This document shows, piece after piece, positions 1 through 64,000 of a stretch of 64,000 nucleotides of DNA. The position numbers and the translations under genes are program-made. Origin of the DNA: Escherichia phage rV5_ev158. The DNA is taken from the sequence record LR694611. One strand, 5' to 3'. Within the stretch, counting starts at the first letter, position 1, and every line of letters starts with the position of its first letter. The notes beneath the pieces were generated by a model. That model searched no databases. It was not told the DNA's origin and worked only from the letters and a program-made list of their open reading frames with translations.

Positions 1-836
1 ATGTCTTGGATATCCAAACCCCTGATCCTGTAGAGAACTGCTTGCACACAATTAAGTGTAAAGCTAATGCAGTCCTTAATTATCTCGGTATTCCGGAAGA
101 TCGGTGCGTGGGGGTACTTGGAGGCACAGGTAATTTCAGACTAGATCTTCCCATGCCGGAAAGATATAAAGCCAACCGTAACAATACTCTTCGACCACTG
201 CTGCTTGGAGATGCAAGACAGTATCTCCAAAAGCAGTATAATGCTCAAGTGATCAACGGTATCGAGGCTGACGACTGGTTAGCTATCCAGCAATTTGAAG
301 GTTGGAACCACTACCAAAAAACAGGTAAGTTCAACAAGTTTATTATCTCTATTGATAAGGACCAAAGAACACTACCGGGGCTTGTGTTCGATCCCATGCG
401 AAACGATAAGGGAGATTTTGTAAGGGAAACCCCTATGCTGATCGATAACGGTATGGGGAACATCTTCATGAAGCCTAATGGAGAGGTTGGCGGTTACGGG
501 ATGCTGTTCTTCGGATACCAAATGCTGTGTGGTGACTCTGCTGACAACATCAAGCCGTATCAAGGACTTATCGGTAAGGGTAAGTTCGGGGATGCCTCAG
601 CATTCTACCTACTGTCTCAGTGCAGCACTCCAAAGGAGATGTGGGTGGCTATTATTGATCAGTACAAGAAGTGGTTCCCGAAAGGTGTTGTTAAGTATAC
701 TGACTTCAATGGTATTGATCGTAGAATTTCCGTAGGTCAATGGATGAGTATAATTTTTGACTGTTTGTATATGAAGCGGACATTTAATGACCAGACAAAA
801 CTTGTTAACGTTCTTAGAAATGTTGGAGCAATCTGA
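1..836 (+). CDS. 5'-3' exonuclease / flap endonuclease (FEN family), 5'-truncated by window edge
   Basis: Reading frame is open from position 1 (the listed start at 6 is TTG); GIEADDWLA and H3TH-like LCGDSADNIKPYQGLIGKGKFGDA motifs resemble T5 D15 / T4 RNase H-type nucleases (recalled). Confidence 0.6.
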   Translation, partial: VLDIQTPDPVENCLHTIKCKANAVLNYLGIPEDRCVGVLGGTGNFRLDLPMPERYKANRNNTLRPLLLGDARQYLQKQYNAQVINGIEADDWLAIQQFEGWNHYQKTGKFNKFIISIDKDQRTLPGLVFDPMRNDKGDFVRETPMLIDNGMGNIFMKPNGEVGGYGMLFFGYQMLCGDSADNIKPYQGLIGKGKFGDASAFYLLSQCSTPKEMWVAIIDQYKKWFPKGVVKYTDFNGIDRRISVGQWMSIIFDCLYMKRTFNDQTKLVNVLRNVGAI

Positions 837-1168
837 TGACTAAAAATGCTGTAGATAACGCAATTATGGAAGCTGTTTTTGAGGATGATCACACAACAGG
901 GACACTTAAAACAAAAAATACATTCGTTGTTGCCACAGGTATGTGGCGGTTGTATGAAGATGACACCATTTCATACATCCTGTACACGGATGATTACGCA
1001 GATGACCGTGTATGGTCTGCTGTTTTAAAAGAGGATTGTGAGCTGATTGAGGGCGAGCGGTTATGCATGTTCACCAGTGTGGAAACAGATGTTAAGCTTT
1101 GCTCTCTCGTCTTGTTCAAAGATAAGGCTTATGCTCCTGATGAAGGAGAGGAGGACGAGGAAGCATGA
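836..1168 (+). CDS. hypothetical protein (acidic C-terminus)
   Basis: 110 aa ORF; start overlaps upstream stop (TGATG). Confidence 0.45.
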   Translation: MTKNAVDNAIMEAVFEDDHTTGTLKTKNTFVVATGMWRLYEDDTISYILYTDDYADDRVWSAVLKEDCELIEGERLCMFTSVETDVKLCSLVLFKDKAYAPDEGEEDEEA

Positions 1169-1794
1169 GAGAGCGTCTATTATCCATAGACCAGTCGTTG
1201 ACACACACAGCTTGCGTTGTATGGGACGATGGAAAGCCTGTTCATAAGGTTGTGTTACGAACTCAAAGCTCATCTGCAAAAGAGAAGAAACCAGGGACGG
1301 TTTCTTTTGCAACAGCTGCTGAGCGTATTGACTGGATCTGCAAACAGGTCAGATATTACATCCACACGCACGGCGTTGACACCGTGGTTATGGAAGGGCT
1401 TTCCTTTGGATCACGCGGGGATGCCACACGCGAACTGGCTGGGTTGTTTTACGGTCTTGAAGTTATGCTTTGGGATGCTTTAGCTGATTGTGAAAATGAC
1501 GGCCTGTTTAAGGTTCACACAGTGACACCAACAACTGCCAAAAAGTTTGCTCGTAGTCATCTTCCTGAAGAACTTGCTTTTGAGGAGAAGAAAAAGCTTG
1601 ACAAAAAGACAGGTAAAGAGCATACTGTGAAGAAACCTGTTACGATGGATAAAAAGTTGATGGTTAAGGCCTGCGAAGTATCTGAACCAGGGTTCCTAGA
1701 TGGGATCAATTTGGTACAAGGTAAGGCCGATCTCGCAGATGCTTATTGGATAGGCAGGGCGCATCTGGAGGGGTTATCGCAAAGCGTAAAATAA
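1165..1794 (+). CDS. RuvC-like Holliday junction resolvase
   Basis: N-terminal SIDQSLTHTACVV (catalytic Asp), VVMEGLSFG (Glu) and C-terminal KADLADAYWIGRA (two Asp) in RuvC-like order. Confidence 0.55.
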   Translation: MRERLLSIDQSLTHTACVVWDDGKPVHKVVLRTQSSSAKEKKPGTVSFATAAERIDWICKQVRYYIHTHGVDTVVMEGLSFGSRGDATRELAGLFYGLEVMLWDALADCENDGLFKVHTVTPTTAKKFARSHLPEELAFEEKKKLDKKTGKEHTVKKPVTMDKKLMVKACEVSEPGFLDGINLVQGKADLADAYWIGRAHLEGLSQSVK

Positions 1795-2351
1795 GAAAGA
1801 AAGCTGTCAAAGCCCCCGTTCATAGCGGGTGGCTAAAAGATTCTAAGGACATAGCCAACTTTCGAAAAGAATTGTCAGAGGAGCAGGATGGTCTTGATCC
1901 GATCTTGTGCGAGCCACTTCGTAAGCCTTGTTTAGATCATGATCATCTGACTGGTCGTTGCAGGGGTGTTTTGTCTCAGTGCACTAATACCTTTGAGGGG
2001 TATGTGCTTAAATACTGGATGAAATACTGTAACGAGTATACAGATTGCAGTTTATCAGAGGCGTTGCGCCGGATGGCTGACTATCTGGAGAAAGACTACA
2101 GCGACTTCCCGCTCCACAAAAACTACAGAGATGATATGACAAAGTTCTTGAGGAGATGCTCTAAAGCTACGATTATTGCACGAGCAGAATCAGATCTCAA
2201 TCTTGTCATTAATCCAGAGTGCACCAAGCATGAGGCTATTGAGTCCTACATGCAGGAGTTTATAAAGAAAACTGAGGAGAGAGATTTCTATGGGGATGAA
2301 AAAGGTATTCAATCCTTGCGACTCAGTCCTGATCAGGATGAAATACCGTAA
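1746..2351 (+). CDS. endonuclease VII-like protein (T4 gp49 family)
   Basis: CLDHDHLTGRCRGVLSQCTN matches the recalled T4 endonuclease VII core HLDHDH..G..RGLLC..CN; listed start overlaps upstream gene by 49 nt, so the true start is uncertain. Confidence 0.55.
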   Translation: MDRQGASGGVIAKRKIRKKAVKAPVHSGWLKDSKDIANFRKELSEEQDGLDPILCEPLRKPCLDHDHLTGRCRGVLSQCTNTFEGYVLKYWMKYCNEYTDCSLSEALRRMADYLEKDYSDFPLHKNYRDDMTKFLRRCSKATIIARAESDLNLVINPECTKHEAIESYMQEFIKKTEERDFYGDEKGIQSLRLSPDQDEIP

Positions 2352-2511
2352 CTGGAAAGGTGTTGTTGCAGATCGCTGCGTTACTGAGCCTAATTTATGG
2401 TTTGGCTCTACAGAGTATCATAAAGAAGAGCAGTGGTTGATGCATGCCTTTGATGTAGACAAGGGCGAATATCGTGACTTCGCTTTAAAAGACATTCTTC
2501 AGTTTTACTAA
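2290..2511 (+). CDS. hypothetical protein
   Basis: 73 aa ORF in an alternative frame overlapping the end of the endonuclease VII-like gene; weak support. Confidence 0.3.
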   Translation: MGMKKVFNPCDSVLIRMKYRNWKGVVADRCVTEPNLWFGSTEYHKEEQWLMHAFDVDKGEYRDFALKDILQFY

Positions 2512-2517
2512 GGAATT

Positions 2518-3507
2518 TTGACGATGATGACAAAGTTAACTCTTGAGCAAATTTTAACACTAAAGCAGCAGGGATACACTAATAGACAAATTGCTCGTGA
2601 ATTTTTAGGCCGTGAGTCACGTGAGAGTTGGATCCGACTACAGCTTAAACGTGCACAAGAGAATATGTCAGAGATTGTAGGAGAAGCAACGGAGCGCTTC
2701 CTTGAAGAACACAAAGGAGCTAAAGTTTGGGTGTATGATACAGAAACATCACCAACAAACGGCTGGTTCTTTGGGCACTATAAGACCAACATTCAAACCT
2801 GCGGTATTGAAATTATGCCCTATATGCTAACTTTCGCAGGTAAGTGGTTAGACAGTCCTAGTGTGGTTGACTGCGCTCTTCCCGATTACAAAATGTGGGA
2901 TGAGGATATTCACAATGACCTCGAATTGATTCAGGACTTGTGGTATTATCGGGATAAATGTGATGTCGCAGTAGCCCACAATTCAGGTTTTGACTGTGGG
3001 TGGGCAAACCAACGATTTGCATTTCACGGGTTGCCTCCAACAAGCCCATACAAAGAGGTTGACACCCTTAAAATGATCAAGAAGGCATTCCGTTTGAATG
3101 CAAACACTTTGGAGTATGCATGCAAATACTTCCAACTTGCCCGACAGAAACTGATTGACCACACATTTGAAATGTGGATCAAGTGTGTTCATGGTGATCT
3201 TGAGGCGTTTAAACAGATGCGGGAGTACAATGTTGGTGATATCCTATCTCTGGAAGGCCTGTATTTGCTGGCACGCCCGTTTGCTAAGCAGCACCCCAAC
3301 ATGTCATTGTACTACCAGGATGAGGAGCCAAAAGTTCGTTGCCCACGCTGCGGTGGAGAACACCTTCACGAGGAAGAAGCTTTGGCGTATACTCAACTGA
3401 GTGCATTTAAAACATATCGCTGCGAAGGTTGTGGATCTGTTGTTCGTGACCGTAACAACATCCGTACCAGAGAAGAAATGAAAAACACCCTGATTCAGAT
3501 AATCTAA
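2518..3507 (+). CDS. DnaQ-like 3'-5' exonuclease (DEDDy) with N-terminal HTH and C-terminal zinc ribbon
   Basis: Exo motifs VWVYDTETS (DxE), VAHNSGFDCGW (H-N-x2-F-D) and YNVGDIL (Y-x3-D); N-terminal QGYTNRQIAREF HTH-like; C-terminal CPRCGG...CEGCG; terminator hairpin follows. Confidence 0.55.
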   Translation: MTMMTKLTLEQILTLKQQGYTNRQIAREFLGRESRESWIRLQLKRAQENMSEIVGEATERFLEEHKGAKVWVYDTETSPTNGWFFGHYKTNIQTCGIEIMPYMLTFAGKWLDSPSVVDCALPDYKMWDEDIHNDLELIQDLWYYRDKCDVAVAHNSGFDCGWANQRFAFHGLPPTSPYKEVDTLKMIKKAFRLNANTLEYACKYFQLARQKLIDHTFEMWIKCVHGDLEAFKQMREYNVGDILSLEGLYLLARPFAKQHPNMSLYYQDEEPKVRCPRCGGEHLHEEEALAYTQLSAFKTYRCEGCGSVVRDRNNIRTREEMKNTLIQII

Positions 3508-3516
3508 TCAAGTATA

Positions 3517-3540
3517 GGGAGGCTTGCGCCTCCCTTTTCC
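3517..3540 (+). terminator. Rho-independent terminator
   Basis: GGGAGGCTTGCGCCTCCC hairpin followed by TTTT. Confidence 0.6.
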
Positions 3541-3553
3541 TTTTGGAGGCACT

Positions 3554-4372
3554 TTGAGCAAGAAAGAGTCCAACGACAAATATTACACAAACCCTGAGTA
3601 TGCAGAATATCTTGTTGGTAAAGTAAAAGATAAGTATGGAAATTGTGCATACGTTGAGCCTTCTGCTGGAAGGGGTTCTTTTTCAAAACTATTTTCAGAG
3701 ATACTGTCTTACGATCTAGTACCAGATCCTGAATTTGAAGGACCAACACCGTGCATTCAGGCAAACTTCTTGGAGGTGCATCCCAAGGCAGATGTCTTCA
3801 TAGGTAACCCACCATTTGGCAAGAATTCATCTTTAGCTTGCAAATTCTTTAACCATTGTGCATCATTGCTAGAGCTTGGAGGGGCTATAGCCTTCATCTT
3901 GCCACGGACATTTGAAAAAATATTTTTTGCAAACAAACTGGACATGTCGATGCACCTTGTCTACAGTGAAAGGTGCCCTAAGAACTCGTTTCTACTTAAT
4001 GGCAAACCTTATGACGTGCCGTGTGTTTTCCAAATTTGGGAGAAAAAGGCGTGCAACAGGGATCCTGTAGAGATTGGGGAGAATAAGTTATTTTCTTTTA
4101 GCACTCCAGATGACTACGACTTCTGTGTAAGACGTGTTGGGTATAATGCTGGAAAAGTATTGGGGGAGGATGACCCAAAATCTGAAGAATCAACATATTT
4201 CATAAAATCTTTAGTTGACGGTGTTGACAGAGTGTTTGCTGAATGCTATTCTTCTTTTCAAGAAGAAGCAGGTAAGACTGCCGGAATGAAGAGTATAGGT
4301 AAGAAAGAACTACAATACATTTTGGAGACTAGGTATGATCAAAAGCATAGACTTGACCAAAGAACTTACTGA
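3554..4372 (+). CDS. N6-adenine DNA methyltransferase (gamma-class, TaqI-like motif order)
   Basis: KYYTNPEYAEYLV, then VEPSAGRGSF (AdoMet motif I-like), then FIGNPPFGK (motif IV); start placed at in-frame TTG 3554 after the terminator, GGAGG 4 nt upstream. Confidence 0.6.
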   Translation: MSKKESNDKYYTNPEYAEYLVGKVKDKYGNCAYVEPSAGRGSFSKLFSEILSYDLVPDPEFEGPTPCIQANFLEVHPKADVFIGNPPFGKNSSLACKFFNHCASLLELGGAIAFILPRTFEKIFFANKLDMSMHLVYSERCPKNSFLLNGKPYDVPCVFQIWEKKACNRDPVEIGENKLFSFSTPDDYDFCVRRVGYNAGKVLGEDDPKSEESTYFIKSLVDGVDRVFAECYSSFQEEAGKTAGMKSIGKKELQYILETRYDQKHRLDQRTY

Positions 4373-4415
4373 TGCAAAAGCTTTTGGTGAGACAGCGGTA
4401 CAAAGGGGGCAGGCG

Positions 4416-4793
4416 ATGGGACTGGCACTACCTTTCGTATTAAAAGAGCACTTTACAGATTTTCAACTTATCAAGGGTGATAAGGGAATGCTTATCCTGG
4501 AGCATAAGTTGAGTAAGAAACGCTATAAAGTTGTTTTTAATTCTAAAGCTCCAACAAAACTGGGATTCAGAACTTACAATCTTAACCCATCCTACACTAA
4601 GGGTGTTGGAAGGGTAGAACAACAGCATTTCAGTGCCAGAGCTTCTTTAGCCCCTTTGATGCTAAATTTCTCAGGGGTGGCTTTAGGATACCTTGATAAG
4701 AAAAGAGTTCTTCATGTCCGTTTCACAGACTTTGTAACGCTTCTAGCCAACAACGAGGTTGATGAAAAGGGACGTGTAAAAACAAACTTCTAA
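4416..4793 (+). CDS. hypothetical protein
   Basis: Listed ORF starts at 4335; internal ATG 4416 has AAGGGGG 6 nt upstream. Confidence 0.45.
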   Translation: MGLALPFVLKEHFTDFQLIKGDKGMLILEHKLSKKRYKVVFNSKAPTKLGFRTYNLNPSYTKGVGRVEQQHFSARASLAPLMLNFSGVALGYLDKKRVLHVRFTDFVTLLANNEVDEKGRVKTNF

Positions 4794-4820
4794 TAACGCA
4801 TAGTATGATTGGAGAACGCA

Positions 4821-5012
4821 ATGACACTAAAGTTAACAATTCCAGACAGCTTTTCAGAAGACTTTATCCCAGAAATGATGGGTAAGATGCGATCATTGCT
4901 TGATCAGATCGAGGAAGCTGTTTGGGAAGACGATGCTGTAGTGGCTAACGAGCTGGTAGATAAGTGTAAAAGTATTATTGATGCAGTTGAAGAATACCAC
5001 GGAGGTTTTTGA
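4821..5012 (+). CDS. hypothetical protein
   Basis: ATG 4821 preceded by GGAGA; 63 aa. Confidence 0.4.
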   Translation: MTLKLTIPDSFSEDFIPEMMGKMRSLLDQIEEAVWEDDAVVANELVDKCKSIIDAVEEYHGGF

Positions 5013-5626
5013 TGGATATTATTGTTCTTAACGCCCCACCCAGCAGTGGTAAGGATCACATTGCAGATCTCTTGTTGGAAGCTATTCCTAACTCACACCA
5101 CCGTGAGGTTAAGGAGATGCTCTTCAGTGTGGCAATTAAGGCAGCTGGTGTAACTCCTCAACTCTGGAATGCACTTTATGACCGCCACTACAAAGAAGAG
5201 CCTTGCCCTTTCTTAATGATAGACGGTAAGCATGTTTCTCCGCGAGAATGGATGATCCATTGTAGTGAAAATCTGATTAAACCTATCTTTGGTGAAGATG
5301 CTTTCGGTAAAGCCGCAGTCGCATCTTTGAAGAAAGATTTCCCTAAAGGTAAAGGGGTTGTTGTTTACTCCGATGGTGGATTCAAAGAGGAGCTGGCATG
5401 CCTTAGCGAGTACGCGTACAGCACAGGTGGAGATCTGTTGTTGTTCCGTATTCACCGTGTCGGATATGACTGGGGAAATGATTCCAGAACCTATCTAAGT
5501 CTGGAAAAGAACGGAATAAAAGGAATTGAGTTCGATGTTGTAAACCCTGAAGGTGCACCTTGGGAATGTGCATCGGAGATTGTGTGCAAGTATATTGATG
5601 CTAAAGAGGCCCAAGAAGAATGTTAA
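5009..5626 (+). CDS. deoxynucleoside monophosphate kinase-like (P-loop)
   Basis: N-terminal IIVLNAPPSSGKDHIADLL resembles the T4 gp1 dNMP kinase P-loop (recalled LSGVKRSGKDT). Confidence 0.45.
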   Translation: MMDIIVLNAPPSSGKDHIADLLLEAIPNSHHREVKEMLFSVAIKAAGVTPQLWNALYDRHYKEEPCPFLMIDGKHVSPREWMIHCSENLIKPIFGEDAFGKAAVASLKKDFPKGKGVVVYSDGGFKEELACLSEYAYSTGGDLLLFRIHRVGYDWGNDSRTYLSLEKNGIKGIEFDVVNPEGAPWECASEIVCKYIDAKEAQEEC

Positions 5627-6213
5627 TCGGTATTGATGTAGATTTGACACTGGTAGATTCAGGAACAGCATGGTGGGAGTGGTTGGAGCGTTTATATGGT
5701 CCAGCCAGTAAGACAGTCACTAAACCTTCTAATGGGTTAATGTATTACGATCTGTCAAAGTATTGGCCTGATCGCCCCAAAGAAAACATCATAGGGCCTT
5801 TTGATTTCTGGAGTGACCCGTTCCTCTACGACTTTCTTAAGCCTGAAGATGGGGCTATTGAGGTTATGAAAGATTTGGTGGCTCGTGGTCACAAGCTTGC
5901 ATTTATCTCGGTATGCAAGAAAGGTCACCTTGCATCTAAATCAAGGTTCTTAAAGCGTTGGACTAGTGATTTTATGGATCTGGACGATCACACCCAGGGT
6001 CACGGCTTCTACGCCACGCATTTCAAGGGAAATGTGGCTGTAGATGTTATAATTGACGACAGGCATGAATACCTGAACCAATTCGCTTCACGCCCTGAAG
6101 TTATTAAAATTCTAAAAGATACGCCTTATGAGCAATTTGAGGAGTTAAAGGTCAGTGTTGACTATACCGCTAATAGCTGGTATAAAATAGGAAAGTTTTT
6201 AGAAGGTATTTGA
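5620..6213 (+). CDS. HAD-superfamily 5'-deoxyribonucleotidase-like
   Basis: N-terminal GIDVDLTLVDS fits HAD motif I DxDxT. Confidence 0.45.
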   Translation: MLIGIDVDLTLVDSGTAWWEWLERLYGPASKTVTKPSNGLMYYDLSKYWPDRPKENIIGPFDFWSDPFLYDFLKPEDGAIEVMKDLVARGHKLAFISVCKKGHLASKSRFLKRWTSDFMDLDDHTQGHGFYATHFKGNVAVDVIIDDRHEYLNQFASRPEVIKILKDTPYEQFEELKVSVDYTANSWYKIGKFLEGI

Positions 6214-6214
6214 A

Positions 6215-6415
6215 ATGGGCAGATGTTCTAAAGGTGGCGATCCTGTAGTCAGATACGGTGACTGGCTAGAGGTGTATGATCTGGGAGGTAAGCTGGTGTA
6301 TGCCTCCAGGATCACCCAAGACATGTGCTCCGATATGTTCAACAGATACCTTGCATTTAAGGCCAACATAAACCCAGACGAAATTTCCAAAATTAAAACA
6401 AGGAGAGCTAAATAA
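6215..6415 (+). CDS. hypothetical protein
   Basis: 66 aa ORF. Confidence 0.4.
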   Translation: MGRCSKGGDPVVRYGDWLEVYDLGGKLVYASRITQDMCSDMFNRYLAFKANINPDEISKIKTRRAK

Positions 6416-7398
6416 TGCTAAAACTGTGCACTGCAAAGATCATTGCTGACAGCATTTCCGAGAAAGGTAAGCGCATCACCACTTTTGAGCTAGAGTATCC
6501 TCGAATTATTCACTCAGAGCTTATGACGCACCGAGTGTTCAGCCGAAACGCCATGTCTTCCCGTGCAGTGCCTGTCGGAAAGATGCTGCAACAGATTGTG
6601 GAGAATCCGGCAATGCCAGTTCGCTTCGGTGTAAATAAGCGAGGAATGGAAGATGGTGGGGAACACGATCAAAAGATCCGTGTAGAGTACACTGATATGG
6701 AGCTAACTCCGGAAGAGTTTTGGAAAGAAGCTGCAAAAAACGCCGCTTGGCATGCAGAGAAGTTTGCCCTTGCTGGTTACCATAAGCAAGTATGTAACCG
6801 CTTAGTGGAGCCTTTTCAGCGCATGAAAACAGTTGTAACAAGCACCGAGTGGAATAATTTTTTCCACCTCCGTTGCTGGCACGATGCGGATCCTACGATT
6901 CAGATGTTAGCTAATTGTATGTGGGAGGCTCTTGTGAATAGCACTCCTGAAATCCTTAAACCGGGTCAATGGCACACTCCATATGTAGAGCACGTTTATT
7001 TGGACGGGGAGTTTAACTACGCTGTACGTGACACAGAAGGAAAGCTCTGCATTCTCGATACTAAAGAAGCTCTGGCTATCAGTGCTAGTTGCTGTGCACA
7101 AGTATCTTATCGAAATATTGACAGCACGTTTGAAAAGGCAGACAGTGTGGCTAAAAAATTGATTGGTGGGGATCGTATTCATGCAAGCCCTTACGAGCAC
7201 CAGGCAACACCTATGGATCACGATAACGCAATGGAACGTTTAAACTACTACCTGTCTTCATGTGAAATCACACAAGACATCAGTACTTGGCAGGAAGGTG
7301 TAACCCATCAAGACCGTGATGGTAAATTCTGGTCTGCCAACTTTTGTGGGTGGGTTCAGCACAGACAACTGCTTAATAACCACTTCGTGAAAGGTTAA
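6415..7398 (+). CDS. thyX: flavin-dependent thymidylate synthase ThyX
   Basis: ThyX signature RHR-x7-S-x-R present as THRVFSRNAMSSRAVP. Confidence 0.8.
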   Translation: MLKLCTAKIIADSISEKGKRITTFELEYPRIIHSELMTHRVFSRNAMSSRAVPVGKMLQQIVENPAMPVRFGVNKRGMEDGGEHDQKIRVEYTDMELTPEEFWKEAAKNAAWHAEKFALAGYHKQVCNRLVEPFQRMKTVVTSTEWNNFFHLRCWHDADPTIQMLANCMWEALVNSTPEILKPGQWHTPYVEHVYLDGEFNYAVRDTEGKLCILDTKEALAISASCCAQVSYRNIDSTFEKADSVAKKLIGGDRIHASPYEHQATPMDHDNAMERLNYYLSSCEITQDISTWQEGVTHQDRDGKFWSANFCGWVQHRQLLNNHFVKG

Positions 7399-7427
7399 TC
7401 CTATCACAGCGATAGGTAACTTTTGTG

Positions 7428-7456
7428 TTGACTAATAGTATTAGATAATCTATAAT
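7428..7456 (+). promoter_or_regulatory. sigma70-like promoter TTGACT-17-TATAAT
   Basis: Perfect -35/-10 with 17 bp spacer, after palindrome CTATCACAGCGATAG (7401-7415). Confidence 0.6.
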
Positions 7457-7484
7457 AATGGCTCACTTTGTTGGTGAGCCAGAA

Positions 7485-7958
7485 ATGGAGACAGATATGA
7501 GTAATGTTATGATTCCTAAAAAGACATTTATTTCAGTTACTTTGGATTTCCTATCTACCGTTCCCGGGTTTAACGTTCGCACACGAAACGGTCTCCGAGC
7601 TGCACTCTTTGCCGTAGGGTTTGATTTAAAAAGTATTGATGTTCTTCGTGGAAAAAACGTTCGATGCAAAAATAAGCCAACACATTATCGAAAGGCAGAT
7701 GTATTTGCTGGTGTCATGCGTGCAGACTTTAGATACCCGCAAATGTATAACGGTGTAGATATTTTAGATGTGGATAAAGCACCTGGTGAGGCAATGCTTG
7801 TTCAAGATCTTCCGTATGATATTCCTGTAGAGGATCGTGTTAATGTAAGAAAGTATACAAAACAATCTGAAAAGGCTGAAGATATTCATATTGTTGATGA
7901 ACCTTTCAATTTTGAAGATCTGCATCGCCTGGAAAAATTATTCGGTATTGAAAGCTAA
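7485..7958 (+). CDS. hypothetical protein
   Basis: Listed ORF begins at 7458, directly abutting the -10; in-frame ATG 7485 has GGTGAG upstream and is more plausible. Confidence 0.5.
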   Translation: METDMSNVMIPKKTFISVTLDFLSTVPGFNVRTRNGLRAALFAVGFDLKSIDVLRGKNVRCKNKPTHYRKADVFAGVMRADFRYPQMYNGVDILDVDKAPGEAMLVQDLPYDIPVEDRVNVRKYTKQSEKAEDIHIVDEPFNFEDLHRLEKLFGIES

Positions 7959-7968
7959 GGTGGTGAAG

Positions 7969-8199
7969 ATGAGTCATAACTCCAAGTGGAAGGATCTTGG
8001 TTTTGCAAGTCGGTCAGAGTATGTTGGTTGGCTTTGGTTCAACGGCCTGACAAACGATATTAAAATGTATGATGATGTTTATTATGACGAGTATACAGGC
8101 AAAATTATAAATATCTCTGTAGAAGAGGATACCTTTATCCAGCAAGATACTGATACCTGCCTTGATAAATACGTTGATGAAGTGGAGGAAGCAAATTGA
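7969..8199 (+). CDS. hypothetical protein
   Basis: ATG 7969 preceded by AAGGTGG; 76 aa. Confidence 0.45.
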   Translation: MSHNSKWKDLGFASRSEYVGWLWFNGLTNDIKMYDDVYYDEYTGKIINISVEEDTFIQQDTDTCLDKYVDEVEEAN

Positions 8200-10511
8200 T
8201 CACCAAGGTAATTAAAAGCAACGGATGTGAAGTGGCATTCGATCCAGAACGTTTAAATAAGGCAGCTATTTTCGGTGACGACGGTAACGGCAATTGGTCA
8301 CATATTGCACTGGATGCATACAAACGACTGTATGATGGATGTACAACCAAAGAAGTTAACCAAGCTATCATAGACTCCTGTGTTAGCCGTAAAGACGAAG
8401 CACATTCCCGTATGGCTGGTCGTGTTCTTATTGGTCAGATTTATAAAGAGGCTTTTGGAGGGTTTACAAAGATCCCTTCCTTACCATCATTTTACAACGA
8501 CATGGTTGAGAAAGGGTATTGGGAGGATATGGGATATAGCTTTACCGAGCTAAACACTTTAGACGCTGTTATTGACCACAGTAAAGATCTCGGTTATGGC
8601 TATGCAGTCCTTAAACAGTTTCGCGACAAATACGGGATCAAGGATACTCTTAAAGACACCTTGTTTGAATCTCCCCAGATGATGTTTATGGGGATAGCAA
8701 TGGCTGTCATGAAGAATATGCCGAAAGAACGTCGTATCAACGATGTTGTAAAATTATACACTTATCTGTCCGACTTAAAGATCAATGCCCCGACACCGTA
8801 CTTAAACGGGCTGCGCACAGGTAAGACAGGGTATGCATCTTGTTGTGTAATAAAAGCTGACGATACAGCAAAATCTATTGGTGTGGCACGTGAAGTTGCG
8901 TACACAATGACGGTTAACCAAGCAGGTATCGGCTACTATTTATCATCAAGATCTGCAGGTGATGGTGTTCGCGGTAACACTATTAAACACATGGGTAAGA
9001 TTCCATATTATCGAGGTATTGATGCTGGTGTTAAGGAGAACAGACAACAATCACGTGGCGGTTCTGCAACAGTATCATTCCTTGCACTGGACCCGCAGAT
9101 TGATGAGCTAATCCGTTTGAGAAACCCTATGACTGTTGCTTCAAAAAGAATCAACACCATGGACTACTCCATCGGTATTAATAGGTCGTTTATCAACCGT
9201 GTGGCTAAGAATTTAGATTGGATGCTTGTTTCTTATAAGCACGCTCCTCAACTGCATGAGGGTATCTTCACCATGTCTATGGAGGAGTTCGATGCAGAGG
9301 TTGAGCGTATTGCTAAAGATGACAGTATTCCTAAGACATGGATCCGGGCTAGAGATCTTGCTGTTGAGCTGATCACGCAGCGTACTGAGGTGGGAAGGCT
9401 GTACGTATACTGGACAGATGAGATGAATAGACATACACCTTTTAAAGATGTGATCTATTCAAGCAACCTGTGTGCAGAAATAGCCCTCCCGACAAAAGGC
9501 TATTCAGATATGCGTAATATCTTCAAGTACGATGTTGATGATGGTGAGGTTGCATTGTGCTTCCTGTCATCTCTTGTAGCTGGGAGGGTTACTCCAGAGG
9601 AGTATGAGGATGTTGCATACTATACGGTGCTTATGATTGACAATGTTATGGAAATCATGACATATCCGTATGAAAATATGGAAAGCACAGTTAAAAAACG
9701 CAGATCCATCGGGGTTGGCCTTACCAATGTTGCACATTTTATTGCCAGCCATAAGGTTACTTACGGGTCTCCTGAAAGTAAACAGCTTGTTCACGATCTT
9801 GCAGAACTTCACAGCTACAGCTTGCATAAGGCAAGTTTACGGTTGGCAAAAGAGCGTGGTGTCTGCGAGTGGATGCATAAAACAAAATATCCAGAAGGTT
9901 GGTTACCAATCGACACCTATAACAAAGAGGTCGATAGCGTGGTGAAAGATCCTTCTCTTAAACAGGATTGGGAAGGGTTACGTAAAGAAATCATTGAGAA
10001 TGGTGGGCTACGTAATAGCGTTCTTGAAGCATATATGCCTAATGAAAGCTCTTCGCTGGCAACAAACACCACTAACGGGGTTTATCCTGTCCGTGAGCAC
10101 ATTATCTTTAAAAAGTCGCCACAAGGGCAGGTGCTGTTTATCGTTCCTGACTATGATGGGTTGAAAGAGTATTACACCTCGGCTTGGGACGTTGATACTA
10201 ACGACATGATCGATATGTACGCCGTGATTCAAAAATTCACAGGTCAGGCAATCAGCGCGGATTTATACATAGACTACACCAAGTTGAAAGATGGTAAAAT
10301 TTCAATGAAGGAGCAGTTAGGGTACCTTATCCGTGCCACTAAATTCGGGATGAAGACATGGTATTATTTAAACTCTAGGGTTGGTGCTGGTGACTCCTTG
10401 GCAGAGGAACTTCATGCCAAGAAACAGGCTGAAGATGAAACCAGAAAGAACTATCCTTTGATTGCAGATAGTTCAGTTGAAGATCCGTATTGCGAAAGCT
10501 GTGCACTATAA
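8196..10511 (+). CDS. nrdA: ribonucleoside-diphosphate reductase large subunit (class I)
   Basis: 771 aa; N-terminal ATP-cone-like VIKSNGCEVAFDPERL; active-site NLCAEIALP; terminator follows. Confidence 0.9.
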   Translation: MITKVIKSNGCEVAFDPERLNKAAIFGDDGNGNWSHIALDAYKRLYDGCTTKEVNQAIIDSCVSRKDEAHSRMAGRVLIGQIYKEAFGGFTKIPSLPSFYNDMVEKGYWEDMGYSFTELNTLDAVIDHSKDLGYGYAVLKQFRDKYGIKDTLKDTLFESPQMMFMGIAMAVMKNMPKERRINDVVKLYTYLSDLKINAPTPYLNGLRTGKTGYASCCVIKADDTAKSIGVAREVAYTMTVNQAGIGYYLSSRSAGDGVRGNTIKHMGKIPYYRGIDAGVKENRQQSRGGSATVSFLALDPQIDELIRLRNPMTVASKRINTMDYSIGINRSFINRVAKNLDWMLVSYKHAPQLHEGIFTMSMEEFDAEVERIAKDDSIPKTWIRARDLAVELITQRTEVGRLYVYWTDEMNRHTPFKDVIYSSNLCAEIALPTKGYSDMRNIFKYDVDDGEVALCFLSSLVAGRVTPEEYEDVAYYTVLMIDNVMEIMTYPYENMESTVKKRRSIGVGLTNVAHFIASHKVTYGSPESKQLVHDLAELHSYSLHKASLRLAKERGVCEWMHKTKYPEGWLPIDTYNKEVDSVVKDPSLKQDWEGLRKEIIENGGLRNSVLEAYMPNESSSLATNTTNGVYPVREHIIFKKSPQGQVLFIVPDYDGLKEYYTSAWDVDTNDMIDMYAVIQKFTGQAISADLYIDYTKLKDGKISMKEQLGYLIRATKFGMKTWYYLNSRVGAGDSLAEELHAKKQAEDETRKNYPLIADSSVEDPYCESCAL

Positions 10512-10516
10512 TTTTA

Positions 10517-10538
10517 AAGGGGCTTCGGCCCCATTTTA
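10517..10538 (+). terminator. Rho-independent terminator / intercistronic hairpin
   Basis: AAAGGGGCTTCGGCCCC followed by ATTTT. Confidence 0.5.
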
Positions 10539-10549
10539 GAGGTAGAATA

Positions 10550-11638
10550 ATGGCTGTATTTAATGCTGAGAACACCGCTCATAAAACTGGTGACTATCCG
10601 CTGTTTCTGGGACAGCAAATGGGTATGTACGACTCTATCAACAAAAAATATCCACAACTGTTTGAACTATACAAAAAACAAAAAGAGCAAGATTGGGCAG
10701 AGGATGAAGTGGATTTGTCGCAATCTATTTCAGATTTTGTAACATGCTCAAAGTCAACTTATGACGTGATGGTGCAGACCTTGATGTGGCAATGGGAGGC
10801 TGATAGCGTTGCGGCAAGATCGATCATCTGCCTCTTTTCACCATTCATCACTAATAGTGAGCTTTTCACTCTATTGATGAAACAGTCAGAGATTGAAGTT
10901 CTTCACGCACTAACTTACTCAGAGATTGTTAGACAATGCCTCCCCAATGCCCGTGAGATTATAGAAGAGATTCAGGAAAACCAAAACGTTCTGAGCAGAT
11001 CCGTCGTTATTGTCAAATACATGCAAGAGCTTGAGGTTATTGGTGCAAAATACCGCCTGGATCCTTCTAGTGTTGAAGAAGATATTGTGCGGAAATGCAT
11101 TCTTAGAGCGCTTTTTGCGCTTTTAGCTCTGGAAAGTATTGAGTTTATTGCAAGTTTTGCATGCACTTTCGCAGTAGCTGAACAGGGTATCTTTGTTCAG
11201 GTGGCGCAGCTTGTTCAAAAAATCATGCTTGACGAAATGCTACATTCGAAAGGTGATTTTGCCATCATTGATATCTTGCTTAATGATCCCGCATGGGAGA
11301 AAAGCTTCCTTGAGATAAAGGGGGAGTTAAAAGAGATTCTTGATGAAGTACGAACCAAAGAGTACGGTTGGAGTGACTATATTTTCAGCGAAGGAAGAGC
11401 GATTATAGGTCTTAACTCACCGTTGCTTAAAGAGTGGGTTGACTATAACTGCTCACCGATTTATGATTACTACGACATCGACAAAGACTTTGTGCCGCCA
11501 ACAAAGGACCCGCTACCGTTTATGCAGGTGTGGATGAAACCTTCATTGCAACAGACGGCGAACCAAGAAATGTCGAACACTGACTACCGCGTCAACACAA
11601 CTGTTAACGACGCTGAAGAAGAAATTTGGGAGTTTTAA
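10550..11638 (+). CDS. nrdB: ribonucleoside-diphosphate reductase small subunit
   Basis: ATG 10550 after hairpin with AGAGGTAG upstream; ferritin-like small-subunit features; acidic C-terminal tail EEEIWEF. Confidence 0.8.
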   Translation: MAVFNAENTAHKTGDYPLFLGQQMGMYDSINKKYPQLFELYKKQKEQDWAEDEVDLSQSISDFVTCSKSTYDVMVQTLMWQWEADSVAARSIICLFSPFITNSELFTLLMKQSEIEVLHALTYSEIVRQCLPNAREIIEEIQENQNVLSRSVVIVKYMQELEVIGAKYRLDPSSVEEDIVRKCILRALFALLALESIEFIASFACTFAVAEQGIFVQVAQLVQKIMLDEMLHSKGDFAIIDILLNDPAWEKSFLEIKGELKEILDEVRTKEYGWSDYIFSEGRAIIGLNSPLLKEWVDYNCSPIYDYYDIDKDFVPPTKDPLPFMQVWMKPSLQQTANQEMSNTDYRVNTTVNDAEEEIWEF

Positions 11639-11641
11639 TAT

Positions 11642-11920
11642 ATGAGCTGCGAAAAATCTTTTTTCATCATCATTTACGGTAAGGATAACTGCCCACATTG
11701 TGTCAGAGCAAAAGAATTTGCAATCAGCAAAGGTCTGCCTTTTGTATATAAGACACTTGGCGAGGGCTACACAAAAGAAGAGCTTATTGAGAAGTGTAGT
11801 CCAATCGTCCCCCGAACGTTGCCGCAGATCTTCTTAGAAAGCGATCTTGACAGTATCCATATAGGCGGTGCCGACGATTTCATCTCTTTTGTTAAGAATG
11901 GTTTTGGAGAGAAAAAGTGA
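11642..11920 (+). CDS. glutaredoxin/thioredoxin-like redoxin (NrdC/NrdH-like)
   Basis: CPHC active site in YGKDNCPHCVRAKEF; sits between nrdB and nrdD. Confidence 0.75.
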   Translation: MSCEKSFFIIIYGKDNCPHCVRAKEFAISKGLPFVYKTLGEGYTKEELIEKCSPIVPRTLPQIFLESDLDSIHIGGADDFISFVKNGFGEKK

Positions 11921-14040
11921 AAGTTGTAAAACGGGACGGTAGAGAAGAGTTCTATAACGGAATTAAGGTGATCAAGGCGGCAGAGTCCGCCTTACTTGAG
12001 TCTGGACATACTGAAGAAGAAGCTTACCGGATCGCCTGCGCGGTTAATGAAGTTGTTGCTAACAATCTACCAACCGACCAGTGCACAATCTCTGTAAAAA
12101 ATATCCATATCCTTGTTGAAGATGCTCTTATGGATATGGGTTTAAAATGTGCAGCCAGAGAATACATCCAGTATAGACAGACAAGAGATAATAACAGAGA
12201 GGCAGGTGGAAAACTGCTTGCAGATATTAGTGGCTTCTTGGATCGAACTTGTGATGAATTTACAAAAGAAAACGCAAATAAGCCTACTAATCATGTACAC
12301 ACTCATCGCGACCTGCTTGCAGGTATTCTTAGCAAACACCTTGCATCAACACAGATCCTGCCAGACCGTGTCTCCGAAGAGCACAATAAAGGCTTCATCC
12401 ATGTGCATGATCTTGACTACTTGATCAGTCCGTTAACAAACTGTTGTTTGGTAAATTATCCAGATATGTTGGAAAACGGATTCAACATTGGTAACGCCCA
12501 TGTCAGTAAGCCGAAGTCAATAGGGGTTGCAACAACAATCCTTAGCCAAATTTCTAGTGCGGTAGCTAGTGCTCAATATGGTGGTCAGACTATGAGCCAT
12601 ATTGATCATTATCTGGCACAGTATGCTGAAGCAACCTATGAGAAGAACCTTAAATTTTGCCAGGAACATTGGTTGCCAAATGCTGAGAGTGTTGCAATGC
12701 AAATGACAGATAAAGACGTATTTGACAGCATGCAGACTTTGCTCTATCAAATCAATACGTTAACTTCTGTCAACGGGCAAACTCCATTCATCACATTGAG
12801 TTTAGGACTGGATACCTCGGTCTTTGGTAGAATGATTACCAAAAACTACCTGAAAGTCCACAAAATGGGTCTTGGTGAAGAACGTATTACACCTGTGTTC
12901 CCTAAAGTGCTGTTCTTCCTAGAAGAGGGTGTCAACATGAACCCTGGGGATCCTAACTATGATTTGAAACGATTAGCTCTGGAATGCTGTGCAGAACGTA
13001 TCTACCCTGACTTCGTATCTGTACCACTAAATAGAAAAGTGACAGGCTCGACAGATGGCAAAGTAACTAGCATGGGTTGCAGGAGTTTTCTTAGCAAATA
13101 CAATGACTTGGAAACAGGCGAGGAGAAATACCTTGGCAGATTTAACTTAGGCGTTGTTAGCCTTAACCTGCCAATGATTGCGGCAAAAGCCAAGACGGAA
13201 GGTGTTGATTTCTTTGCAGTTCTTGACGAATACTTGGATCTTGCATACGAGGCTCACCTTGTAAGGGTTAATCGTCTAAAAGGAACAAAGGCAGGGCAGA
13301 ACCCCATCATGTGGTGTGAAGGCGCTCTTGCTCGCCTGGATCCTGAAGAGAGTATTGATAAACTCTTCTATGACGGGTACGCTTCCATCAGTATTGGGTA
13401 TATCGGTGTGTATGAAACCTGTCAGATTTTGGGCAGAGAGGGTGACAAGGCTTTAGCTCTTGGAATCCTTCAGCACATGAGAGATGCTTGTGAGCGATAC
13501 AAGAAGGAAAGTAGACTAGCATTTAGCTTGTACGGCACTCCTTCTGAGAGTCTATGCTATAAAGCTGCAACCTGTCTGGATCGTGAATATCCGGAAGTGT
13601 TGAAGCACGAGCATGAATATCTCACCAACAGTTTCCATCAGCCAGTATGGATAAATAGCTCTCCTTTTGATAAGTGGGAGTATGAGGAAGGTTTTGCTAT
13701 GATCTCCTCTGGTGGCAACATCGGATACGTAGAAACACCTAACCTGAAAAACAACCTGGATGCTTTAGAGGCTCTTGTTGACTTCGGGTATAAACACATT
13801 ATGTATTTTGGTATTAACCAACCTGTGGATAAATGTCTCAAGTGTGGTTTCTCTGGTGAGTTCAGTGCAACAGCTAAAGGCTTTGTATGCCCAGAGTGTG
13901 GAAACCATGAAGAGGGAACGATCAGTGTAATTCGACGTGTGTCTGGATACCTTTCCAGTCCTAACTCCCGTCCTTACAATAAAGGTAAGCAAGCGGAAGT
14001 TATCGAGCGAGTTAAGCACTACGGAAGTTGTGGTTGCTGA
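11917..14040 (+). CDS. nrdD: anaerobic ribonucleoside-triphosphate reductase
   Basis: 707 aa; N-terminal ATP cone; C-terminal zinc ribbon CLKCGF...CPECG and glycyl-radical-like RRVSGYL. Confidence 0.85.
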   Translation: MKVVKRDGREEFYNGIKVIKAAESALLESGHTEEEAYRIACAVNEVVANNLPTDQCTISVKNIHILVEDALMDMGLKCAAREYIQYRQTRDNNREAGGKLLADISGFLDRTCDEFTKENANKPTNHVHTHRDLLAGILSKHLASTQILPDRVSEEHNKGFIHVHDLDYLISPLTNCCLVNYPDMLENGFNIGNAHVSKPKSIGVATTILSQISSAVASAQYGGQTMSHIDHYLAQYAEATYEKNLKFCQEHWLPNAESVAMQMTDKDVFDSMQTLLYQINTLTSVNGQTPFITLSLGLDTSVFGRMITKNYLKVHKMGLGEERITPVFPKVLFFLEEGVNMNPGDPNYDLKRLALECCAERIYPDFVSVPLNRKVTGSTDGKVTSMGCRSFLSKYNDLETGEEKYLGRFNLGVVSLNLPMIAAKAKTEGVDFFAVLDEYLDLAYEAHLVRVNRLKGTKAGQNPIMWCEGALARLDPEESIDKLFYDGYASISIGYIGVYETCQILGREGDKALALGILQHMRDACERYKKESRLAFSLYGTPSESLCYKAATCLDREYPEVLKHEHEYLTNSFHQPVWINSSPFDKWEYEEGFAMISSGGNIGYVETPNLKNNLDALEALVDFGYKHIMYFGINQPVDKCLKCGFSGEFSATAKGFVCPECGNHEEGTISVIRRVSGYLSSPNSRPYNKGKQAEVIERVKHYGSCGC

Positions 14041-14043
14041 TTC

Positions 14044-14073
14044 TTGACAAAAGCCACAAGGATGTGGCATATT
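14044..14073 (+). promoter_or_regulatory. putative sigma70-like promoter
   Basis: TTGACA at 14044-14049; TG-extended CATATT-like -10 about 18 bp downstream. Confidence 0.4.
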
Positions 14074-14103
14074 ATTGACACACAGTGAGCTAGGAGGTGC
14101 AGT

Positions 14104-14220
14104 ATGTCATCAGGTATTTATAAAATTTGCAAGTGCGGCTGTAGTTGTAATCTTCGTTGGTGCAAGGCACTAGACGATTTTATTTGGCATTGCCCTAAAT
14201 GTGATGCGGAGTATCTATGA
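14104..14220 (+). CDS. small Cys-rich (zinc-ribbon-like) protein, 38 aa
   Basis: AGGAGG 6 nt upstream of ATG; CKCGCSC...CPKC; stop overlaps nrdG start (ATGA); below the ORF-track size cutoff. Confidence 0.35.
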   Translation: MSSGIYKICKCGCSCNLRWCKALDDFIWHCPKCDAEYL

Positions 14221-14690
14221 ACATTGCTGGATACACAGAAATATCTTACACCGAAGGACCAGGTATTAGAACTGCCTTGTGGGTATCTGGGTGCCCACAC
14301 GCTTGCCATGGTTGCTTTAATCAGGCATTTTGGTCAAAAGATAAGGGGAGGAAGTTCACTGAAGAAGACTTGCAAAAAATCTTGTCAGATTTAGATAACC
14401 CGTCTGTGTGCGGTATCTCTCTACTGGGTGGAGAACCCTTAGCATACTATAATGAGCCAGATATTATTAGCCTGATGGAGAAAATTAAGGAAAAATTTGG
14501 TGACAAGAAAACTATTCTTGTATATACTGGGTTCACATTTGACCATATCTCTAGTGATGTTCTTAAACTGGCTGATATCATCATTGACGGTAAGTATGTA
14601 AAAGATTTACCAACCAAGAAACCGTTCCGAGGCAGTGATAACCAAAGAATGTTTAAAAAAGTATCAGGCGGTTGGGTTCAGGTAGACTAG
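14217..14690 (+). CDS. nrdG: anaerobic RNR activating protein (radical SAM)
   Basis: CxxxCxxC radical-SAM motif as CPHACHGC; adjacent to nrdD. Confidence 0.8.
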   Translation: MNIAGYTEISYTEGPGIRTALWVSGCPHACHGCFNQAFWSKDKGRKFTEEDLQKILSDLDNPSVCGISLLGGEPLAYYNEPDIISLMEKIKEKFGDKKTILVYTGFTFDHISSDVLKLADIIIDGKYVKDLPTKKPFRGSDNQRMFKKVSGGWVQVD

Positions 14691-14693
14691 TTG

Positions 14694-14723
14694 TTGACAA
14701 AGCTTTGTTGAGTTGGTTATAAT
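14694..14723 (+). promoter_or_regulatory. sigma70-like promoter TTGACA-18-TATAAT
   Basis: TTGACA 14694-14699, TATAAT 14718-14723. Confidence 0.55.
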
Positions 14724-14752
14724 TGCCGTAATGAAAGCAGAGGAGGTGCCAA

Positions 14753-14866
14753 ATGGCTAAAAAAGCCTTGAAGAAGGCGTACAAGAAAGAGATTGCGCTT
14801 GAGCTTAAGAAAAAACACAAGCGTGAAAAGAAACATCATGAAGATGAAGAGGGGGTGCAACAGTGA
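14753..14866 (+). CDS. small basic protein, 37 aa
   Basis: GAGGAGGTG upstream of ATG; lysine-rich; below ORF-track cutoff. Confidence 0.3.
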   Translation: MAKKALKKAYKKEIALELKKKHKREKKHHEDEEGVQQ

Positions 14867-15213
14867 CACAAGAACGTATCGATTTGGCTAATAAGTTTGT
14901 AGATCTCATTTTGCCACGGTTAGTTACTCAACATGCAGATGCTATTTCTACTAATCTTGATGGCTTACGCCTAATGCTGAATCGCACAGATGACCCTCGT
15001 ATTCGGGCTGATTTAGAAGCCTCTGCCAACAAACTGGAAAAGTTCTTGCAAGTAGACACGCAAGAAGCCTTGCACAAGATTATGGTGGAAGGTTTCTCTA
15101 AAGAATTTACCATTAAAGAGCTTAAGGAGCTGATCCACCAAGAAGAGATGAATATCCGAGTTCAGGCTGTTGCAAGCAGCATGGAAGCGGCTATTGAAAA
15201 ACTGTTGCAGTAA
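14863..15213 (+). CDS. hypothetical protein
   Basis: 116 aa ORF, GTG start overlapping upstream stop. Confidence 0.45.
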   Translation: MTQERIDLANKFVDLILPRLVTQHADAISTNLDGLRLMLNRTDDPRIRADLEASANKLEKFLQVDTQEALHKIMVEGFSKEFTIKELKELIHQEEMNIRVQAVASSMEAAIEKLLQ

Positions 15214-15251
15214 AAGTACTTGGCACATCTCAATCTGAAAGGAGTCCCAAC

Positions 15252-16040
15252 ATGGGTCGAGCTAAAGAAACAAAACGCATGCGTGATGAAGCTAGAGAGG
15301 CTCGCAAATCTGATCGCCTGCGTAAGGCTGCTGAGAAATTTGCTGACGAAAGAGAGCACACCGCTCCAGCTCTCCGACCAATGAATAAGAAGCAGCAAAA
15401 GTATCTTGATTATCTAGGGTCACGTAAGATTATTATTGTAAACGGTGTGTTTGGATCCGGTAAGACATTTATGGCATCTGCATATGCAGGTGATCTTCTG
15501 CGTAAGAACGAGATTGATAAGATCATTGTTGCACGTCCTTACGTCCAGACAGGAAAGACTTCAGGATTTAAACCCGGAAATGCAATGCAGAAACTGTGGC
15601 CCTATCTTCGAAGCATGATGGACACGATTTGTCGTCGTGTTGGCAAAGGTGCTTTTGCCGCAATGCTGGGAGACGGTCAGAACAGTCGTATCGAGATTTG
15701 TGAAGTTGAAAGCATTCGTGGTCGTAGTTTCGATGAGCGATGCTTTGTCCTGATTGACGAGGCACAGCAAACTAACCCTGAAGAAATGTTGTCAATTATC
15801 ACAAGGATCTCTGATCAAGCCACCCTTGTAATTATGGGTGATAATAGCCAACGTGACATCCCTGGTAAATCTGGCCTTGCATGGGTGACGGATTTCTTTA
15901 CTCGTCATCCAGATCCTGAGGTTGGAATGATCAGCTTTGATAGTCCAGACGATGTCGTTCGTTCCGGGTTGGGTCGTCAAATCGCACTCAATCTTATTGA
16001 GGATCGTGCAAATCATATTTGGACCCCTGTTTCCGAGTAA
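15252..16040 (+). CDS. phoH: PhoH-like ATPase
   Basis: Walker A GVFGSGKT; ARPYVQTGKTSGFKPG resembles the recalled PhoH block RPAVEAGEKLGFLPG. Confidence 0.75.
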   Translation: MGRAKETKRMRDEAREARKSDRLRKAAEKFADEREHTAPALRPMNKKQQKYLDYLGSRKIIIVNGVFGSGKTFMASAYAGDLLRKNEIDKIIVARPYVQTGKTSGFKPGNAMQKLWPYLRSMMDTICRRVGKGAFAAMLGDGQNSRIEICEVESIRGRSFDERCFVLIDEAQQTNPEEMLSIITRISDQATLVIMGDNSQRDIPGKSGLAWVTDFFTRHPDPEVGMISFDSPDDVVRSGLGRQIALNLIEDRANHIWTPVSE

Positions 16041-16084
16041 TACAGAAGGGTGGTTATTCCACCCTTAAATATCTAAAACAGTTG

Positions 16085-16113
16085 TTGACAAATAGGCAAG
16101 CTTTAGATATTAT
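16085..16113 (+). promoter_or_regulatory. sigma70-like promoter TTGACA-17-TATTAT
   Basis: -35 at 16085-16090, -10 at 16108-16113. Confidence 0.5.
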
Positions 16114-16141
16114 TATCGGACAAAACAAAGAGAAGGACAGT

Positions 16142-16453
16142 ATGGCTACAATACAAGAGAAACTGAATAAAATATACTGCCTATTTGTCTATAACGGTGA
16201 GACAATTTTGGCAAATAAAGGATCCAAGAATGTGTGGACCAAGGACAGCGGTGGTAATATAATCAACTTAGCGTTGCTACGTGAGCGCCGACACAGATTC
16301 TTTATCGAGTCTCGAATTATTGAAAGCAGCACTTGCTACAGAACAGGCGATAAAGTAATTGTTGACAATGATACGTGGTATGTGGTAGATTGGCAATCAT
16401 TGAGTTGTGATGCTTCTGACAATCGTAAGTACTCCATAGTGATTGCTAAATAA
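16142..16453 (+). CDS. hypothetical protein
   Basis: ATG 16142 downstream of promoter with AAGGACAG SD-like sequence; listed ORF start 16019 overlaps phoH. Confidence 0.45.
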   Translation: MATIQEKLNKIYCLFVYNGETILANKGSKNVWTKDSGGNIINLALLRERRHRFFIESRIIESSTCYRTGDKVIVDNDTWYVVDWQSLSCDASDNRKYSIVIAK

Positions 16454-16513
16454 AGGTAAATGTGAATCAGGTTTAAATAAATAGCTTTCAACTTCCAATA
16501 TTAAGGATTTCTC

Positions 16514-17563
16514 ATGAATTTAACACCTCGCAGCACCATGGTACACGGCATGAAAGAGAAACAGAACGGTTTCGAACCTATGAGTAATAAAATGTTTGGT
16601 ATGCCGGGCGGTATCATGGAAACATACAGCTACCCAACACCTGTTGTTGACCACGTTCTTTATATCGACGATTTGGAAGACCTGCAGGATCATATGTCTC
16701 GCCTGCAGACGATCCGTATGGCTCAGCCTGAAGAAAGCATTCGAGTGATCATTAACAGCCCTGGTGGTTGCGTGCACATTGCGATGGCTTATCTGCAGGC
16801 ATTCCGCGAGTCTCAGGCAAGCGTTGTTGCACATGCGGAAGGGATGTGCTGCTCTGCGGGAACAATCTTATGGCTGGGTTGCAAAGAACGTACTGTGGCT
16901 CCGGACACAGAGTTTATGTTCCACTACTATCAAGGTGGCACTTATGGTAACGGTGTGAACATGAATACTCAGGTCAGCTACTGGAAAAAACGTTTTGAAC
17001 GCCTGATCGAAAAATACTACGGTGGGGTGCTGACAGAAGATGAGATCGCATCCATCACAGCTGGTGGCGAAGTGTGGTTGGACGGAGAAGAGCTGGCAGC
17101 ACGCACTGGAGCTATTATTCTGGATGAAGGCAACATACAACGCATCCAGAACGGACAAAAACCGAAAAAGCTTCTGGCAAAAGGTGATGAAGAAGGCGTG
17201 TTAGGTGAAGCAGGTCTTCCGGAGATTCACCAGTGCACATCTTTAGATGAGTTAGTTCATGCTGTTGAATCTGCAAAAGCGGGTGGTTCGAAAGGTGATG
17301 TTCACACTGTGTTCCTGAATCTGCAGATGGAAAGTGGCGAGACCGTCAGAATTGCCCTGAGTGAGATTACTTCAGAAGATCTGCAGCGATTCTCTGTCGT
17401 TGAACTTCAAGACATTCTGTCCCAATTGAAGACAACCCTGAACGGCGGTGAAGAGGTTAAGGTAAAAGATAAGACTCGCAAGCGTCTGGTGGACAATATT
17501 ATTAAAACAGCAAAAGAGCTCAATGAAAAAATCCTGGGTGCAGGAATTGTCGAAGAAGCTTAA
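16514..17563 (+). CDS. ClpP-family serine peptidase-like protein with C-terminal extension
   Basis: INSPGG and GMCCSAG (Ser) blocks, then His and Asp in ClpP order; about 150 aa extra C-terminal region. Confidence 0.6.
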   Translation: MNLTPRSTMVHGMKEKQNGFEPMSNKMFGMPGGIMETYSYPTPVVDHVLYIDDLEDLQDHMSRLQTIRMAQPEESIRVIINSPGGCVHIAMAYLQAFRESQASVVAHAEGMCCSAGTILWLGCKERTVAPDTEFMFHYYQGGTYGNGVNMNTQVSYWKKRFERLIEKYYGGVLTEDEIASITAGGEVWLDGEELAARTGAIILDEGNIQRIQNGQKPKKLLAKGDEEGVLGEAGLPEIHQCTSLDELVHAVESAKAGGSKGDVHTVFLNLQMESGETVRIALSEITSEDLQRFSVVELQDILSQLKTTLNGGEEVKVKDKTRKRLVDNIIKTAKELNEKILGAGIVEEA

Positions 17564-17574
17564 ACATTAATTCT

Positions 17575-17598
17575 AAAGCCCTCTTCGGAGGGCTTTTA
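17575..17598 (+). terminator. Rho-independent terminator
   Basis: AGCCCTCTTCGGAGGGCT hairpin followed by TTTT. Confidence 0.65.
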
Positions 17599-17614
17599 TG
17601 ATCTGGAGATTTGC

Positions 17615-18148
17615 ATGACTTGTGCTAGAAAACCTGATGAACAACGTAACGCCTACGATGAGTATGTGACACCGGAGTGGTGTGCAGAAGGGCTGTATGA
17701 CCTTATTCCGTTCCCAGAAGACTGGACCTACTTAGAGCCTTGCAGGAATAGTGCCTCAGGTGTGTTCTACTCACGTATGCCGTTAGGATCTGCATGGGGA
17801 GAAATCCAAGAAGGTGTTGACTATCTGAATACAGAATACAACCATGTTGACTGTATTATCACCAACCCACCATACAGCCTGGCTCGTGAGTTTGTAGACA
17901 AGGCGTTGAAAGATGCTGACGTAGTTATTATGCTTTTGCGTCTTAATTTTCTGGAAAGCAAAGCCAGATTTGAATGGTGGCTTGATAATGCACCTACTAC
18001 TGTGATCACAATATCTAAGCGTCCATCATTTCAATCAAATGGCAGAACTGACGGGCAAGCATATGCATATTTTGTGTGGGATAAGAAAAACCGTTTAGAC
18101 TTGCCGCCGTTTATGTGGTTGGCACCCCCAGAGGTAGACCTGAAATGA
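17615..18148 (+). CDS. small DNA N6-adenine methyltransferase-like protein
   Basis: 177 aa with IITNPPY catalytic motif; size and motif fit small phage Dam-like methyltransferases. Confidence 0.5.
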   Translation: MTCARKPDEQRNAYDEYVTPEWCAEGLYDLIPFPEDWTYLEPCRNSASGVFYSRMPLGSAWGEIQEGVDYLNTEYNHVDCIITNPPYSLAREFVDKALKDADVVIMLLRLNFLESKARFEWWLDNAPTTVITISKRPSFQSNGRTDGQAYAYFVWDKKNRLDLPPFMWLAPPEVDLK

Positions 18149-18429
18149 AAATGAGTGCTAAGGACAAATTACACCAGTTAGCGCTAAAACGTCCTGTAAC
18201 GCTTCCTGACGAGCTTAACTCCATTTATGATGCGATTGTAGGGGAGATACAAAATAAAGCGTTAGCAGGCTTTCTGGGGTGCGGATTTTCGATAAATCTA
18301 CCCTCGCATCTCTCAGATTACTTCCCGCACATTGTTGGAGATTTAAGGGCAGGAGGTCTGCAGGTAGATGTTGTTGGCATCTCCCCAGAGAAAAATAATA
18401 CGGTTGCCTACTTGACAGTAACCTGGTAG
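18145..18429 (+). CDS. hypothetical protein
   Basis: ATG 18145 with GAGGTAG upstream. Confidence 0.45.
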   Translation: MKMSAKDKLHQLALKRPVTLPDELNSIYDAIVGEIQNKALAGFLGCGFSINLPSHLSDYFPHIVGDLRAGGLQVDVVGISPEKNNTVAYLTVTW

Positions 18430-18465
18430 TTGTGTATTGTTGTTTTCAACAAGAGGGGGTCATTT

Positions 18466-18705
18466 ATGTACAAGTCATTTTCAATCTACTCAAGACAGGC
18501 GAAACACTACACAGAGATCCTGATCACTCAGAAAAAATCTGTGGAAGGTGAGTGGGAATATCACCATAAAATGTTGCGTCCAGACTGGGTTTTTGATAGA
18601 CTTATTGCTATGATCCCTCTCGGAGAAGTATACCCTCTGACAGCCCATCGCGATGCTTGGGATTTAATTGATTACATAGATTCATTTAAGGAGCCTAGAT
18701 TATGA
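18466..18705 (+). CDS. hypothetical protein
   Basis: ATG 18466 with AGGGGGT 5 nt upstream. Confidence 0.45.
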   Translation: MYKSFSIYSRQAKHYTEILITQKKSVEGEWEYHHKMLRPDWVFDRLIAMIPLGEVYPLTAHRDAWDLIDYIDSFKEPRL

Positions 18706-19100
18706 AGATTGAGATTACTAAAGAAGGTAAGAAAGTGTCCGGCAACTATGCAACAGTAATTCGGGATTTAATGTTTGAAGCCACCAAGATCGGTACATCT
18801 AAAGTTGGTCAAACTGTTAGTGTGAAAAGTAATATCGCCACAGGAGAGAAGGTATTCATTGTGGTCAAAGGGCAGGATCCCGTGGAAGGAACAGTGGGCC
18901 GAGGTGGCTACCTATGCATTTCTGAAGAGCCGCGTATGTTAGTGGCTGACGCTACTATGGGTGGGAAACGTGTGTGCGAGGCGGATGAGGTAATGATTAT
19001 CCAACCTGTTGATCCAGATGACCCAGCAACTTGGGTGGTAGGAAATGAAATCTTCTCTTTAGAAGAGTTATCCTTCCCAGCACCGCGCTCTGTTCAGTAA
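18702..19100 (+). CDS. hypothetical protein
   Basis: 132 aa ORF. Confidence 0.45.
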   Translation: MKIEITKEGKKVSGNYATVIRDLMFEATKIGTSKVGQTVSVKSNIATGEKVFIVVKGQDPVEGTVGRGGYLCISEEPRMLVADATMGGKRVCEADEVMIIQPVDPDDPATWVVGNEIFSLEELSFPAPRSVQ

Positions 19101-19137
19101 TAATTTATCTTACCGGGGACGGTAGGTAGGAGGTAGC

Positions 19138-19371
19138 ATGAAAGTTAAATTTCTTACAGATTTAGGGTACCCTTCCTTGGTTGACTGTGTTGGTAAAATT
19201 GTGGAAGCAAAACGGCTATCTGCAAACGAGAATGTTGTCCTGGTTAAAGGGAAGGATTTACTAGCTGCAGGTGCAGAGTCTGGCAGGATCTCTCCTGATT
19301 ATATGTATTACCTATCTTTAAGTAATCTGCCAGAGCGAGGCGGTAAAGGCCTTGAAGTTGTGGAGGAGTGA
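19138..19371 (+). CDS. small acidic protein, MKVK / KGxDLxAAGA paralogue family
   Basis: MKVKFL...VGKIVEA...LVKGKDLLAAGA...GLEVVEE; paralogous to 22796 and 23010 ORFs. Confidence 0.5.
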   Translation: MKVKFLTDLGYPSLVDCVGKIVEAKRLSANENVVLVKGKDLLAAGAESGRISPDYMYYLSLSNLPERGGKGLEVVEE

Positions 19372-19376
19372 CAGGT

Positions 19377-19901
19377 ATGCTTCTGATTAACTGGGAAGAC
19401 CTCTATGGGGACAAAGACCCTGTTGCGTTTGTTGATCGTAGGTGGAGATACACTGAAGAACAACTGGCGGCAAAAAATTTAACTGCAAAACGCAGAAAGA
19501 TCATCCAGTGCAAGTACAAATACGCACAGTTTGCTGCAAAAGTGTCTCCACAAATCGAGAGCTTTGTGCTTAAATTGTATGACGAGTACCTCAAATTCAA
19601 ATTGGATTTTGTGCAGGTGTACCGTGCACAGGTACGACCAGATACCAACATATGTAGATGGAAGGTTGTTTGTGAAGGTAAAGATTTGCCGCTCAGCTTG
19701 ACAATTGAGTGGCGTTATGGGTATCATGAGTGTGGTCTGTATGATATTTGGGATGTCATTGTAGATCCTGCTAAGCATCTGAACACAGAGGAGCTGGAAT
19801 ATATCAATAAGGTTATTCTCGATATGTTTTTCAGCTACACACATGAAAACTCTGAGAAAGAACGGGATAATTTTCTTGACACCCTCAGCGACCATTTGTA
19901 G
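19377..19901 (+). CDS. hypothetical protein
   Basis: ATG 19377 with GGAGGAG upstream. Confidence 0.45.
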   Translation: MLLINWEDLYGDKDPVAFVDRRWRYTEEQLAAKNLTAKRRKIIQCKYKYAQFAAKVSPQIESFVLKLYDEYLKFKLDFVQVYRAQVRPDTNICRWKVVCEGKDLPLSLTIEWRYGYHECGLYDIWDVIVDPAKHLNTEELEYINKVILDMFFSYTHENSEKERDNFLDTLSDHL

Positions 19902-19931
19902 TATACAATTTAACCTACAAAGGGAGGACCA

Positions 19932-20159
19932 ATGAGTATAAATGTTGTGCTAATAGGTTACCTGGTAATGTCCGTTATAACAGCGGTATTCTTGACAGGT
20001 GTATGCATCGTGTCCAGACGAAGGGTGAAGTTTGATGATTTTATCACCATCATCACTGCTGCACCTTTTTGGCCTGTTGTTATCTTCATCGTAATAATGT
20101 GCCTAGTTGATTACTACAAGAATATCAGGAAGGAGAGTAGGGATGGAGACCGCACCTAA
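19932..20159 (+). CDS. small membrane protein (two predicted TM segments)
   Basis: Hydrophobic stretches VVLIGYLVMSVITAVFLTGVCIV and IITAAPFWPVVIFIVIMCLV. Confidence 0.45.
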   Translation: MSINVVLIGYLVMSVITAVFLTGVCIVSRRRVKFDDFITIITAAPFWPVVIFIVIMCLVDYYKNIRKESRDGDRT

Positions 20160-20295
20160 AACTATCTATACTGTTCTTAAAGATATTGCGTTCTACGCAG
20201 ATCTTAGCCAGGCACCTTTATGGGAAAAGAGCATGTATTTAAAATGGTGCGTTAATTTAGGGAGACCTTCCAGTGTTTCAAGCCATGTTTATTGA
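20143..20295 (+). CDS. hypothetical protein
   Basis: ATG 20143 with AAGGAGAG upstream. Confidence 0.35.
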   Translation: METAPKTIYTVLKDIAFYADLSQAPLWEKSMYLKWCVNLGRPSSVSSHVY

Positions 20296-20378
20296 GATGC
20301 TATCTGGGATATTGTTACTGGTAGCCATCTTAGGTGGTGCAGTTCTGATGTATAACTATCTTGAAAAAGGAGACAGCA

Positions 20379-20564
20379 ATGGTAAAAAATAAATCTTTAG
20401 AGCAGGCTGAAAACCTTCTCCACGAGCTGGTAAAGGAGTGGAAAGTTGAATACTCAGATTTTAATGCACGAGAGGGTGAAGATTATTGGCCTACGGAGCG
20501 CTCAGAGGGAGAATGGTATCAAGATTTTATAGAGTGGTTATATCAGACGTGCGATGAGGGGTGA
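20379..20564 (+). CDS. hypothetical protein
   Basis: ATG 20379 with AAGGAG 6 nt upstream. Confidence 0.4.
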   Translation: MVKNKSLEQAENLLHELVKEWKVEYSDFNAREGEDYWPTERSEGEWYQDFIEWLYQTCDEG

Positions 20565-21031
20565 CGATGTTTGTTAAATATGTAAAAACGTGCCTCAACA
20601 GTCTTGGCAGAGAGCATTGGTACACCTTGCTTGAAAAAGGGGAAATTTTAACAAAATCTGGAAAGATAACTTTGATACCTCTTGATAGTAAAGGTAAAGA
20701 CCCGTCACGACTTGTTATAGATGATTACGTTACAGGTGTGACGTTCGAGGTCTCTGTGGAGAGGTTAATACGCAGAGCTGGCGGCCCTTATGACCGAAGA
20801 GAGTATGTTTTCGATTCCGTTACAGAGATGGGGGAGCATCCGTCTTTAATGTTCAGGATGGTAATCAGAGATATGAGGTCATCTATAGATAGGATCGTAA
20901 AGGACATTAAGGAACCTTTTAGAGTAAAAGTTAAGAAGTTTTTCGATTCTAAGATTAACATACTCGCCGTTGCACTAGGTGTAGTTCAACTTCTGTTAAT
21001 TTTGCACTATTTTGAACTACTATTTAAGTAG
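20561..21031 (+). CDS. hypothetical protein with C-terminal TM segment
   Basis: 156 aa; C-terminal ILAVALGVVQLLLILHYF. Confidence 0.45.
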   Translation: MTMFVKYVKTCLNSLGREHWYTLLEKGEILTKSGKITLIPLDSKGKDPSRLVIDDYVTGVTFEVSVERLIRRAGGPYDRREYVFDSVTEMGEHPSLMFRMVIRDMRSSIDRIVKDIKEPFRVKVKKFFDSKINILAVALGVVQLLLILHYFELLFK

Positions 21032-21093
21032 TAGTTGAGATATGGCACAAAGGATGTGCCATAGTGAAATAAACTAAGAAAGAGGTAGAGAGA

Positions 21094-21441
21094 ATGCCAA
21101 AGATTAAAACGTTATTACTGTGGGTGGCTGTTTTAGCTTTTATAGGGTACTGGACTTGGGAAACTGAATTAAAAGATATCGGATATACCAGTCTTGAGAG
21201 CAAGGCGTGCATTGGCATAACCGATGCGTTCAGGCAAAATGCTATGGATCACGAATGTGTTGATGCAGATATAGATGAGAAACTGTCTAAGGACAAAGAT
21301 TTTTACCATGGGCATGCTTTACTTGATAGTGGTGACACTGTAGAGTTCTGGTCGTGGTTTCGTGAAGATGGAACAATAAAAACAGCAGTAAAGATCTCTA
21401 ACAAAGAGTTAATGCTGTTGCAGCAAAAGGAGGCTCAATGA
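21094..21441 (+). CDS. hypothetical membrane-anchored or secreted protein
   Basis: N-terminal hydrophobic LLLWVAVLAFIGYW. Confidence 0.45.
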   Translation: MPKIKTLLLWVAVLAFIGYWTWETELKDIGYTSLESKACIGITDAFRQNAMDHECVDADIDEKLSKDKDFYHGHALLDSGDTVEFWSWFREDGTIKTAVKISNKELMLLQQKEAQ

Positions 21442-21725
21442 TCTGGATATCCTATGCTGATGGCACCATGCTGTATACTGCAGGTACCAGATATGAAGTT
21501 CAGGAGAACGATAAAAAATTTATCGTAAAAACATTTGACAAGGACGACAACCTTTTGCTAGAATTGACTTACAAGGTTGGAGAGGTATCCAATATCCAAT
21601 TGGATTGTGGTTATAAAGATAATCCACTCAAAAAACCTGGAATAGGCAAGGCTTCAGAAGAACGTTTGTCTCGTATTGCAGAAAGCGTTTCTACACAAAA
21701 ATCTAAGAAGGGGACTAGAAAATGA
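21438..21725 (+). CDS. hypothetical protein
   Basis: 95 aa ORF, 4 nt overlap. Confidence 0.45.
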   Translation: MIWISYADGTMLYTAGTRYEVQENDKKFIVKTFDKDDNLLLELTYKVGEVSNIQLDCGYKDNPLKKPGIGKASEERLSRIAESVSTQKSKKGTRK

Positions 21726-21916
21726 AAAACTTACGTTTTAACACTTATTACTACAACACATTGAATGATTTGTACTATATTGTTCGAAGTAAAAGTCCTG
21801 AAACAGTCCTATTCTGCCGTGAACCTTTCAAAGGGGAGGAAGTAGAGTCTGAGATGAATGTTAGCCAAATCACCTCTTTGTTGCTCTCAGGCGCAATGGA
21901 AGAAGCAATATTCTAA
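21722..21916 (+). CDS. hypothetical protein
   Basis: 64 aa ORF. Confidence 0.4.
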   Translation: MKNLRFNTYYYNTLNDLYYIVRSKSPETVLFCREPFKGEEVESEMNVSQITSLLLSGAMEEAIF

Positions 21917-21934
21917 ACCAGGCGGGAGGGTTTT

Positions 21935-22120
21935 ATGAAGCACTATTGCCTGTCTGGTAGAATGGGTGCAGATTGTGATTGGGTTTTCTTAAAACTTGTC
22001 AGCATTCGAGAGTTCATCCCAGAGGAAGAGCAAGAAAGCGAGCTGATGTCATGGATCAACCATTACGGTAACACTTTTCGGCATGTTAAGGTAGAAGAGT
22101 TGCCAAGCGAGGCTGATTGA
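21935..22120 (+). CDS. hypothetical protein
   Basis: 61 aa ORF. Confidence 0.4.
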   Translation: MKHYCLSGRMGADCDWVFLKLVSIREFIPEEEQESELMSWINHYGNTFRHVKVEELPSEAD

Positions 22121-22215
22121 CTATGATTGCATCAATATTAACGTTTATGGGTGGCGTGGCATTCGGATTCATTGTTTGCCTGTTTATAGTGATTATGTCT
22201 ATGCGAGGCTGAATT

Positions 22216-22512
22216 ATGAAACTTTTTGAGTGGTTTAAAAAGTTTAAATATAAAGCTGTAGCCATCGTGCCGTGGTCCATTCAGTGGGTTGATGAAGGTG
22301 GTCTACCGATACCTGGTGACAAAGATACTGGGTACTGGATTATGATGGAGAACGGGTTTGGAAAGCGAAAGTATACGTGCACAAACTCTACTCGATCTGC
22401 ACTTAATAGAGTTCCTGGTTACAAACTTATGGTTGTGTGGAAAATGTCAGGCGTGCCTCCAGCCAATGCTCAATTTCTTACTGACAATCCTACCACGGTA
22501 GAGGAAGATTGA
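22216..22512 (+). CDS. hypothetical protein
   Basis: 98 aa ORF. Confidence 0.45.
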   Translation: MKLFEWFKKFKYKAVAIVPWSIQWVDEGGLPIPGDKDTGYWIMMENGFGKRKYTCTNSTRSALNRVPGYKLMVVWKMSGVPPANAQFLTDNPTTVEED

Positions 22513-22514
22513 TA

Positions 22515-22796
22515 ATGAAAAAGATTAACAGTAGTGAAGTCGAGTTTAAACTTGTCGGAAAAGGCACTTACTGGGAAGTTCGTCAAAAGGTATATTTGTT
22601 CGGTCTTATTCCTTACTGGTCTAAATTCTACTGGGGAGCTAACGAGTGGGGAAGATACGCCACCAAATCAATGGCACTTATTGGTATAGCAGAGTACATT
22701 GCAGCCAGAGATAGGGTTGAAGACACTTATTACTATACTGCGGACGATATTCGTAACAGTGTTTACGTCCCACAACCACCTGATGGAGACCGTTGA
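22515..22796 (+). CDS. hypothetical protein
   Basis: ATG 22515; 93 aa. Confidence 0.45.
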   Translation: MKKINSSEVEFKLVGKGTYWEVRQKVYLFGLIPYWSKFYWGANEWGRYATKSMALIGIAEYIAARDRVEDTYYYTADDIRNSVYVPQPPDGDR

Positions 22797-23020
22797 TGAA
22801 AGTTAAAGTTTTAGATTCAAGCTTCTATATTGGTCAGGAGCCCTTAGTGGGGAAAGTGTTTACTGCTGTCCCTAACGAAGATTACCCCGACCTTTTAAAA
22901 ATAAAAGGGGCAGATCTTATTGCCGCTGGTGCATCTCAGGAATGCTTTGACAGTCAGTGGACCTACAACTTTGCCCTAGGTGAGGATGTAGAGATAGTGG
23001 AGGACAATCATGAAGGTTAA
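22796..23020 (+). CDS. small acidic protein, MKVK / KGxDLxAAGA paralogue family
   Basis: MKVKVLDSSFYIGQEPLVGKVF...IKGADLIAAGA...EIVED. Confidence 0.5.
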   Translation: MKVKVLDSSFYIGQEPLVGKVFTAVPNEDYPDLLKIKGADLIAAGASQECFDSQWTYNFALGEDVEIVEDNHEG

Positions 23021-23264
23021 AATTCTTGATTCTAACGTCTACTTGGGACAATCCTTCCTGAAGGGAAAGGTCGTTCCTGCGGTATACTTTGAAGGGTTGC
23101 CGTGGGATGATCCTGTTCGGCAACATCACAGTTATGTAGGCCACAACGTAGTGTTTATCTTAGGAGCAGACCTGATCACCGCTGGTGCACCTGAATATTA
23201 TTTCGGGGAAGAGTCCTATTATGCCTTTGGGGTAGGGTCAGATGCAGATATTGTAGAGCTGTGA
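23010..23264 (+). CDS. small acidic protein, MKVK / KGxDLxAAGA paralogue family
   Basis: MKVKILDSNVYLGQSFLKGKVV...ILGADLITAGA...DIVEL. Confidence 0.5.
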   Translation: MKVKILDSNVYLGQSFLKGKVVPAVYFEGLPWDDPVRQHHSYVGHNVVFILGADLITAGAPEYYFGEESYYAFGVGSDADIVEL

Positions 23265-23276
23265 TGGGCAACCGTT

Positions 23277-23675
23277 GTGAAAAATAAACTGTTCAAAGTT
23301 ACAATGAAAATTCGCGGAGCTTGGAGCGTAAAGCAAGGGCGTATTCCAGAATTTGAGAAAGACTTCTACGTAGTCTCCACCTCGGAGGAGGCTGCATGCT
23401 GGCAAGCTGGCTATGCCTATGCAAGAACCTGGTACGAAGGATACCAGACTGGGGGCTATGACGGAGAAATTATCAGCAAGGGTGTAGAAGAAATTAATGT
23501 GTTGACAAGTGAAAAAGTTTTTGTTATAGTGCATCCAGATTCCAGAGTGAAGCATTACTGGAATGCCAGAACAAAAACTTGGACACCGTTTGCAGATTCT
23601 GCTACACCACTTTTAAACCAGAAAGCTCTTGACTCTGTCCCGAGCTATGGGGTTGTTGAAGAAAAGCTAAACTGA
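23277..23675 (+). CDS. hypothetical protein (paralogue of 25482-25877)
   Basis: Shares VIVHPDSRVKHYWNARTKTWTP with VMRHPHSNIAYYWDVLNNEWTP in the other ORF. Confidence 0.5.
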   Translation: MKNKLFKVTMKIRGAWSVKQGRIPEFEKDFYVVSTSEEAACWQAGYAYARTWYEGYQTGGYDGEIISKGVEEINVLTSEKVFVIVHPDSRVKHYWNARTKTWTPFADSATPLLNQKALDSVPSYGVVEEKLN

Positions 23676-23692
23676 AACAGTGGGGTACTAAC

Positions 23693-23983
23693 ATGATGGA
23701 TTTAGTTCTGGACACTGATAACACCGGAGCGTTTAAAAAGGGTGGTGTAACAAGCGTTGACCAATCCTTCCCTGCCAAGATTGACTCAAAATGGACCTAC
23801 AAGTTTGATGGAGAGATCTTCGCAAATGATGAGAAGGTTGTAGATGCTGCAGCCATTTTGAACGCTCTAGGGTACGACCCTGTGAATTCTTTGATCAAGG
23901 ATCCTGTTGAGTTTGCAGAGTATGTTCGAAAAATGGCAGATCTTGCTGTGGATATTTTAAAAACTATCGACAACAATCTGTAA
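23693..23983 (+). CDS. hypothetical protein
   Basis: 96 aa ORF. Confidence 0.45.
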   Translation: MMDLVLDTDNTGAFKKGGVTSVDQSFPAKIDSKWTYKFDGEIFANDEKVVDAAAILNALGYDPVNSLIKDPVEFAEYVRKMADLAVDILKTIDNNL

Positions 23984-23989
23984 AAACTG

Positions 23990-24018
23990 TTGACACAACG
24001 CTTCAGATTTAGTATCAT
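23990..24018 (+). promoter_or_regulatory. putative sigma70-like promoter upstream of hpf homologue
   Basis: TTGACA 23990-23995 with TATCAT-like -10 about 17 bp downstream; hairpin GAGGGTTTGGTTCCCTC in the leader. Confidence 0.4.
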
Positions 24019-24065
24019 TGTTTTCAAAGAGGGTTTGGTTCCCTCTTCTTTAAAAGGAACACGTT

Positions 24066-24383
24066 ATGCAAATTGAAATCACTGGCAACGTAGAAATCAC
24101 TGAAGGTATGGTGTCTTTCATTTCCAACAAAATGTCTAAACTGGAGCGTTTGCACCCCTCTGCCAACTATGCACGTGTGAGTGTAAAAGTTGAAAATGAT
24201 CACCAGGAAGTTATGGCGTTCATTTTTGACAATTCTGGAAAAGAAGTTATTGCCAAGGCTAAAGGTAGTGATGCTTACGAGGCAACTGACCGTATGGTAG
24301 ATGTTGCAGCACGTCAGCTGGCTAAATGCGGTGGAAAGAAAGGTAAGGGGAAAGGCAAAGTAAAGATTGACTTTGGAGAATGA
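24066..24383 (+). CDS. hpf: ribosome hibernation promoting factor / RaiA (YfiA) family homologue
   Basis: MQIEITGNVEITEGM... resembles recalled E. coli HPF MQLNITGNNVEITEAL...; conserved VKVE block and C-terminal ARQLAK; Lys/Gly-rich tail. Confidence 0.75.
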   Translation: MQIEITGNVEITEGMVSFISNKMSKLERLHPSANYARVSVKVENDHQEVMAFIFDNSGKEVIAKAKGSDAYEATDRMVDVAARQLAKCGGKKGKGKGKVKIDFGE

Positions 24384-24520
24384 GGTGCTACAACGGGTGT
24401 GATTAAGAAATTAGTCCCAAATGTAGAGATTGCATGCTTTGAAATTATGTTTGCAATCGCAGTTGTAGTTAATGTGTTAGGTTACGGCTATTAATATCAA
24501 ATAATTGAGGAGACCTCTAA

Positions 24521-24790
24521 ATGAAAATTAAATTATTCAAAACTGAGCTGGCAGACAAAAACTGTGGACTGGTTGAAGGCATGATTGTTGAAGCACAACC
24601 AGTGGACTATATGAAGGTGGTTCGTGATGCCCTGGGTGAAGGTTTTGATCTGATGGAGCCAGCTCTGCGAGAAGATGTTATCGAGATGGCTAAAAAGCAC
24701 ACACCTGAAGGTTTGGTGGTGTTTGTTGCACCGGGTAACGGAGAAGAATTGATTGTAACTCCTGATGTGTATGAGATTGTAGAGGAATAA
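24521..24790 (+). CDS. small acidic protein (MKIK start, EIVEE end)
   Basis: 89 aa; compositionally similar to the MKVK family. Confidence 0.45.
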   Translation: MKIKLFKTELADKNCGLVEGMIVEAQPVDYMKVVRDALGEGFDLMEPALREDVIEMAKKHTPEGLVVFVAPGNGEELIVTPDVYEIVEE

Positions 24791-24881
24791 TCCTGCTTGG
24801 ATTAGCATACTTCCTCGATAAGGAAGATTTGTAATTATTTGTGGGAAAGGAATCCCAATCTCTTACCAGAGGTGATACTAT

Positions 24882-25145
24882 ATGATTGTTTATTTTAAAA
24901 CTTCAGGTGGATACCCTGATTCTCAAAGCTTGATCGGAAAAACGTGCACAGCATACTCACCTCTTGATGAGGAGGTAAGCGATATTCTACGAAATATGTA
25001 TCGGATTGACCCCCAAGAAGCCTTTGATCAAAACCTTGTATTTGTCAAGGGCTCAGATATGAAGTCTTTGGGAGCATTCCCTGAAGCAGATGATGATGCC
25101 GTTTATTCGTTCATGACTCCTTTTGAAGCTATGGTTGTTGGGTGA
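24882..25145 (+). CDS. small acidic protein
   Basis: 87 aa. Confidence 0.45.
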   Translation: MIVYFKTSGGYPDSQSLIGKTCTAYSPLDEEVSDILRNMYRIDPQEAFDQNLVFVKGSDMKSLGAFPEADDDAVYSFMTPFEAMVVG

Positions 25146-25149
25146 TAAT

Positions 25150-25482
25150 ATGAAAGTACGCTTTATTGGTGAAACAATTCCTGTGCATCTCCGGTCTCCT
25201 GAGGATTCTGCAGATCTTGCATCTCAAAAGGCGAGAGGTTATGATAAGAAAGTAACCTCAACCGATGTAGTGCTTGAGGCTACCAGTCTACCTGACCCTG
25301 CTGCATTCTTTAATCATTATGGGTACTATTTCAGCAATCTGATGAATATCGGTGAGCTTGTGTTTATTAGTGGTGGAGAGATTGTTAGCAAGCTTGGCGG
25401 CGATCCAGATGTCTTTCATGAAACCTGTCCTTTTGCATTTGTGGTAGGTTCAGATGTGGAAGTTATTGAGGAGGTGCGGTAA
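25150..25482 (+). CDS. small acidic protein (MKVR start, EVIEE end)
   Basis: In-frame ATG 25150 just after upstream stop; listed start 25123 overlaps. Confidence 0.45.
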   Translation: MKVRFIGETIPVHLRSPEDSADLASQKARGYDKKVTSTDVVLEATSLPDPAAFFNHYGYYFSNLMNIGELVFISGGEIVSKLGGDPDVFHETCPFAFVVGSDVEVIEEVR

Positions 25483-25877
25483 TGGTAAGCCTATACCGTG
25501 TTGAGTATAGCTCAGATACTGTATACAACGTAAGAAGCAAAGATCGCAGCGACAGAGTGCAAGAAATGTATGTTCTTGCCGACAGTCCGTTATCTGCAGC
25601 GTTCAAGGCAGGGGCTCTTGCATCTCGTTGGAAATTTGAAGGGGGATCTTTCTATGAAGAAACCCTTGAAGATTCTGTTGTTATTTCTTCTGTAGAGGTT
25701 TCAGACGACTACGAAGGGAAAAAGTTCGTAATGCGGCACCCACACAGCAACATTGCGTACTACTGGGATGTTCTGAACAACGAGTGGACCCCAGATCTTC
25801 AGAAGGCTACTGTGCTAACACCGTTTTTGGCAGATAAGTTCCCACCAGAAGGTAATTTATCCGCACTGTTTCAGTAA
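25482..25877 (+). CDS. hypothetical protein (paralogue of 23277-23675)
   Basis: Shared HP...YYW...WTP block. Confidence 0.5.
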   Translation: MVSLYRVEYSSDTVYNVRSKDRSDRVQEMYVLADSPLSAAFKAGALASRWKFEGGSFYEETLEDSVVISSVEVSDDYEGKKFVMRHPHSNIAYYWDVLNNEWTPDLQKATVLTPFLADKFPPEGNLSALFQ

Positions 25878-25953
25878 TTTTCTTGCACACAGGTGTTGAC
25901 AACGCCAACCCTGTGTGAAATAATACCTTCATCTTAACAAGACAGGAGACCGA

Positions 25954-26214
25954 TTGATGAAGATTAAATTGAAAAACCTTGAAACGGCAGAGATTCAGGA
26001 CGGTGTTGATTTCCGTTCTAAAGATGGTGACATCTTAGATGTAAATATTCCAACCTACGAGCTGATTAAAGGTTTTGGCAACGTTCCGGAAGAGGATATT
26101 ACAGAAATTCTTATGATGTTGATTCTTGACGGAACTGTGTTTGCAGGTGAAGGTGAGAACGCTATTGCAATCCCAGGCCATTTTTATGAAGTAGTTGACG
26201 AAGAGGTGCTGTAA
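25954..26214 (+). CDS. small acidic protein (MKIK start, EVVDEEVL end)
   Basis: TTGACA 25896-25901 upstream; 86 aa. Confidence 0.45.
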   Translation: MMKIKLKNLETAEIQDGVDFRSKDGDILDVNIPTYELIKGFGNVPEEDITEILMMLILDGTVFAGEGENAIAIPGHFYEVVDEEVL

Positions 26215-26565
26215 ATGAAAGTAGAAATTACCGGTTTTGATGTGAATGTGGTTCCGGAAGATATTTTAGCTAAACTTCCAGAAGGTTTTGGTAACGGCGT
26301 TGTGGTGGATGCTGTTCCTCCTACCAAAGACATTCTGCTGCAGTATGGTGTAGCAGAGGAAGATGTCGATAAAGTTCTTACAATGATGGCAATCGATCGT
26401 GTTGTCGTTGTTAAAGGTCTCGATAATTTTGAGAGTGATCCCCTGATTATTCGTGGAGATGACTACAAAATCATCGATAATGAAGGCCAAGAGTTCTATG
26501 AGCCTTGTGCAGAAGATATTCTTAACTTATTACTGGAAGCAGGCACCGAAGAGGAGGACGAATAA
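26215..26565 (+). CDS. small acidic protein
   Basis: 116 aa, strongly acidic C-terminus TEEEDE. Confidence 0.45.
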   Translation: MKVEITGFDVNVVPEDILAKLPEGFGNGVVVDAVPPTKDILLQYGVAEEDVDKVLTMMAIDRVVVVKGLDNFESDPLIIRGDDYKIIDNEGQEFYEPCAEDILNLLLEAGTEEEDE

Positions 26566-26894
26566 TGAAGATTGACCCGTTACTGAAGGCTCGTGCAGAA
26601 AAAGCGTACACCATTAAGTTGACCAACCTGGTTCCTACTTGTCATCCGGATGTAGGTTGGCCCGAAGGTTTGGTGGAGGGAACTGTAACAGCTGCATACC
26701 TTCCTAACATCAAATACCTTATGGAAATCTTGGAGCTGGATGAGGAAACTGCAGAACAGTTCCAGTTGGATATGAAACAAAGTGGGACTCTGGTTATTCA
26801 CGGGTGGTACAATACTAAAGATGCAGAAGACCCTCTGGTAACTTCTAATCTGGCATATGAAATCTTAGGACCTTTGAACCTGGAGAAAGACTAA
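26565..26894 (+). CDS. hypothetical protein
   Basis: 109 aa. Confidence 0.45.
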   Translation: MKIDPLLKARAEKAYTIKLTNLVPTCHPDVGWPEGLVEGTVTAAYLPNIKYLMEILELDEETAEQFQLDMKQSGTLVIHGWYNTKDAEDPLVTSNLAYEILGPLNLEKD

Positions 26895-27181
26895 TGAAAG
26901 ATCTGGTTAAGATTAAGATTAAAGATACCAATGGAGAACTCAGTCATTTTGGAATTAATGATGGTGACGAGCTGATCGCACACCTGCCTACCAAGGAAGT
27001 TGTAAGCAAAGCAGTTGCCGGAGAAGAAGATGCAATGCAGGCTGCAGGTGTGGATGAAAACTATGTAGCCATGTGCATGTGCCGAGATCAGGTTGTTCTG
27101 TATAAAGCGTATCGACCAAACGGAGCCACGGAGTGGCTTGTATTCCGACCCGAAGGATATGAAATCTTAGAGGCACTATGA
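26894..27181 (+). CDS. hypothetical protein
   Basis: 95 aa. Confidence 0.45.
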   Translation: MKDLVKIKIKDTNGELSHFGINDGDELIAHLPTKEVVSKAVAGEEDAMQAAGVDENYVAMCMCRDQVVLYKAYRPNGATEWLVFRPEGYEILEAL

Positions 27182-27270
27182 TAAATCTTGCCAAGGTTGC
27201 AACGGCACTGTTAATTATTTGCTGGTCAGTAACCTTAACACTGTGTCTTGTATTTCAGTAAGGTGCTTAT

Positions 27271-27534
27271 ATGAACATCCTGATGTGGGTTGTAGCAGTG
27301 GCGTTTGTTGCATGTTTTTGCTGCTGGGTTGCGGTGAGGATTTCTGTAGCTACCCTTCGGAAGTTGGGGTTCTCAGAGTGGGATATTAATATCCTTTCTT
27401 TTCGCAATGAAACAATCTCAGCCGCCCTGCTCTGTAAGAAATTCAAGTGGGAACCTTGCGAGGTCATGAACTATCTAAGAACGGGAGATATCCCTGAAAG
27501 ATTTAAAAAAGTTCTTGACGACAAGGATAAATGA
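27271..27534 (+). CDS. small membrane protein
   Basis: N-terminal TM MNILMWVVAVAFVACFCCWVAV. Confidence 0.45.
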   Translation: MNILMWVVAVAFVACFCCWVAVRISVATLRKLGFSEWDINILSFRNETISAALLCKKFKWEPCEVMNYLRTGDIPERFKKVLDDKDK

Positions 27535-27562
27535 TAGTATAGTGACTAACAAGAGGTGAGGA

Positions 27563-27703
27563 ATGACTAATTTTACTGAAGCTTTAATGATGGCCTTGTC
27601 TGTTTTAGCGCTATCGGTGTGTTTTGGGGCGTTATTCACATCTCTGGTTAAAGTTTTACATACAGTATTATTACCCAAGGAGCGCAGTAATGACGAAGAT
27701 TGA
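27563..27703 (+). CDS. small membrane peptide, 46 aa
   Basis: AAGAGGTGAGGA before ATG; hydrophobic core; below ORF-track cutoff. Confidence 0.35.
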   Translation: MTNFTEALMMALSVLALSVCFGALFTSLVKVLHTVLLPKERSNDED

Positions 27704-27941
27704 CTTAAATGCTGGAGACCATGTTGTTGTCAAATGCATCGGAGATTATCTTGGATTCACAATCGGCAATACTTACGAGGCGGTAGTGGCGAAGGTTTAC
27801 CATGATAAAGTCCTCAGTCTTGTATTTGACTGCGATGATGATGGGGATGACCGATACGTCTGTGAGGTGCTGGCACGAGACGATAGTGAAGACCAGAAAT
27901 TCCTGGTTATTGAACTGAACGGTATTTTTGTAGAACGTTAA
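27690..27941 (+). CDS. hypothetical protein
   Basis: ATG 27690 with AAGGAG upstream; listed ORF start 27624 less likely. Confidence 0.45.
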   Translation: MTKIDLNAGDHVVVKCIGDYLGFTIGNTYEAVVAKVYHDKVLSLVFDCDDDGDDRYVCEVLARDDSEDQKFLVIELNGIFVER

Positions 27942-27969
27942 TTTAAAACAACATAAGGAGACTCTTACT

Positions 27970-28275
27970 ATGGCTAAATCTAAAGTTGAACTGTTCACCT
28001 CTCTTCCTTCTGACACTGCAGAGCGTGATCGCCTTCGCAAAACAATCGAAGAACTGGTAGAACTCCAACTTCAGATTAAAGATCTGAAAGATGCCATTAA
28101 GGATATCATTCTCGTTGAGAAGCAGGATCACCTGTATTCTCCTAAATTCATCAAATCTCTGGTGGCTACCGAGTTCGATATTCGCTATGAGGCTGAAAAA
28201 CGTCGCGCTAAAATCGAAGAAGAGGTTGAGCACATGTCTGAGGCAGACATTCTGTTCAAACGCTCTGTAGAATAA
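27970..28275 (+). CDS. hypothetical coiled-coil protein
   Basis: 101 aa, charged heptad-like; followed by terminator. Confidence 0.5.
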   Translation: MAKSKVELFTSLPSDTAERDRLRKTIEELVELQLQIKDLKDAIKDIILVEKQDHLYSPKFIKSLVATEFDIRYEAEKRRAKIEEEVEHMSEADILFKRSVE

Positions 28276-28283
28276 TGACAAAG

Positions 28284-28307
28284 AGGGGGGCTTGGGCCCC
28301 TCTTTTT
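28284..28307 (+). terminator. Rho-independent terminator
   Basis: GAGGGGGGCTTGGGCCCCTC hairpin plus TTTTT. Confidence 0.65.
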
Positions 28308-28330
28308 ACTATCTATGAAGGAGATTTGAG

Positions 28331-28657
28331 ATGGGTATACCGATTACTGTAAAAGAGCTAAATGAACGTGATGCAGGTGGTCTATGGCCTGCACGAAAAA
28401 TCCGCTGCGTCTATATGAAAGAGAATCTTGAACATCTTGATCAACAGATAAAGGTCGGCGATATTTTCGAGGTCTTCTATTCCAATCGGCGCAACTGGGA
28501 AACCATTCAGCCTTCTGGTTTTGTTCTTGCCAAACTTGACACTGGAGAAGTGATTATCCCTGGGTTGGATATTGTCTTCGAAATTATCCAAGAGTGGGAT
28601 CCGGATAAGATTAGATACGAAGAATTATTCGGTAAAGGTATTATCAAACCTGTGTGA
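28331..28657 (+). CDS. hypothetical protein
   Basis: 108 aa. Confidence 0.45.
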   Translation: MGIPITVKELNERDAGGLWPARKIRCVYMKENLEHLDQQIKVGDIFEVFYSNRRNWETIQPSGFVLAKLDTGEVIIPGLDIVFEIIQEWDPDKIRYEELFGKGIIKPV

Positions 28658-28965
28658 GGTGGATTATGTCTACAAAGGCGGCTAAATACTCCTATATGCC
28701 ATCAACCTCTGCAGAGGTAGACTTTAGTTTCGATGTGTTTCCACTGTTTGAGGTGATTCTGGCATACCCAACAATACTATCTACTCCTGAATCACTTGTA
28801 CCTGTTAAGTTGCAGAACGCTATGCATTCTATGCACTACAACAACAAATGTAGGCACAGATGGTGTCAGGACGAGGAAAAAGATTTGGATAGTTTGAGGG
28901 ATTTTGACAGTCACCTTTTGACACCTTTCAGCTACTCCAACCTTGATAAGCCCTCATGGGTATAG
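28654..28965 (+). CDS. hypothetical protein
   Basis: 103 aa. Confidence 0.4.
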   Translation: MRWIMSTKAAKYSYMPSTSAEVDFSFDVFPLFEVILAYPTILSTPESLVPVKLQNAMHSMHYNNKCRHRWCQDEEKDLDSLRDFDSHLLTPFSYSNLDKPSWV

Positions 28966-28989
28966 CAAAATATCAAATTTAAGACACCT

Positions 28990-29016
28990 AGGACGCTCTG
29001 TGGCGTCCTTTTCTTT
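28990..29016 (+). terminator. Rho-independent terminator
   Basis: AGGACGCTCTGTGGCGTCCT hairpin plus TTTCTTT. Confidence 0.65.
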
Positions 29017-29177
29017 ATCTGGTGCACGATTGCATACCTTGGACAGATAATCTCGTTACAGAGCGTTTAAGAGCTTTCTACAAACAAGTCTCTCTTTCGA
29101 GCGTAGCGAGAACGCACGTCCGTTTTGACCCAAATCACCATACGCTCGGATTTTAACCAAACCCTCGCGGCGTTGCT

Positions 29178-29206
29178 GTTGACACATTACCGCTCCCGTG
29201 ATAGTA
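29178..29206 (+). promoter_or_regulatory. sigma70-like promoter TTGACA-17-TAGTAT
   Basis: -35 at 29178-29183, -10 at 29201-29206. Confidence 0.5.
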
Positions 29207-29239
29207 TCCACACACAGTTTGGAGAATATGGAATACACA

Positions 29240-29329
29240 ATGAGAACATTGTCTGAAGTTTTAGTGGTGATCCTGATGATCATTACTTCCATAGCGGCTG
29301 TTGCCGGAATACTCACGGGTGGAACATGA
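29240..29329 (+). CDS. small hydrophobic peptide, 29 aa
   Basis: Downstream of promoter; single TM-like VLVVILMIITSIAAVAGIL; stop overlaps next start (ATGA). Confidence 0.3.
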   Translation: MRTLSEVLVVILMIITSIAAVAGILTGGT

Positions 29330-29538
29330 TCAACACACATGCATCTGAAGAGACATCCGAAGGAGTGACCATATGTCCCTTGGATGAGCCAGTTAAAGAG
29401 GAAAACTTAGATTCTGAGGACTCTTCATCTTCGTCCCAGACAGATCCTGAGGCTGATGACCTGACGTGGGAGGACATCGTAGATATCTGGTTCTCTATTA
29501 TGCCTGAGCACGAAGAGTTCAGAGGTGGTAGACTATGA
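29326..29538 (+). CDS. small highly acidic, Ser-rich protein
   Basis: 70 aa; DSEDSSSSSQTDPEADD. Confidence 0.4.
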   Translation: MINTHASEETSEGVTICPLDEPVKEENLDSEDSSSSSQTDPEADDLTWEDIVDIWFSIMPEHEEFRGGRL

Positions 29539-29659
29539 AGCACCGAGCCCACACAGGTTCCTCATGCTAAAGCATGGCCTGAAGAGGCAAACGTGTATAA
29601 TTCTTGTGCATTGGAACGTATAAAACCCTGTTCACACTCTCATTCCCAGAGGAGATTTT

Positions 29660-29875
29660 ATGAAGATAGAGATATTTGGTGGAGCTGACAACACTCGTGG
29701 CCTGATTTACCTTGAATTCGATGAATCATACCTGCCAGAGGTGTTAAATATAGACTCTGTTGCTGAGGCTTTGGGAGTAAACCCTAAAGAACTCCACTCT
29801 TGTGCTGAGATCGATGGTTGGGAAGAGACCATGAACATTGATTTCAGTGAAGTAGAGGATGAACCGCTAGACTGA
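29660..29875 (+). CDS. small acidic protein (MKIE start)
   Basis: 71 aa; last plus-strand gene before the ORF-free zone. Confidence 0.45.
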   Translation: MKIEIFGGADNTRGLIYLEFDESYLPEVLNIDSVAEALGVNPKELHSCAEIDGWEETMNIDFSEVEDEPLD

Positions 29876-30004
29876 CACACAATCAGCTGCCCGGCTAAAG
29901 TGCTGGAAGCGCACCTATAACACATCTTTCAACTAAATTTCCTACCACCACAATCACTTACCTACCACACATGACTGTTTGCTTGTTTAGTGAGCAGTCA
30001 TGCC

Positions 30005-30033
30005 TTGACATTCTTGCCTATCCTGATAAAATT
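30005..30033 (+). promoter_or_regulatory. sigma70-like promoter TTGACA-16-TAAAAT reading into ORF-free DNA
   Basis: -35 at 30005-30010, -10 at 30027-30032; no ORF of 60 aa or more on either strand for about 2.2 kb downstream. Confidence 0.45.
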
Positions 30034-31382
30034 AAGTTCTTCTCTTTTCTTTTACCGAGTAATTCGGGTTTTCTGTTCTCTTCGGTTTGAAGGGGTATGG
30101 AGATACACCTGAGTGAACAGGGTGAACAACCGAACCATTGGCTATGGCATTAGCATGGCGAAGCGGACGGGTGACGAAAGAGGGGCCGGAGGACACCAGT
30201 CACTGCCATATGATATATGGGTGATAACCTGAAGAGTCTGAATAAGTGTTTAAGTACCAGTCAGAGGAAAAGGTGAATGGTAGCCGAAGGGGGATGGGGG
30301 GTTTCTTGTATCTTTAATTTGTATATTATGTATACACTTGTAAACCAATCTCATCTGAATCTGTTTACCACACAAAGCGGATAGAGACAAATATCACCTA
30401 TTAAACTTGAATTATTTATAGAAAATACCACAACACCACTTAAGTCTTTGATTTTACACACAAATCCTACAGATATTCAACCTCCATATTTAACATACTT
30501 GTAACATATTCCATACTCTACCTGTCTGATCAATTTCCCCAACTACATTCTCATATTTTCCCTGTCTGTACTACCCCTGCCCCGCCGGGAGTCCCGTCAT
30601 ATCTGGCTTTCCAGCAAATATCACACCCACAAATATCATTGCCTGAAGAGGGTTTCATCCCATAATACCTGCCTTACCTGAAGAGCGCTTCATACACCAC
30701 GTAAATTTTTTAATTGACCTCCCCCTGCCCCGCCGGAGAGGTTGGCTTTTCCCACACAGACCTGAAGAGTCAGCCAGAAATATCTGAACAGGCCCAATTC
30801 TACCACGATTTTGACCTGACCTACAGGGAGGCCCGAAGGGTCTAGCTTTCAGCTAGAGTCCTTGCAGGACCTACAGGAGCGCTGCCAGGCGGACGGAATG
30901 GGAATACTTCTCATTCTTATAACAATTCTCAAATATCGAGACAGTGAGAGAAATTAATAGGCCAGGCCGTTCACACAGTGGCACAACATTTGCAACCTAT
31001 TTTGGGTGGATGAATGAGAATACCTATCATTGTGAGAACTGTTATCATTACGGGCAATTTAACATAATACCCATTATGCGCACCACCGGCGATACATACA
31101 GGGATTGATAACATGGGTTACTGTTTACGCACATAACAATTATATTTCTTACTATTTGTGTGGGATATAGTTAGCAGCCGATAGATTAGATATTAACCTG
31201 CAGACTTCTGACCGTCCAGACGTCTAAACGCCCACACACCAAGGATTATACATACACTCCTGAATGTAAACAGGGCCGCAAAAATGCTACCATACAAGCT
31301 TGTAAATTTTTCATGCAGCACTTGACAAAGAGGAGAAAAACTTGTCTGACATAATGTGACCTAACTGACACAACATGACACT

Positions 31383-31471
31383 TTTACACACCTATTAGTT
31401 TACACACTGGATTGTTTACATTCCTGATTGTTCACATGCTAACCATTTACATGATTGACTGTTTACACACC
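31383..31471. repeat. iteron-like array, six copies of (T/A)GTT(T/C)ACA spaced 14-16 bp
   Basis: TTTTACACACC, AGTTTACACAC, TGTTTACATTC, TGTTCACATGC, CATTTACATGA, TGTTTACACACC; further TGTTTAC copies near 31121, 31265 (inverted), 31871, 31924, 31973. Confidence 0.6.
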
Positions 31472-31479
31472 GATAATCA

Positions 31480-31773
31480 GCCATGCCATTCGTTTGCATG
31501 AAAACAATTAACAAGATAACAATCGACAAGTTAATAATCTTTCGCTGGCTATGCCAGGTGACTAGGTCACCCCTTCGGGCGTTCCTATGACATAATATAA
31601 AAGCAGGGCAACTATTAGCAGATCTATAGTTGCCTTGCTTGTTATGTCATGATTAACTAAATACAAGGCAACTATGATCTGATTAATAGTTTGCAGACAA
31701 ACTATCACGGGGGTGATGGTTACTGCTTTTATATTATGTCGCGACTCCGTCGCGCCATGCCATTCGTTTGCAT
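31480..31773. repeat. 20 bp perfect direct repeats flanking a palindrome-rich 274 bp module
   Basis: GCCATGCCATTCGTTTGCAT at 31480-31499 and 31754-31773; between them a ~66 bp imperfect palindrome (31586-31652, centre AGATCT), GCAACTAT/ATAGTTGC inverted repeats and hairpin CGCGACTCCGTCGCG. Confidence 0.6.
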
Positions 31774-32380
31774 AGTTGCCTTATTGTTACGAATAAAACA
31801 ATTGCATTGTTAATGATTTCTTATCTTTCTCTTAGTCATCTAATGATTCCAGTCAGTATAGTAATGTACAGTAAACATTAGACGACTAAAGATTTCTCTG
31901 TTTATGATAACTCATCTTGATAATTTCGGACTGTTTACGAAAAATGTTGACACCTGAGCTGATTTATGTTATGCAGTTTACACGAATAATTATTTTATGC
32001 AGGTATTGACTATTCCGTTATTCTGTGGTTGGAATAAATACTTTGCAGGCTATAGAATGGCGTGCGTACGTGAATTCTGAGATCTGGCGGCTATAGTTAT
32101 ACTCGATTTTTCGCGTAGAACACGCTTTCGATGCTGTGTAAGTGTATGACTTATAAAGATTTTTAGTTGTTGACAAGATATTGGAGATGTGCATCAGGTT
32201 AAAATTTGTGCAATAGCGGCATTACGTGCACTTTTGGGAGAGAAAACGGGTAAAAATGGACTTGCTACCACACAATGAAAAATTATGCAATAGTTATTTT
32301 CCATGTATATTTGTACAGTATGTGGGATTGATGGCTAGTCAATTATTCCACTTGCCAGGTAGGGCCGTTTATGGTAGGAG

Positions 32381-32404
32381 AAGAGCAGACAAAAAGAAAG
32401 GGGC
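32381..32404 (-). terminator. Rho-independent terminator for the minus-strand block
   Basis: AGGGGCCTAAGCCCCT hairpin; on the minus strand it is followed by a T-run (plus-strand AAAAAGAAA upstream). Confidence 0.6.
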
Positions 32405-32433
32405 CTAAGCCCCTTGATAATTCAGTTAAAAAA

Positions 32434-32853
32434 TTATAATGATTCGTATATTTCAAAAATCCGATTTGCCAGGTCGTTACGGTAGCGGAATTTTTCCTCA
32501 CGTTTGATCATAAGATCTTTATAGCCGTACTCTTTAAGCACTTCATTAACTTTATGGCGGCATACTTTCATATTATCCTGCGCGTCACCAATAAATCTGT
32601 TGCTATGGTGCATGGCTTTAATTTCTTCTTCCAGGACCAGGGCAACTATGCGGACCGGATCAAGCTGATAGGCGGTAACATCCATGCGGCATTGTAAACG
32701 GCTTTTTACGTCTGCCACCGGATATACTGCAACCTCTTCCCCGTCAACATTGATAATAATTAGTTTACCATCGATTTCGAATCCTTTCGCCGCCGGACCG
32801 TGACAAAAAGCGTTATCAAAGCTATATGCCGGATTATTAGATTTAATGTTCAT
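32434..32853 (-). CDS. hypothetical protein
   Basis: 139 aa; last gene of the minus-strand block. Confidence 0.5.
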   Translation of the reverse strand: MNIKSNNPAYSFDNAFCHGPAAKGFEIDGKLIIINVDGEEVAVYPVADVKSRLQCRMDVTAYQLDPVRIVALVLEEEIKAMHHSNRFIGDAQDNMKVCRHKVNEVLKEYGYKDLMIKREEKFRYRNDLANRIFEIYESL

Positions 32854-32997
32854 GGTGTTTTTACCTCTTAGTTAATTTTCTTACAACTTCCCTTCAAAAA
32901 AGAATATAGCAAAACTGCCGATCCCTGTCAACCAGGGATAGCATAATTTTTATGTGATCAAGGGGCTTTATTGCCCCTGACCATGTAACTTGTTGTA

Positions 32998-33261
32998 TTA
33001 TTTGTTGCTCATCCAGTTTTCCCAAGCTGCCTGATAATCTGCCTCACTACGGCGGATCTCTTCTTGCTCTTCAAGGCGGATCTCTTCTTCCAGGTACCCC
33101 AAGATGTCAGCCTTTTTAGTCTGGCGTAGCATCCAGTCATCTTTTTTGCGAGTGAAGATCTTATAAGCTTTCTCGCAAACCTCTTTTTTGCTACCTTTCT
33201 GGACTTCAAGAACACGATAAGCCATATATTGAACTAATTTGAGCTGATCAAGACGTTTCAT
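32998..33261 (-). CDS. hypothetical protein
   Basis: 87 aa, charged. Confidence 0.45.
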   Translation of the reverse strand: MKRLDQLKLVQYMAYRVLEVQKGSKKEVCEKAYKIFTRKKDDWMLRQTKKADILGYLEEEIRLEEQEEIRRSEADYQAAWENWMSNK

Positions 33262-33321
33262 GATGTTTACCTCTTTGTGCGGTTCTGATTAGTGGGCCTT
33301 TTGGCCCGTGTCATTATCTTA

Positions 33322-33594
33322 TTACTTATGGCGGCAGAATTCAAGCGTTTTTAATTGATAATCTTCCTCAGCCTGGAGTACAACCGCCTCGATCATTTCG
33401 TTGGCATTGTTGAAGCCATACCCTTTAGCGAACTCGTCCGCACCACCTTCGTGATCATGTTCTGCGTTCATCGCTTCCACAAAATGGAATTCCAAATTGT
33501 TGAGGTAGGGGCTTGATGTGCCGTCTTCTTTTTCGATGAGATCCCAAATAGCATTAAAACGTGATTCGACTTCTTGATTAATCCAGCTTGACAT
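33322..33594 (-). CDS. hypothetical protein
   Basis: 90 aa; AGAGGAAAA upstream of ATG; TTGACA promoter-like sequence in the upstream intergenic region. Confidence 0.45.
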   Translation of the reverse strand: MSSWINQEVESRFNAIWDLIEKEDGTSSPYLNNLEFHFVEAMNAEHDHEGGADEFAKGYGFNNANEMIEAVVLQAEEDYQLKTLEFCRHK

Positions 33595-33812
33595 AGTGTT
33601 TTCCTCTCTTCTGGTTGTTGTGTGGGCACCTTTGCCCCTTCAAGATAAATGTTACCCCACCCCCTGGCAGATGTCAACGGTTTTTATAGTTCTTATATGA
33701 CAGGCAGGCCTGGTGATTGTCTCCCCCTGTTCCCAAGTGCCGCCCGTTTAATAAGAATAGCAAAAGGGGCCGAACAAGTCAACCCCAAAATCAGTACCAA
33801 AACACTTTTTAT

Positions 33813-34124
33813 TTATACGGTCCGGTCATTGGCCTTTGTCCAGGACCTGGCGATCCGTTTCCCAGTCACCTGGAACGGAGACTGCATTGTGTGTAATGAA
33901 TCCAGCGTAAGGGAGGACCGTTTACGGCGTATCTTCAGGATCGCCAATGTATTGTCCATCTCACGGCCAGGTCCTGGGCGGTATGGTGTGCCTCCAGCGT
34001 TAAGGTTGATGATCTCATGTATTGAGATCCGGCGTTGTTTTGCTTCCGCATCTTTGAAGATAGCCAGTGGAGGCGCTATGCGTTGCCGATACCAATCTAA
34101 AACGGTTGGCGTAATAGCGATCAT
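33813..34124 (-). CDS. hypothetical protein
   Basis: 103 aa; AGGGGGT 5 nt upstream of ATG; start overlaps upstream stop (ATGA). Confidence 0.45.
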   Translation of the reverse strand: MIAITPTVLDWYRQRIAPPLAIFKDAEAKQRRISIHEIINLNAGGTPYRPGPGREMDNTLAILKIRRKRSSLTLDSLHTMQSPFQVTGKRIARSWTKANDRTV

Positions 34125-34312
34125 ATTTTACCCCCTATGTAGTCCGGTCGGTTTTTCTCTGTCATGCGTTTTAGCAATTCTTGAATAATCCCTATTGCGG
34201 TTAATGTCTCATCTTCACGCTTTGAGTCAACATACCCGGGATCGTTTATAACTTTTGTCTGATTATGATATCTCAATACCGCCAACACTTTTACAGCTTC
34301 ATCAGTGGTCAT
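34121..34312 (-). CDS. hypothetical protein
   Basis: 63 aa. Confidence 0.4.
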   Translation of the reverse strand: MTTDEAVKVLAVLRYHNQTKVINDPGYVDSKREDETLTAIGIIQELLKRMTEKNRPDYIGGKI

Positions 34313-34457
34313 TATCGCACCTAAAACAATGAGTTAATATATAACACCAGATCGCTGACCACTAGAACAACACTGATCAGCACATACCTAACCATAAGGG
34401 TAAAGAGCGCCAATATTGACACCACAATCCCCAAGGTGGTGATTATCTTTTTCATGG

Positions 34458-34742
34458 TTAACGGTTCACGTAAGCTTTACCGTTTACCGTCATCGGCAAA
34501 TCTTCCAGGTCTGGATCTTCCTTAAGGTCACGAGCAAGCTCACCGCACCGGATACCCTCGAATCCGTAGTACTCTGTTGTACCGTCATTAAAAGTTTTAG
34601 TGGCAAGGCATAAGCGATAAGTAACCCCGATTCGATTGACGGCATGAATATCCGTTAGATTAACCTCTTTTGCCAGCTCATTAGCCATTGCAGGCGCATT
34701 AAGTCCAACAACCAGGGTAACCGCTGCGATCATCTTTTTCAT
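34458..34742 (-). CDS. secreted small protein (signal peptide)
   Basis: N-terminal MKKMIAAVTLVVGLNAPAMA signal-peptide-like; AAGAGGA upstream. Confidence 0.5.
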   Translation of the reverse strand: MKKMIAAVTLVVGLNAPAMANELAKEVNLTDIHAVNRIGVTYRLCLATKTFNDGTTEYYGFEGIRCGELARDLKEDPDLEDLPMTVNGKAYVNR

Positions 34743-34833
34743 TGTGTCTATCCTCTTTCTGCTACGTTTAAGGCGGCGGTAACCGCCTGTTTATGCTTTG
34801 TTGGTTAATTTTCAGGTATCTGTATAAATTAAA

Positions 34834-35049
34834 CTATGCTGTACGCTCAACTATAACAACGGTTTGGGGGATCTCCCCTTCCACCACTAGTAAGGCCTTT
34901 TTCTGCGTGATAGATATCTTTACCCGTTGCAGCGTGGCGGTGAAGTCTTTCATTTCGTCACGCGGTGTTTTAGTGCAGTACCAGATCTCAGGCTTGCCGA
35001 TCTGTAAGTTGCGTAAAAATTCTGTTTTGCCTGTTTTGTTAGTGATCAT
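34834..35049 (-). CDS. hypothetical protein
   Basis: 71 aa. Confidence 0.4.
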   Translation of the reverse strand: MITNKTGKTEFLRNLQIGKPEIWYCTKTPRDEMKDFTATLQRVKISITQKKALLVVEGEIPQTVVIVERTA

Positions 35050-35233
35050 TTGTCAACCTCACCCGATACCGTTGGAAGACAAGATCACATTAGCCATGGT
35101 TGCAATCAGGCCAATACCCAGGGCAATAACCGGGATCACAGCATCAATTAATTTTTGTTTCATGGTGTTTATTCTCTTCTGTTAGTAACCTTATTCATAG
35201 GGCCGCTGCCACGGCCCCAGGGTAAGGCGGCTA

Positions 35234-35479
35234 TTAGTGTTTCATTCCAACCATAGCGGCGCGGATCGCCGTAGTGCTGTACTTGAAGCCGTCCGGGGTC
35301 TTATCTTGTCCGGTTAGCTCCAGAAAAAGCATCATATCCCGCGCCGCATCATTACGATTAGCATTAGCGTTAATAAAGCCTTGGGCCAACCGGTACAATG
35401 ACTCATCGTTATTAATCCAAAGGCTTACATTCCAATGAGTTTTGTTTTTGTAACCGTTATAACCTTTATTGCTTTTCAT
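35234..35479 (-). CDS. hypothetical protein
   Basis: 81 aa. Confidence 0.45.
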   Translation of the reverse strand: MKSNKGYNGYKNKTHWNVSLWINNDESLYRLAQGFINANANRNDAARDMMLFLELTGQDKTPDGFKYSTTAIRAAMVGMKH

Positions 35480-35570
35480 GGTGTTTACCTCTTCTTTGTT
35501 CCGGGTGGCGGATCATTCTACCACCTTATGTATTATGCTTTGTTAGATGGTTGTTTGTTGTCAAACTATT

Positions 35571-35792
35571 TTAACGATAATCATCGTACGCTTTATTAAC
35601 CTGGCGAATATAACATTCAAAAGCTAGATCAATAGATTCATATTCACGGATATACTCACCATAGGAAACCACATACATTTCTATAGCTTCCTCATATGCG
35701 AGGAGAATAGAATCTAAGCCTACGATCTCGGTCTTTGCAATAATAGCCATGATTTTTATCCTCTTTGTGGTTGGTGGGGCTTGTTGCTCCAT
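35571..35792 (-). CDS. hypothetical protein
   Basis: 73 aa. Confidence 0.4.
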   Translation of the reverse strand: MEQQAPPTTKRIKIMAIIAKTEIVGLDSILLAYEEAIEMYVVSYGEYIREYESIDLAFECYIRQVNKAYDDYR

Positions 35793-35825
35793 TTTATTTA
35801 TATATTACAGTTTTATATGGTCATG

Positions 35826-36059
35826 TCAACTATTTTCAAAAAATTTTTCTGCTGTGATATTCTTTCCGGTAGGGTTCGCTACTTTCAAAATTCTATCATG
35901 CACCGGACGCCCGAAAGAATAAGATCCGTATACAGTAAACCAATAATCACCGTCAGGCTGTACTATTACCGCCGCATAGGGTACGCCTTTTTCGTTTTTG
36001 CTGACAAAATAGATCACATTGCCATTAATAGCCTCAGTGCGTTTAATTTGTTCCATCAT
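35826..36059 (-). CDS. hypothetical protein
   Basis: 77 aa. Confidence 0.45.
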   Translation of the reverse strand: MMEQIKRTEAINGNVIYFVSKNEKGVPYAAVIVQPDGDYWFTVYGSYSFGRPVHDRILKVANPTGKNITAEKFFENS

Positions 36060-36114
36060 GATGATTTACCTCTCTTTATTTTCATAATTGGGGGCCTTTT
36101 CGGCCCCGCCAGGT

Positions 36115-36399
36115 TTATTTATTGATAGCGTGCAGCGGGAAAGCTACGCCAGGTTGATAAATAACCTTTACAACCTCATCAGGACAAAAGAAGTTGCAGA
36201 ACTCACCGCAATAGGCCTCATCCTCTTTCAACTCTTCATCAACATACTCAAAAAAGTAGTCGATGCTTGGATAATCCTGGCCGGGATTATAGTCAACCAT
36301 CGTTAATAATAACTCTTGATCATTCCGTAGGATGTGCATACCCGCTTTTAAGTATTTTGCTTCCATTTCTACTACATCGCCAGCGGTAACAATAGCCAT
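36115..36399 (-). CDS. hypothetical protein
   Basis: 94 aa. Confidence 0.45.
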   Translation of the reverse strand: MAIVTAGDVVEMEAKYLKAGMHILRNDQELLLTMVDYNPGQDYPSIDYFFEYVDEELKEDEAYCGEFCNFFCPDEVVKVIYQPGVAFPLHAINK

Positions 36400-36526
36400 G
36401 ATTTTAACTCCTATCTATCTGGTCAACGATTGGGGGCCTCCCCCTCGACAACTCTTATTATCCATATTGTCGGGAATGATGCAAGTACTTCTTTAAAAAT
36501 TTTTTAAGCGCCCCGTATGCCGTTGT

Positions 36527-36567
36527 AACGCCAAAATAATAAAGGCCATGCAACCGCATGGCCTTTA
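36527..36567 (-). terminator. Rho-independent terminator
   Basis: 8 bp stem GGCCATGC/GCATGGCC; minus-strand transcript would have a T-rich tail after the hairpin. Confidence 0.55.
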
Positions 36568-36601
36568 TGTGATTATATTGCTGCAGGCCCTGCTAGGGGC
36601 C

Positions 36602-36952
36602 TTATTTTGCATTCTTGCCTGTATTGCCGCCACGGTACCAGCGTTTGCGGTGAAAATGGTAATAATCACCCTCGGCATTAAACATCAGATGATTTTCAAT
36701 AACCAGCTTACGAAGGTGGGCCGGATCTTGTTCCATTCTTGCCAGATTCCGGCGGCTGTTACGTAAGCGTATAAATTCCATATTCAGGCCGTTGATTGCA
36801 GCATGGATGTTAAAGTAACCACCTTTGAGACGTTCACGCATGGCGTTAAGCTCAACACAATATACAGATTTCTCACAAATCAAGGTATTAGCTAGGGCGC
36901 GGACCTGGGCAAGGGGGTTAAGCTCATTAAAGTAATATAGTTTGACTTTCAT
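36602..36952 (-). CDS. hypothetical protein
   Basis: 116 aa. Confidence 0.45.
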   Translation of the reverse strand: MKVKLYYFNELNPLAQVRALANTLICEKSVYCVELNAMRERLKGGYFNIHAAINGLNMEFIRLRNSRRNLARMEQDPAHLRKLVIENHLMFNAEGDYYHFHRKRWYRGGNTGKNAK

Positions 36953-36969
36953 AAAATCGCCTGCTGAAA

Positions 36970-37269
36970 TTAGTTTGAGAAAACATCGTTCACAATAGCG
37001 ATCACAATGCCGCCCACCTTGTCACGGTCAACAATGCACAAATCACCATAGATCATGTGGTAGTCTGGATGATCTTTCACAGAATAGTCAATAAGTGTTT
37101 TCTTGTCATCCAGCTTCGTAACTTCCATTCTCATAACGATATGAGAATCATCAAAGGCATTATTCCGAAAAGTCATAGCCTGACCGCCAGGGCACCCGGT
37201 GATCTCCACTTCCACACCATCTACGATCTGACCATCAAAGAAATAAAGATTATTAGCCTGGATAAACAT
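36970..37269 (-). CDS. hypothetical protein
   Basis: ATG 37269 with AAGGAG 8 nt upstream (listed GTG start 37278). Confidence 0.45.
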   Translation of the reverse strand: MFIQANNLYFFDGQIVDGVEVEITGCPGGQAMTFRNNAFDDSHIVMRMEVTKLDDKKTLIDYSVKDHPDYHMIYGDLCIVDRDKVGGIVIAIVNDVFSN

Positions 37270-37315
37270 GTCTATCACTCCTTGTTAACTGCGTGGTATT
37301 TTAACAGGGTTTAAA

Positions 37316-37359
37316 TTTACTTTATTGATGGCCCTGGAGTCAAGGCCATCTAAAAATAA
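37316..37359 (-). promoter_or_regulatory. conserved 44 bp promoter/operator-like element, copy 1
   Basis: TTTACTTTATTGATGGCCCTGGAGTCAAGGCCATCTAAAAATAA; on minus strand TTGACT -35 lies in the loop of palindrome GATGGCC...GGCCATC; about 47 nt upstream of the next minus-strand gene. Confidence 0.5.
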
Positions 37360-37362
37360 ATT

Positions 37363-37563
37363 TTACAGGCCTACAATCTCTTTGATTCGTTTAACCGCTG
37401 CCTCAGCGCCTTGGGGGTAAAAATTATGGTAACCAATCACGCGAGTGATACTAATCGCCGTTTGATGATCTTCATAGTCGCCCTTGAAGATTTCTTGACC
37501 GTCAATCAGCACGGCAATTTTTTCTTCTTTTTTGAAGTTAATAACGCGGATATTGTTGCTCAT
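37363..37563 (-). CDS. hypothetical protein
   Basis: 66 aa. Confidence 0.4.
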   Translation of the reverse strand: MSNNIRVINFKKEEKIAVLIDGQEIFKGDYEDHQTAISITRVIGYHNFYPQGAEAAVKRIKEIVGL

Positions 37564-37702
37564 TTTGTTTCTCCTTTCTGGTTTTTGTGGTGGTGGGGAT
37601 TAGCTCCCCGTTGATTGTTATTATCCACATTCCGGACCGGATTGCAACACCACGGAAGAAAAATTTTTTAAAAAGATAGGCCCCCATGATCGGGGGCCGT
37701 TC

Positions 37703-37822
37703 CTAGTTACTTACAGCGATAAAGTACATCCCTACGCCTAGCAATATTTCAAGGGCGATAATCTCAAGCCATACCATAACGCGGCGCACCTTATCGGTGC
37801 ATGGCTTATCCTTGGTTGTCAT
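37703..37822 (-). CDS. small membrane peptide, 39 aa
   Basis: GGAGGAAAGGGGGAG upstream of ATG; hydrophobic C-terminus; below ORF-track cutoff. Confidence 0.35.
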   Translation of the reverse strand: MTTKDKPCTDKVRRVMVWLEIIALEILLGVGMYFIAVSN

Positions 37823-37991
37823 CGTCTCCCCCTTTCCTCCGGGTAGTAGTGACGCGATCTACAATGGCCCCCAGGAGTCCTATCACGACACACACCACAA
37901 GAAAAATTATCTCCGCTGTTGTTCGATCCATTGTTATAAAATTCCTCAAGATCAGGCCTGAAAATAAAGCGTTCGTTATTGAATCCGTCAC
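37806..37991 (-). CDS. small membrane peptide
   Basis: Listed GTG start 37991; internal ATG 37931 would give a 41 aa TM peptide; translationally coupled to the 37703-37822 ORF. Confidence 0.3.
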   Translation of the reverse strand: MTDSITNALFSGLILRNFITMDRTTAEIIFLVVCVVIGLLGAIVDRVTTTRRKGGDDDNQG

Positions 37992-38041
37992 GCCAGGCGG
38001 CTGGCTTCAAATCTTCACTAAAGGGATTAATTAACGTGGCA

Positions 38042-38413
38042 TTATTTAAACGGTTGGCCCACATATTTTCTATTCCTCTCAAATAGGCGATCCGCCTCAG
38101 TTAAACATATCTCATGGGCTTGATCTCTGGTTTTAGCCTCATCAAAAACCTGTTGTGCCAGGCTGCAGCGTAGGGAGACTGGAAGATCACTATAATAGGC
38201 GTTGACAAACGTTTGAGCGTCGTACAGGTCTGAAAATACTTTACCCTTTCTATTATTCCCCTTGTCAACAATTGCAAGGATAACCAATACAATAGTTGCA
38301 ACCACCCCCAGGAAAATAGATATAATAAACCATAAAAAGGCGGATCTGCCCATCTTGCCAGCGATCCAGGCGTTAAACAAGGAAACCAATACAGCCAAAA
38401 TAATAAATTCCAT
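38042..38413 (-). CDS. membrane protein (two predicted TM segments)
   Basis: MEFIILAVLVSLFNAWIAG and FLWFIISIFLGVVATIVLVILAIV; listed start 38446. Confidence 0.45.
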   Translation of the reverse strand: MEFIILAVLVSLFNAWIAGKMGRSAFLWFIISIFLGVVATIVLVILAIVDKGNNRKGKVFSDLYDAQTFVNAYYSDLPVSLRCSLAQQVFDEAKTRDQAHEICLTEADRLFERNRKYVGQPFK

Positions 38414-38477
38414 TCTATGTACCTCTTTTGCAGTTCTGTTTAACAATAAGGCGGCAAATATGCCGCCTGTTACCTGA

Positions 38478-38858
38478 TTAAAAATTATCGCCGTAAATCT
38501 TTCCGCTTTCTGCCCATACCACCACGCGGGGCATACTATCCCACACGTCTTGTTTTAGATTGAGCGCGTGCAATTCTTCGGTGGTGCCCATACCAGGCAC
38601 GGGCTGATTGTATACTGCAAAACGACCACCTGCATAATCGTAGGCCAGAGTTAAATCACACTGGATCATCTTTTTGATCATGGCGTTGAGCATAGCGTTA
38701 GCCGCATACTGGTCACGTTTTAAAGGCAACTCTTTGATTAGTTTGCGATAGTTTTCAATGTGATCGCACACTGTTTCACGTGGAAGATCTTTCATGTCCT
38801 CGCGAAAGGTAACCAGGTTAAACATAACGGTGTCAATAGCTTTAGTAGTGTTTTTCAT
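38478..38858 (-). CDS. hypothetical protein
   Basis: 126 aa; upstream TTGCAA/TATATT promoter-like sequence and leader hairpin GGGGCAAGACGTTTGCCCC. Confidence 0.5.
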   Translation of the reverse strand: MKNTTKAIDTVMFNLVTFREDMKDLPRETVCDHIENYRKLIKELPLKRDQYAANAMLNAMIKKMIQCDLTLAYDYAGGRFAVYNQPVPGMGTTEELHALNLKQDVWDSMPRVVVWAESGKIYGDNF

Positions 38859-38947
38859 AATGTTTACCTCTTTGTTTTGTGTGGGGGCAAACGTCTTGCC
38901 CCTTGAGTTTTAATATAGCAGGTTTTTAGGTTATTGCAACACTTTAT

Positions 38948-39571
38948 TTATGAAAAAGTCATCTCGCCATATTCATCCACATCAAACCGCCAATCATTGG
39001 CCTCGATAAGGCCGATCAGGTTTTCGGTGGTGAATTGTTCAAGATAGGCTTGCTCCAGGTCTACGTAAACCTTGCGGGATAACTCCCGTACCGTCTCGGT
39101 GATCAGCTCTTCCAGCTCTTCAACTTTATCCTCTTGCTTGGTGGTCAGGTCTAGCCAATTGGTATCGATGCACCCGCCTATTGTGTTTTCGTGATGATAA
39201 TGGCTAAACGGGATACGTTCAACGCTGGCTGACAGTTCGCCATCATGCATTGTGCCGAACAAGTGTCTAATTAAGCGGAATTTTGTAAGCGCTTTAACCT
39301 TACGCAAGAATTTTTCTAAGTTTACATTTTCAGCACTAATTGATGCGCCGTCGCCTTGACACCAAAAGCCGGACCAATGTACTTCGGTATCTTCAAGGCC
39401 GTACTCTGGAAAAACATATTCTTTATAGTATTCAATTACACTTTCTGCGAAAAAATCCTCTCCGCTGTGTTCTTCTCTTTCGCGGACCATTTCAATAGCC
39501 TTTTCTTTTTGTTCGTCGGTCAGCACGTCGAAAGATAAATTGCAACCTGTGGTAATGTTAACGGTGGTCAT
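38948..39571 (-). CDS. hypothetical protein
   Basis: 207 aa; preceded by promoter and leader hairpin. Confidence 0.5.
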   Translation of the reverse strand: MTTVNITTGCNLSFDVLTDEQKEKAIEMVREREEHSGEDFFAESVIEYYKEYVFPEYGLEDTEVHWSGFWCQGDGASISAENVNLEKFLRKVKALTKFRLIRHLFGTMHDGELSASVERIPFSHYHHENTIGGCIDTNWLDLTTKQEDKVEELEELITETVRELSRKVYVDLEQAYLEQFTTENLIGLIEANDWRFDVDEYGEMTFS

Positions 39572-39628
39572 GATATTTTCTCCTGTTTTCTTTGTTAGTG
39601 GCGGGAAGTTTTCCCGCCTGTGTTTTTA

Positions 39629-39656
39629 ATTATACTTATTGAGATTTACTTGTCAA
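39629..39656 (-). promoter_or_regulatory. sigma70-like promoter TTGACA-16-TATAAT with leader hairpin
   Basis: Minus-strand -35 at 39651-39656, -10 at 39629-34; leader hairpin GGCGGGAAAACTTCCCGCC (39600-39618) before the RBS. Confidence 0.55.
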
Positions 39657-39906
39657 CACTATTTTTTAAATTATTGTGGCGCAAAATGTTTAAAATCTCC
39701 TCAACGTCATCAACACGGCGGCAATTTTTAAACGCTACCAATTGCCCCATGATTTTAATCACTGGGCGGCCTTGCCAGTGCCCCTGGAGAAAGCGCGCCT
39801 TGACTTTATCGGTGGAACTATCACGCCACCAAATGGCCTTGTTGTTGCAGTAGTAAAAATTATTCAGGACAACATCAACTTTATCAAAATTTTTTAATTT
39901 ACGCAT
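39646..39906 (-). CDS. hypothetical protein
   Basis: 86 aa. Confidence 0.45.
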   Translation of the reverse strand: MRKLKNFDKVDVVLNNFYYCNNKAIWWRDSSTDKVKARFLQGHWQGRPVIKIMGQLVAFKNCRRVDDVEEILNILRHNNLKNSVDK

Positions 39907-40110
39907 GGCGTTTACTCCTTTCTCTCTTTGATGTGGTTAGTATAGCTAACCTGTTTAAGATGTCAAGCTTTAAATAAAATCACTGTCAATGATATTTTTA
40001 ACGCCATAAAACGGCCCTAAGCGATGTTTTCAGGTTAAAGGGGGGCGATTGCATAGGTGGGGCCTTTTTGGCGCTTACAGGGCCAACCAGGGGCGCTATT
40101 CGTAGGATAG

Positions 40111-40139
40111 AAATAAAAAGCCCCGCACAATGGCGGGGC
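40111..40139 (-). terminator. Rho-independent terminator
   Basis: GCCCCGC...GCGGGGC hairpin; minus-strand T-run after it. Confidence 0.6.
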
Positions 40140-40147
40140 GTTGGTTG

Positions 40148-40369
40148 TTATTTGTCTTTATGGCGGTATCGTTCTGCCTGTCGTTCACGTTCCAAAAGTA
40201 GGCCAGGCAATTTACGATCATAATGATTTCGCCAGATCTTTCCAAATCTTTTTGGCTTATTCAGTTTATTGTTACGCTGGCGTCGTTCCGGCAGCTCTTC
40301 GGAATCATGAGATCGCTTTACAATCTTCTCAAAATTAATCTTCATATATTCCCCCCTTGCTAACTTCAA
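40148..40369 (-). CDS. hypothetical basic protein
   Basis: Arg/Lys-rich; alternative ATG start at 40345. Confidence 0.4.
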   Translation of the reverse strand: MKLARGEYMKINFEKIVKRSHDSEELPERRQRNNKLNKPKRFGKIWRNHYDRKLPGLLLERERQAERYRHKDK

Positions 40370-40706
40370 TATTGGCCTGAATAGCCCGGATACGCCGTTT
40401 TATAACCTCCTGATCCTTGCAATCATATCCCCAAAAGTCTACGATTTTTGCGCCTCCAGCCTTTAGGCGGTATAGTGTTTCTTGCATCTTGTAGGCCGGG
40501 ATCGGTCGCGGTGTTACCTGGTCGCCCTTCTCATTCTTGTACTTGATAATGTAGTCTTCATTGTCGTTGAATATCCAAAATGGGTATTCTGTGAGCGCGT
40601 TGCTCTCTTTTTCGTTTTTAGATTGGATCTTGTTTACAATTAAAGCCGTAGCAATAGCGCCAATAATAAAACTTGCCCCACTGATCATGTTACTTTCTCC
40701 TTTCAT
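40335..40706 (-). CDS. hypothetical protein with N-terminal TM segment
   Basis: ISGASFIIGAIATALIV. Confidence 0.45.
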   Translation of the reverse strand: MKGESNMISGASFIIGAIATALIVNKIQSKNEKESNALTEYPFWIFNDNEDYIIKYKNEKGDQVTPRPIPAYKMQETLYRLKAGGAKIVDFWGYDCKDQEVIKRRIRAIQANIEVSKGGIYED

Positions 40707-40764
40707 TGTATTGATAAACTATCTTTATAGATGGCCCTGCTACCAGGACCACCGAAAAAACAGT

Positions 40765-41010
40765 TTATTTGACGATACCGACAAAACAGATCCCGCCTTC
40801 CCCTATATAGGCAATATCGGTAATTTTATAATTTGTCAAGATCCGCGTGTTCAGCTCATTAATAAAATCTGTCATCGCGTTGGTGTAGTTGTCTTCCGTG
40901 TCTAAGGCATAATCCCAGGTGTAAACCTTTTTACGTCCGAAGCCTTTTACCATGATACGGGCGCTTTTGGTGTTGGTAGGGGCATAATATTTGGTGATTA
41001 GTGCTGCCAT
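40765..41010 (-). CDS. hypothetical protein
   Basis: 81 aa; preceded by conserved 44 bp element copy 2. Confidence 0.45.
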   Translation of the reverse strand: MAALITKYYAPTNTKSARIMVKGFGRKKVYTWDYALDTEDNYTNAMTDFINELNTRILTNYKITDIAYIGEGGICFVGIVK

Positions 41011-41053
41011 GGTTTTAACTCCTATGCATTAGTTCAGTGTTAACAGTATAAAG

Positions 41054-41097
41054 TTTACTTTATTGATGGCCCTGGAGTCAAGGCCATCTAAAAATAA
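41054..41097 (-). promoter_or_regulatory. conserved 44 bp promoter/operator-like element, copy 2
   Basis: Near-identical to copy 1; about 44 nt upstream of gene start 41010. Confidence 0.5.
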
Positions 41098-41099
41098 TC

Positions 41100-41441
41100 T
41101 TACTCGTTTTCTTCCAGCTCCGCAAGCTCTTCTTTTGCTTCTTCTAACTCTGTCTGTAATTCCTGGTATTCTTCATCGTCCTCAATATCCAGGCTGTCGA
41201 TGTAGTCGCTAAATCCGCAGCGGTAAGCGATAGGATCTAGCTCCTTGAGGATACGCGACGGAAGAAAAGAAATGTTTCCGATCATGATTTCGCCGTAGAT
41301 CTCGTCTAACCATTCATCATAGTTTTCGTCGTACTTGTCCTCGTCGATTTCAAAGGTATCGATCTTGTTCTCAAGGTCTGCGATCTGTTTTTTCAGTGCG
41401 GCAACCTGAATAGCTTTTTCTGCGGCGGTCATAGTAGTCAT
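41100..41441 (-). CDS. highly acidic coiled-coil protein
   Basis: 113 aa, Asp/Glu-rich. Confidence 0.5.
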   Translation of the reverse strand: MTTMTAAEKAIQVAALKKQIADLENKIDTFEIDEDKYDENYDEWLDEIYGEIMIGNISFLPSRILKELDPIAYRCGFSDYIDSLDIEDDEEYQELQTELEEAKEELAELEENE

Positions 41442-41492
41442 GGTGTTTTCTCCTTTTGTGTGTTCTGGGAAGTTTTCCCGTTTACGGGTTTA

Positions 41493-41520
41493 AGTATACC
41501 GATCTAAGTTAGCTTGTCAA
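41493..41520 (-). promoter_or_regulatory. sigma70-like promoter TTGACA-16-TATACT with leader hairpins
   Basis: Leader contains GGGAAGTTTTCCC / CCCGTTTACGGG hairpins (41467-41488). Confidence 0.5.
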
Positions 41521-41640
41521 TTAAAAATTTAAGAAAAATTTTGCAAAACTGTTAGCGCTACTCATTAACATTTGCGCCAGGATGTAACCGACAACGCAGA
41601 CGATAATAGTTACCTTTGTGTATTGGCGTGTAGTGCCCAT
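41521..41640 (-). CDS. small membrane peptide, 39 aa
   Basis: AAGGGGG upstream of ATG; TM-like VTIIVCVVGYILAQMLM; lies just downstream of element copy 3. Confidence 0.3.
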   Translation of the reverse strand: MGTTRQYTKVTIIVCVVGYILAQMLMSSANSFAKFFLNF

Positions 41641-41674
41641 CTTAAAGCCCCCTTTTTCGCTTAACTGAGATTAG

Positions 41675-41718
41675 TTTACTTTATCGATGGCCCTGGAGTC
41701 AAGGCCATCTAAAAATAA
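41675..41718 (-). promoter_or_regulatory. conserved 44 bp promoter/operator-like element, copy 3
   Basis: Same sequence with one substitution (ATCGATGG). Confidence 0.5.
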
Positions 41719-41720
41719 AC

Positions 41721-42125
41721 TCAATAAGTTTTTAGTACTTTCCCGTCCAACCTGTCTAGCTGGATCTCAATGGCTGCAGAAAACCTATTATAAACCACGT
41801 CGCCCATGGAATCCAACCAGTCTATGACGTTATACACTTGCTCTTTGTTCTTGCAGGTCCGGATCCGTTTCATGATGTAAGCCGGATCAATATTGGTACT
41901 CTCGTTGGTGTTCCCCTGTACCTGGTTTGCCGTATTAGCCACATCTTTAATGGCCTTTACCACCACCTGGAAGGGCTTTAAGGTGCCTTTTGCGTTCATC
42001 TCACGCGCTTTTGCGGCGCGGTTGTTATAGGTTACACAACGGCGGCAAATGTTCACTAAGTGCATGTCAATAATTTTTTCATCGTTTGCCAGTTCGTTCA
42101 TGATGCGGCGTACGTTCTTATTCAT
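41721..42125 (-). CDS. hypothetical protein
   Basis: 134 aa. Confidence 0.5.
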   Translation of the reverse strand: MNKNVRRIMNELANDEKIIDMHLVNICRRCVTYNNRAAKAREMNAKGTLKPFQVVVKAIKDVANTANQVQGNTNESTNIDPAYIMKRIRTCKNKEQVYNVIDWLDSMGDVVYNRFSAAIEIQLDRLDGKVLKTY

Positions 42126-42173
42126 GATCTTTTTCCTTTGTGCTGGCGGGAAACATTCCCGCCTTTTGTGTCT

Positions 42174-42201
42174 AGTTTACTTAAATTTTGCAGCGTGTCA
42201 A
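42174..42201 (-). promoter_or_regulatory. sigma70-like promoter TTGACA-16-TAAACT with leader hairpin
   Basis: Leader hairpin GGCGGGAAACATTCCCGCC (42145-42163). Confidence 0.5.
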
Positions 42202-42207
42202 TGATTT

Positions 42208-42606
42208 TTATTCGTGGGCGCATGTCACAATGTGCTTTTTATAGCCCAGGTGGTCAGCAAGTGCCGACAAAAACTCTTCTTCGTAGATCCAGCCGTCGGC
42301 AGTGATCCCCATAGCATTTAATGCACTCTCAAGTGCTGCGTTAGCTTTATCGTAACCGTGACCGCTCGCCTTGCCGCCAGTATAACCGTACTTATTGTTC
42401 TTGTTGTCGTGAATCCAAAACACGCAGTAGTGAGTGTTACCACTGGCGGCGGCATAATACCGGATCTCAGCTACTTCGTGCAAATTATTGTCATCATCCA
42501 GGCCCACCAGATTATAAGCCTTGTAAAATCCACGATCACGGCGGCAGTTCTTGACATCAGAAAAAGAAAAGTCCGCATTATCAAAATTAAAGGTAGTGGT
42601 TTTCAT
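42208..42606 (-). CDS. hypothetical protein
   Basis: 132 aa. Confidence 0.5.
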   Translation of the reverse strand: MKTTTFNFDNADFSFSDVKNCRRDRGFYKAYNLVGLDDDNNLHEVAEIRYYAAASGNTHYCVFWIHDNKNNKYGYTGGKASGHGYDKANAALESALNAMGITADGWIYEEEFLSALADHLGYKKHIVTCAHE

Positions 42607-42669
42607 GATTTTATCCTCTTAGTGTCTTTTGCGATTTCAGTGTATTTTGTGTCAGACCATATGTCAACA

Positions 42670-42867
42670 TTATTTTTTATTAAACCAGTGGTTGATCTGA
42701 CCTTTTGTCAGGGCGCAACGGTTAAGCTGTTGCAGGGTATAGCTATGACCGCGACGAAATTTATAAAGGCCTTGCCCGTTGTTGATGGTTACATCCACCC
42801 GGCAAATCACTTGATTGGTGACCACCTGGCGAGTGTTGCGACGTACTTTAATTCCGTAGGCGTTCAT
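42670..42867 (-). CDS. hypothetical basic protein
   Basis: 65 aa. Confidence 0.4.
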   Translation of the reverse strand: MNAYGIKVRRNTRQVVTNQVICRVDVTINNGQGLYKFRRGHSYTLQQLNRCALTKGQINHWFNKK

Positions 42868-42962
42868 GATTTTTTATCCTCTCTGTTAATTGGTGTGGTG
42901 TTGTTCACCTTGCGAGGATAAGAATAACAAGAACTGTCCGAGCTGTCAACCATTAGTTAAAA

Positions 42963-43130
42963 TTATTTTTTTGGGTAGAATTCTCCAGCCGCCGCCCCTG
43001 CCAGGTTAACCATCATTTTTTCGTACTCTTCTTTATGTTCCAACGCTCCCGCCATAGCCTTTTCAACCAGGGCGATAGCCTCAGCGTCATTAATAGCTAC
43101 ATTTTCCAGGGGGATCATATTACCTTCCAT
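42963..43130 (-). CDS. small protein, 55 aa
   Basis: AGAGGAGGT 7 nt upstream of ATG 43130; below ORF-track cutoff. Confidence 0.4.
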   Translation of the reverse strand: MEGNMIPLENVAINDAEAIALVEKAMAGALEHKEEYEKMMVNLAGAAAGEFYPKK

Positions 43131-43673
43131 TTTTGTACCTCCTCTTCAATTGTTACCTATCCTATAGCATAGGCCCACCAGGTTTGCAAGCCTTCATTCT
43201 CTCCTACCTGGTCAGTTAGGCCCTGCCAGGCTGGCCCCGCCAGGTTGCAGCGGTCAGCGCATCAGGTTAGAATTTTTTTTTTTGAAAAGTGTTGACAGCG
43301 GCCCCGCCAGGTGGCAAAATATACCTATCGAAAGGACGGCAGGCACCGGTGACGGGGGAGACAACCACCGGGGATGGGCGCTGCATGAAATGAGAACGAT
43401 TATCATTATCGTCTAAAAATTTATGCAAAAACTTCTTGCTTTCTTTGTCCTGTGTGTTACTATAATAACAAGCCGGGGCAGTAGGGGCCGGGAGACAATC
43501 ACCGGGCCTGCCCGTTATTCTGCAAACGAGAATGATTATCATTCAAAATTCTAAATGAGAACTCCTCGCATTTAATAAATTTAATTAGCACGCTAATTAC
43601 CCTACGTAACAATTTCCTATAAAATAGTATCCACTAAAATATTCCCATATAGAAATTTTAAAAATCCATTTCT

Positions 43674-43836
43674 GAAAACGAAAAATCGATTTCGTCCCCA
43701 AAAATTTCAGGTCGAGAGCCGGAACGATTTCCGGAAAATCCGATTCAGAAAACGAAAAACAGATCGAGTACTGAGAAATTTATCGAGAAAAATTTTCAGA
43801 AAATTCAATCTTTGAAACGAAAAACAGATCGAGTAC
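43674..43836. repeat. direct repeats GAAAACGAAAAACAGATCGAGTAC (two near-exact copies plus one degenerate)
   Basis: Copies start near 43674 (degenerate), 43747 and 43813; period about 66-73 bp; no convincing ORF. Confidence 0.55.
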
Positions 43837-44147
43837 TTGGAAAGCTGCGCCACAACTTCAAGGTAGTGGTTGGATTATTACTATAAAAGGTCAAGGGTAA
43901 GTGGGGGAAGTTCTAGTAGAAGGGTGTGAGCATGTGCGGGAAATCTGTAATGGTGGTCTGGAATATGGTGCAGACGATAGGATGAGTGGTTCATCTCGTC
44001 GTGCCTGCTCTGAAAAATCCATTTTAGTTTTCGATCCATTTTCTGATTTTCTAAGGATTTTAAAATATCCTGGTAGGTAAAATATCAAAAGGAGGAAATC
44101 CATTTTAGAAATCCTCCTGATCTCTGGCAACCTGATAACTTAAAATA

Positions 44148-44480
44148 TCAGGCTCCCAGTGTGTTCTTTCCTTTATACAACCGTAAGGGTATAGTTTTTG
44201 TAACAGTCCATCTCCCCAGCCCTTCCCAGTTCCAGTTGTAGGCATGGTACCCGGTTACGCATGCACTGCTGGAGTGATCATAGGCATAAGAGAACGCTAT
44301 ACGCACCAAATGAAACCAGTCTTTCCACGGTTGTGGTCCGTAAGCTTTTCTCCAACACCGACACAAGCTAAATGTCTCAAGAATAGGCAGGATAACAAAT
44401 CCATACACCGCCACCAGAATAGCCAACGCAATGATTGTCAGGAATACATACCCTGCAGTTGAAACGATGATCTCTGTCAT
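44148..44480 (-). CDS. membrane protein
   Basis: N-terminal TM VFLTIIALAILVAVYGFVILPIL. Confidence 0.5.
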   Translation of the reverse strand: MTEIIVSTAGYVFLTIIALAILVAVYGFVILPILETFSLCRCWRKAYGPQPWKDWFHLVRIAFSYAYDHSSSACVTGYHAYNWNWEGLGRWTVTKTIPLRLYKGKNTLGA

Positions 44481-44680
44481 TTGTCGTCCCCTTTCTTATG
44501 GATATAGATGTGAGAGCCTGCCTGTATATAAATTTCTCGACCATCTTCTGCAAAGATATGAAATACACGATCACCTTCATACTCGATACGTGATATCTTC
44601 ATAATGGTCTTTCCACCTGGGATGCGGATCTCGTCCCCCACAGCGATGTTCCATGCAGATTTAAGCTTAAACATCTGCAC
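44477..44680 (-). CDS. hypothetical protein
   Basis: 67 aa. Confidence 0.4.
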   Translation of the reverse strand: MQMFKLKSAWNIAVGDEIRIPGGKTIMKISRIEYEGDRVFHIFAEDGREIYIQAGSHIYIHKKGDDK

Positions 44681-44912
44681 CCTCCTTTGGGAGCTCTAAC
44701 TCTGGCATAGCCATATACGCCACAACAGGGTTGTAATCAAAGTAGAAATGACCGTTAATTATCCCAGTTTTGTGCACATGGTCACCAGATCCTGCAAGAA
44801 CAATCTCGCAAGCTCCGAAATCAACCTTGCCATTCTCATCTGCCATGGCTACAATATACTTTCCTAGAGGCATGTTTTCAACGCCGTCTACAAATGTCCA
44901 CCCTTTGTTCAT
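44667..44912 (-). CDS. hypothetical protein
   Basis: 81 aa. Confidence 0.45.
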   Translation of the reverse strand: MNKGWTFVDGVENMPLGKYIVAMADENGKVDFGACEIVLAGSGDHVHKTGIINGHFYFDYNPVVAYMAMPELELPKEGADV

Positions 44913-44932
44913 ACTTTATCTCCTGCACTTTC

Positions 44933-45268
44933 TTAAGGTAACCAGTAAACAATCTCGCCTTTCAGCTTCATGTCATTTCCAACATAAATTTGCCAGCCAT
45001 CCATCGTTTTGGCAACTGCAGGCCCAAAGTCATCCGCACCCCTTACCTCTTTCCAGGTCCCGTAGTCAGGTTGCCAGATATAAAATCCACCTTCTTTGTC
45101 CCATGCTCCATACACCACGTTTGACAGGTTTCCCATTGCAACAATAGTGGGCCGTGGGAATAATGCATCTACAGATGCGCCACAATATCGGGTATCTTTT
45201 AAATTGCACTCCCAAAAGATGTCTGCCAGTGTGGCGGCGATAGCTTTACGTCTTTCTAATGTTACCAT
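44933..45268 (-). CDS. hypothetical protein
   Basis: 111 aa. Confidence 0.5.
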   Translation of the reverse strand: MVTLERRKAIAATLADIFWECNLKDTRYCGASVDALFPRPTIVAMGNLSNVVYGAWDKEGGFYIWQPDYGTWKEVRGADDFGPAVAKTMDGWQIYVGNDMKLKGEIVYWLP

Positions 45269-45275
45269 ATCATAC

Positions 45276-45467
45276 TCACTTGTTGTTAATAAGTTCTAAA
45301 ACTTTCTGTCTTACTTTGTCAAGATCTGTTGATTCAAAAACTGTACGATATCCCCAACTTTGCCCATATGAGTGATTGCAATCCCCGTAGCACCATTGCT
45401 CAATTTGATAGTATTCAAGGAACGGGTGCTGTCTAACTATGATACCATCCCGGTTAAAAATTACCAT
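45276..45467 (-). CDS. hypothetical protein
   Basis: 63 aa. Confidence 0.4.
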   Translation of the reverse strand: MVIFNRDGIIVRQHPFLEYYQIEQWCYGDCNHSYGQSWGYRTVFESTDLDKVRQKVLELINNK

Positions 45468-45530
45468 AATACATCGCTCTCTGTTAGTTTATGCGTATAT
45501 TATACACTGCAGTTTTCAGATGTCAACCTC

Positions 45531-45782
45531 TTACAGATTGCTCCAGTACAATCGGCATTTACATTTTGGGCAATGAGGTTCTTTTATGTAATAACCATCA
45601 GTCTTTGGAACACTTTTTGGTGCAGTTTTAAGATTGTACCTGGTAAAACATCTGAAGCAGGTTACCTCTCCCACCTGTTGATCGTTGATCCACTCACCAG
45701 AGTAAAGCTCTTTCTTGTTTCTCATAATTCTCTCCCAAATCCTCTGCAATCTTATACCAAAATCTCCAGCCAGAAAGCACAC
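45531..45782 (-). CDS. hypothetical Cys-rich protein
   Basis: CFRCF...CPKCKC zinc-ribbon-like. Confidence 0.4.
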   Translation of the reverse strand: MCFLAGDFGIRLQRIWERIMRNKKELYSGEWINDQQVGEVTCFRCFTRYNLKTAPKSVPKTDGYYIKEPHCPKCKCRLYWSNL

Positions 45783-45976
45783 GGGAACACTTTGAGGATT
45801 GAATCTTTACTTGGCTCGGAAGTTCTTTTTCCGTATGGTAGGTAGAAATACCCTCCTGCAGATTCGAATATAGCTCCTTCGGTTGTATCTACCACAGCAA
45901 GAATTAAGATTTTAGTCTCCACAGTGCTCTCCTCTCTTAGTTGTCGTGGAAACTATATCACCTCAGAAGATGGTCG

Positions 45977-46516
45977 TCAACACTTTTTGTACTCCACCAC
46001 GACAATATCTATGTCGAAAGTGGCAAGTTTAATAACGTCCTCTACGTGTTCCCACTTCAAACCGCCTATGCCGCACCCGATCTTAGGGATGTAGAATGGT
46101 AAAGTCGATCCGCTAAATACTTCATTGACTAGCTCAAAGCCTTTCAGGATTGAGAAATACTCAGCATTAGGTCCTGGGTAGAACTGGGTATATAGATTGA
46201 TTCCGTAGACAATACCTATCGGAGATAAGTGCTCCCATCGGGAGAACGCACCCAGTTTACTTAGGCAACCGTATCTAGTCTCTTTGTCGGCTGACAGTGC
46301 TTGAGGAAACTCACGGGCAATCTGTTTTGCTATACCCTTGCCCATTGTGTGGAAGCAGTTACAACCGTGGATCAGGTGACCAGCACCGCTCTTAAAAAGG
46401 GAGATTAAATCTCCCTCTACAGTATCAATAATCACGGTAGGCCAGCTCCTCTTCCGCAATTTCAAAAAACTCAGTCCAGCACTGTGGCATATTGGAGTTA
46501 CCGAAGTGGCTTTCAT
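45977..46516 (-). CDS. macrodomain protein (DarG-like ADP-ribose hydrolase fold)
   Basis: HLIHGCNCFHTMGKGIAKQIAREFP and YIPKIGCGIGGLKWEHVEDV resemble recalled DarG macrodomain blocks VNTVGVMGKGIALQFKQAFP and MPALGCGNGGLPWEDV; alternative GTG start at 46435. Confidence 0.65.
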   Translation of the reverse strand: MKATSVTPICHSAGLSFLKLRKRSWPTVIIDTVEGDLISLFKSGAGHLIHGCNCFHTMGKGIAKQIAREFPQALSADKETRYGCLSKLGAFSRWEHLSPIGIVYGINLYTQFYPGPNAEYFSILKGFELVNEVFSGSTLPFYIPKIGCGIGGLKWEHVEDVIKLATFDIDIVVVEYKKC

Positions 46517-46850
46517 AGTAAAGGTTCTTACCGCTAGGAAGGTAGAAATCTGTTACCTCATAAAATCCACAATCGTCGCACTCACCTTCTTCAAACTTGG
46601 CCTTAACCTTAATACCGAGGAAGGTGAAAAGTTTATGGACATCTTCAGTTTCGAACTCCCAGGGAATGTTGTTTTCCGCATCGGTGTAGAACTGGATCAG
46701 CAGACCATTGTCCAGTTTACCAAAATACTCTGTGAAGTAACTTCCTTCCCAGAAATCTTTATGACAAATAATATCCATGCGTTTGCCCATAATAATGGTG
46801 TGAGCGTTTTGGGCATCGTCACGAATCAGTTTTGGCATTTCATAGATCAT
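46425..46850 (-). CDS. hypothetical protein
   Basis: 141 aa. Confidence 0.45.
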   Translation of the reverse strand: MIYEMPKLIRDDAQNAHTIIMGKRMDIICHKDFWEGSYFTEYFGKLDNGLLIQFYTDAENNIPWEFETEDVHKLFTFLGIKVKAKFEEGECDDCGFYEVTDFYLPSGKNLYYESHFGNSNMPQCWTEFFEIAEEELAYRDY

Positions 46851-46918
46851 CTTAGTTCTCCGGGTTCAACAGGTGGTGGTGCTACAGGAAGATCATAAAA
46901 CATGGCTATCACAGTCTC

Positions 46919-47116
46919 TTACACAGGAATTGCTTCAAACAGGCCGTTATCTATACCGTCCTTCAGATAGAGATTATATTCTATGTCGGTATCTGTATAA
47001 AGGGCAGCATCCAGCATTCTATCTGTGAGTCCATCCATTGGGTGGAGAAACCACCACCCACGCCAGTCAAAGTAACAGCCTGGTGCATCTTCTCTTACAC
47101 GGATTCGATAAATCAT
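46919..47116 (-). CDS. hypothetical protein
   Basis: 65 aa. Confidence 0.4.
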   Translation of the reverse strand: MIYRIRVREDAPGCYFDWRGWWFLHPMDGLTDRMLDAALYTDTDIEYNLYLKDGIDNGLFEAIPV

Positions 47117-47212
47117 GGGCAGTGGCCTCCTGTTAGTTATACATCCCAGTTTTCTTCGTTCATCACGTCCTCCCGTTCTATGAAGTTATAATTGCACACC
47201 TTTCCACCTGTG

Positions 47213-47629
47213 TCAACAGAAAACTTCAACAAACTCTTCCACAGTTTTAATGTCGTGGGAAAAAGGTTTACGGCTATAACGGGCAATAGCACTATCAACC
47301 ACCACCCGGTACTCCAAATCTTCAGAATATTTCATGAAGCATTGCAGCGTCTCTGGGCAGATAGCTAAATAGCTCCACCACCCTTCTTCAGATTGGTAGT
47401 CGAATCCCATACTCTCCAACCATGAAGCATATACGCCTGCACCCTCAAGCCAGTGAGTATTTTCATCCAGAAACTTGTTAATAGACATGTGAGCTTCTAA
47501 GCATTTATCCAGCTCTTTTCCGTTAACCAGCCACGCACTGACCGTGGCGCATCCAAAGTCTACAGATTGAGTTGACAGGTTGTATTGGTCATAGTTCTCA
47601 GGTTTAACAATGATATCTTCTAATGTCAT
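47213..47629 (-). CDS. hypothetical protein
   Basis: 138 aa. Confidence 0.5.
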   Translation of the reverse strand: MTLEDIIVKPENYDQYNLSTQSVDFGCATVSAWLVNGKELDKCLEAHMSINKFLDENTHWLEGAGVYASWLESMGFDYQSEEGWWSYLAICPETLQCFMKYSEDLEYRVVVDSAIARYSRKPFSHDIKTVEEFVEVFC

Positions 47630-47642
47630 TTTCAGATCTCCT

Positions 47643-47675
47643 TATACAAAAATGCCCCACCCTTTCGGGCAGGGC
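47643..47675 (-). terminator. Rho-independent terminator (repeated element, copy 1)
   Basis: GCCCCACCCTTTCGGGCAGGGC hairpin; minus-strand T-run follows; same element at 58468-58495. Confidence 0.55.
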
Positions 47676-47690
47676 TATGTTAACTAGGTG

Positions 47691-48314
47691 CTAAAAGTAT
47701 TCGTAGAGGTATCCATCGGGGGCTGGAATTTTTTCATGAATGTAGTAATCAACACATATTCCGGTTTCTCTTCTACAAGAATTGTGGGATACCCATTCTT
47801 TAAGAACGTTTCCATTCATGTCCAGCCTTCTTACATTTTTACACCGTCTACCGCTGGTGCTTCTATGCAACAGAATATCCTCCGTCTGCTTGTCTTTATT
47901 TTCTCCCCAGGTAGTTAAACGGATATTATCAAAAGAGTACCCTTTGAAATCATCTATCCTGTCACAAGAAGGCTTTTTCCTTTTGTCGTATCCGCTGGCT
48001 ACCCACTGATCATACAACTCTTTGTAACCGTTCAGGTATAGCCACTCCTTAAACTCTTTTTTGGTGTAAGTCGGAGGAGGGTGGCCTCTTTGCTTGCTGT
48101 TGCACTTTTGAGCCTTGTACAGCACGCGTATTACACCTTTTTCTGAAGAGTCGTGGGAAAATTGGTCAGCCTCCTTGCTGGCCTTCTTGCAACACTCTTT
48201 GCACTTATTAAGATGACCGTCAGACATCTTTGGGTGTTTGTAGAACTCGGAGAGGTTTTTCACCTCTCCGCACTTTATGCACCTCTTACAATGCGTGGAT
48301 TCTGCTTTTGCCAT
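47691..48314 (-). CDS. Cys-rich zinc-finger protein
   Basis: N-terminal HCKRCIKCGEV...NKCKECC cluster; function not recognised. Confidence 0.5.
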   Translation of the reverse strand: MAKAESTHCKRCIKCGEVKNLSEFYKHPKMSDGHLNKCKECCKKASKEADQFSHDSSEKGVIRVLYKAQKCNSKQRGHPPPTYTKKEFKEWLYLNGYKELYDQWVASGYDKRKKPSCDRIDDFKGYSFDNIRLTTWGENKDKQTEDILLHRSTSGRRCKNVRRLDMNGNVLKEWVSHNSCRRETGICVDYYIHEKIPAPDGYLYEYF

Positions 48315-49557
48315 ATTGCAAACCTACCGGAGCGAAAGGTATGTCATCACAGAAGTCATACTGCGCCGGATTCTGACCCATCGGGTCATCTTCCTCATCA
48401 TTTACAGGAGGAGCGTCTACAGTGTTTTGCTGTGGAGCTGCTTCCTGTTTGGCAGCCTGAGGTTCTTGATGGTCAGTTGACCCAGCACCGTTCTTGATCC
48501 AATCGTACAACGGCTCAGCCAGATTAGTCAAGACATCTTTTGCTTCTGCAGTAATTGCCGCTGCAAAATCATCAACTTTCGTTTTCTTGTCAATACGGCG
48601 ACAAGCGTTCAACACCGCATTACCGACACTGGCACCTACTTCATCTTCAGTTCGGTTGGTGGCTTGAGCATACTCTTTCTTAAGCTCAATGGTGACTACG
48701 TGCAGTGTTTTAGCCACACCTAGTGGGTCGTCTACCTTAAACCCGCGATCCAGGATGATTTGCAACGCATTGATGCTATGTCCCGTCTCCACACCAATAG
48801 GGTCGTAAGAGGATTTACGCTTGCCACCAGAGCCTTGAGTGCCGTTCTCTGCCTTAGGTGGATAGGCTTTGAAACCGCTGATAATGTTTCCGGTGTCTTT
48901 GTCAACAATGGCTGCAACACGACCACCTACCACCAGGTCTTTAAGCTGCTCATCAGTAACAACCATGGCACCTTCGCCAATCTTGTGGTCATTAACAGTA
49001 ACCACGTTGCCAACAATCTGAGTCACATCGCCATAGATGCGTAAAACGTCCTGATTGGCATTCTGCTGAGGTTTCTGCTTCTGGCCTTGTGATTGTGCAC
49101 CTTGTTGCTGTTTTTGCTGCTGAGTCGCTGCTGGAGCCTCTCCTGCACCCAGCTTGACCATCTTAGCCAGTGAGCCTTTGTAATAGGTCTTACCGTTATG
49201 CTCGTTTGCCTTCAAAGGGATATTTACGATCCATCCCGGCGTTACGGTTTCCCACTTGTCATCAATTTTAACAGAGACAGAGTCTTGATGACCAGGTTTA
49301 AGCAGCTTATCACCCATACTGATCCAAACTTCTTCACCACCTTGAAGCAGGTTATCAGAGGAATCCAGTTCAGAAATCAGTAAAGAGATGGTGTGGCTGG
49401 ATTCAATTTTCTTACCTTGCCACACAGTGGTTTTAATACCTGTTGTAGGATCAGCACCTTTGATAGGTTTGATGCTGACACGTTTAATCATGCCGTGAGC
49501 CAGTAAAACAGTTTCACGCGGATTCATCGGGTTAGCGAATTGTTGAATAACGCTCAT
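48286..49557 (-). CDS. putative ssDNA-binding protein (SSB-like; tentative)
   Basis: 423 aa; Gln-rich low-complexity linker and acidic C-terminal region containing DDIPF, the canonical SSB tail motif, though not at the extreme C-terminus. Confidence 0.35.
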   Translation of the reverse strand: MSVIQQFANPMNPRETVLLAHGMIKRVSIKPIKGADPTTGIKTTVWQGKKIESSHTISLLISELDSSDNLLQGGEEVWISMGDKLLKPGHQDSVSVKIDDKWETVTPGWIVNIPLKANEHNGKTYYKGSLAKMVKLGAGEAPAATQQQKQQQGAQSQGQKQKPQQNANQDVLRIYGDVTQIVGNVVTVNDHKIGEGAMVVTDEQLKDLVVGGRVAAIVDKDTGNIISGFKAYPPKAENGTQGSGGKRKSSYDPIGVETGHSINALQIILDRGFKVDDPLGVAKTLHVVTIELKKEYAQATNRTEDEVGASVGNAVLNACRRIDKKTKVDDFAAAITAEAKDVLTNLAEPLYDWIKNGAGSTDHQEPQAAKQEAAPQQNTVDAPPVNDEEDDPMGQNPAQYDFCDDIPFAPVGLQYGKSRIHAL

Positions 49558-49922
49558 TATTTGTCTCCTTGTTCTTCGTTAGTGTTCGCCGTGTGTGCAA
49601 ACCCTGCCTGAATTAATTTGTCCTGAACTTGAGCCAACAGGCCCATTGCAAAACTTGTGGTCCCAGAGAGAGCCATCAGCATATCTCGTTGTTGAGCTAC
49701 CCAACCTAAGGCATAGTCCAAACGACGATATTTTTCTTCTTCGCGCAGAGCCTGAAATAATTGTTCAGCCTCCGGTTGTTGTGTGAGCTCCTGAAGTCTT
49801 CCCATGAAAGAAGAAAGCACTAGCAAAAGAGACACTTGATCTTTACTTAACCCTAAGAAAAATTCTTGAGGTTGTTCTTGCTCGTTCATCGCAACCGACG
49901 CTTGATCGTTCATTTGTTCCAT
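49557..49922 (-). CDS. hypothetical protein
   Basis: 121 aa. Confidence 0.45.
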   Translation of the reverse strand: MEQMNDQASVAMNEQEQPQEFFLGLSKDQVSLLLVLSSFMGRLQELTQQPEAEQLFQALREEEKYRRLDYALGWVAQQRDMLMALSGTTSFAMGLLAQVQDKLIQAGFAHTANTNEEQGDK

Positions 49923-50005
49923 TATGGAATCTCCGATTTTATTTGAACAACATAGAAGGAGACACTATTTTAGCATCCCCTTCTGTAAATTACAATAGGT
50001 ATTTG

Positions 50006-50251
50006 TTAGCCAATCACTTCAAAAGTTCCCCAATTCCCGTCCAGCAGGCAGGTGATCGGATCCCCATCGTCGTCAAAGATTTCAAAGTTTTCAGCATCCA
50101 GGATGTGGCCCTCGAACACAATACTTTCGTCGCCACCACCAGAAATAACAGCGTATTCCTTACCTTGAGTCAAGTTTTGACACCCTTTGCCACCAAAACC
50201 TACTTCCACACAACGTACTTTCTGTCCTGCGCGAGCAACTACTTCAGCCAT
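50006..50251 (-). CDS. hypothetical protein
   Basis: 81 aa. Confidence 0.45.
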   Translation of the reverse strand: MAEVVARAGQKVRCVEVGFGGKGCQNLTQGKEYAVISGGGDESIVFEGHILDAENFEIFDDDGDPITCLLDGNWGTFEVIG

Positions 50252-50268
50252 CTTAAGGTCTCCTGATA

Positions 50269-50589
50269 TTAATCGTCAAGTTCAAAATAGATTTTAACAG
50301 CTTCATCAAAGATTGGGATCCCGATGTTGTTGATAAGCTGCCAAACTACCATATCTTTACCTGGGTCTGGGAGAATGTCAACCTTCCTCCATGCGCTGTA
50401 TATCCAGTTTGGACCACCTTCTGCACTAACTGGCAGATTTTCACCAGCCTCCTGCAGATACTTATACAGCAAAAGATATTCTGGATACTCTAGAACACTG
50501 TCCTCTGTAGTATATAGCAGTTCACGGTATACTTTTAAGAACCCTGCTGGGGTAATGTTTTCAGTCTTCATTTGCCGCTTCTCCTGCAT
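50269..50589 (-). CDS. hypothetical protein
   Basis: 106 aa. Confidence 0.45.
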   Translation of the reverse strand: MQEKRQMKTENITPAGFLKVYRELLYTTEDSVLEYPEYLLLYKYLQEAGENLPVSAEGGPNWIYSAWRKVDILPDPGKDMVVWQLINNIGIPIFDEAVKIYFELDD

Positions 50590-50950
50590 TCATCAGGTCT
50601 GCCATGGCGTCACCCACGAAGAGAACAACCACATCGTTGACAGCGTCAGCATCATCTTTGTTGACGTTGCTGAATTTAGGACACACAGCGATGATCATAT
50701 AGACACCGTTACCAACCTGGACTGTCCGTGTGGTGCACATCATGGCGGTATTTGTGCCTTCTTTGAAGGCGAAGCCTTGAAGACGCTCCTCTAAAGTGTT
50801 ACCGGTAGATTTCAGAAGCGCCAGCTCGTCCAAGGCATAGATGATATCTCCGGAAGTTAGTGTTGCCTTGCCATCAGACACCATAATCACTCCATCAGCA
50901 CCGTCAAGCTTAGAGGCTTCAAAGATATCAATATCCCAAATATTTTTCAT
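50561..50950 (-). CDS. hypothetical protein
   Basis: 129 aa. Confidence 0.45.
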   Translation of the reverse strand: MKNIWDIDIFEASKLDGADGVIMVSDGKATLTSGDIIYALDELALLKSTGNTLEERLQGFAFKEGTNTAMMCTTRTVQVGNGVYMIIAVCPKFSNVNKDDADAVNDVVVLFVGDAMADLMNAGEAANED

Positions 50951-51282
50951 TACGCTTCCTCGTCGTCTAAGTAATCATCAAGAGAGGTGAAGATTTCACC
51001 GAAGTATTCTAAGATTTCTAGCTCACGTGTGGTGCAGCAAACATAATCGCCTTGGTCGTCCTTAATAGTGGCCTCTTTACCCAGAACATCTACTTCAAAT
51101 TCATCGTTCAGCAGGACGGCCCCTGTGTAAACTTTGTCAGCTGTGCAGTCCCGAAAAGCAGAGTCCTTTTCCAGATAGTCTGGCTTAACCTTGGCTTTAA
51201 TTCGTTGATATTGTTTGGTCATTGCTGTGGTCCCCTTTCGTTTTGATAGGGCCATTATATTAGGCCCCATCACTGTTGTCAA
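50950..51282 (-). CDS. hypothetical protein (paralogue of 51286-51540)
   Basis: KPDYLEKDSAFRDCTADKVY vs KPECVANDRAFKDCTVGAIY; alternative ATG start at 51222. Confidence 0.45.
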   Translation of the reverse strand: MTTVMGPNIMALSKRKGTTAMTKQYQRIKAKVKPDYLEKDSAFRDCTADKVYTGAVLLNDEFEVDVLGKEATIKDDQGDYVCCTTRELEILEYFGEIFTSLDDYLDDEEA

Positions 51283-51285
51283 GTA

Positions 51286-51540
51286 TTAATGTTCAGGTTT
51301 TACAAAAACTACTTCATTAACAGTGCACCAGACAGAGTCTCCTTCGTCATCTTTAAAGGTAAGGCACTGTGCTGAGTTTTCCAGCTCATCAATCTCTTCT
51401 TGTGATAAAGGGGCCCCTTCTTCCAGAAGGGCTTTTACCAGAGGGTTCTCACAAAACTCTGCTTCATAAATTGCACCGACTGTGCAGTCTTTAAAAGCTC
51501 GGTCATTTGCAACGCATTCTGGCTTCAAAGTAATTTTCAT
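51286..51540 (-). CDS. hypothetical protein (paralogue of 50950-51282)
   Basis: 84 aa. Confidence 0.45.
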   Translation of the reverse strand: MKITLKPECVANDRAFKDCTVGAIYEAEFCENPLVKALLEEGAPLSQEEIDELENSAQCLTFKDDEGDSVWCTVNEVVFVKPEH

Positions 51541-51617
51541 CTTGGCAGTCTCCTTAGTTATTTAAAAAATCAACGCTTTGTTTGTGTGAAGCATCTTATA
51601 TCTAATCTGACTTCTTG

Positions 51618-52016
51618 TCAATGGCTATTTTCAATCAGCCACACAGGGTCTAGGTAGATTTGTTGACGTCTTGCCCAATGACAAACTTCATTATACATCT
51701 GAATCTCTTTGTCTGTCAATTCACGAATAGGCTCATCTATACCCTCATTTTTGTGGTAATCCCATTCTGCGTCTATCTCCCACAGCCATGACTTGTTGTC
51801 ACCACGCTTACGCACACAGAAGTCACCAGGGCGGCCTGCCAATGCATTTAAGAACTCGTTCTCCGCTCGCTCCTGGAGAATACTAAGGAGCAAAACGTTG
51901 GAACATGACCGTAAAATATGCTTCAGCTCGCAGTCATCGATCTCAACTTCGATACGTTGTTTGACTGTGTGAGTACCTTTTACTAACATTCTACCTCCTC
52001 TAAACAAACTCTGCAA
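51618..52016 (-). CDS. hypothetical protein
   Basis: 132 aa; contains the recurrent GGCAGGCC..GGTGA motif in coding sequence. Confidence 0.45.
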   Translation of the reverse strand: MQSLFRGGRMLVKGTHTVKQRIEVEIDDCELKHILRSCSNVLLLSILQERAENEFLNALAGRPGDFCVRKRGDNKSWLWEIDAEWDYHKNEGIDEPIRELTDKEIQMYNEVCHWARRQQIYLDPVWLIENSH

Positions 52017-52194
52017 GGGTTGTGTTGTTCACTGCACCACAGTAAATGGAGTATCCCAGCCCATTAGGGTGCAGAAACCACGGCGTGCCGAAATTATCTT
52101 TCACGTAGACATCGCCGTTGCTTGTAAAGGGCCAATATTCTTCACCAAGGGTGAAATACCTACTCATACCCTCAGCCAGATACTTTACTTTCAT
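52000..52194 (-). CDS. small protein, paralogous trio member
   Basis: DNFGTPWFLHPNGLGYSIY block. Confidence 0.4.
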   Translation of the reverse strand: MKVKYLAEGMSRYFTLGEEYWPFTSNGDVYVKDNFGTPWFLHPNGLGYSIYCGAVNNTTLAEFV

Positions 52195-52418
52195 AGGTCC
52201 TCTTCAACAGCTACAAACTTGGCAAGCAGGGTGGTTCCGTAGATATGATACTCACCGTTTGCCAGATGGGAGATAAACCAGGCAATCCCTTCCTCGTCTT
52301 TAATCATCTTGTTTGCACGAGCTTTATCGTAATAAACCTCGTAGGTCTTTCCTTCTTTAAAGAATGACAGGTCTGTCATCTTTTCTTCTACAAAGGTAGC
52401 TTTAACCAAAGTCGTCAT
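52191..52418 (-). CDS. small protein, paralogous trio member
   Basis: DEEGIAWFISHLANGEYHIYG block. Confidence 0.4.
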   Translation of the reverse strand: MTTLVKATFVEEKMTDLSFFKEGKTYEVYYDKARANKMIKDEEGIAWFISHLANGEYHIYGTTLLAKFVAVEEDL

Positions 52419-52822
52419 TGATCAGTCTCCTTCTTGTTAAGTCTGAATACTGCAATAATAGCATTCCCAAGGTGCAGTGTCAAATCATTTCCAAGATACC
52501 ACAGCATTCCACGGTCATCTTTGATGAAAGGGTAGCAATTTGGTGCCTTCTCTTTAATGAAAGGGTGACAATCTGGTGCCTTCCAGACATTGTACACTTT
52601 CCCAACCTGAAAGAAATCAGGCCCTGTTGGGATTTTAGTGCCTGGCCACACTTGAGATACCTGAACACACTCCACCTGCATAATAACAGGGATAGTCATG
52701 GATGTAAATGTTTTTGTTGGTTCTACTACCATAAAAGTCTCCTCTTTGCTCAACAACACTTCCATGTGTTGATAGTTTACATTAGTGACAATCACCCCAA
52801 TTACGACCACACAGGTATTCAC
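52415..52822 (-). CDS. small protein, paralogous trio member, with internal 11 aa tandem duplication
   Basis: APDCHPFIKEK/APNCYPFIKDD from a 33 bp tandem repeat at 52519-52582; DDRGMLWYLGNDLTLHLGN block. Confidence 0.45.
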   Translation of the reverse strand: MNTCVVVIGVIVTNVNYQHMEVLLSKEETFMVVEPTKTFTSMTIPVIMQVECVQVSQVWPGTKIPTGPDFFQVGKVYNVWKAPDCHPFIKEKAPNCYPFIKDDRGMLWYLGNDLTLHLGNAIIAVFRLNKKETDQ

Positions 52823-55559
52823 CTGTGATCTGGAACGGGACGCCCATCATTTTAGAAGCTTGCCAGAAGCAATGCACCACCATTTCACCCACAGGGCTCC
52901 AGATAAGTTCAAGCTTTCCGTCATCGTTCAGGATAGGATCGTACACCGTGTTTCCGTCTCTGTCAACCACTTCGTTTCCGTCCTCATCCTTGCGTGCCTT
53001 TTTGTACTTATGACCGTCGAACACATGAAGTTTGGCCTCCTGCTCTGCCTTAAATGCTTCCAGTTCTTCGATTGTGTCGAAGGTGTACACAGTCTTATAC
53101 TTCGGTGTGTCAGGGACTTGAAGCTGATATTCGTCATGGTAATAGATAATACGACGAACACCTTCATCGTACCACCCACGCTTCACCATTTGATGGTGCA
53201 TGAGTATCCCAACTAAGTCACACAACGATGCGCCGCCATTTTGTTGGTATGCATTAAGTAAAGAGTGTTTAGATCGGGTCCAGATAGCATGACCATCAAA
53301 AGAGTAGATAAACTTCTTACCCGTTGCTTCCCAGAATTTCTCCAGATCTTCTTTACGCCCCTTAAGACCAGGGTTGGCATCCCAGAGTGCATCGATTACC
53401 CTTTGTCCCAACTCTGGAGAGATGTCCAGCATATCTGCAACTTTATCTTTTTGTGCCCCATACATAACCCCATACGTGATAGGTTTACCGTCGTTACGAG
53501 ACACCTCTCTACCTGCTACTTTTGTATATGCCTCAGCATTGTTTTGGTGTGCGTCCCCGTTACTTACAACATCGTAATACAGGCCGTTGTCGAACTCAAA
53601 GGCACCCCAAGCCCCGATAAGCTGCTCTAAGTTGGACCCGTCAATACCGATCTCAAAGTATCCTGGAGGAACACCCCACAGACTACGCATCTCTTTACCC
53701 ATAACCACTTTAGGAGATGGTTTAGGCATGTTTGCACAAATACTGTGTTTCTGTCGGGAAGTGTTTGTTAATCCAGAACTTTTAGCAGGAAGCTTATGGT
53801 CAATCTTCAAACGTGGGTGATTAAGAAGACCAGTATCAACCTTATCCTCCTTGATTGGATCAAGGACCGATCTGCGGTTTCGCAATGATAACCACAAGAC
53901 GATATCTTTAGCCATCTCTCCGTTCAATTTTTCAAGATTCGGGCATAGGTGTCCAAACGTATCTTTCAGTTGCGGAGAAGTAATAAGTGCCCTAGCTTTT
54001 CTACGTATTTTCCCGAATACTTCCTTTTTAATCCTTTCGGAGTTAGGAAAGCTTCGGAACTTGTGCACGGTTGTCTGGAACTTAGCATCAGTTTTGTTCC
54101 AGAAGTTGATAATTAGGTCACAATACTCTGACTCTAAAAGCTCGTCCATATATGCATACACTCGTGCATCAACATCTGCATCAGGTAGAGCTTTCTTCTT
54201 GCTGTCTTTAGTTACATCCTTAGTTCTCCACATTGTCGGAAGCCAACCAGCACTGATCAGGTATCGCTTAATATCGTCCTGATTACTGATTTTCATAGGT
54301 ATCTTGCAGTCAGGCATTCGCTTCTGCTGTAGATCACTTATTGCCTGATCCATTAGCTCTTTAGGTAAAGGTTGTGGTGTGGAGGTGCCCTTGATATAGC
54401 CCCTCAAGAAATCCGCCATCTTATCAGGGTCTTTACAGCCCATCTCTTCACACCATTTTATCCCCATCTTACTGACATCTCCTGTGGAGGTAAATGCTCG
54501 CTTAGGAGGAGCTTTGAATTCTAAAGCACTCATGTCCACAGGGTAGCCAAGCTTGTCTTTTAACCATTTCCAACCATTATTGGAGATTGTCCCATCCTGG
54601 TTAAACGGCTTTTCAGGGAACTTAGGCCGCTGAGACATTGATAACTCTTTTAAAGGAAGTTGTGGTTCAACACGATCAGCGATCTCTTTCATCCACGCAT
54701 CGCAGCGGTCACGTAAAGCAATAGCCCCATCTATGTCGAAATACACACCCTGTCGAGCCTGCAGCTCCATCAGGAAATGCTGCAGCATGCCTCGGCGTAA
54801 TGCATTCTTCCAGGTAATCTTCTTGAATCCTTTAGGCTTCTCTTTGGCAGGGTCATACATAAAGTTCTGCATGTCAGATTTGCCGTAGAATACACCTTTT
54901 GATTCCGCTACCAACTCTTTCCAGAGCAACTCCTGGATGATAACGTCCTCGAACACACGATCCACATATTTCCACAGCGGAAGATCGCGCCAGTCATCAA
55001 TTTGAACTTTCTGGTTACCAAGGGCGTAGCCCCATGCCATAAGGCCGTGAGGACCAACAGGTTGCATTTTCTTAGTAACCGGGTTGAATACAGCGTCCGG
55101 ACAACCTTTTGGTAAAGGGCGATCAGGCCACAAGATTCGGCTCATAGCCAACGTATCAAACAGGTTAACCTGGTGGTCGTTGATAGTCCCCATGCATTTA
55201 GGATCACGGAACATATCAAAATGAATACCGGATAATCTTTCCATTAGCATAAAGTCATAACTGTAGCAGTTATGGCAGTTCAAAGCTGTTGGTGACCAGT
55301 CAGAATTGCCTGTAAGCCAACCTTCCAACTCCGAAAAATCTGCTATGCGAACTTCAAAATCTTTATAAAGAGTTTTCTTTGCCAGAATGAAGTTCTTAGC
55401 CTTTTCTATATCCTCCTCGGAGTAGTGTGTGCGGTCATTTAGAGGAAGGAACAGCATAAAACGGTTCTTATTCAGCTCTTTAAACAGACCGCAGTGATAA
55501 TAAAGATCTGGGTCTTCCAGCAAACCGGATGACTCAAAATCGAAAGACCACATACTCAT
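52782..55559 (-). CDS. family A DNA polymerase with 3'-5' exonuclease domain
   Basis: 925 aa; N-terminal FDFESSG (exo I DxE); PolA-like motif B KPITYGVMYGAQ and motif C YYHDEYQ. Confidence 0.8.
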   Translation of the reverse strand: MSMWSFDFESSGLLEDPDLYYHCGLFKELNKNRFMLFLPLNDRTHYSEEDIEKAKNFILAKKTLYKDFEVRIADFSELEGWLTGNSDWSPTALNCHNCYSYDFMLMERLSGIHFDMFRDPKCMGTINDHQVNLFDTLAMSRILWPDRPLPKGCPDAVFNPVTKKMQPVGPHGLMAWGYALGNQKVQIDDWRDLPLWKYVDRVFEDVIIQELLWKELVAESKGVFYGKSDMQNFMYDPAKEKPKGFKKITWKNALRRGMLQHFLMELQARQGVYFDIDGAIALRDRCDAWMKEIADRVEPQLPLKELSMSQRPKFPEKPFNQDGTISNNGWKWLKDKLGYPVDMSALEFKAPPKRAFTSTGDVSKMGIKWCEEMGCKDPDKMADFLRGYIKGTSTPQPLPKELMDQAISDLQQKRMPDCKIPMKISNQDDIKRYLISAGWLPTMWRTKDVTKDSKKKALPDADVDARVYAYMDELLESEYCDLIINFWNKTDAKFQTTVHKFRSFPNSERIKKEVFGKIRRKARALITSPQLKDTFGHLCPNLEKLNGEMAKDIVLWLSLRNRRSVLDPIKEDKVDTGLLNHPRLKIDHKLPAKSSGLTNTSRQKHSICANMPKPSPKVVMGKEMRSLWGVPPGYFEIGIDGSNLEQLIGAWGAFEFDNGLYYDVVSNGDAHQNNAEAYTKVAGREVSRNDGKPITYGVMYGAQKDKVADMLDISPELGQRVIDALWDANPGLKGRKEDLEKFWEATGKKFIYSFDGHAIWTRSKHSLLNAYQQNGGASLCDLVGILMHHQMVKRGWYDEGVRRIIYYHDEYQLQVPDTPKYKTVYTFDTIEELEAFKAEQEAKLHVFDGHKYKKARKDEDGNEVVDRDGNTVYDPILNDDGKLELIWSPVGEMVVHCFWQASKMMGVPFQITGEYLCGRNWGDCH

Positions 55560-55617
55560 ATACAGTTCTCCTTAAAGGGGAGGCGGTTGTACTACCCCTC
55601 CCACTCTTTGTTAAACA

Positions 55618-57696
55618 TTAAAAAGGCGTTTCATCATCCTCAAAACCAGGGACCGGGTCAGAGGATGGATCATCGTACTGGAGGTCTTCCTGCGTGTCAA
55701 CAGGCTTAACAGTAGGAGTTACAACCTTATCAGCCACAACCTTGCCCATAGGTGTTTCTACAACTGCATGCTCCTGATCCTCAAACATAGCCTGAGGTCT
55801 CCAAACAACCTCCCCACCTTCTCCGTCTGTAAACATTTGCATTTCTTTGTCCCAGTACCAATTACTGGCATCATGGAACTTACCTGTGTGCGGGTCCATA
55901 ACCAAAGTGTCAGCAATACCTAGAGTTTTTGCTGGACGGTTTTTAAGACCTACCAGACGGACACGTCCACGAGAACGATCCACCATTTCTTCGGCCTCGA
56001 CACCTATGACTACCCAACTCAACTGTTCAAGCCCCGCCGATCCTCGCAAATTCTCTTTTCGCACAGGATACCAGAAAGGTAACGGGTTACCATCCTTGTC
56101 CTTAGGAGGCACAATCTCTGTACGTTTGAGGTGAGCGATCACCAAGATAAACACGTTAAACTGCTTACAAAACGCAGCCAGCTGAGTCATAGCCATGTCC
56201 AGTTCTTTTCGCTCATCCTTAACATTAAGCCCTGAAATTACCATGGACAGGTGATCCAGCACAATATAACGGCAATGGTACAGGCAAACCATTTGCTTAA
56301 GCTTGGTAATCAACTCGTCCACCGGAATAGATCCGAAATGTTTGAACACTTTGATTTTTCCAGCTTTTGCCCATGATTGGTGAATCTCTGCGTGTTCTTG
56401 ATCAGTTAAAAACTGGCTAGGATCTTCAACAAACTCTTTAACATCAAACCCTAACTGGTTTGCATACAAGGAGTTAATTGCTTCCTCTGGGTCCTCCTCA
56501 AGATGGATCATACATAGACGATCATCCTCTTCATAGTCATCAGCCTTCGGGCATGTCGGGTCCATTAGGTATCTTGCAATACAATGTTCCAGTTTTTTAG
56601 CTACAGTTGTTTTACCGCCCCCTGATGGCCCTGTAAGCATTACGAGTGTCCCTTTGTGCAAGCCTTTTAGCATTTTTTGCAGTTTTGGGAACTCTGCGCT
56701 GATATCTACCCCGTTGGAAGTCTTTTTCCGCAAAGACTCGATAGAGAAGTCTTCTAAATCCGACACAGCATCAGGCACATATTTAACAGGGTGCCGGAAC
56801 ATGTTGACAATATCTTCCAGCTTTTTAGCCTTCAGCATGTCACGGATATCTTTTACCCCGTCAGGGTCATTTACTTCACCAGGGTATTCTACGTGGTAAA
56901 CGTTATCAGCCATCAAAAATGCTGCGATATTGTGCGTGGCCTCAACACCTTTAATGACGTGTTTTTGCTTCTCTACCTCGTTAGCTGCATCGTTATCCAT
57001 TGCCAGCACAACTGTTCCATAGCTACGGATAAACTTCTCATTGTTTGCAAAAGTATCTACTGCGTTTGCACATCCACAGTTAATTCCAACAAAAGGCAGG
57101 CAGGGTTTTCCTGCCAGATCACCACCGTTGATAACTGCGTCGATCCCGTCCTGGACCTCTTTAGCCCACTGCTTCACCTTTGCCGGGGCTTTAGCGTTGG
57201 TGAGAATCCCTTTTACTTGTATCTGATATGCAGCCTGCCATGCTGCAATAACATCACCTTCTCCCTCACAAACGTTAATCTGCTTACGGTTGTTGGAAGA
57301 TGCACACAGCTTTTGACCAAACATCTGGGAGTTGGCCTTTACGATGCCAACAACGGAGAAGTGGCCCCTTTGTTCTTTAGGAATAGTCCAGTCACGCTTT
57401 TTGAAACCGGACAGATTTCCGTAGCGGTCGTAATATGGGAAATATGTTGCAGTGACTGTCACACCGTCTTCTTGTGACAATGCTGATCGCACACCAAAAT
57501 ATTGTGCAGCCATCAGACCGATATTTTGTTGTGGGACAGGGACAATTTTAGTATTTTCTAAAACAGTCTCTACAGTTTCAACTTCTTTTTCATCACGATA
57601 GTCTCGTTTCACACTTCCCCCACTTTTATACTTAGTTGCTTTCGGGTTTGGCTCACCGAAACGGTTGTATGCAGATGCCATAAATTTACTTCCCAT
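55618..57696 (-). CDS. primase-helicase (TOPRIM primase plus DnaB/gp4-like helicase)
   Basis: 692 aa; TOPRIM-like VVLAMDNDAAN; Walker A LTGPSGGGKTT; Walker B-like IVLDHLSMV. Confidence 0.75.
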   Translation of the reverse strand: MGSKFMASAYNRFGEPNPKATKYKSGGSVKRDYRDEKEVETVETVLENTKIVPVPQQNIGLMAAQYFGVRSALSQEDGVTVTATYFPYYDRYGNLSGFKKRDWTIPKEQRGHFSVVGIVKANSQMFGQKLCASSNNRKQINVCEGEGDVIAAWQAAYQIQVKGILTNAKAPAKVKQWAKEVQDGIDAVINGGDLAGKPCLPFVGINCGCANAVDTFANNEKFIRSYGTVVLAMDNDAANEVEKQKHVIKGVEATHNIAAFLMADNVYHVEYPGEVNDPDGVKDIRDMLKAKKLEDIVNMFRHPVKYVPDAVSDLEDFSIESLRKKTSNGVDISAEFPKLQKMLKGLHKGTLVMLTGPSGGGKTTVAKKLEHCIARYLMDPTCPKADDYEEDDRLCMIHLEEDPEEAINSLYANQLGFDVKEFVEDPSQFLTDQEHAEIHQSWAKAGKIKVFKHFGSIPVDELITKLKQMVCLYHCRYIVLDHLSMVISGLNVKDERKELDMAMTQLAAFCKQFNVFILVIAHLKRTEIVPPKDKDGNPLPFWYPVRKENLRGSAGLEQLSWVVIGVEAEEMVDRSRGRVRLVGLKNRPAKTLGIADTLVMDPHTGKFHDASNWYWDKEMQMFTDGEGGEVVWRPQAMFEDQEHAVVETPMGKVVADKVVTPTVKPVDTQEDLQYDDPSSDPVPGFEDDETPF

Positions 57697-58480
57697 TAAT
57701 TCTGCTCCTTACTACAGGCTCGTTTGCTAGGAATACGGCTTTTGCCCAGCCACGTGGTGTGAGGCTTCGGATCATCTTCGTTCTTGCACTCTTTCCACCC
57801 AGCTTGGCGTGTTGCATGGAATACCCGCTAACCGCGTCAACTATTTGCGGGACAGGTTTTGTGGCCGGGATTATAAATCCATTACCTATCCAGCCGCAAG
57901 TTATTTTTGGATAGGCATCACGTGGAGCTATAAATTCAGGAAACCAGGGGTTTACATCATCCTCCGGTAAATACCCGCCATAGTCAGAAGGGTGAAAACG
58001 GTAATCAGGTTTGCGCCACAGTGTGGACATAACACCCACAGGATTCTCTACATGCCACGGGCAATCGTAAATCTCTCCCAACTCTTCTGCAACCCGAGCA
58101 TCCTTTACAGCATTAATCTGGATCAGCGGGTCCTTAGCCAGCTTCTTCTTAAAGTGTGCAGCACCTGACACCGCTAAGTGGGTGCACGGAGGAAATGCAA
58201 GAACAAAGTCCGGAGCTGGGTACATGCAGAAAGTTTCCTGAGGGAACCATGGATCAATCCAATAATCTACATAGTGAATATTTGGATGATCGGTGATCAC
58301 CTCTGCATAACTGCCGTGGTCAGCACCTTCTGCGTTAAAGCACAGGCACAGATATCCAGCTTTTGCCCAGTCAATGACTGCACCGCCAGATCCGTCAAAT
58401 AGACTCCACACAACACCTTTGTGGTAGTGTTCTTTATAGATAAATTTCAATTTGCTGTCTCCTAATGCAAAAAGCCCCAC
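57686..58480 (-). CDS. C5-cytosine methyltransferase-like protein (short)
   Basis: LFDGSGG (motif I FxGxG), AFPPC (motif IV PC) and HVENPVG (motif VI ENV) in C5-MTase order; only 264 aa. Confidence 0.45.
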   Translation of the reverse strand: MGLFALGDSKLKFIYKEHYHKGVVWSLFDGSGGAVIDWAKAGYLCLCFNAEGADHGSYAEVITDHPNIHYVDYWIDPWFPQETFCMYPAPDFVLAFPPCTHLAVSGAAHFKKKLAKDPLIQINAVKDARVAEELGEIYDCPWHVENPVGVMSTLWRKPDYRFHPSDYGGYLPEDDVNPWFPEFIAPRDAYPKITCGWIGNGFIIPATKPVPQIVDAVSGYSMQHAKLGGKSARTKMIRSLTPRGWAKAVFLANEPVVRSRINGK

Positions 58481-58495
58481 CCTTTCGGGCAGGGC
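58468..58495 (-). terminator. Rho-independent terminator (repeated element, copy 2)
   Basis: Identical GCCCCACCCTTTCGGGCAGGGC hairpin. Confidence 0.55.
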
Positions 58496-58501
58496 CTAGT
58501 G

Positions 58502-58984
58502 TTAAACCCGGATACCTATTGTATACTCGGTGGATACCAATGTCAAATCTAAATTTAAAATTTCTTGCATCTCATAGTATGCATCCAGGGTGAGATACAT
58601 TTCCCCATCCTTTTCTACATACTTGTCCAAGTGCTTGAGGCATTTCGGATAACTATCAAGGGCAGCCTTTAGGCACTCAAACTCTGTGCTGTTGATGAGT
58701 CCTTCCATCTTGGCTACCCGTTCTGGGGTAACGATAGCACTGTAGTGAGATTTAGCTTCCTGGATGCAATGGGTCCAAGCATCAACTTTCTCTTCGAAAA
58801 GTCCGAAGAACTTCTTTTTGGTGAGCTTCAGATTCTTTAAGTGCTTAAGCACTCGGTTACCGATCACAGCCACATCACGAAACTTAAGGATCACTTTGTC
58901 GATATCCTCGCGGCCTATTTTCACAAAGCAAGCCTCACACATTTCAGGAGCTGCGTAACCTACTTTCCACATAAAATCTGACAT
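58502..58984 (-). CDS. hypothetical protein
   Basis: 160 aa. Confidence 0.5.
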   Translation of the reverse strand: MSDFMWKVGYAAPEMCEACFVKIGREDIDKVILKFRDVAVIGNRVLKHLKNLKLTKKKFFGLFEEKVDAWTHCIQEAKSHYSAIVTPERVAKMEGLINSTEFECLKAALDSYPKCLKHLDKYVEKDGEMYLTLDAYYEMQEILNLDLTLVSTEYTIGIRV

Positions 58985-58996
58985 AACACTATCCCC

Positions 58997-59395
58997 TTAT
59001 TCTTCCTGAAAAGCAACGATATCATATGAACTTGCAGACGATCCTGGTGAAGAATGACTCCAGTCTAGGTCATCAGAGTAGTCAGCGTACTGTGCACCAC
59101 TACGTAGTTTATATTTTACCCACTTACCTGGTGCAGGGTTTTCACCACCTTCCCATACTTCCCAGCCTTCTGGCAGGCCGTCCTGGGGATAGTCATCCAC
59201 CTCACTAATAATCTTAGGGTTTGGCACCAAGATCCCTGCAGGCTCTTCCTTCCGGATAAGTGTCCACACAACGTAGGTGTCTGAGCAGGCGCATGATAGC
59301 AAAGTATATCCACTATTCAGAACTTCTGCAAGCTCTTTTTCAGCATCTTCCAATTTGGTTAAGTGGTATTGGATAACCTTCACACCTGTAATCAT
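58997..59395 (-). CDS. hypothetical protein
   Basis: 132 aa. Confidence 0.5.
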   Translation of the reverse strand: MITGVKVIQYHLTKLEDAEKELAEVLNSGYTLLSCACSDTYVVWTLIRKEEPAGILVPNPKIISEVDDYPQDGLPEGWEVWEGGENPAPGKWVKYKLRSGAQYADYSDDLDWSHSSPGSSASSYDIVAFQEE

Positions 59396-59739
59396 CAGAA
59401 ACCTCCCACTTCTTCAGCAAATGCAGCTGCTGTCGTCGCTGCATCCAGATAGGACTCTAGTTCACGGGCTGCACGTTTGTAAATTGAGTGTCGCAAATCG
59501 TTTGGCAGTTGGTGGAAGTCCACCTCTTCACCGTTGTGGTAAACATGCACATCGGTAATTTGTCTAAATCCGTAATAGTCAACATCAGAATCACGGCACT
59601 CTGGGTCTGGCAACTGGACAACTGCCTGAGCTTCCACAGTGAACATATCGTCAAGTTCGAAATCGATTTCAAAAGTGTATGGTTTATAACATTTCATCAT
59701 TTGATTGTACTCTTTATTGATCAGACTTATCTTTCGCAA
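59395..59739 (-). CDS. hypothetical protein
   Basis: 114 aa. Confidence 0.45.
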   Translation of the reverse strand: MRKISLINKEYNQMMKCYKPYTFEIDFELDDMFTVEAQAVVQLPDPECRDSDVDYYGFRQITDVHVYHNGEEVDFHQLPNDLRHSIYKRAARELESYLDAATTAAAFAEEVGGF

Positions 59740-61039
59740 TTAAGGTCGGGGCAAGTTTGTAATAACGGAAGCCACCACCACCTTGCCAGTTTACAGACTT
59801 AGAAATACCACCTTGATCTTCACCATCGATCACTTTTTCCAAGCGCGGAATAATATGGGTATGACAATGATCACCTAGCTCGATTGAGATCCAACGTCTT
59901 TTCATCTTGTGAGCTACAGCAGCAGTAGTTCCCGAACCACCGAATGAATCCAATACCAAATAGCCTTCTCGCGTACACATTTCGAAAATTCGCTTCAAAA
60001 GCGCTTCTGGTTTTTTCCCATTTTTGAAACTAACGCCGCCTTCATTTGCTATTCCATTCCAACTAATGTCTGTCCAAACATCAGTTATTAGTTCCGCAGG
60101 TTGCATATCACCGTCAATTTCCAAAAGCCTGTTGGAGTAAAAGACCATTTGCCTACCATTTACGATATAAAATCCTTCAACATCTTCATTTGGATGTACA
60201 TAAACCTTATCCCTATCTTTCTTTGACTTCTCGATAGTTTCTTTTCTCTTTATTTTAGCACCACCGCCGATTGCAACAGATTGAAATACACGTTCTGCAT
60301 TATCAATTGCGAATTGTGCTAATTCATCATCGAATGTATCAGGCAGTTTTTTCTTGGCCTCTTTTGCATCTTTATAGCCATTGGCCTTTGCAAACGCATC
60401 GGCAATACCGCACCACGTCCAATTTTTATAATGGTCATCCGGGTTTAATAGGTATTTGTTATATCCTGTATCGTACCCTTTAGGTATATAGATTTTGTTA
60501 AGCGGTTTCTGGGTGCGATCTTTTGCATATACAAGCAAAAAGTTTGCTGTGGAGAAAACTGTGGCTCCTGTTGCCTTAAATCCCGAAGGGGAATTTGTGG
60601 TCATCGATATGGTATTTAACTGATTTGCACGACCAAAAATCTCGTCCATCAAAACTTTTAAATACGCCATTTCGCAATCATCTAAGTGAACGAATATTAC
60701 CCCATCATCACTTAGAAGATTACGAATTATTTCTAACCTATCCCTCATTAAGCCCAGCCAAATGGAATGCTCCAGGCTATCATCGTAGTGCTCAAAAGCC
60801 CTCCCGGTATTGAATGGCGGGTCTATGTAAACACACTTCACTTTGCCTGCATACTCTTGCTCTAGCGCCTTCAATGCTAATAAGTTATCTCCAAAAATCA
60901 GTTTATTATCAAAAATATCGTTTTCGGTCACTTTCTGGCTGCGGTAAGACTTGCTAGAATCTTCTAATAAAATGTGCGGCTCTAACTTTTTGCGCTCGTT
61001 TTTACCTATCCAGGTAAGTTCTAATTTGGTTTTGCTCAT
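59714..61039 (-). CDS. DNA methyltransferase (N6-adenine or N4-cytosine, beta-class motif order)
   Basis: VYIDPPFNTG (motif IV) near N-terminus and LVLDSFGGSGTT (motif I) near C-terminus; AAGGAGAG upstream. Confidence 0.7.
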   Translation of the reverse strand: MSKTKLELTWIGKNERKKLEPHILLEDSSKSYRSQKVTENDIFDNKLIFGDNLLALKALEQEYAGKVKCVYIDPPFNTGRAFEHYDDSLEHSIWLGLMRDRLEIIRNLLSDDGVIFVHLDDCEMAYLKVLMDEIFGRANQLNTISMTTNSPSGFKATGATVFSTANFLLVYAKDRTQKPLNKIYIPKGYDTGYNKYLLNPDDHYKNWTWCGIADAFAKANGYKDAKEAKKKLPDTFDDELAQFAIDNAERVFQSVAIGGGAKIKRKETIEKSKKDRDKVYVHPNEDVEGFYIVNGRQMVFYSNRLLEIDGDMQPAELITDVWTDISWNGIANEGGVSFKNGKKPEALLKRIFEMCTREGYLVLDSFGGSGTTAAVAHKMKRRWISIELGDHCHTHIIPRLEKVIDGEDQGGISKSVNWQGGGGFRYYKLAPTLIAKDKSDQ

Positions 61040-61100
61040 CGTTTGGTGCTCTCCTTAGTTTTTTGTGGGGAGGAGGCCTCCCCTTTATACTCACATCTTA

Positions 61101-61442
61101 CTACTCAAGGTCTTCAGAGTCAAGCTCAAAAAGAATCAAACTGTGCATGCCTGCAGATAGATTAACACACCCTGCAACAATAAGGGTCTGATAGTAAGGT
61201 TCAGCACCCTCGATGTCTTCGTTAAAATCCACAACAAGGTAGTCACCTTTGTTAAAGGTGTATTTGTCCGATGTAAACGCAAAACCTGCCCAGTCCCCTA
61301 CTGCAGGGTCTTTATCAGTCACCTTTGTTAACAGTAGATCTTTTTCACGGGATCTTTTAGTAAAATCGTGAATCACAACATCCTTCTCTTCAGGAGTTGG
61401 ATTGCCACACACGTAGTTAACTATATTTCTCCACAAACTCAT
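61101..61442 (-). CDS. hypothetical protein
   Basis: 113 aa. Confidence 0.45.
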   Translation of the reverse strand: MSLWRNIVNYVCGNPTPEEKDVVIHDFTKRSREKDLLLTKVTDKDPAVGDWAGFAFTSDKYTFNKGDYLVVDFNEDIEGAEPYYQTLIVAGCVNLSAGMHSLILFELDSEDLE

Positions 61443-62809
61443 ACGTCCCCCTCTTCGGCTCTGGTTTCAAAATCTTTCCTGACAATTTTGTCTAAGTCAG
61501 GGAATGTTGTATTGTAAAACTCTACGACTCGCGGGTCAACAATAATGTCAACTTCTCTTAGTGGACGCAACAAGTTTATCCCTTGTATTGTCTTAACTCT
61601 ACTCAGAGCGACATACGTCATCCCAGGAGAGAAAGCTCCGTTCTTTCCAAGGTCTAGGTTGTAACAATCTAGCGTAAGTCCTTGACTTTTATGAGATGTT
61701 ACGGCGTACCCAGATTTCAGAGGAAGTTGCTTGTATGATCCAATCACTACCCTCTCTATAAACTTCTCCATCTTCCTTTCTGCAATGTTGTATCTCTGAG
61801 ATGGCTTATACTCGTTATTTTCCCACAACCTCTGCTCTATGTCAACCTGTGTTCCATCTTCAAGCTCTACCACCACCGCCTTGTTCTTAAATTTAACAAT
61901 TGTGGCACGTGTTCCGTTAACATAATAAGGTACTTTGTGCGTCGGGTCAACATCGTTGGCGGTTATCATAACTTTCATGCCAATTTTCAACTTCATCTCC
62001 TGCTCAACTGGCAGGGTGGAGGGAAACTTACCCTTCATTTCACCAGTGTATACCTTCTCTGGGCCATTGATGGCATCATAGAACCTTCTGTTCACTTCCT
62101 CTGCTTGTTTGTTGGTGGCGCAAATTGTGAGAGCGTCTGTTGGTACACCGCCTTTGTAACAGCGAGCATTAAGTTCTGCTACAACCTCTTTTATGCGACG
62201 ACCCTCACGAACACAGTTGAGCATTGTGGCAAATCGAATAGACTCCTGTCGGAACTGGTCTATTAGGGCTATGTTGTGAAGGTCCAGCTCTTTCCAAGAT
62301 TCGGTATAGCAACATAGGTCTGTGTGGTAGAAGTTGAAGTAGGCCTCCTTCTCCATAGAAGAGACAACAGGAGGTGCCTGGTAAAAATCGCCAAACAATA
62401 TGACCTGTATGCCTCCGAAAGGTTTGTCATTTTTTCGAAGGAAGCGGAGTTTCCTATCCATCTCTATAAACTTATCAGCACGGATCATAGAGATTTCATC
62501 GATAATTAGGATGGTAAATGCCTTGCTTTTCAAAGGCTTTGCTGTTTTTGCCCTTATTGCAGTCCAGTCAGACTCCATGCTCACACCTGCTGCAAGATCG
62601 AAGGTTCGGTGTGCTGTTGCTCCATTAACGTTTAAAGCGGCTACCCCTGTCGGGGCAACCGTTATGCAAGAGTCTCCATACATTGACTGGATCATGTTGA
62701 TGAGGTACGTCTTCCCACAACCTGCGGGTCCTGAAACGAAGACATTCTCCCCACTCATGATTGCAACAAGGGCAGCATCTGTGCCTACATCATACTGCCC
62801 TTTTTCCAT
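61439..62809 (-). CDS. SF1B helicase (Dda/RecD/Pif1-like)
   Basis: Walker A VSGPAGCGKTY, Walker B ILIIDEISMI, C-terminal VTSHKSQGLT. Confidence 0.75.
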   Translation of the reverse strand: MEKGQYDVGTDAALVAIMSGENVFVSGPAGCGKTYLINMIQSMYGDSCITVAPTGVAALNVNGATAHRTFDLAAGVSMESDWTAIRAKTAKPLKSKAFTILIIDEISMIRADKFIEMDRKLRFLRKNDKPFGGIQVILFGDFYQAPPVVSSMEKEAYFNFYHTDLCCYTESWKELDLHNIALIDQFRQESIRFATMLNCVREGRRIKEVVAELNARCYKGGVPTDALTICATNKQAEEVNRRFYDAINGPEKVYTGEMKGKFPSTLPVEQEMKLKIGMKVMITANDVDPTHKVPYYVNGTRATIVKFKNKAVVVELEDGTQVDIEQRLWENNEYKPSQRYNIAERKMEKFIERVVIGSYKQLPLKSGYAVTSHKSQGLTLDCYNLDLGKNGAFSPGMTYVALSRVKTIQGINLLRPLREVDIIVDPRVVEFYNTTFPDLDKIVRKDFETRAEEGDV

Positions 62810-64000
62810 TACGCCTCCTCGTAAAGAATGTCGATAGTGTTACCGTCTCGGTCAACCACGTATTCAATCGGGTCTCCGTCCTTGCGTGCTTCCGGAGCTA
62901 CCACAATCTCATAGCGGCATGCACGGCACTTAGCGCTATTGTGTTGGTATGGCACACTAACCACATCTGCAGGGTCAACCATGACAGTCATTACAGTGCC
63001 GTAGCTCTTTGCATACTCCTTGCTGGCGCAGTGTAAGCCATAGGAGCACGCAGCTTCAGGATCATCCTCTACAAAGTCACGAGGCATGGATACAAAAGCA
63101 CCCTGGTATTGTGGAACTTTACCACTGTGACAATCCACCCACTTGCTGCCGTTAAACTGAACCCCTTTGTAGCAAATGATTCGACCATCTTCTGCAATCT
63201 GGATATCGTTGGCCTGCATAAAATCGTAGAGCATGTTTACAGATTTTGCAGAAGGATTGCGTAGCAGGCGAACGAGGAATTTCACATAGCGGTCATCCAG
63301 TGTTCCGTCTGCATAGTCTTTCTCAATTTTCTTTGCAATGGTGGATCGCATCTCTACACCGTAGTAGTAGAGCTTACCATCTTTCATGATCAGGTTGTCT
63401 GCAAGTGTGGTGAACTCATTCTTGCGTTCCAGCCAGACAAGGATTTCACCAATTGCCTCATCATATTCCTGAACAGAGATATGGTCGAAGACTTTCTGGT
63501 AAACTTCCTCACTTTCGCTGCGGCGAATTTCAAAAATGCCTTCGTTGCAGGTGATCTGGAGGAGTTCCCCACAAATAACTACTAAAGGCTCGATGCTTCG
63601 AGTCTGTTGCTGAGACACACTGCTCACCACCTCCAGCACCGGGTCTTTGACTTCTACTAAAGGTTCTTCTGACTTGATTGCCACCCCAGTGAACCCCACA
63701 CCGTGAACAACACACAGTGGGTATACCACGCCCCAACGTTTAACGGAACCTTCGCCTAAGTCTAAGATCATGGCGTACTTACCATTATCTTCCAGCCCAT
63801 ATCGAAATAGACGGGCCTCTTCACGGGTTTCAAAATCCTCACGGGTGTAGCAGACGCTGTCACGGTCAGGATCGAACAACTCTGGGGCACCAACTGCCAG
63901 TGTCCAGGTTGTGTCGCCTTTCTCAATGGCACATGTGAAACCCTTCTTCTCAAGTTCTGCACGGCGGTCGCGTGCTTCTTTACGAGTTTTGAAGTGTTCG
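62809..64000 (-). CDS. hypothetical protein, 5'-truncated by window edge
   Basis: Listed start 63879 is TTG; the frame stays open to position 64000, so the gene begins beyond the window. Confidence 0.5.
   Translation of the reverse strand, partial: EHFKTRKEARDRRAELEKKGFTCAIEKGDTTWTLAVGAPELFDPDRDSVCYTREDFETREEARLFRYGLEDNGKYAMILDLGEGSVKRWGVVYPLCVVHGVGFTGVAIKSEEPLVEVKDPVLEVVSSVSQQQTRSIEPLVVICGELLQITCNEGIFEIRRSESEEVYQKVFDHISVQEYDEAIGEILVWLERKNEFTTLADNLIMKDGKLYYYGVEMRSTIAKKIEKDYADGTLDDRYVKFLVRLLRNPSAKSVNMLYDFMQANDIQIAEDGRIICYKGVQFNGSKWVDCHSGKVPQYQGAFVSMPRDFVEDDPEAACSYGLHCASKEYAKSYGTVMTVMVDPADVVSVPYQHNSAKCRACRYEIVVAPEARKDGDPIEYVVDRDGNTIDILYEEA

Follow-up and report, generated by a model that had tools for sequence, protein, structure and literature searches.

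Solitary DNA methyltransferases are known from phages, T4 Dam, T1 Dam and many genes annotated as Dam-like or Dcm-like among them, and large phages commonly carry several such orphans per genome; the field was reportedly reviewed by Murphy et al. in 2013. Like the four genes analysed here (M1 to M4), these phage orphans are nuclease-less, occur in lytic phages and are thought to pre-empt restriction. A related phage, BME3, has also been described with four methyltransferases (PMC12210895). For the type III enzyme EcoP15I, the N-terminal and methyltransferase domains of Mod are known to dimerise, Mod2 is a functional stand-alone methylase, and the Mod C-terminal domain contacts Res (PMC4490356).

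The window analysed here is a stretch of 64,000 nucleotides from Escherichia phage rV5_ev158 (LR694611), a coliphage of the rV5 group (Vequintavirus) with a 138-kb genome. An earlier note had read four DNA methyltransferases of different classes in this DNA. ORF reading with Pfam and PHROG searches recovered all four as SAM-dependent DNA methyltransferase-like ORFs, and motif order and family matches agreed with the class given to each. The coordinates of M1, M2 and M4 also held, whereas the span given for M3, 57686–58480, is the maximal ORF and its true start is almost certainly a TTG at 58450, giving 254 amino acids. The features and the evidence used for each are as follows.

3554–4372, plus strand: M1, orphan gamma-type (NPPF) amino-methyltransferase, 272 amino acids (motifs, PADLOC, phrog_5172, Foldseek)
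17615–18148, plus strand: M2, minimal orphan NPPY amino-methyltransferase, 177 amino acids (phrog_799, motifs, hhalign)
57686–58450, minus strand: M3, small orphan C5-cytosine methyltransferase-like protein, 254 amino acids (phrog_757, motifs, fold)
59714–61039, minus strand: M4, orphan beta-class (DPPF) type III Mod-like N6-adenine methyltransferase, 441 amino acids (PF01555, PADLOC, Mod identity)
59705–59725, minus strand: truncation scar at the 3' end of M4 (phage–host DNA alignment, sequence reading, protein alignment)

The four proteins fall into three chemical and architectural classes, and no further methyltransferase is annotated elsewhere in the 138-kb genome. M1 and M2 lie in a nucleotide-metabolism block and M3 and M4 in a replication block, with ribonucleotide reductases, DNA polymerase and primase-helicase among the genes nearby. 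None of the ORFs neighbouring M1 to M4 matched a restriction nuclease, and since none of the four has a nuclease partner, we regard all of them as orphans. They are conserved in roughly 110–120 Vequintavirus records (87 for M4). Gene names in some records imply Dam or Dcm specificity. We found no characterised close homologue that would give Dam (GATC) or Dcm (CCWGG) specificity, and with matches to PF05869 and TIGR01712 below threshold, M1 to M4 all fall outside the curated Dam families. Literature searches returned no methylome or enzymatic data on M1 to M4, and we infer their enzymatic activity, target motifs and protective effect.

Finding four methyltransferases is in itself of little consequence, as about 120 near-identical public phage records already have these genes annotated, their kind is familiar and broad protection is contradicted by published data. 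The new detail is the origin of M4, which its sequence identifies as a shortened version of one host type III Mod allele. We favour, with a probability of about 0.7, the explanation that four stand-alone methyltransferases methylate the phage's own DNA and provide narrow protection, M4 being the copy of a host Mod.

The small orphan enzymes M1, M2 and M3

The motifs of M1 occur in the order YYTNP, EPSAGRGSF, IGNPPFG, which is gamma-type (X, I, IV) and is kept across 33 homologues. M1 matches phrog_5172 and, over its full length (residues 8–253, E 1.3e-33), the PADLOC model MTase_II PDLC03255, a REBASE-derived type II DNA methylase model. In Pfam it reaches only sub-threshold scores (Eco57I, 15.5 bits versus 25.3; MTS, 13.7 versus 23), and in NCBIfam it has no match; the accession PF26055 is attached to some of its homologues. 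An AlphaFold model of M1 (pLDDT 91.7) matched gamma-class catalytic domains in Foldseek at E values of 1e-6 to 1e-8, with M.BseCI, CamA, M.TaqI and the StySJI M subunit as the best matches, intermixed with TrmN, Trm5 and PH1948. In Poseidonibacter and Paracoccaceae, the gene after the M1 homologue encodes a conserved partner protein of about 200 amino acids (28% identity, E 5e-14) that matches PADLOC REase_II (E 5e-11). Judged by these matches, M1 is a member of a type II modification methylase family, and both the nuclease-like partner of its cellular homologues and the MTase_II match indirectly suggest that its substrate is DNA rather than RNA. One homologue has the small ORF that follows M1 (4335–4793) joined to an M1-like domain, and this ORF may encode a separate specificity or accessory subunit, an idea that we hold more weakly than the dominant-negative action of M4 considered below.

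M2 carries YVTPE, EPC and IITNPPYS in that order, and a separate domain for target recognition is missing. Its PHROG match is phrog_799, 'DNA methyltransferase' (E 8e-67), and TNPP is invariant in 31 homologues. The profile of its family matches ErmAM, ErmC' and M.TaqI at E values of about 1e-4, and hhalign against the M1 family gave a probability of 97.8% (E 1.2e-12) across the whole of M2, which on this profile comparison is distantly paralogous to the catalytic core of M1. Scores against Pfam and NCBIfam models stay below their cut-offs (PF05869 (Dam), 19.2 bits versus 28.1; EcoRI_methylase, 20.1 versus 26.4; TIGR01712, 16.1 against 97). M2 was found in 118 phage records, and its synteny with ClpP and PhoH is preserved in a relative at 57% identity. 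Set beside the gamma-class enzymes M.TaqI, M.BseCI, CamA and the type I M subunits, M1 and M2 share the motif order X, I, IV and the NPP(F/Y) motif. They differ in reaching no Pfam threshold, in size (272 and 177 amino acids, against 390–580) and, in the case of M2, in the missing recognition domain.

The same comparisons bear on whether M1, M2 or both methylate adenine in rRNA or tRNA instead of DNA, which we judge to be very unlikely. The catalytic domains of both are just as similar to rRNA and tRNA adenine methyltransferases: the M1 profile matches Ta1320 and METTL5, the M2 profile reaches the Erm proteins, and TrmN, Trm5 and PH1948 are among the structural matches of M1. The JGI label 'predicted RNA methylase' is attached to some homologues, and the phage has its own tRNAs and a ribosome hibernation factor. 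However, the top structural matches of M1 are DNA methylases, its match to the type II DNA methylase model is full length, its bacterial homologues are paired with a type II restriction nuclease-like protein, and the homology of M2 to M1 spans all of M2.

The TTG start of M3 is preceded by AGGAG 8 nt upstream and agrees with the annotation of the record, and the alternative GTG at 58480 falls within a terminator hairpin. M3 matches phrog_757 (E 7e-87) and has more than 3,500 homologue clusters. M3 itself has no match in Pfam, NCBIfam or PADLOC, and the 22-bit cut-off of PF00145 is exceeded over motifs I–IV by two relatives, P0054 (54% identity, 24.7 bits) and P0070 (56%, 28.5 bits). Its motifs are FDGSGG, FPPC and ENP, of which GSG, PPC and ENP are invariant in 34 sequences. 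When an AlphaFold model of M3 (pLDDT 87.1) was searched against the PDB with Foldseek, the top 50 matches were all C5 DNA methyltransferases, including DNMT3A/B/C and the CP-933R prophage enzyme 3g7u; M3, as modelled, thus has the C5-methyltransferase fold. With the C5 enzymes (PF00145; DNMT3A/B, M.HaeIII, 3G7U) it shares this fold, motif I (FDGSG), motif IV (PPC, with the catalytic Cys) and motif VI (ENP instead of ENV), and an RSLTPRG stretch resembles motif IX. It differs from them in its length of 254 amino acids, a very small variable region and the lack of a PF00145 match of its own; the canonical QxRxR of motif VIII is not evident.

M4 and the Mod of a host type III system

M4 is well above threshold for PF01555 (E 2e-40, 139.4 bits versus 26.7) and has the beta-class order, with DPPF (motif IV) near the N terminus and FGGSGTT (motif I) near the C terminus. 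It matches PADLOC MTase_III PDLC03636 at E 2.7e-203 over profile positions 2–444 of 575, and sequence matches in the PDB were the Mod proteins of H. pylori (1.8e-27) and EcoP15I (2e-24) and Mbo45V. With these type III Mods (EcoP15I Mod 4ZCF, H. pylori 6K0W, Mbo45V 7DSU), M4 shares the beta-class order, the N-terminal dimerisation segment, the methyltransferase core and the central recognition region. It differs from type III systems in having no Res and in missing the C-terminal 128 residues of the host Mod. The flanking genes are small ORFs of unknown function and a RecD/PIF1-like helicase; no flanking phage ORF matched REase_III and the phage has no Res gene. Therefore, M4 is an orphan Mod and does not belong to a type III system.

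M4 is 94.8% identical in DNA sequence to chromosomal genes of E. coli. It is 96% identical to residues 2–440 of the protein WP_024226319.1, central variable region included. Among other phages, the nearest homologue shares only 42% identity. The host mod gene lies directly upstream of a gene for a 912-amino-acid Res (PF04851; PADLOC REase_III, E 9e-191). An intact Mod–Res pair was present in 29 of 5,426 E. coli genomes, and the pair in question (allele A) sits in a tRNA-Sec island. On the strength of this identity, M4 is a trimmed copy of Mod from a type III system held by a minority of E. coli strains.

The manner of trimming can be read at the 3' end of the gene. M4 stops at residue 440 of the 568 of host Mod, so that the last 128 are missing, and an 11-nt net deletion relative to host mod has put the reading frame into SDQ-stop. 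Beyond this stop lie host codons (INKEYN) that survive out of frame as relics, homology ends at about 59705, and the next phage ORF has no homology to the Mod C-terminal domain except for the relic. Because of this frameshift scar and the relic codons, we conclude that the phage gene came from a longer one. The missing segment would correspond, by position rather than by alignment, to the Res-contacting C-terminal domain of EcoP15I. M4 retains the N terminus used for dimerisation, the catalytic core and, from one particular Mod allele, the target-recognition region.

Comparison of M4 with host mod gave a dS of 0.20, a dN of 0.0165 and a dN/dS of 0.08, showing at the sequence level that M4 is under purifying selection. 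Across 87 matching records, the protein is intact at 441 amino acids in every full-length copy among the matches listed. These results, together with the invariance of NPPF, TNPP, PPC and ENP in diverse homologues, speak against one or more of M1 to M4 being inactive relics. The signs of decay that prompt the idea are the degenerate glycine loop of M2 (EPCRNSASG), an M3 far shorter than canonical C5 enzymes, and, in M4, the truncation and a D-to-Y change just ahead of motif I (EGYLVLDSFGGSG versus EGDLVFDSFGGSG). We give this explanation only a slim chance, the smallest among the alternatives.

Self-methylation and protection from restriction

The earlier note had taken the four genes, together with ThyX and nucleotide metabolism, to suggest extensive self-methylation as protection against restriction systems. 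Self-methylation of phage DNA survives as the most likely activity, because there are four methyltransferase-like genes of three classes without a nuclease partner, but the 'extensive' shield does not agree with the plating data of sister phages. The link to ThyX had to be dropped: ThyX (6415–7398, PF02511) and the ribonucleotide reductases make dTMP and dNTPs and have no part in SAM-dependent DNA methylation. No hypermodification genes are present in the annotation.

A general shield, in which M1 to M4 jointly methylate the genome extensively with the aid of ThyX and nucleotide metabolism, is suggested by the presence of four enzymes of different classes in one genome, and the same claim has been printed for BME3 (PMC12210895). 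The BASEL study, however, described the Vequintavirinae as 'exceptionally susceptible' to restriction-modification systems. Phage MaxBurger is 98–99% identical to the window over M1, M3 and M4, the three genes compared. In the raw data of experiment 1, the efficiency of plating of MaxBurger was 0.54 on EcoKI and 8.6e-4 on EcoRI, with no plaques on EcoRV or EcoCFT_II; EcoRI, EcoRV, EcoCFT_II and EcoP1_I strongly restrict sister phages carrying the same genes. The published plating shows no protective benefit in sister phages against any system tested so far; it covers six systems other than the one from which M4 came. The genome also avoids many palindromes (TGGCCA, 1 observed versus 17.6 expected; GGCGCC, 0 versus 11), which would be unnecessary under a general shield. 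The published plating largely refutes that idea, which we consider improbable, so whatever protection the enzymes give must be narrow and confined to particular motifs.

Some or all of the four enzymes might instead serve phage physiology, as a packaging mark or in replication timing, transcription control or mismatch-repair avoidance. Such a role is known for the Dam of P1, which acts at the pac site. M2 and M3 are old residents of the lineage with conserved synteny (ClpP/PhoH and primase-helicase, respectively), all four genes lie within the nucleotide-metabolism and replication blocks, and the published plating revealed no protective phenotype. GATC is not avoided in the genome (691 observed versus 715 expected), a count that does not identify a target. 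Against this stand the lack of any identified regulatory target or motif and the near-identity of M4 to a defence Mod, specificity region included, which is hard to square with housekeeping. We regard a physiological role as unlikely, although less so than a general shield.

Returning to self-methylation with narrow protection, M1 to M4 most likely act on phage DNA as it replicates, each at a different short motif of its own, and would leave three N6-methyladenine marks and one 5-methylcytosine mark. Each mark would shield only against restriction enzymes with overlapping sites, and for this reason protection would be narrow rather than general. Only M4 has a concrete predicted target, the host type III system from which it was copied. 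Because it has kept recognition and catalysis and lost the C-terminal domain that binds Res in EcoP15I, M4 would give phage DNA the 'self' mark of that system but form no restriction complex, and it probably protects against its source system only. M4 thus offers a clean, testable case of a lytic phage retaining a trimmed host type III Mod allele, with the prediction that the phage would be immune to E. coli strains carrying the allele A Mod–Res pair in the tRNA-Sec island. Typing and biocontrol of Shiga-toxin-producing E. coli make use of rV5-like phages, and there is therefore some practical value in knowing which host restriction systems they escape and which they do not.

A second action of M4 is conceivable, though doubtful. 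Since it retains the N-terminal and methyltransferase dimerisation surfaces and is 96% identical to host Mod, M4 might pair with the resident Mod in mixed dimers; these would fail to recruit Res for want of the Res-contacting C-terminal domain, and M4 would thereby inhibit the host type III enzyme in a dominant-negative way. Such inhibition would act from the first minutes of infection, before the phage DNA is methylated.

Four orphan methyltransferase genes

The earlier note described four methyltransferase-like ORFs in this rV5-like phage (genus Vequintavirus), and on checking we found all of them:

M1: 3554-4372 (+), 272 aa, gamma-type, NPPF motif
M2: 17615-18148 (+), 177 aa, NPPY motif
M3: 57686-58450 (-), 254 aa, C5-cytosine type
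M4: 59714-61039 (-), 441 aa, type III Mod-like (Mod and Res being the methylase and nuclease subunits of type III restriction-modification)

No nuclease gene neighbours any of the four in the phage, so all are orphans, and the annotations of the remaining part of the 138-kb genome contain no additional methyltransferase. The window is a near base-for-base match to positions 74127-138125 of LR694610.1 (Escherichia phage rV5_ev168, genus Vequintavirus), and about 120 public phage genomes are near-identical. Public records label M1, M2 and M4 as adenine methyltransferases or a type III methylation subunit; M3 is a 'Phage protein' in LR694610.1 and, elsewhere, a 'Dcm-like C5 cytosine methyltransferase' or 'site specific DNA methylase'. 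Orphan methylases of this kind are well known in lytic phages; a genome frequently has several, and host restriction systems are often regarded as their source. A paper on the related phage BME3 states that four methyltransferases protect its genome (PMC12210895); the observation is therefore already known.

The sole difference between the window and LR694610.1 is a 1-bp indel at window 31480 (window ...ATAATCAGCCATGCC..., record ...ATAATCACCATGCC...). Identity is full upstream of it, and the end coordinates fit the absence of other indels. Around 20 'Campylobacter phage' records (MG065672.1 and MG065646.1 among them; 137-141 kb, stated host C. jejuni) share at least 90% nucleotide identity with this E. 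coli phage and about 99% protein identity in M4, which suggests that their hosts were mislabelled or that they contain coliphage contamination. CP057073.1, an E. coli plasmid record whose 137,565 bp would suit an rV5-like genome, encodes a protein 98.4% identical to M4; this record probably represents a phage genome submitted as a plasmid.

M4 and a host type III system

M4 scored 139 bits against PF01555 (cut-off 26.7), and its DPPF motif precedes FGGSGTT, the beta-class order. It also matched a PADLOC type III methylase model (E 2.7e-203), covering only profile positions 2-444 of 575. Searching 5,426 complete E. coli genomes at the DNA level, we found that 24 chromosomes carry a gene with 94.8% nucleotide identity to M4; the matching stretch there encodes the N-terminal three quarters of a 568-residue protein annotated as 'site-specific DNA-methyltransferase'. 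Directly downstream of this host Mod lies a 912-residue helicase-type protein, the type III Res (PF04851; PADLOC REase_III E 9e-191), and the intact Mod-Res pair is present in 29 of the genomes. The host Mod has two alleles whose ends are nearly identical; divergence in the central catalytic and recognition region lowers their overall identity to about 62%. M4 matches one of them, allele A, throughout, and strains with the allele-A pair include 2014C-3011, CFSAN004176 and the SMN cattle strains; the second allele is also found on Salmonella IncFIB plasmids with the gene order unchanged.

M4 residues 1-438 share 96% protein identity with the host Mod. The genes differ by 48 synonymous and 17 non-synonymous changes (dS 0.20, dN/dS 0.08), and the low ratio indicates that phage and host copies have both been kept under protein-level constraint. 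Homology begins approximately 13 nt upstream of the ATG. At the 3' end, a net 11-nt deletion relative to the host shifts the frame to SDQ-stop, after which about 20 more nt of host sequence (the INKEYN codons) remain out of frame; beyond these, the phage sequence is unrelated. The frameshift and these out-of-frame host codons argue that the phage gene came from a longer Mod gene and not the reverse. Among phages, close copies of M4 were confined to rV5-like genomes (87 records, the full-length ones listed all having 441 aa), and the next best phage match had 42% identity. The ORF after M4 was tested as a split-off Mod C-terminal domain, and this was rejected.

In EcoP15I Mod, the N-terminal and methyltransferase domains form the dimer, a central domain serves recognition, the C-terminal domain contacts Res, and the Mod dimer by itself is an active methylase (PMC4490356). 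The 128 residues absent from M4 match the EcoP15I C-terminal domain by position, not by direct alignment, and we infer that M4 lacks the Mod C-terminal domain. On this reading, M4 would work as a methylase on its own, sharing the specificity of the host system but having no handle for its nuclease. More speculatively, the trimmed M4 might also poison the host enzyme by forming mixed dimers unable to recruit Res. In the literature searched, we found no account of which host gene M4 came from, of its match to one allele or of the loss of the C-terminal domain; these details fit the known kind and do not extend it.

The host Mod-Res pair is part of an island comprising a mad1-like HTH protein, a DrmD-like SNF2 protein (PADLOC DrmD E 1e-208), an AbiD protein, a hypothetical protein, type III Mod and Res. 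In 29 E. coli genomes the island lies at tRNA-Sec, and Salmonella plasmids have it too:

HTH-to-Res cassette in two host loci
L022, 4115-13464: E. coli 2014C-3011
L023: Salmonella IncFIB plasmid

We considered and rejected the identification of this island as ARMADA II, which is reported to act on Vequintavirinae: ARMADA II includes a YprA-type ArmC, while the genes of the present island are HTH, DrmD-like SNF2, AbiD, Mod and Res.

Families and predicted substrates of M1, M2 and M3

M1 and M2 fall below every Pfam and NCBIfam threshold, and single-sequence PDB searches with M1, M2 and M3 returned nothing meaningful, so that family profiles were required. Over its full length M1 matched a PADLOC type II methylase model (E 1.3e-33), and PF26055 is tagged on some of its homologues; M2 matched phrog_799 (E 8e-67). 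The motifs YxTP, EP(S/C)xG and NPP(F/Y) are kept in alignments of both families (31-33 diverse homologues). By profile-profile comparison, M1 residues 1-180 are homologous to M2 (probability 97.8%), and the two are distant paralogues, M2 being the minimal version. Neither has a counterpart in E. coli by DNA-level search.

The AlphaFold model of M1 (pLDDT 91.7) best matched the gamma-class DNA adenine methylases M.BseCI, CamA and M.TaqI and a type I M subunit, with some tRNA and rRNA methylases also among the matches. The M1 and M2 family profiles also touched METTL5, Ta1320 and Erm rRNA methylases, as might be the case if M1 and M2 acted on RNA rather than DNA, but we consider this very improbable given the type II signature around bacterial M1 homologues, which favours a DNA substrate. 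In Poseidonibacter ostreae and several Paracoccaceae contigs, an M1 homologue is followed, in an overlapping or adjacent frame, by a 199-216-aa protein that is conserved between the two groups (28% identity, E 5e-14) and matches the PADLOC type II restriction-enzyme model PDLC03460 (E 5e-11). Because these cellular homologues pair with a restriction-enzyme-like partner, the gene order supports DNA as the likely substrate for M1-family enzymes, a conclusion that homology extends to M2. For some homologues from bacteria and metagenomes, the gene context was uninformative.

An IS1595 transposase gene lies directly upstream of the methylase, overlapping its start, in the Paracoccaceae contigs (L010-L013), whose module also has a 56-aa ORF; in Poseidonibacter (L006), an IS1595-family transposase lies a few kb from the M1 homologue on the opposite strand. 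The bacterial M1 homologue and its nuclease-like partner thus resemble a compact restriction-modification pair that moves together with an insertion sequence.

M1 overlaps at its end a 152-aa ORF, 4335-4793 (+), labelled 'putative DNA N6-adenine methyltransferase' in phage pangalan. We tested and rejected the idea that it is a relic of a restriction-nuclease partner. It falls in phrog_9938 (unknown function), has no match in Pfam or PADLOC and weakly resembles (26% identity, E 1e-5) the first 91 residues of P0140, a protein that is 395 aa long and seemingly M1-like in its C-terminal part (47% identity across 95% of M1). This apparent fusion may hint at a functional link between M1 and the ORF.

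The order PhoH-like ATPase, ClpP-like protease (together at window 15252-17563 (+)) and M2 is kept on a metagenomic contig, L020, in which the M2 relative has 57% identity. Conservation of this order in a distant relative argues that M2, unlike M4, is an old resident of the phage lineage.

M3 matched phrog_757 and had no match of its own in Pfam, NCBIfam or PADLOC, with two relatives passing the PF00145 threshold. Its family, made up of proteins of about 230 aa, spans more than 3,500 clusters, and GSG, PPC and ENP are invariant in it. The best 50 PDB matches to the M3 model (pLDDT 87.1) were exclusively C5 DNA methyltransferases, and a DNA-level search of E. coli gave only five weak partial matches. 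The gene is present as described, but its start belongs about 30 nt further downstream than the one given there: an AGGAG precedes the TTG at 58450, and GTG at 58480 sits inside a terminator hairpin. At window 58465-58495 (-), a GC-rich hairpin and the T-run after it (GCCCTGCCCGAAAGGGTGGGGCTTTTT) separate the upstream ORF from the M3 start and look like an intrinsic terminator directly before the M3 ribosome-binding site.

Plating data and site avoidance

The earlier note read the four genes, together with ThyX and nucleotide metabolism, as extensive self-methylation against restriction. Its observation was confirmed, and this interpretation was only partly supported. The ThyX identity holds (PF02511; its neighbours are ribonucleotide reductases and related enzymes), but such genes supply nucleotides and say nothing about DNA methylation. 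Our literature search found no methylome or restriction-digest data on rV5-like phages, and methylases go unmentioned in the rV5 genome paper.

In the BASEL study, roughly a dozen Vequintavirus isolates were phenotyped. Several of them share about 98-100% identity with the window across three methyltransferase regions, and at least two match it across the fourth. The study describes the Vequintavirinae as 'exceptionally susceptible' to restriction-modification systems. In experiment 1 of the BASEL raw data, phage MaxBurger had an EOP of 0.54 on EcoKI and 8.6e-4 on EcoRI, and gave zero plaques on EcoRV and on the type III system EcoCFT_II. This plating argues that none of the three adenine enzymes is a low-specificity methylase. 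The panel left out the host type III system from which M4 derives, and the predicted narrow protection by M4 against that source system remains compatible with the BASEL results.

We also counted sites in the whole genome (the window plus loci L004 and L005):

Palindromic sites in the whole genome
TGGCCA: observed 1, expected 17.6
GGCGCC: observed 0, expected 11
CGATCG: observed 1, expected 15
GCTAGC: observed 0, expected 8.5

A general shield is not favoured, because palindrome avoidance would be unnecessary under one. Both the MaxBurger EOP and palindrome avoidance argue against extensive protection from restriction; the protective interpretation is the textbook default and is not borne out by the available phenotypes. 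Among shorter sites, GTAC and CTAG reach about 0.6 of their expected counts, GATC shows no depletion (691 observed, 715 expected), and TCGA, TTAA, AGCT and TGCA are not avoided. Other GC-rich 6-bp palindromes, CCGCGG, CTCGAG, GCCGGC and CGGCCG, are strongly avoided.

Follow-up and report, generated by a model that had tools for sequence, protein, structure and literature searches.

The window analysed here, a stretch of 64,000 nucleotides from Escherichia phage rV5_ev158 (LR694611), carries on its plus strand a gene for a ClpP-like protein with a long C-terminal extension. An earlier note on this DNA, made from the letters alone, had claimed an open reading frame at 16514–17563, and the ORF call agrees exactly in coordinates and strand, giving a product of 349 aa preceded by a good ribosome-binding site (AAGGA, 6 nt upstream of the ATG). 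The 4 kb of the window that were tested are 100% identical to Escherichia phage rV5_ev168. As the homologue of rV5 gp122, whose annotation as a ClpP protease subunit dates from 2013, the gene is no new discovery. No functional, biochemical or genetic data for any member of the gp122 family were found in the literature, and the mention of ClpP in a Felix O1 paper was rejected as a functional lead since it concerns the S49 head protease of that phage. In PADLOC, none of gp122, gp121 and gp119 matched a defence-system model, and PhoH drew only generic helicase-type matches.

The gene is preceded by two small ORFs and a PhoH-like P-loop ATPase and followed by a Dam-like methyltransferase (Table 1). 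Promoter P118 is the probable start of a transcription unit that takes in gp119, PhoH, gp121 and the ClpP-like gene, and terminator t122 ends this unit directly 3′ of the ClpP-like gene. Both P118 and P121 are promoters of the sigma70 type and do not carry the late-promoter motif of rV5, which has been reported for late genes 27–66 only. The nucleotide-metabolism setting described in the earlier note is borne out by class I and class III ribonucleotide reductases, thymidylate synthase, PhoH and the Dam-like methyltransferase nearby, the last of which is also the downstream neighbour in Certrevirus CR3 and Rheinheimera Barbavirus.

Table 1. Features of the ClpP-like gene and its surroundings (positions in the 64,000-nt window).
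Feature	Position	Strand	Basis and details
Sigma70-type promoter (rV5 'P118')	14694..14723	+	Consensus scan 12/12, TTGACA-N18-TATAAT; equivalent position in rV5 Table S4
Small ORF, rV5 gp119 homologue	14863..15213	+	116 aa, phrog_7650
PhoH-like P-loop ATPase, rV5 gp120 homologue	15252..16040	+	262 aa; Pfam PhoH 160.9 bits; phrog_170
Second sigma70-type promoter (rV5 'P121')	16085..16113	+	Consensus scan 11/12; rV5 Table S4
Small ORF, rV5 gp121 homologue	16142..16453	+	103 aa, phrog_5456
ClpP-like serine peptidase with C-terminal orphan domain (rV5 gp122 homologue)	16514..17563	+	349 aa, 38.5 kDa, pI 5.1
N-terminal region, residues 1–44	16514..16645	+	pLDDT below about 50; alignment
ClpP-fold domain, residues 45–220, with long 'handle' helix 147–169	16646..17173	+	AlphaFold, Foldseek, alignment
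Ser114 codon	16853-16855	+	Aligned with E. coli ClpP Ser97
His137 codon	16922-16924	+	Aligned with E. coli ClpP His122
Glu186 codon	17069-17071	+	At the ClpP Asp171 position
Acidic linker, residues 221–243	17174..17242	+	Low-confidence model
Family-specific C-terminal alpha/beta domain, residues 244–342	17243..17539	+	AlphaFold, Pfam, profile and structure searches
Intrinsic terminator (rV5 't122')	17575..17602	+	GCCCTC-TTCG-GAGGGC then TTTTAT; -14.9 kcal/mol, z = -2.7; rV5 Table S4
Dam-like N6-adenine DNA methyltransferase, gp123 homologue	17615..18148	+	Pfam, PHROG

Homology to the ClpP family, which the earlier note had proposed, stands far above chance in Pfam, PHROG, PDB sequence and Foldseek searches. 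Pfam CLP_protease (PF00574) matches the protein at E = 2.1e-12 (47.7 bits, cut-off 20.2), phrog_5410 matches it at E = 2e-155 with residues 24–345 covering profile positions 4–322 of 323, and about 110 PDB ClpP chains were reached by sequence search at E ≤ 1. The AlphaFold model has a pLDDT above 90 over residues 40–220, and its 50 top Foldseek matches are all ClpP (target TM 0.57–0.74), the best alignments having a target TM of about 0.7 over 155–188 columns. The predicted fold is that of cellular ClpP (MEROPS S14; E. coli ClpP, PDB 1tyf/2fzs), handle helix included, and the nucleophilic Ser and general-base His reside in the same motifs (xSAG and MxH) and in the same order; identity to the cellular ClpPs is only 17–24% in Foldseek. 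Profile searches intended to separate the ClpP and prohead-protease families gave a divided answer: CLP_protease passed its cut-off, whereas the NCBIfam clpP equivalog (TIGR00493, 33.2 bits, cut-off 308.6) and the best NCBIfam match, Clp_rel_HeadMat (NF045542, 60.3 bits, cut-off 120), did not, and all other NCBIfam ClpP equivalogs scored far under theirs. Judged by its sequence, the protein is a member of the ClpP superfamily and no orthologue of ClpP. Residues 1–44 are predicted to be disordered and are poorly conserved, most other long-form relatives starting some 20–30 residues later in the alignment, and the region of the ClpP N-terminal axial loop is disordered and not conserved in the gp122 homologue.

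The catalytic residues were placed by a domain-only L-INS-i alignment with E. coli ClpP. Ser114 and His137 do not vary across 76 homologues, and the oxyanion/GG motifs around them are invariant over the 76 sequences, including all those without the Asp. The complete Ser/His/Asp triad that had been read into the gene does not hold: Ser and His are present, the residue aligned with Asp171 is Glu186, and the Asp that was noticed is probably Asp190, four residues further on. Among long-form proteins this position is occupied by Gln (n = 36) or Glu (n = 5, the gp122 homologue counted), and GP211 of Vibrio phage ICP1 keeps the Asp. Since most long-form relatives have Gln there and the homologue of Vibrio phage F102 has Ser, catalytic competence is not assured; on the other hand, the invariance of Ser and His argues for it.

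In ClpP, the IGF/IGL loops of ClpX/ClpA dock in a hydrophobic pocket of 12 residues (L23, L48, F49, A52, Y60, Y62, F82, I90, M92, F112, L114, and L189; bioRxiv 10.1101/820209). L23, L48 and F49 lie opposite alignment gaps in the gp122 homologue, and a further five residues are replaced (Y60 by Arg77, F82 by Glu99, I90 by His107, M92 by Glu109 and F112 by Thr127), in an alignment of about 20% identity that is ungapped and reliable only at Y60, Y62, F82, I90 and M92. All five replacements are conserved across the gp122 family. As far as the alignment can tell, the canonical hydrophobic pocket is not conserved, and with its residues mostly deleted or charged the label 'ATP-dependent' is unsupported for this protein. 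Likewise, the role in host proteolysis or takeover suggested in the earlier note is not specifically supported, because the pocket for the host ClpX/ClpA is the one that is not conserved.

The long C-terminal extension, previously put at about 150 residues, was confirmed and measures about 135–150 residues past the ClpP domain; its linker and domain (about 130 aa) are additions with respect to cellular ClpP. Model confidence is low over about residues 221–240 of the linker (pLDDT below 50 at 226–239), and the domain that follows is predicted to be compact and acidic, composed of a helix, two strands and two long helices, and to form a folding unit separate from the ClpP domain. The full-length phrog_5410 match takes in this domain, and the long-form homologues number at least 80 (268–374 aa). 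A profile of the domain searched against 1.84 billion representatives returned seven matches, all belonging to the gp122 family; a Pfam scan of 30 such domains gave no family, a search for structural relatives gave no convincing one, and BFVD gave a single significant match, a 303-aa protein that is probably itself a gp122-family member. ICP1 GP211 (326 aa) and the F102 homologue (308 aa) also combine a ClpP-like domain with a long C-terminal tail, but the sequences of these tails show no relation to that of the rV5 domain (no similarity to its profile by hhalign) and have no detectable similarity to each other either. Such mutually unrelated tails fit a fast-evolving targeting module.

The question of a separate head protease, left by the earlier note to the full genome, has a clear answer. 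The genome of which the window is a part (LR694610.1) encodes a Peptidase_S78_2/XkdF-type protease (PF14550, 65 bits, cut-off 24) between the portal and the scaffold/capsid genes, and the head module (53505–57994) has a scaffold gene separate from this protease. The protease gene lies outside the 64-kb window and 34 kb from the ClpP-like gene (90640–91689 in the same record), which is therefore not adjacent to the capsid genes. Pfam gave no S78 match for the gp122 homologue, the S78_2 match belonging to the gene in the head module. The gp122 homologue has secondary PHROG matches labelled 'head maturation protease' (phrog_1684 at E = 8e-22 over residues 70–256, and phrog_94, 2976 and 133), and the ClpP-related head maturation proteases (NF045542 and these four PHROGs) resemble it as ClpP-fold phage proteases at E = 1e-14 to 1e-22. 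It differs from them in reaching only half of the NF045542 cut-off, in its location outside the head module, in the S78 prohead protease encoded by the same genome and in promoters that are host-type and not late. The homologues of T5-like phages, Pakpunavirus, ICP1 and an N4-like phage also lie outside head modules. Between its portal and major head protein Pakpunavirus has a gene, known by its label alone, that is called 'DNA methyltransferase', which is also the label of phrog_1530, the best PHROG match of the rV5 XkdF-type prohead protease. On viral contigs the ORFs flanking the short-form relatives are DNA-metabolism genes, and portal, capsid and terminase are absent from the 25 commonest families among 136 flanking ORFs of 70 such relatives. 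No gp122 peptide appears in the rV5 virion mass-spectrometry table, which is weak evidence of a non-structural role, since few proteins are listed in it and a maturation protease will often have left the capsid. With the S78-type protease, the sigma70-type promoters and the DNA-metabolism context of the relatives alongside this, the view that the gp122 homologue is not a prohead protease, already put forward in the earlier note, is well supported.

The closest relatives of the protease domain are short-form phage proteins of about 190–240 aa labelled 'ATP-dependent protease' (phrog_1827, E = 2.6e-40, 25–38% identity), which occur in Pakpunavirus, T5-like, N4-like and Barbavirus phages and in many uncultivated phages. 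These proteins resemble the gp122 homologue in their setting among DNA-metabolism and not head genes, in having Arg/Lys and Glu replacements in the pocket and often in a PhoH gene upstream; they differ from it in that all 35 keep Asp as the third triad residue and none has the C-terminal domain. The synteny with PhoH is new here. Of 11 lineages sampled, whose ClpP-like proteins are only about 25–45% identical, eight (Vequintavirus, Certrevirus, ICP1, Barbavirus, UAVern, the Ounavirinae phage vB_PsaM_M1, Vibrio F102 and UNO-G1W1) have PhoH as the upstream neighbour in the same orientation, separated by 0–3 small ORFs. In two of the eight the stop and start codons of the two genes overlap. ICP1 and F102 have the order ribonucleotide reductase, PhoH, small ORFs and ClpP-like gene, followed by a DNA ligase. 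At 14 of 80 loci on viral contigs, too, PhoH stood no more than 2.8 kb upstream, in every case in the same orientation. PhoH as an obligate partner was rejected, because the complete genome of Pakpunavirus has a ClpP-like gene and PhoH nowhere; the pairing is thus not obligatory. Additionally, PhoH was not found within 4–6 kb of the ClpP-like gene in T5-like phages (other T5-like genomes encode PhoH) or within 4 kb of it in the N4-like phage, and phage records with PhoH number about 3056 compared to 943 with ClpP-like matches.

These results lean, by a little over even chances, toward a non-structural ClpP-fold serine peptidase that is expressed from sigma70-type promoters together with nucleotide-metabolism genes and is active in the cytoplasm of the infected cell, not in the prohead. 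The gp122 homologue would assemble into ClpP-like rings and might cleave by a Ser–His pair that Glu186 helps at most, presumably making no canonical use of the host ClpX/ClpA. Its lineage-specific C-terminal domain could serve to recruit a particular protein substrate or partner, for which the first candidates would be the products of the conserved genes in its transcription unit, the PhoH-like ATPase in particular. It is quite unlikely that the protein is instead a canonical ClpP subunit, forming a barrel driven by host ClpX/ClpA or mixing with host ClpP so as to redirect host proteolysis: the fold with its handle helix, the Pfam match above cut-off and the invariant Ser and His are what such a subunit should have, but the equivalog score is about a tenth of its cut-off, the docking-pocket residues are deleted or exchanged for conserved charged ones, neither the axial-loop region nor the catalytic Asp is conserved, and identity to cellular ClpPs is low. 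A catalytically impaired regulator, that is, a binding or scaffolding protein which for example sequesters a host or phage factor or poisons host ClpP rings, was considered because the Asp171 position carries Gln in 36 of the 41 long-form proteins, and in F102 it carries Ser. Listeria monocytogenes ClpP1 offers an analogy, as it has Asn for the catalytic Asp and is inactive alone, and thus resembles the Gln-bearing relatives in its non-acidic residue; it is, however, a cellular paralogue activated in a hetero-complex with ClpP2 that still works with ClpX, and the phage analysed here encodes no such paralogous partner. Ser–His dyads and Ser–His–Glu triads are catalytically viable, and Ser114, His137 and the oxyanion/GG motifs would not be expected to stay invariant in 76 sequences of a dead enzyme, which makes this reading very doubtful.

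Still harder to sustain, and highly improbable, is an auxiliary head-maturation protease or protease–scaffold fusion whose ClpP-like domain would process capsid proteins while the C-terminal domain targets the prohead. Some protease–scaffold fusions do consist of a protease with a C-terminal extension, an architecture that gp122 resembles, and both the secondary PHROG matches and the best NCBIfam match point toward head maturation. Against this stand the score at half the Clp_rel_HeadMat cut-off, the head module with its own S78 protease and scaffold gene 34 kb away, the sigma70-promoter unit, the virion table, and the commonest neighbours of the closest relatives, among which no head families occur; a fusion to scaffold was rejected since the C-terminal part, an acidic alpha/beta domain of compact shape, is no long coiled coil. 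The PhoH-like ATPase encoded upstream might, alternatively, be a nucleotide-dependent partner or regulator of the protease, the two forming a phage-specific ATP-dependent module in place of ClpX/ClpA. The same-strand synteny in eight of 11 lineages with overlapping codons in two, the 14 contig loci, the position of both rV5 genes inside one promoter-to-terminator unit and the charged residues conserved where the ClpX/ClpA pocket has been lost would all suit such coupling. The ClpP-like genes of Pakpunavirus, T5-like and N4-like phages and the excess of PhoH in phage records speak against it, and the synteny may simply mirror a replication module that rearranges slowly. Proteins of the PhoH type are P-loop ATPases that resemble helicases and are tied to RNA metabolism; they are not known to be unfoldases, which also counts against the coupling, and we regard the coupling as unlikely. 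There is similarly only a slim chance that the conserved pair of phoH and clpP-like gene in large virulent phages is a functional unit, a phage-specific machine in which PhoH and a pocket-less ClpP-fold peptidase perform nucleotide-dependent degradation or processing of targets chosen by lineage-specific C-terminal domains such as the acidic orphan domain of rV5 gp122.

Phage ClpP-like genes are usually labelled 'ATP-dependent Clp protease subunit' or 'head maturation protease'. Neither label seems right for the gp122 family, given its non-head location, the other prohead protease in the genome and the absence of a docking surface for the host Clp ATPases. Members of the family are spread widely among large virulent phages, whose hosts are enterobacteria, Vibrio (ICP1 is one such phage), Pseudomonas and marine bacteria, so that a real function, for example the processing of a phage or host protein at an early stage of infection, would be of general relevance. 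The recurrent pairing with phoH, long a marine-virus marker, is a concrete and testable lead, and a phoH–clpP-like unit, if true, would place phage PhoH, which is among the most widespread phage genes of unknown function, in a mechanistic context for the first time.

As a gene call gp122 is ordinary, and the equivalent gene was named in the original rV5 paper as a 'ClpP (ATP-dependent) protease subunit' of 349 aa, with a Pfam CLP_protease match in Table S3 and no mention in the main text (PMC3606486); gp122 was therefore already catalogued. The greater interest lies in the family, a widespread group of mislabelled phage proteases outside morphogenesis that has phoH as a conserved neighbour and for no member of which an experimental study was found in the literature. 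An AAGGA ribosome-binding site stands 6 nt 5' of the ATG, and the surrounding 4 kb match Escherichia phage rV5_ev168 (LR694610.1, where window position x is position x+74126) at 100% identity and ~100 other Vequintavirus genomes at 98-99%.

Membership of the ClpP family, which the earlier note had proposed, is borne out far beyond chance by Pfam, a PDB search, an AlphaFold model and Foldseek. Residues 59-168 match Pfam CLP_protease (E=2.1e-12, 47.7 bits, cut-off 20.2), and ~110 ClpP chains turned up at E<=1 in the PDB sequence search (lowest E 7e-8). The AlphaFold model (76-sequence alignment) has pLDDT >90 at residues ~40-220 and a long handle helix at residues 147-169; its top Foldseek matches in the PDB are ClpP only, with a target TM of ~0.7 and 17-24% identity. 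Against the NCBIfam clpP equivalog gp122 reaches 33 bits (cut-off 308.6), and against the best NCBIfam model, a ClpP-related head maturation protease domain, 60 bits (cut-off 120); gp122 is not orthologous to cellular ClpP. The best match overall is its own PHROG, phrog_5410 (E=2e-155, residues 24-345), followed by phrog_1827 (E=2.6e-40), both labelled 'ATP-dependent protease', with head-maturation PHROGs ranking next at 1e-22 and weaker. gp122 is a long-annotated yet uncharacterised variant of the ClpP fold.

The extra C-terminal residues, put at about 150, were also confirmed. Homologues form two sharply distinct groups, long forms (268-374 aa, E<=1e-84; the named ones from phages of Escherichia, Salmonella and Erwinia, contigs up to ~150 kb) and short forms (~190-240 aa, E ~1e-40), and only the long forms carry ~100-165 residues past the protease domain. 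In the gp122 model a flexible acidic linker of low confidence (residues ~221-240) leads to a separate alpha/beta domain (residues 244-342) of one helix, two strands and two long helices. This is an orphan domain: no Pfam family matched it, and BFVD gave one significant match, a probable gp122 family member of 303 aa. When 1.84 billion representative proteins were searched exhaustively with the domain profile, seven matched: five long-form family members, in which the domain is C-terminal, and two short proteins (144 and 53 aa), probably fragments. Since the domain is acidic in every family member sampled (pI 4.1-5.05), its resemblance to Rho-N was rejected as a sign of nucleic-acid binding. 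ICP1 GP211 (326 aa) and the Vibrio phage F102 homologue (308 aa) have long C-terminal tails too, as in rV5 gp122, but neither tail is related in sequence to the rV5 domain or to the other; the pattern is one in which the protease is conserved and the C-terminal module changes.

gp122 is not a prohead protease, as the earlier note had suggested: the genome encodes a separate S78-type protease, the context is non-head and the promoters are of the host sigma70 type. In the well-annotated phage HeinrichReichert (99% identical) the head module runs terminase, portal, prohead protease, scaffold, decoration protein, major capsid protein, and its 139-aa prohead protease (4840-5259 of locus L001) scores 65 bits (cut-off 24) with Pfam Peptidase_S78_2 (XkdF type). 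Profile comparison and a full-genome check located the identical protein between portal and scaffold in LR694610.1 (55951-56355), beyond the window and 34 kb from the gp122 gene, which does not adjoin capsid genes. The best PHROG of the rV5 XkdF-type protease, phrog_1530, is labelled 'DNA methyltransferase', and so is a Pakpunavirus gene between portal and capsid (L096:8353-8823); at this position the label looks like a propagated mislabel of a prohead protease. Around gp122, two sigma70-type promoters and a terminator were predicted by the rV5 authors, who found a T4-late-like motif upstream of late genes 27-66 only (PMC3606486). The two promoters and the terminator are present in the window (Table), which makes gp119, PhoH, gp121 and gp122 one host-RNA-polymerase unit ending just past gp122. 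gp122 peptides are absent from the rV5 virion MS table, which is weak evidence yet consistent with a non-head role. gp133, encoded in the same early/metabolism unit (genes 82-163), is among the predominant virion MS proteins (PMC3606486), and therefore not all of that unit is non-structural. On viral contigs the ORFs directly flanking 70 short-form relatives code mainly for polynucleotide kinase (20), RuvC-like resolvase (16) and exonucleases, and the 25 commonest flanking families include no portal, capsid, scaffold or terminase family; annotated T5-like, Pakpunavirus, N4-like, ICP1 and other homologues lie among early or nucleotide-metabolism genes.

Table. Transcription signals and coding sequence at the gp122 locus (window coordinates).
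Feature	Position	Strand	Detail
Sigma70-type promoter P118	14694-14723	+	12/12 consensus match
Sigma70-type promoter P121	16085-16113	+	11/12 consensus match
gp122 ORF	16514-17563	+	349 aa
Terminator t122, hairpin and T-run	17575-17602	+	-14.9 kcal/mol

GC skew flips sign at window ~28000-30000 (~+0.2 to ~-0.08), a switch from + to - strand transcription units that agrees with gene orientation in annotated relatives. The class III (anaerobic) ribonucleotide reductase at window 11917-14040 is a single uninterrupted ORF of 707 aa, annotated as two joined pieces in HeinrichReichert (MZ501073.1 110392-112559); homing-endonuclease insertions split several genes elsewhere in these genomes, such as terminase and DNA polymerase.

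The protease domains of 76 homologues were aligned with E. coli ClpP, with motifs that match up unambiguously. The Ser/His/Asp assignment stood for Ser114 and His137 (EcClpP Ser97 and His122), each invariant in 76/76, but not for Asp, the rest of the observation being real: Glu186 is aligned to Asp171. This column holds Asp in 35/35 short forms, Gln in 36 long forms and Glu in 5 (gp122 and its closest relatives). The ICP1 homologue retains Asp ('GKDFWM') and that of F102 (L095:3935-4861) has Ser ('GKSIWL'), an independent loss of the acid residue in another long-tailed lineage. Within the gp122 clade the acid residue has been given up more than once, with Ser and His fixed throughout, which argues for a working Ser-His pair and against a dead enzyme.

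In ClpAP cryo-EM the IGL/IGF-loop pocket is lined by L48, F49, A52 and F82 from one protomer and L23, Y60, Y62, I90, M92, F112, L114 and L189 from its neighbour (bioRxiv 10.1101/820209). In the gp122-ClpP alignment, reliable near the NSPGG and Ser motifs because it is gap-free there, L23, L48 and F49 lie opposite gaps; Y60 is replaced by Arg77 (Arg in 41/41 long forms, Lys or Arg in short forms), F82 by Glu99, I90 by His107, M92 by Glu109 (invariant, 76/76), F112 by Thr127, and L114 by Ala or Ser. The N-terminal 44 residues, the counterpart of the axial loops of ClpP, are unconserved and predicted to be disordered. With the AAA+ pocket apparently lost as well, the 'ATP-dependent' database label is therefore without support; canonical ClpX or ClpA docking on gp122 seems unlikely.

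The link of PhoH to the ClpP-like gene is new in this analysis. In 8/11 lineages sampled PhoH directly precedes the ClpP-like gene on the same strand: rV5 (one small ORF between), Certrevirus CR3, ICP1, Vibrio phage F102, UNO-G1W1, Pseudomonas phage UAVern and Ounavirinae phage vB_PsaM_M1 (the PhoH stop overlapping the protease start codon in both), and Rheinheimera Barbavirus, with PhoH, Clp protease and Dam methylase ordered as in rV5 at ~25% protease identity. The order PhoH, (small ORFs), ClpP-like is kept at ~25-45% protease identity (window 15252-18148; phage loci L086, L089, L090, L091, L093, L095), and DNA adenine methyltransferase comes next in rV5, CR3 and Barbavirus. On viral contigs, PhoH is <=2.8 kb upstream at 14/80 ClpP-like loci, same strand every time (6/7 long-form, 8/73 short-form loci). 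An obligate partnership was rejected: one complete Pakpunavirus genome encodes the protease but lacks PhoH altogether, PhoH does not adjoin the gene in T5-like phages and is absent within 4 kb of it in an N4-like phage, and phage records with PhoH are ~3x those with the protease. The link is a lead rather than a result.

On balance we lean towards gp122 being a non-head cytoplasmic ClpP-like peptidase that does not use host ClpX/ClpA and whose C-terminal domain recruits a partner or substrate. It would form ClpP-like rings and cleave peptides or proteins in the infected cell's cytoplasm, and the C-terminal domain may confer specificity for that partner or substrate; as partner, the PhoH-like ATPase co-transcribed with gp122 would be the first candidate. 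The role in host proteolysis or takeover put forward in the earlier note is putative. A mechanism actually coupled to PhoH draws on the conserved gene order, is opposed by the phages in which the two genes are apart, and is doubtful. That gp122 serves as a canonical ClpXP-type subunit agrees with its fold and database label and is unlikely given the altered pocket, while a non-catalytic regulator, to which the missing acid residue might point, is quite improbable beside the invariant Ser and His. An auxiliary head protease, suggested by the head-maturation profile matches, is the least probable of these, the gene being far from the head module.

In LR694610.1 88989-91689 (window 14863-17563) the product names of the public record are off by one gene: 'PhoH-like protein' stands on a 116-aa ORF, 'ClpP ATP-dependent protease subunit' on a 103-aa ORF, and the real PhoH and ClpP-like genes are entered as 'hypothetical protein'. 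Additionally, ~19 'Campylobacter phage' records with host Campylobacter jejuni (e.g. MG065635, MG065644, MG065651, MG065653), some of them fragments of 1.4-87 kb, share 98.8-100% identity with rV5-type coliphages, and mislabelling or contamination is the probable reason.

Follow-up and report, generated by a model that had tools for sequence, protein, structure and literature searches.

Ten genes for small proteins in the genome of an rV5-like Vequintavirus are old duplicates that fall into two sequence families. Our overall explanation is that these are duplicated SH3-like genes whose products probably act as protein-binding accessory factors, and we assign it a probability of about 0.55. The analysed window is a stretch of 64,000 nucleotides from Escherichia phage rV5_ev158 (LR694611), with 100% identity to rV5_ev168. 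The ORFs listed in a preliminary description of this DNA are present on the + strand at their reported positions and agree with the annotated CDSs of rV5_ev168 and rV5. Family 1 consists of genes A, B, C, E and F, and family 2 of genes D, G, H, I and J (Table 1). Gene A lies 3.4 kb upstream of the remaining family 1 members. The first 11 nt of C are also the last 11 nt of B, and the starts of I and J overlap the stops of H and I, respectively, by 1 nt each. In gene J, the rV5 reference sequence differs by two 1-nt insertions. The P144 promoter is located upstream of the HPF gene, with D, E and F further downstream, and P150 stands immediately 5' of the G-H-I-J run; both sites match promoter annotations of rV5 (NC_011041). 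The placement of these genes in an early region, as proposed previously, is consistent with the two sigma-70-type promoters, the consensus of which suggests early expression.

Table 1. Members of the two families and neighbouring features in the window.
Feature	Coordinates	Strand	Remarks
Family 1 member A	19138..19371	+	rV5 gp122 orthologue, 77 aa, pI 5.4
Family 1 member B	22796..23020	+	gp135, 74 aa, AlphaFold2-modelled
Family 1 member C	23010..23264	+	gp136, 84 aa
First phrog_7379 copy	23277..23675	+	phrog_7379 E 5e-74; after B-C pair
Sigma-70-type promoter, rV5 P144	23990..24018	+	TTGACA-17-TATCAT, 11/12 matches
Family 2 member D	24521..24790	+	gp141, 89 aa
Family 1 member E	24882..25145	+	gp142, 87 aa
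Family 1 member F	25150..25482	+	gp143, 110 aa
Second phrog_7379 copy	25482..25877	+	phrog_7379 E 2e-66; after E-F pair
Sigma-70-type promoter, rV5 P150	25896..25924	+	TTGACA-17-AATAAT with TG extension
Family 2 member G	25957..26214	+	gp145, 85 aa, net charge -13
Family 2 member H	26215..26565	+	gp146, 116 aa, net charge -21, AlphaFold2-modelled
Family 2 member I	26565..26894	+	gp147, 109 aa
Family 2 member J	26894..27181	+	95 aa; gp148/gp149 split in rV5 reference

The relationship of A, B and C, which had been described as clear paralogues, was confirmed by BLASTP (B-C, E 3e-14; A-B, E 1e-5), by hhalign with E of about 1e-21 (A vs B, 4e-21; B vs C, 2.6e-21) and by their common assignment to phrog_5009 (A 8e-36, B 3e-38, C 4e-32). 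The match of E to phrog_5009 is weak (1.2e-4), and F was not assigned to it by the PHROGs search despite its profile and leave-one-out matches. About eight further ORFs had been regarded as relatives of the three. Pairwise profile alignment and clustering, the check proposed for this claim, showed that seven of them are true paralogues, that the resulting ten genes form two clusters, and that the listed ORFs at 27690, 28331 and 29660 lie outside both. In the leave-one-out HMM analysis, each held-out member was scored among the 386 ORFs of the window. All ten ranked 1/386, with E from 2e-19 to 6e-5, and the runner-up had E of at least 0.17. The values were 6e-10 for A, 2e-19 for C and 1.5e-6 for F in family 1, and from 1.5e-8 to 6e-5 in family 2 (G 1.5e-8, I 7e-7, J 1.2e-5), where D ranked first at 6e-5 with its runner-up at 1.7. 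When orthologue-group profiles were compared by hhalign, within-family pairs led the 528 comparisons, except for the unrelated paralogue pair 23277/25482. Examples are F vs C (2e-9), G vs H (2.6e-7 over 82 columns) and I vs H (4e-7), H being the hub of family 2. D, when held out, matched the G+H+I+J profile with E 7e-6 over 79 columns, and J matched the G+H+I profile with E 1.4e-5. An independent profile built from distant non-Vequintavirus homologues found A, B, C, E and F, with E 6.6e-11 for E and 2.1e-9 for F. Since ten genes pass the profile tests, similarity extends beyond the three clear paralogues, and the expansion itself stands. The family HMMs gave no match at E<=1 to 27690, 28331 or 29660, and hhalign gave E 0.017 or worse over short stretches only; each of the three belongs to its own separate PHROG. 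They were ruled out as members, as neither family matched them.

The shared start and end signatures, on which the expanded family had been based, are largely specific to the members, yet they are not diagnostic, as they also occur in non-members. Among the 386 window ORFs, 9 carry the N-terminal pattern and 8 the C-terminal one, mostly members. The ORF at 36602-36952 on the - strand carries the N-terminal pattern, yet its protein is basic and unrelated. It is very improbable that the wider resemblance is an artefact of translation signals and that the three obvious genes alone are related. Just as improbable for the whole set is the origin that such an artefact would have, with Lys at codon 2 coming from efficient initiation and GAG-rich 3' ends from the next ribosome-binding site. 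An MK start is indeed present in 17 of the 37 genes of the region, and starts resembling the signature are seen in the unrelated HPF gene (MQIEIT) and in ORFs 18702 and 29660 (MKIEI), which are non-members. The VEE ending, with its trailing Glu/Asp residues, partly stems from translation of the GAGG Shine-Dalgarno motif that serves the following gene; such sites fall within the final codons of A, B, F, G, H and I and of several non-family genes. However, D and J retain the EIVEE/EILE ending with the next gene ~90 nt away, both termini persist in the distant homologues that family 1 has in other phages, and membership is based on full-length profile matches. For the ten genes, the leave-one-out tests refute the artefact; for 27690, 28331 and 29660, it is the best account. 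Shared termini can stem from initiation preferences and embedded ribosome-binding sites, which is a caution for scans that rely on sequence only.

One member of each family was modelled with AlphaFold2. The confidence was high for B (pLDDT 92) and moderate for H (pLDDT 76). Both models are five-stranded SH3-like barrels with identical strand order, and their topology superposes on SH3/KOW domains, as expected of the SH3-like small beta-barrel fold. Both families are predicted to be five-stranded SH3-like small beta-barrels. In the models, the MK(V/I)K(L) start corresponds to strand 1 and the (Y/V)E(I/V)(V/I)E end to strand 5. In gene E, strands 2 and 3 are separated by a helical-looking insertion, and F has insertions after strand 1 and in the strand 2-3 interval. 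The H model contains a helical insert in the strand 2-3 loop, and D, G, I and J align to H across it.

The view that all these genes form a single family was not upheld, as the sequences give two families that are weakly linked. Comparison of family 1 with family 2 by hhalign gave probabilities of 14-34% and E of 4e-4 to 2e-3, with most alignments spanning the first 27-61 columns, which is not significant alone, and HMM search gave no match between them. Nevertheless, the two families most likely share a common ancestor. Their alignments place strands 1, 2, 3 and 5 of both in register with the AlphaFold2 strands, the best non-self matches of family 1 profiles are family 2 profiles, family 1 and family 2 genes are interleaved along the genome, and the shared terminal motifs are rare among other window ORFs. 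An exhaustive family 1 HMM search of a large protein database returned 45 representative clusters with zero family 2 proteins, so it provided no direct bridge. In a BFVD fold search with the B model, the E orthologue of Shigella phage CM1 was the second-best match (TM 0.79); the neighbours were all uncharacterised phage proteins, with no family 2 protein among them.

The closest PHROG families are phrog_5009, 13367, 7345, 8603 and 15322, which comprise phage proteins without recorded function. Distant family 1 homologues link phrog_5009, 13367, 7345 and 8603; they are of similar length to the members in the window and have in common with them an MKVKLL start, a G-x-(D/E)-L-I-x-x-G-A motif and an EVIEE end. 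In the PHROGs classification, F and the five family 2 genes stand in separate single-genus families. Besides Vequintavirus, family 1 occurs in lambdoid prophages, as a single copy, and in the T4-like phage RB49, and family 2 is restricted to Vequintavirus and close metagenomic relatives. Word-indexed searches of a large protein database gave almost exclusively Vequintavirus-like matches. The prophage member is located 3' of the Q antiterminator and adjoins the lysis genes, so family 1 is not strictly an early-gene family. RB49 has its own cluster of four adjacent family 1-like ORFs (ORF071c-076c), set among small hypothetical genes that separate gene 38 from dam, an accessory region of a similar kind and one of the hyperplastic regions with ORFan clusters in T4-like phages. 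These copies have diverged (E 6e-10 to 2e-4), their C-terminus is less acidic, and family 2 genes are absent there. This cluster is an independent tandem expansion. In Raoultella phage Ro1, which represents a more distant genus of the Vequintavirinae, neither a comparable array nor any family match was seen. The family 1 profile also matched three giant proteins, considered as potentially informative fusions. The match to P0118, a surface protein with YDG/MBG repeats, was rejected as spurious repeat similarity; the others are P0092 (5191 aa) and P0126, the latter without a domain.

Traces of the duplications are visible in the window. The three-gene block B, C, phrog_7379 recurs as E, F, phrog_7379, and the two phrog_7379 copies match with E 2e-7 in BLASTP and 3e-12 in hhalign. 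A natural B/C hybrid was found (P0014), and three homologues (P0101, P0102 and P0124) carry two or three copies within a single polypeptide. The complete 5+5 set is also present in L002 and L005, and one-to-one orthologues of all ten genes occur in relatives in which orthologue identity is only about 30-75%. The dN/dS ratios against FV3 were 0.02-0.17. This indicates purifying selection on each of the ten genes, and the low values speak against a continuing arms race at the time depth of the genus. Strong purifying selection and the family 1 copy in the prophage late region sit poorly with a simple picture of early arms-race effectors.

Scans of the ten proteins against Pfam, NCBIfam and PADLOC gave nothing above threshold (NCBIfam gave only sub-threshold chance matches), and neither family profile found anything among PDB sequences. 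In Pfam, SH3 and KOW profiles included, none of the ten proteins had a match at E<=1, nor did the ten distant homologues that were scanned. The full texts, titles and abstracts consulted contained nothing on these genes. In the explanation preferred here, the ten genes would encode small cytoplasmic proteins of 74-116 aa, most of them acidic, and would have arisen through old duplications, both tandem and segmental, in the accessory region of an rV5-like phage that bears sigma-70 promoters; each paralogue would probably have a separate retained role. The products of G, H, I and J are probably synthesised jointly, through translational coupling of their genes. Tentatively, and at somewhat less than even odds, the proteins may be non-enzymatic binding modules that each dock onto a host or phage macromolecule early in infection, serving as accessory factors in host modulation or counter-defence. 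The ten genes are carried, under no label other than hypothetical, by about 120 sequenced rV5-like phages, among them therapy candidates and the BASEL Vequintavirinae phages. A list of ORFans has become testable through the two families, the predicted fold and the tandem recurrence of family 1 in unrelated phage groups; B-C, E-F and G-J are defined blocks for deletion, and a few baits would serve for interaction screens.

A more far-reaching and rather doubtful version is that both families represent a single fast-diverging SH3-like binder scaffold, the copies of which neutralise different host proteins. Such a scaffold would have been amplified in tandem, repeatedly, in large lytic phages (rV5-like, RB49-like) and kept singly in lambdoid prophages, and its targets would be tuned by the variable strand 2-3 loop and the segment after strand 3. 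If true, it would be a modular inhibitor library with a logic like that of anti-CRISPR or Ocr-type effectors, on one fold.

It is unlikely that G, H, I and J, perhaps with the B-C and E-F pairs as well, assemble into a single hetero-oligomer resembling SH3-like or Sm-like rings or stacks instead of acting as independent effectors. The four genes abut or overlap behind one promoter, with Shine-Dalgarno sites embedded in the preceding gene; some homologues fuse copies in one chain, as noted above, and the paralogues are all kept together in distant relatives. However, family 1 is present as a single copy in lambdoid prophages, and tight gene packing is widespread in the region. Quite improbable, too, is the binding of RNA, the ribosome or the transcription machinery by KOW/Sm/OapB-type barrels that would reprogram translation or transcription together with the neighbouring phage HPF.

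DNA mimicry, anti-defence action and host takeover had been put forward for these proteins, and the searches in Pfam, NCBIfam, PADLOC and PDB sequences gave no match that would directly support such roles. That they are DNA-mimic anti-restriction or anti-defence proteins, the acidic surfaces of which sequester type I restriction enzymes, RecBCD or similar, has in our estimate a low probability. They are small, acidic and encoded behind sigma-70-type promoters, and the negative charge of H (-21 in 116 aa) and of G (-13 in 85 aa) is as dense as in known mimics. However, acidity is normal for the region, where ~26 of the 37 genes have pI below 5.5, so it does not distinguish the members; in a phage early region, acidity alone is not enough to pick out DNA mimics. 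Family 1 is only mildly acidic (A -1; B, C, E and F -6 to -9; distant homologues about -5), and its conserved positions are chiefly Gly, Tyr and Met, with D40 as the sole highly conserved acidic position. The predicted barrel also differs from the folds of Ocr, ArdA and Arn, and no characterised DNA mimic is known to have an SH3-like barrel.

The nearest known folds belong to the SH3-like small beta-barrel class, which includes SH3, KOW of Spt5/NusG, PsaE, OapB and the retroviral integrase C-terminal domain. T7 Ocr, ArdA, T4 Arn and T7 Gp5.9 are small, acidic, early-expressed phage DNA mimics. The proteins described here have no sequence relation to them and differ in the predicted fold and in the moderate charge of family 1, whereas they resemble them in size, in acidity and, as far as the promoters suggest, in early expression.

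On sequence grounds, ten of the candidate genes fall into two families of five genes each: family 1 (A, B, C, E and F) and family 2 (D, G, H, I and J). An all-against-all BLASTP comparison of the 386 window ORFs, each of at least 45 aa, linked B to C (E = 3e-14), A to B (1e-5), F to C (0.008) and to B (0.011), and A to E (0.017). In the PHROG collection, phrog_5009 takes in A, B and C, and E matches it at 1e-4; G and H cross-match it weakly, and D and F-J otherwise have one separate PHROG each. A Pfam scan of the candidate proteins gave no match. Profiles of 33 orthologue groups were then compared all against all with hhalign (528 pairs), using orthologues from the Vequintavirus FV3, from two divergent, fully syntenic metagenomic relatives (L002 and L005) and from the protein database. 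The top of the ranking lay entirely within the two families, apart from one unrelated paralogue pair (23277/25482). Family 1 was connected by A-B (4e-21), B-C (3e-21), C-F (2e-9), A-C (4e-8), C-E (1e-6), B-F (2e-6), A-E and B-E (both 5e-6), and family 2 by G-H (3e-7), H-I (4e-7) and H-J (1e-4), with G-J, I-J, D-J and D-G at about 1e-3 over almost the full length. When J was held out, it matched a G+H+I profile at 1.4e-5; D matched a G+H+I+J profile at 7e-6, with control genes at 0.0025 or worse. In leave-one-out HMM searches of the 386 ORFs, each held-out member ranked first (E 2e-19 to 6e-5), the runner-up ORF scoring 0.17 or worse. A profile made only from distant non-Vequintavirus homologues recovered A, B and C (1e-18 to 1e-26), E (6.6e-11) and F (2.1e-9). 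The preliminary description was thus right that small-protein paralogues have expanded here, and the success of the held-out tests extends significant similarity beyond the three genes of which it was sure. Its single family of eleven or more has to be replaced by two, and three further ORFs within the interval that it gave (K, L and M) gave no match against either family HMM even at E<=1.

The same description relied on shared termini and acidic composition, both of which are in part common to the genes of this region generally. The start pattern occurs in 9 of the 386 window ORFs and the end pattern in 8, mostly family members, so that the signatures are fairly specific, yet they are not diagnostic: the non-member HPF, a ribosome hibernation factor homologue, begins with MQIEIT, ORF 18702 and M begin with MKIEI, and an MK start is found in 17 of the 37 genes of the region. 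The acidic tail has in part a trivial cause: the final codons of A, B, F, G, H and I, and of several neighbours outside the families, contain the downstream gene's GGAGG/GAGG ribosome-binding site, which is translated as Glu/Asp. D and J retain the end motif with the next gene about 90 nt away. Distant family 1 homologues retain the motif too. Most of the proteins are indeed acidic, but this does not set them apart, since about 26 of the 37 genes encode products with a pI below 5.5, and the net charge of A is only -1.

AlphaFold2 was run on B with an alignment of 33 sequences (pLDDT 92, pTM 0.79) and on H with 42 (pLDDT 76). The B model has strands at residues 2-5, 21-23, 33-37, 56-61 and 65-69 and a short helix at 38-43. 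In the H model the strands are at 2-5, 30-34, 64-67, 77-79 and 84-87; helices separate strand 2 from strand 3, and the C-terminal end forms an acidic helix predicted with low confidence. From these strand positions, the MK(V/I)K start is predicted to be strand 1 and the (Y/V)E(I/V)(V/I)E end strand 5. The direct sequence link between the families is weak (hhalign probability 14-34%, E 4e-4 to 2e-3). Nevertheless, they probably share a common ancestor: the best non-self matches of family 1 profiles are consistently family 2 profiles, the alignments pair strands 1, 2, 3 and 5 with their predicted counterparts, and the insertions of E and F lie in the same strand 2-3 loop as the family 2 helices. 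The terminal motifs are common to both families, and their genes are interleaved along the genome.

An exhaustive family 1 HMM search of 1.84 billion representative proteins (E<=1e-3) found 45 clusters, most of 65-85 aa with the pattern MKVKLL start, GGY, GKVVEA, G-x-(D/E)-L-I-x-x-G-A, Y-x-F and EVIEE end. Certain chains carry two or three tandem copies or added C-terminal domains. The matches cover phrog_5009, 13367, 7345, 8603 and 15322, for none of which a function is recorded. Homologues occur in lambdoid prophages of E. coli, where they lie between the Q antiterminator and holin genes, as well as in mEp013-like phages and T4-like Krischvirus phages. A tblastn search, run for H alone among the family 2 members, found it among isolated phages in Vequintavirus only; profile searches of the protein database led to contigs of Vequintavirus size for each of the five members, and family 2 is also present in the divergent metagenomic relatives.

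Over the 11-kb stretch, identity is 100% to Escherichia phage rV5_ev168 and 90-99% to about 120 further Vequintavirus genomes. The candidate ORFs are annotated there as CDSs (gp122, gp135, gp136, gp141-143 and gp145-149 in the rV5 reference). Eighteen GenBank records titled 'Campylobacter phage' (MG0656xx, e.g. MG065635.1 and MG065654.1), most of them without annotation, share 96-98% identity with the present E. coli rV5-like region and may carry a wrong host assignment. All candidate ORFs lie on the + strand within a series of small, densely packed genes, which starts after the ClpP-like protease and adenine methyltransferase genes and stops at an ORF-poor strand-switch region near 30-32.4 kb. 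The protease is some 150 residues longer than bacterial ClpP; in relatives, a Pfam CLP_protease orthologue and an adjoining PhoH-like gene head the region. Two strong sigma-70-type sites coincide with promoters annotated in rV5, so it is a reasonable inference that host polymerase would transcribe the region early in infection. The HPF gene is immediately 3' of one of them, amid the small-protein cluster. Both metagenomic relatives have an additional 98-aa gene (Pfam PF27050, Phage_P22_Y8K6) just 5' of the G orthologue (L002 11389-11685, L005 11092-11388), which is missing from the window. Searches of the stretch without annotated genes for tRNAs and Rfam families found none; iteron-like repeats, both direct and inverted (AAGCAGGGCAACTAT / ATAGTTGCC...), lie at 31598-31789, for which reason the stretch may be a replication origin or regulatory region.

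Positions of the ORFs and other features of the locus
Feature	Position	Strand	Remark
A	start 19138		family 1
B	start 22796		family 1
C	start 23010		family 1
D	start 24521		family 2
E	start 24882		family 1
F	start 25150		family 1
G	start 25957		family 2
H	start 26215		family 2
I	start 26565		family 2
J	start 26894		family 2
K	start 27690		
L	start 28331		
M	start 29660		
ClpP-like protease	16514-17563	+	349 aa
HPF/RaiA homologue	24066-24383	+	phage-encoded ribosome hibernation factor; Pfam Ribosomal_S30AE, E 1e-12
phrog_7379, first copy	23277-23675	+	paralogue of second copy: BLASTP 2e-7, hhalign 3e-12
phrog_7379, second copy	25482-25877	+	
Sigma-70-type site, strong	23990-24018		same place as rV5 P144
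Sigma-70-type site, strong	25896-25924		same place as rV5 P150
Shine-Dalgarno sites inside last codons of upstream gene	17600-26900		e.g. 19362-19366, 22999-23003, 25468-25474, 26551-26557
Stretch without annotated genes	29876-32400		~2.5 kb; coding strand and GC skew both switch

The gene order is B, C, 23277, then 23693, HPF and D, then E, F and 25482. Each phrog_7379 copy comes after a pair of family 1 genes, and the two copies are paralogues, which indicates that a segment of three genes was duplicated, besides the tandem series G-H-I-J. In L002 and L005 the first copy had no detectable orthologue. These relatives have the same 5+5 set at 27-78% orthologue identity, so the duplications are old, with every copy kept. 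Between these lineages family 2 changes faster than neighbouring genes (H is just 27-33% identical); within the genus, the ten genes all have dN/dS values of 0.02-0.17 against FV3, close to those of their neighbours. Recombination among the tandem copies is ongoing, as three database proteins show: a natural B/C hybrid with its junction at the conserved GADLI(A/T)AGA motif (P0014), a C with an internal deletion (P0037) and a chimera with the C-terminal part of I (P0089). In the rV5 reference (L010 11026-11320), two single-base insertions that the window and FV3 lack divide J (26894-27181) into gp148 and gp149; this is either a sequencing error or the mark of a dispensable gene.

Pfam, NCBIfam, PADLOC and PDB sequences gave no characterised match for these proteins, none of their BFVD structural neighbours is characterised, and the literature searched held nothing characterised on them. 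On the best-supported reading, a tentative one (probability roughly 0.35-0.4), the paralogues may be independent binding modules, each targeting a host or phage macromolecule during early infection. For enzymes the proteins are too small, and they matched no enzyme family; SH3-like barrels are classic interaction modules, and every paralogue is retained under selection. That G, H, I and J instead form one co-expressed complex is a less likely but live alternative. The DNA mimicry raised in the preliminary description is more doubtful still: it has no specific support and fits family 1 poorly, though H and G, whose acidity is greatest, may conceivably be mimics. The binding-module reading also draws on the setting, an accessory small-gene region with sigma-70-type promoters, and on the comparable small-ORF setting of family 1 in the T4-like phage RB49. 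The analysis tidies up a block of hypothetical genes and provides clear experimental handles, but it reveals no surprisingly novel type of system. In RB49, four family 1-like ORFs stand side by side as a separate cluster (L012 2684-4325, ORF071c-076c), in a series of small hypothetical genes located between gene 38 and dam.
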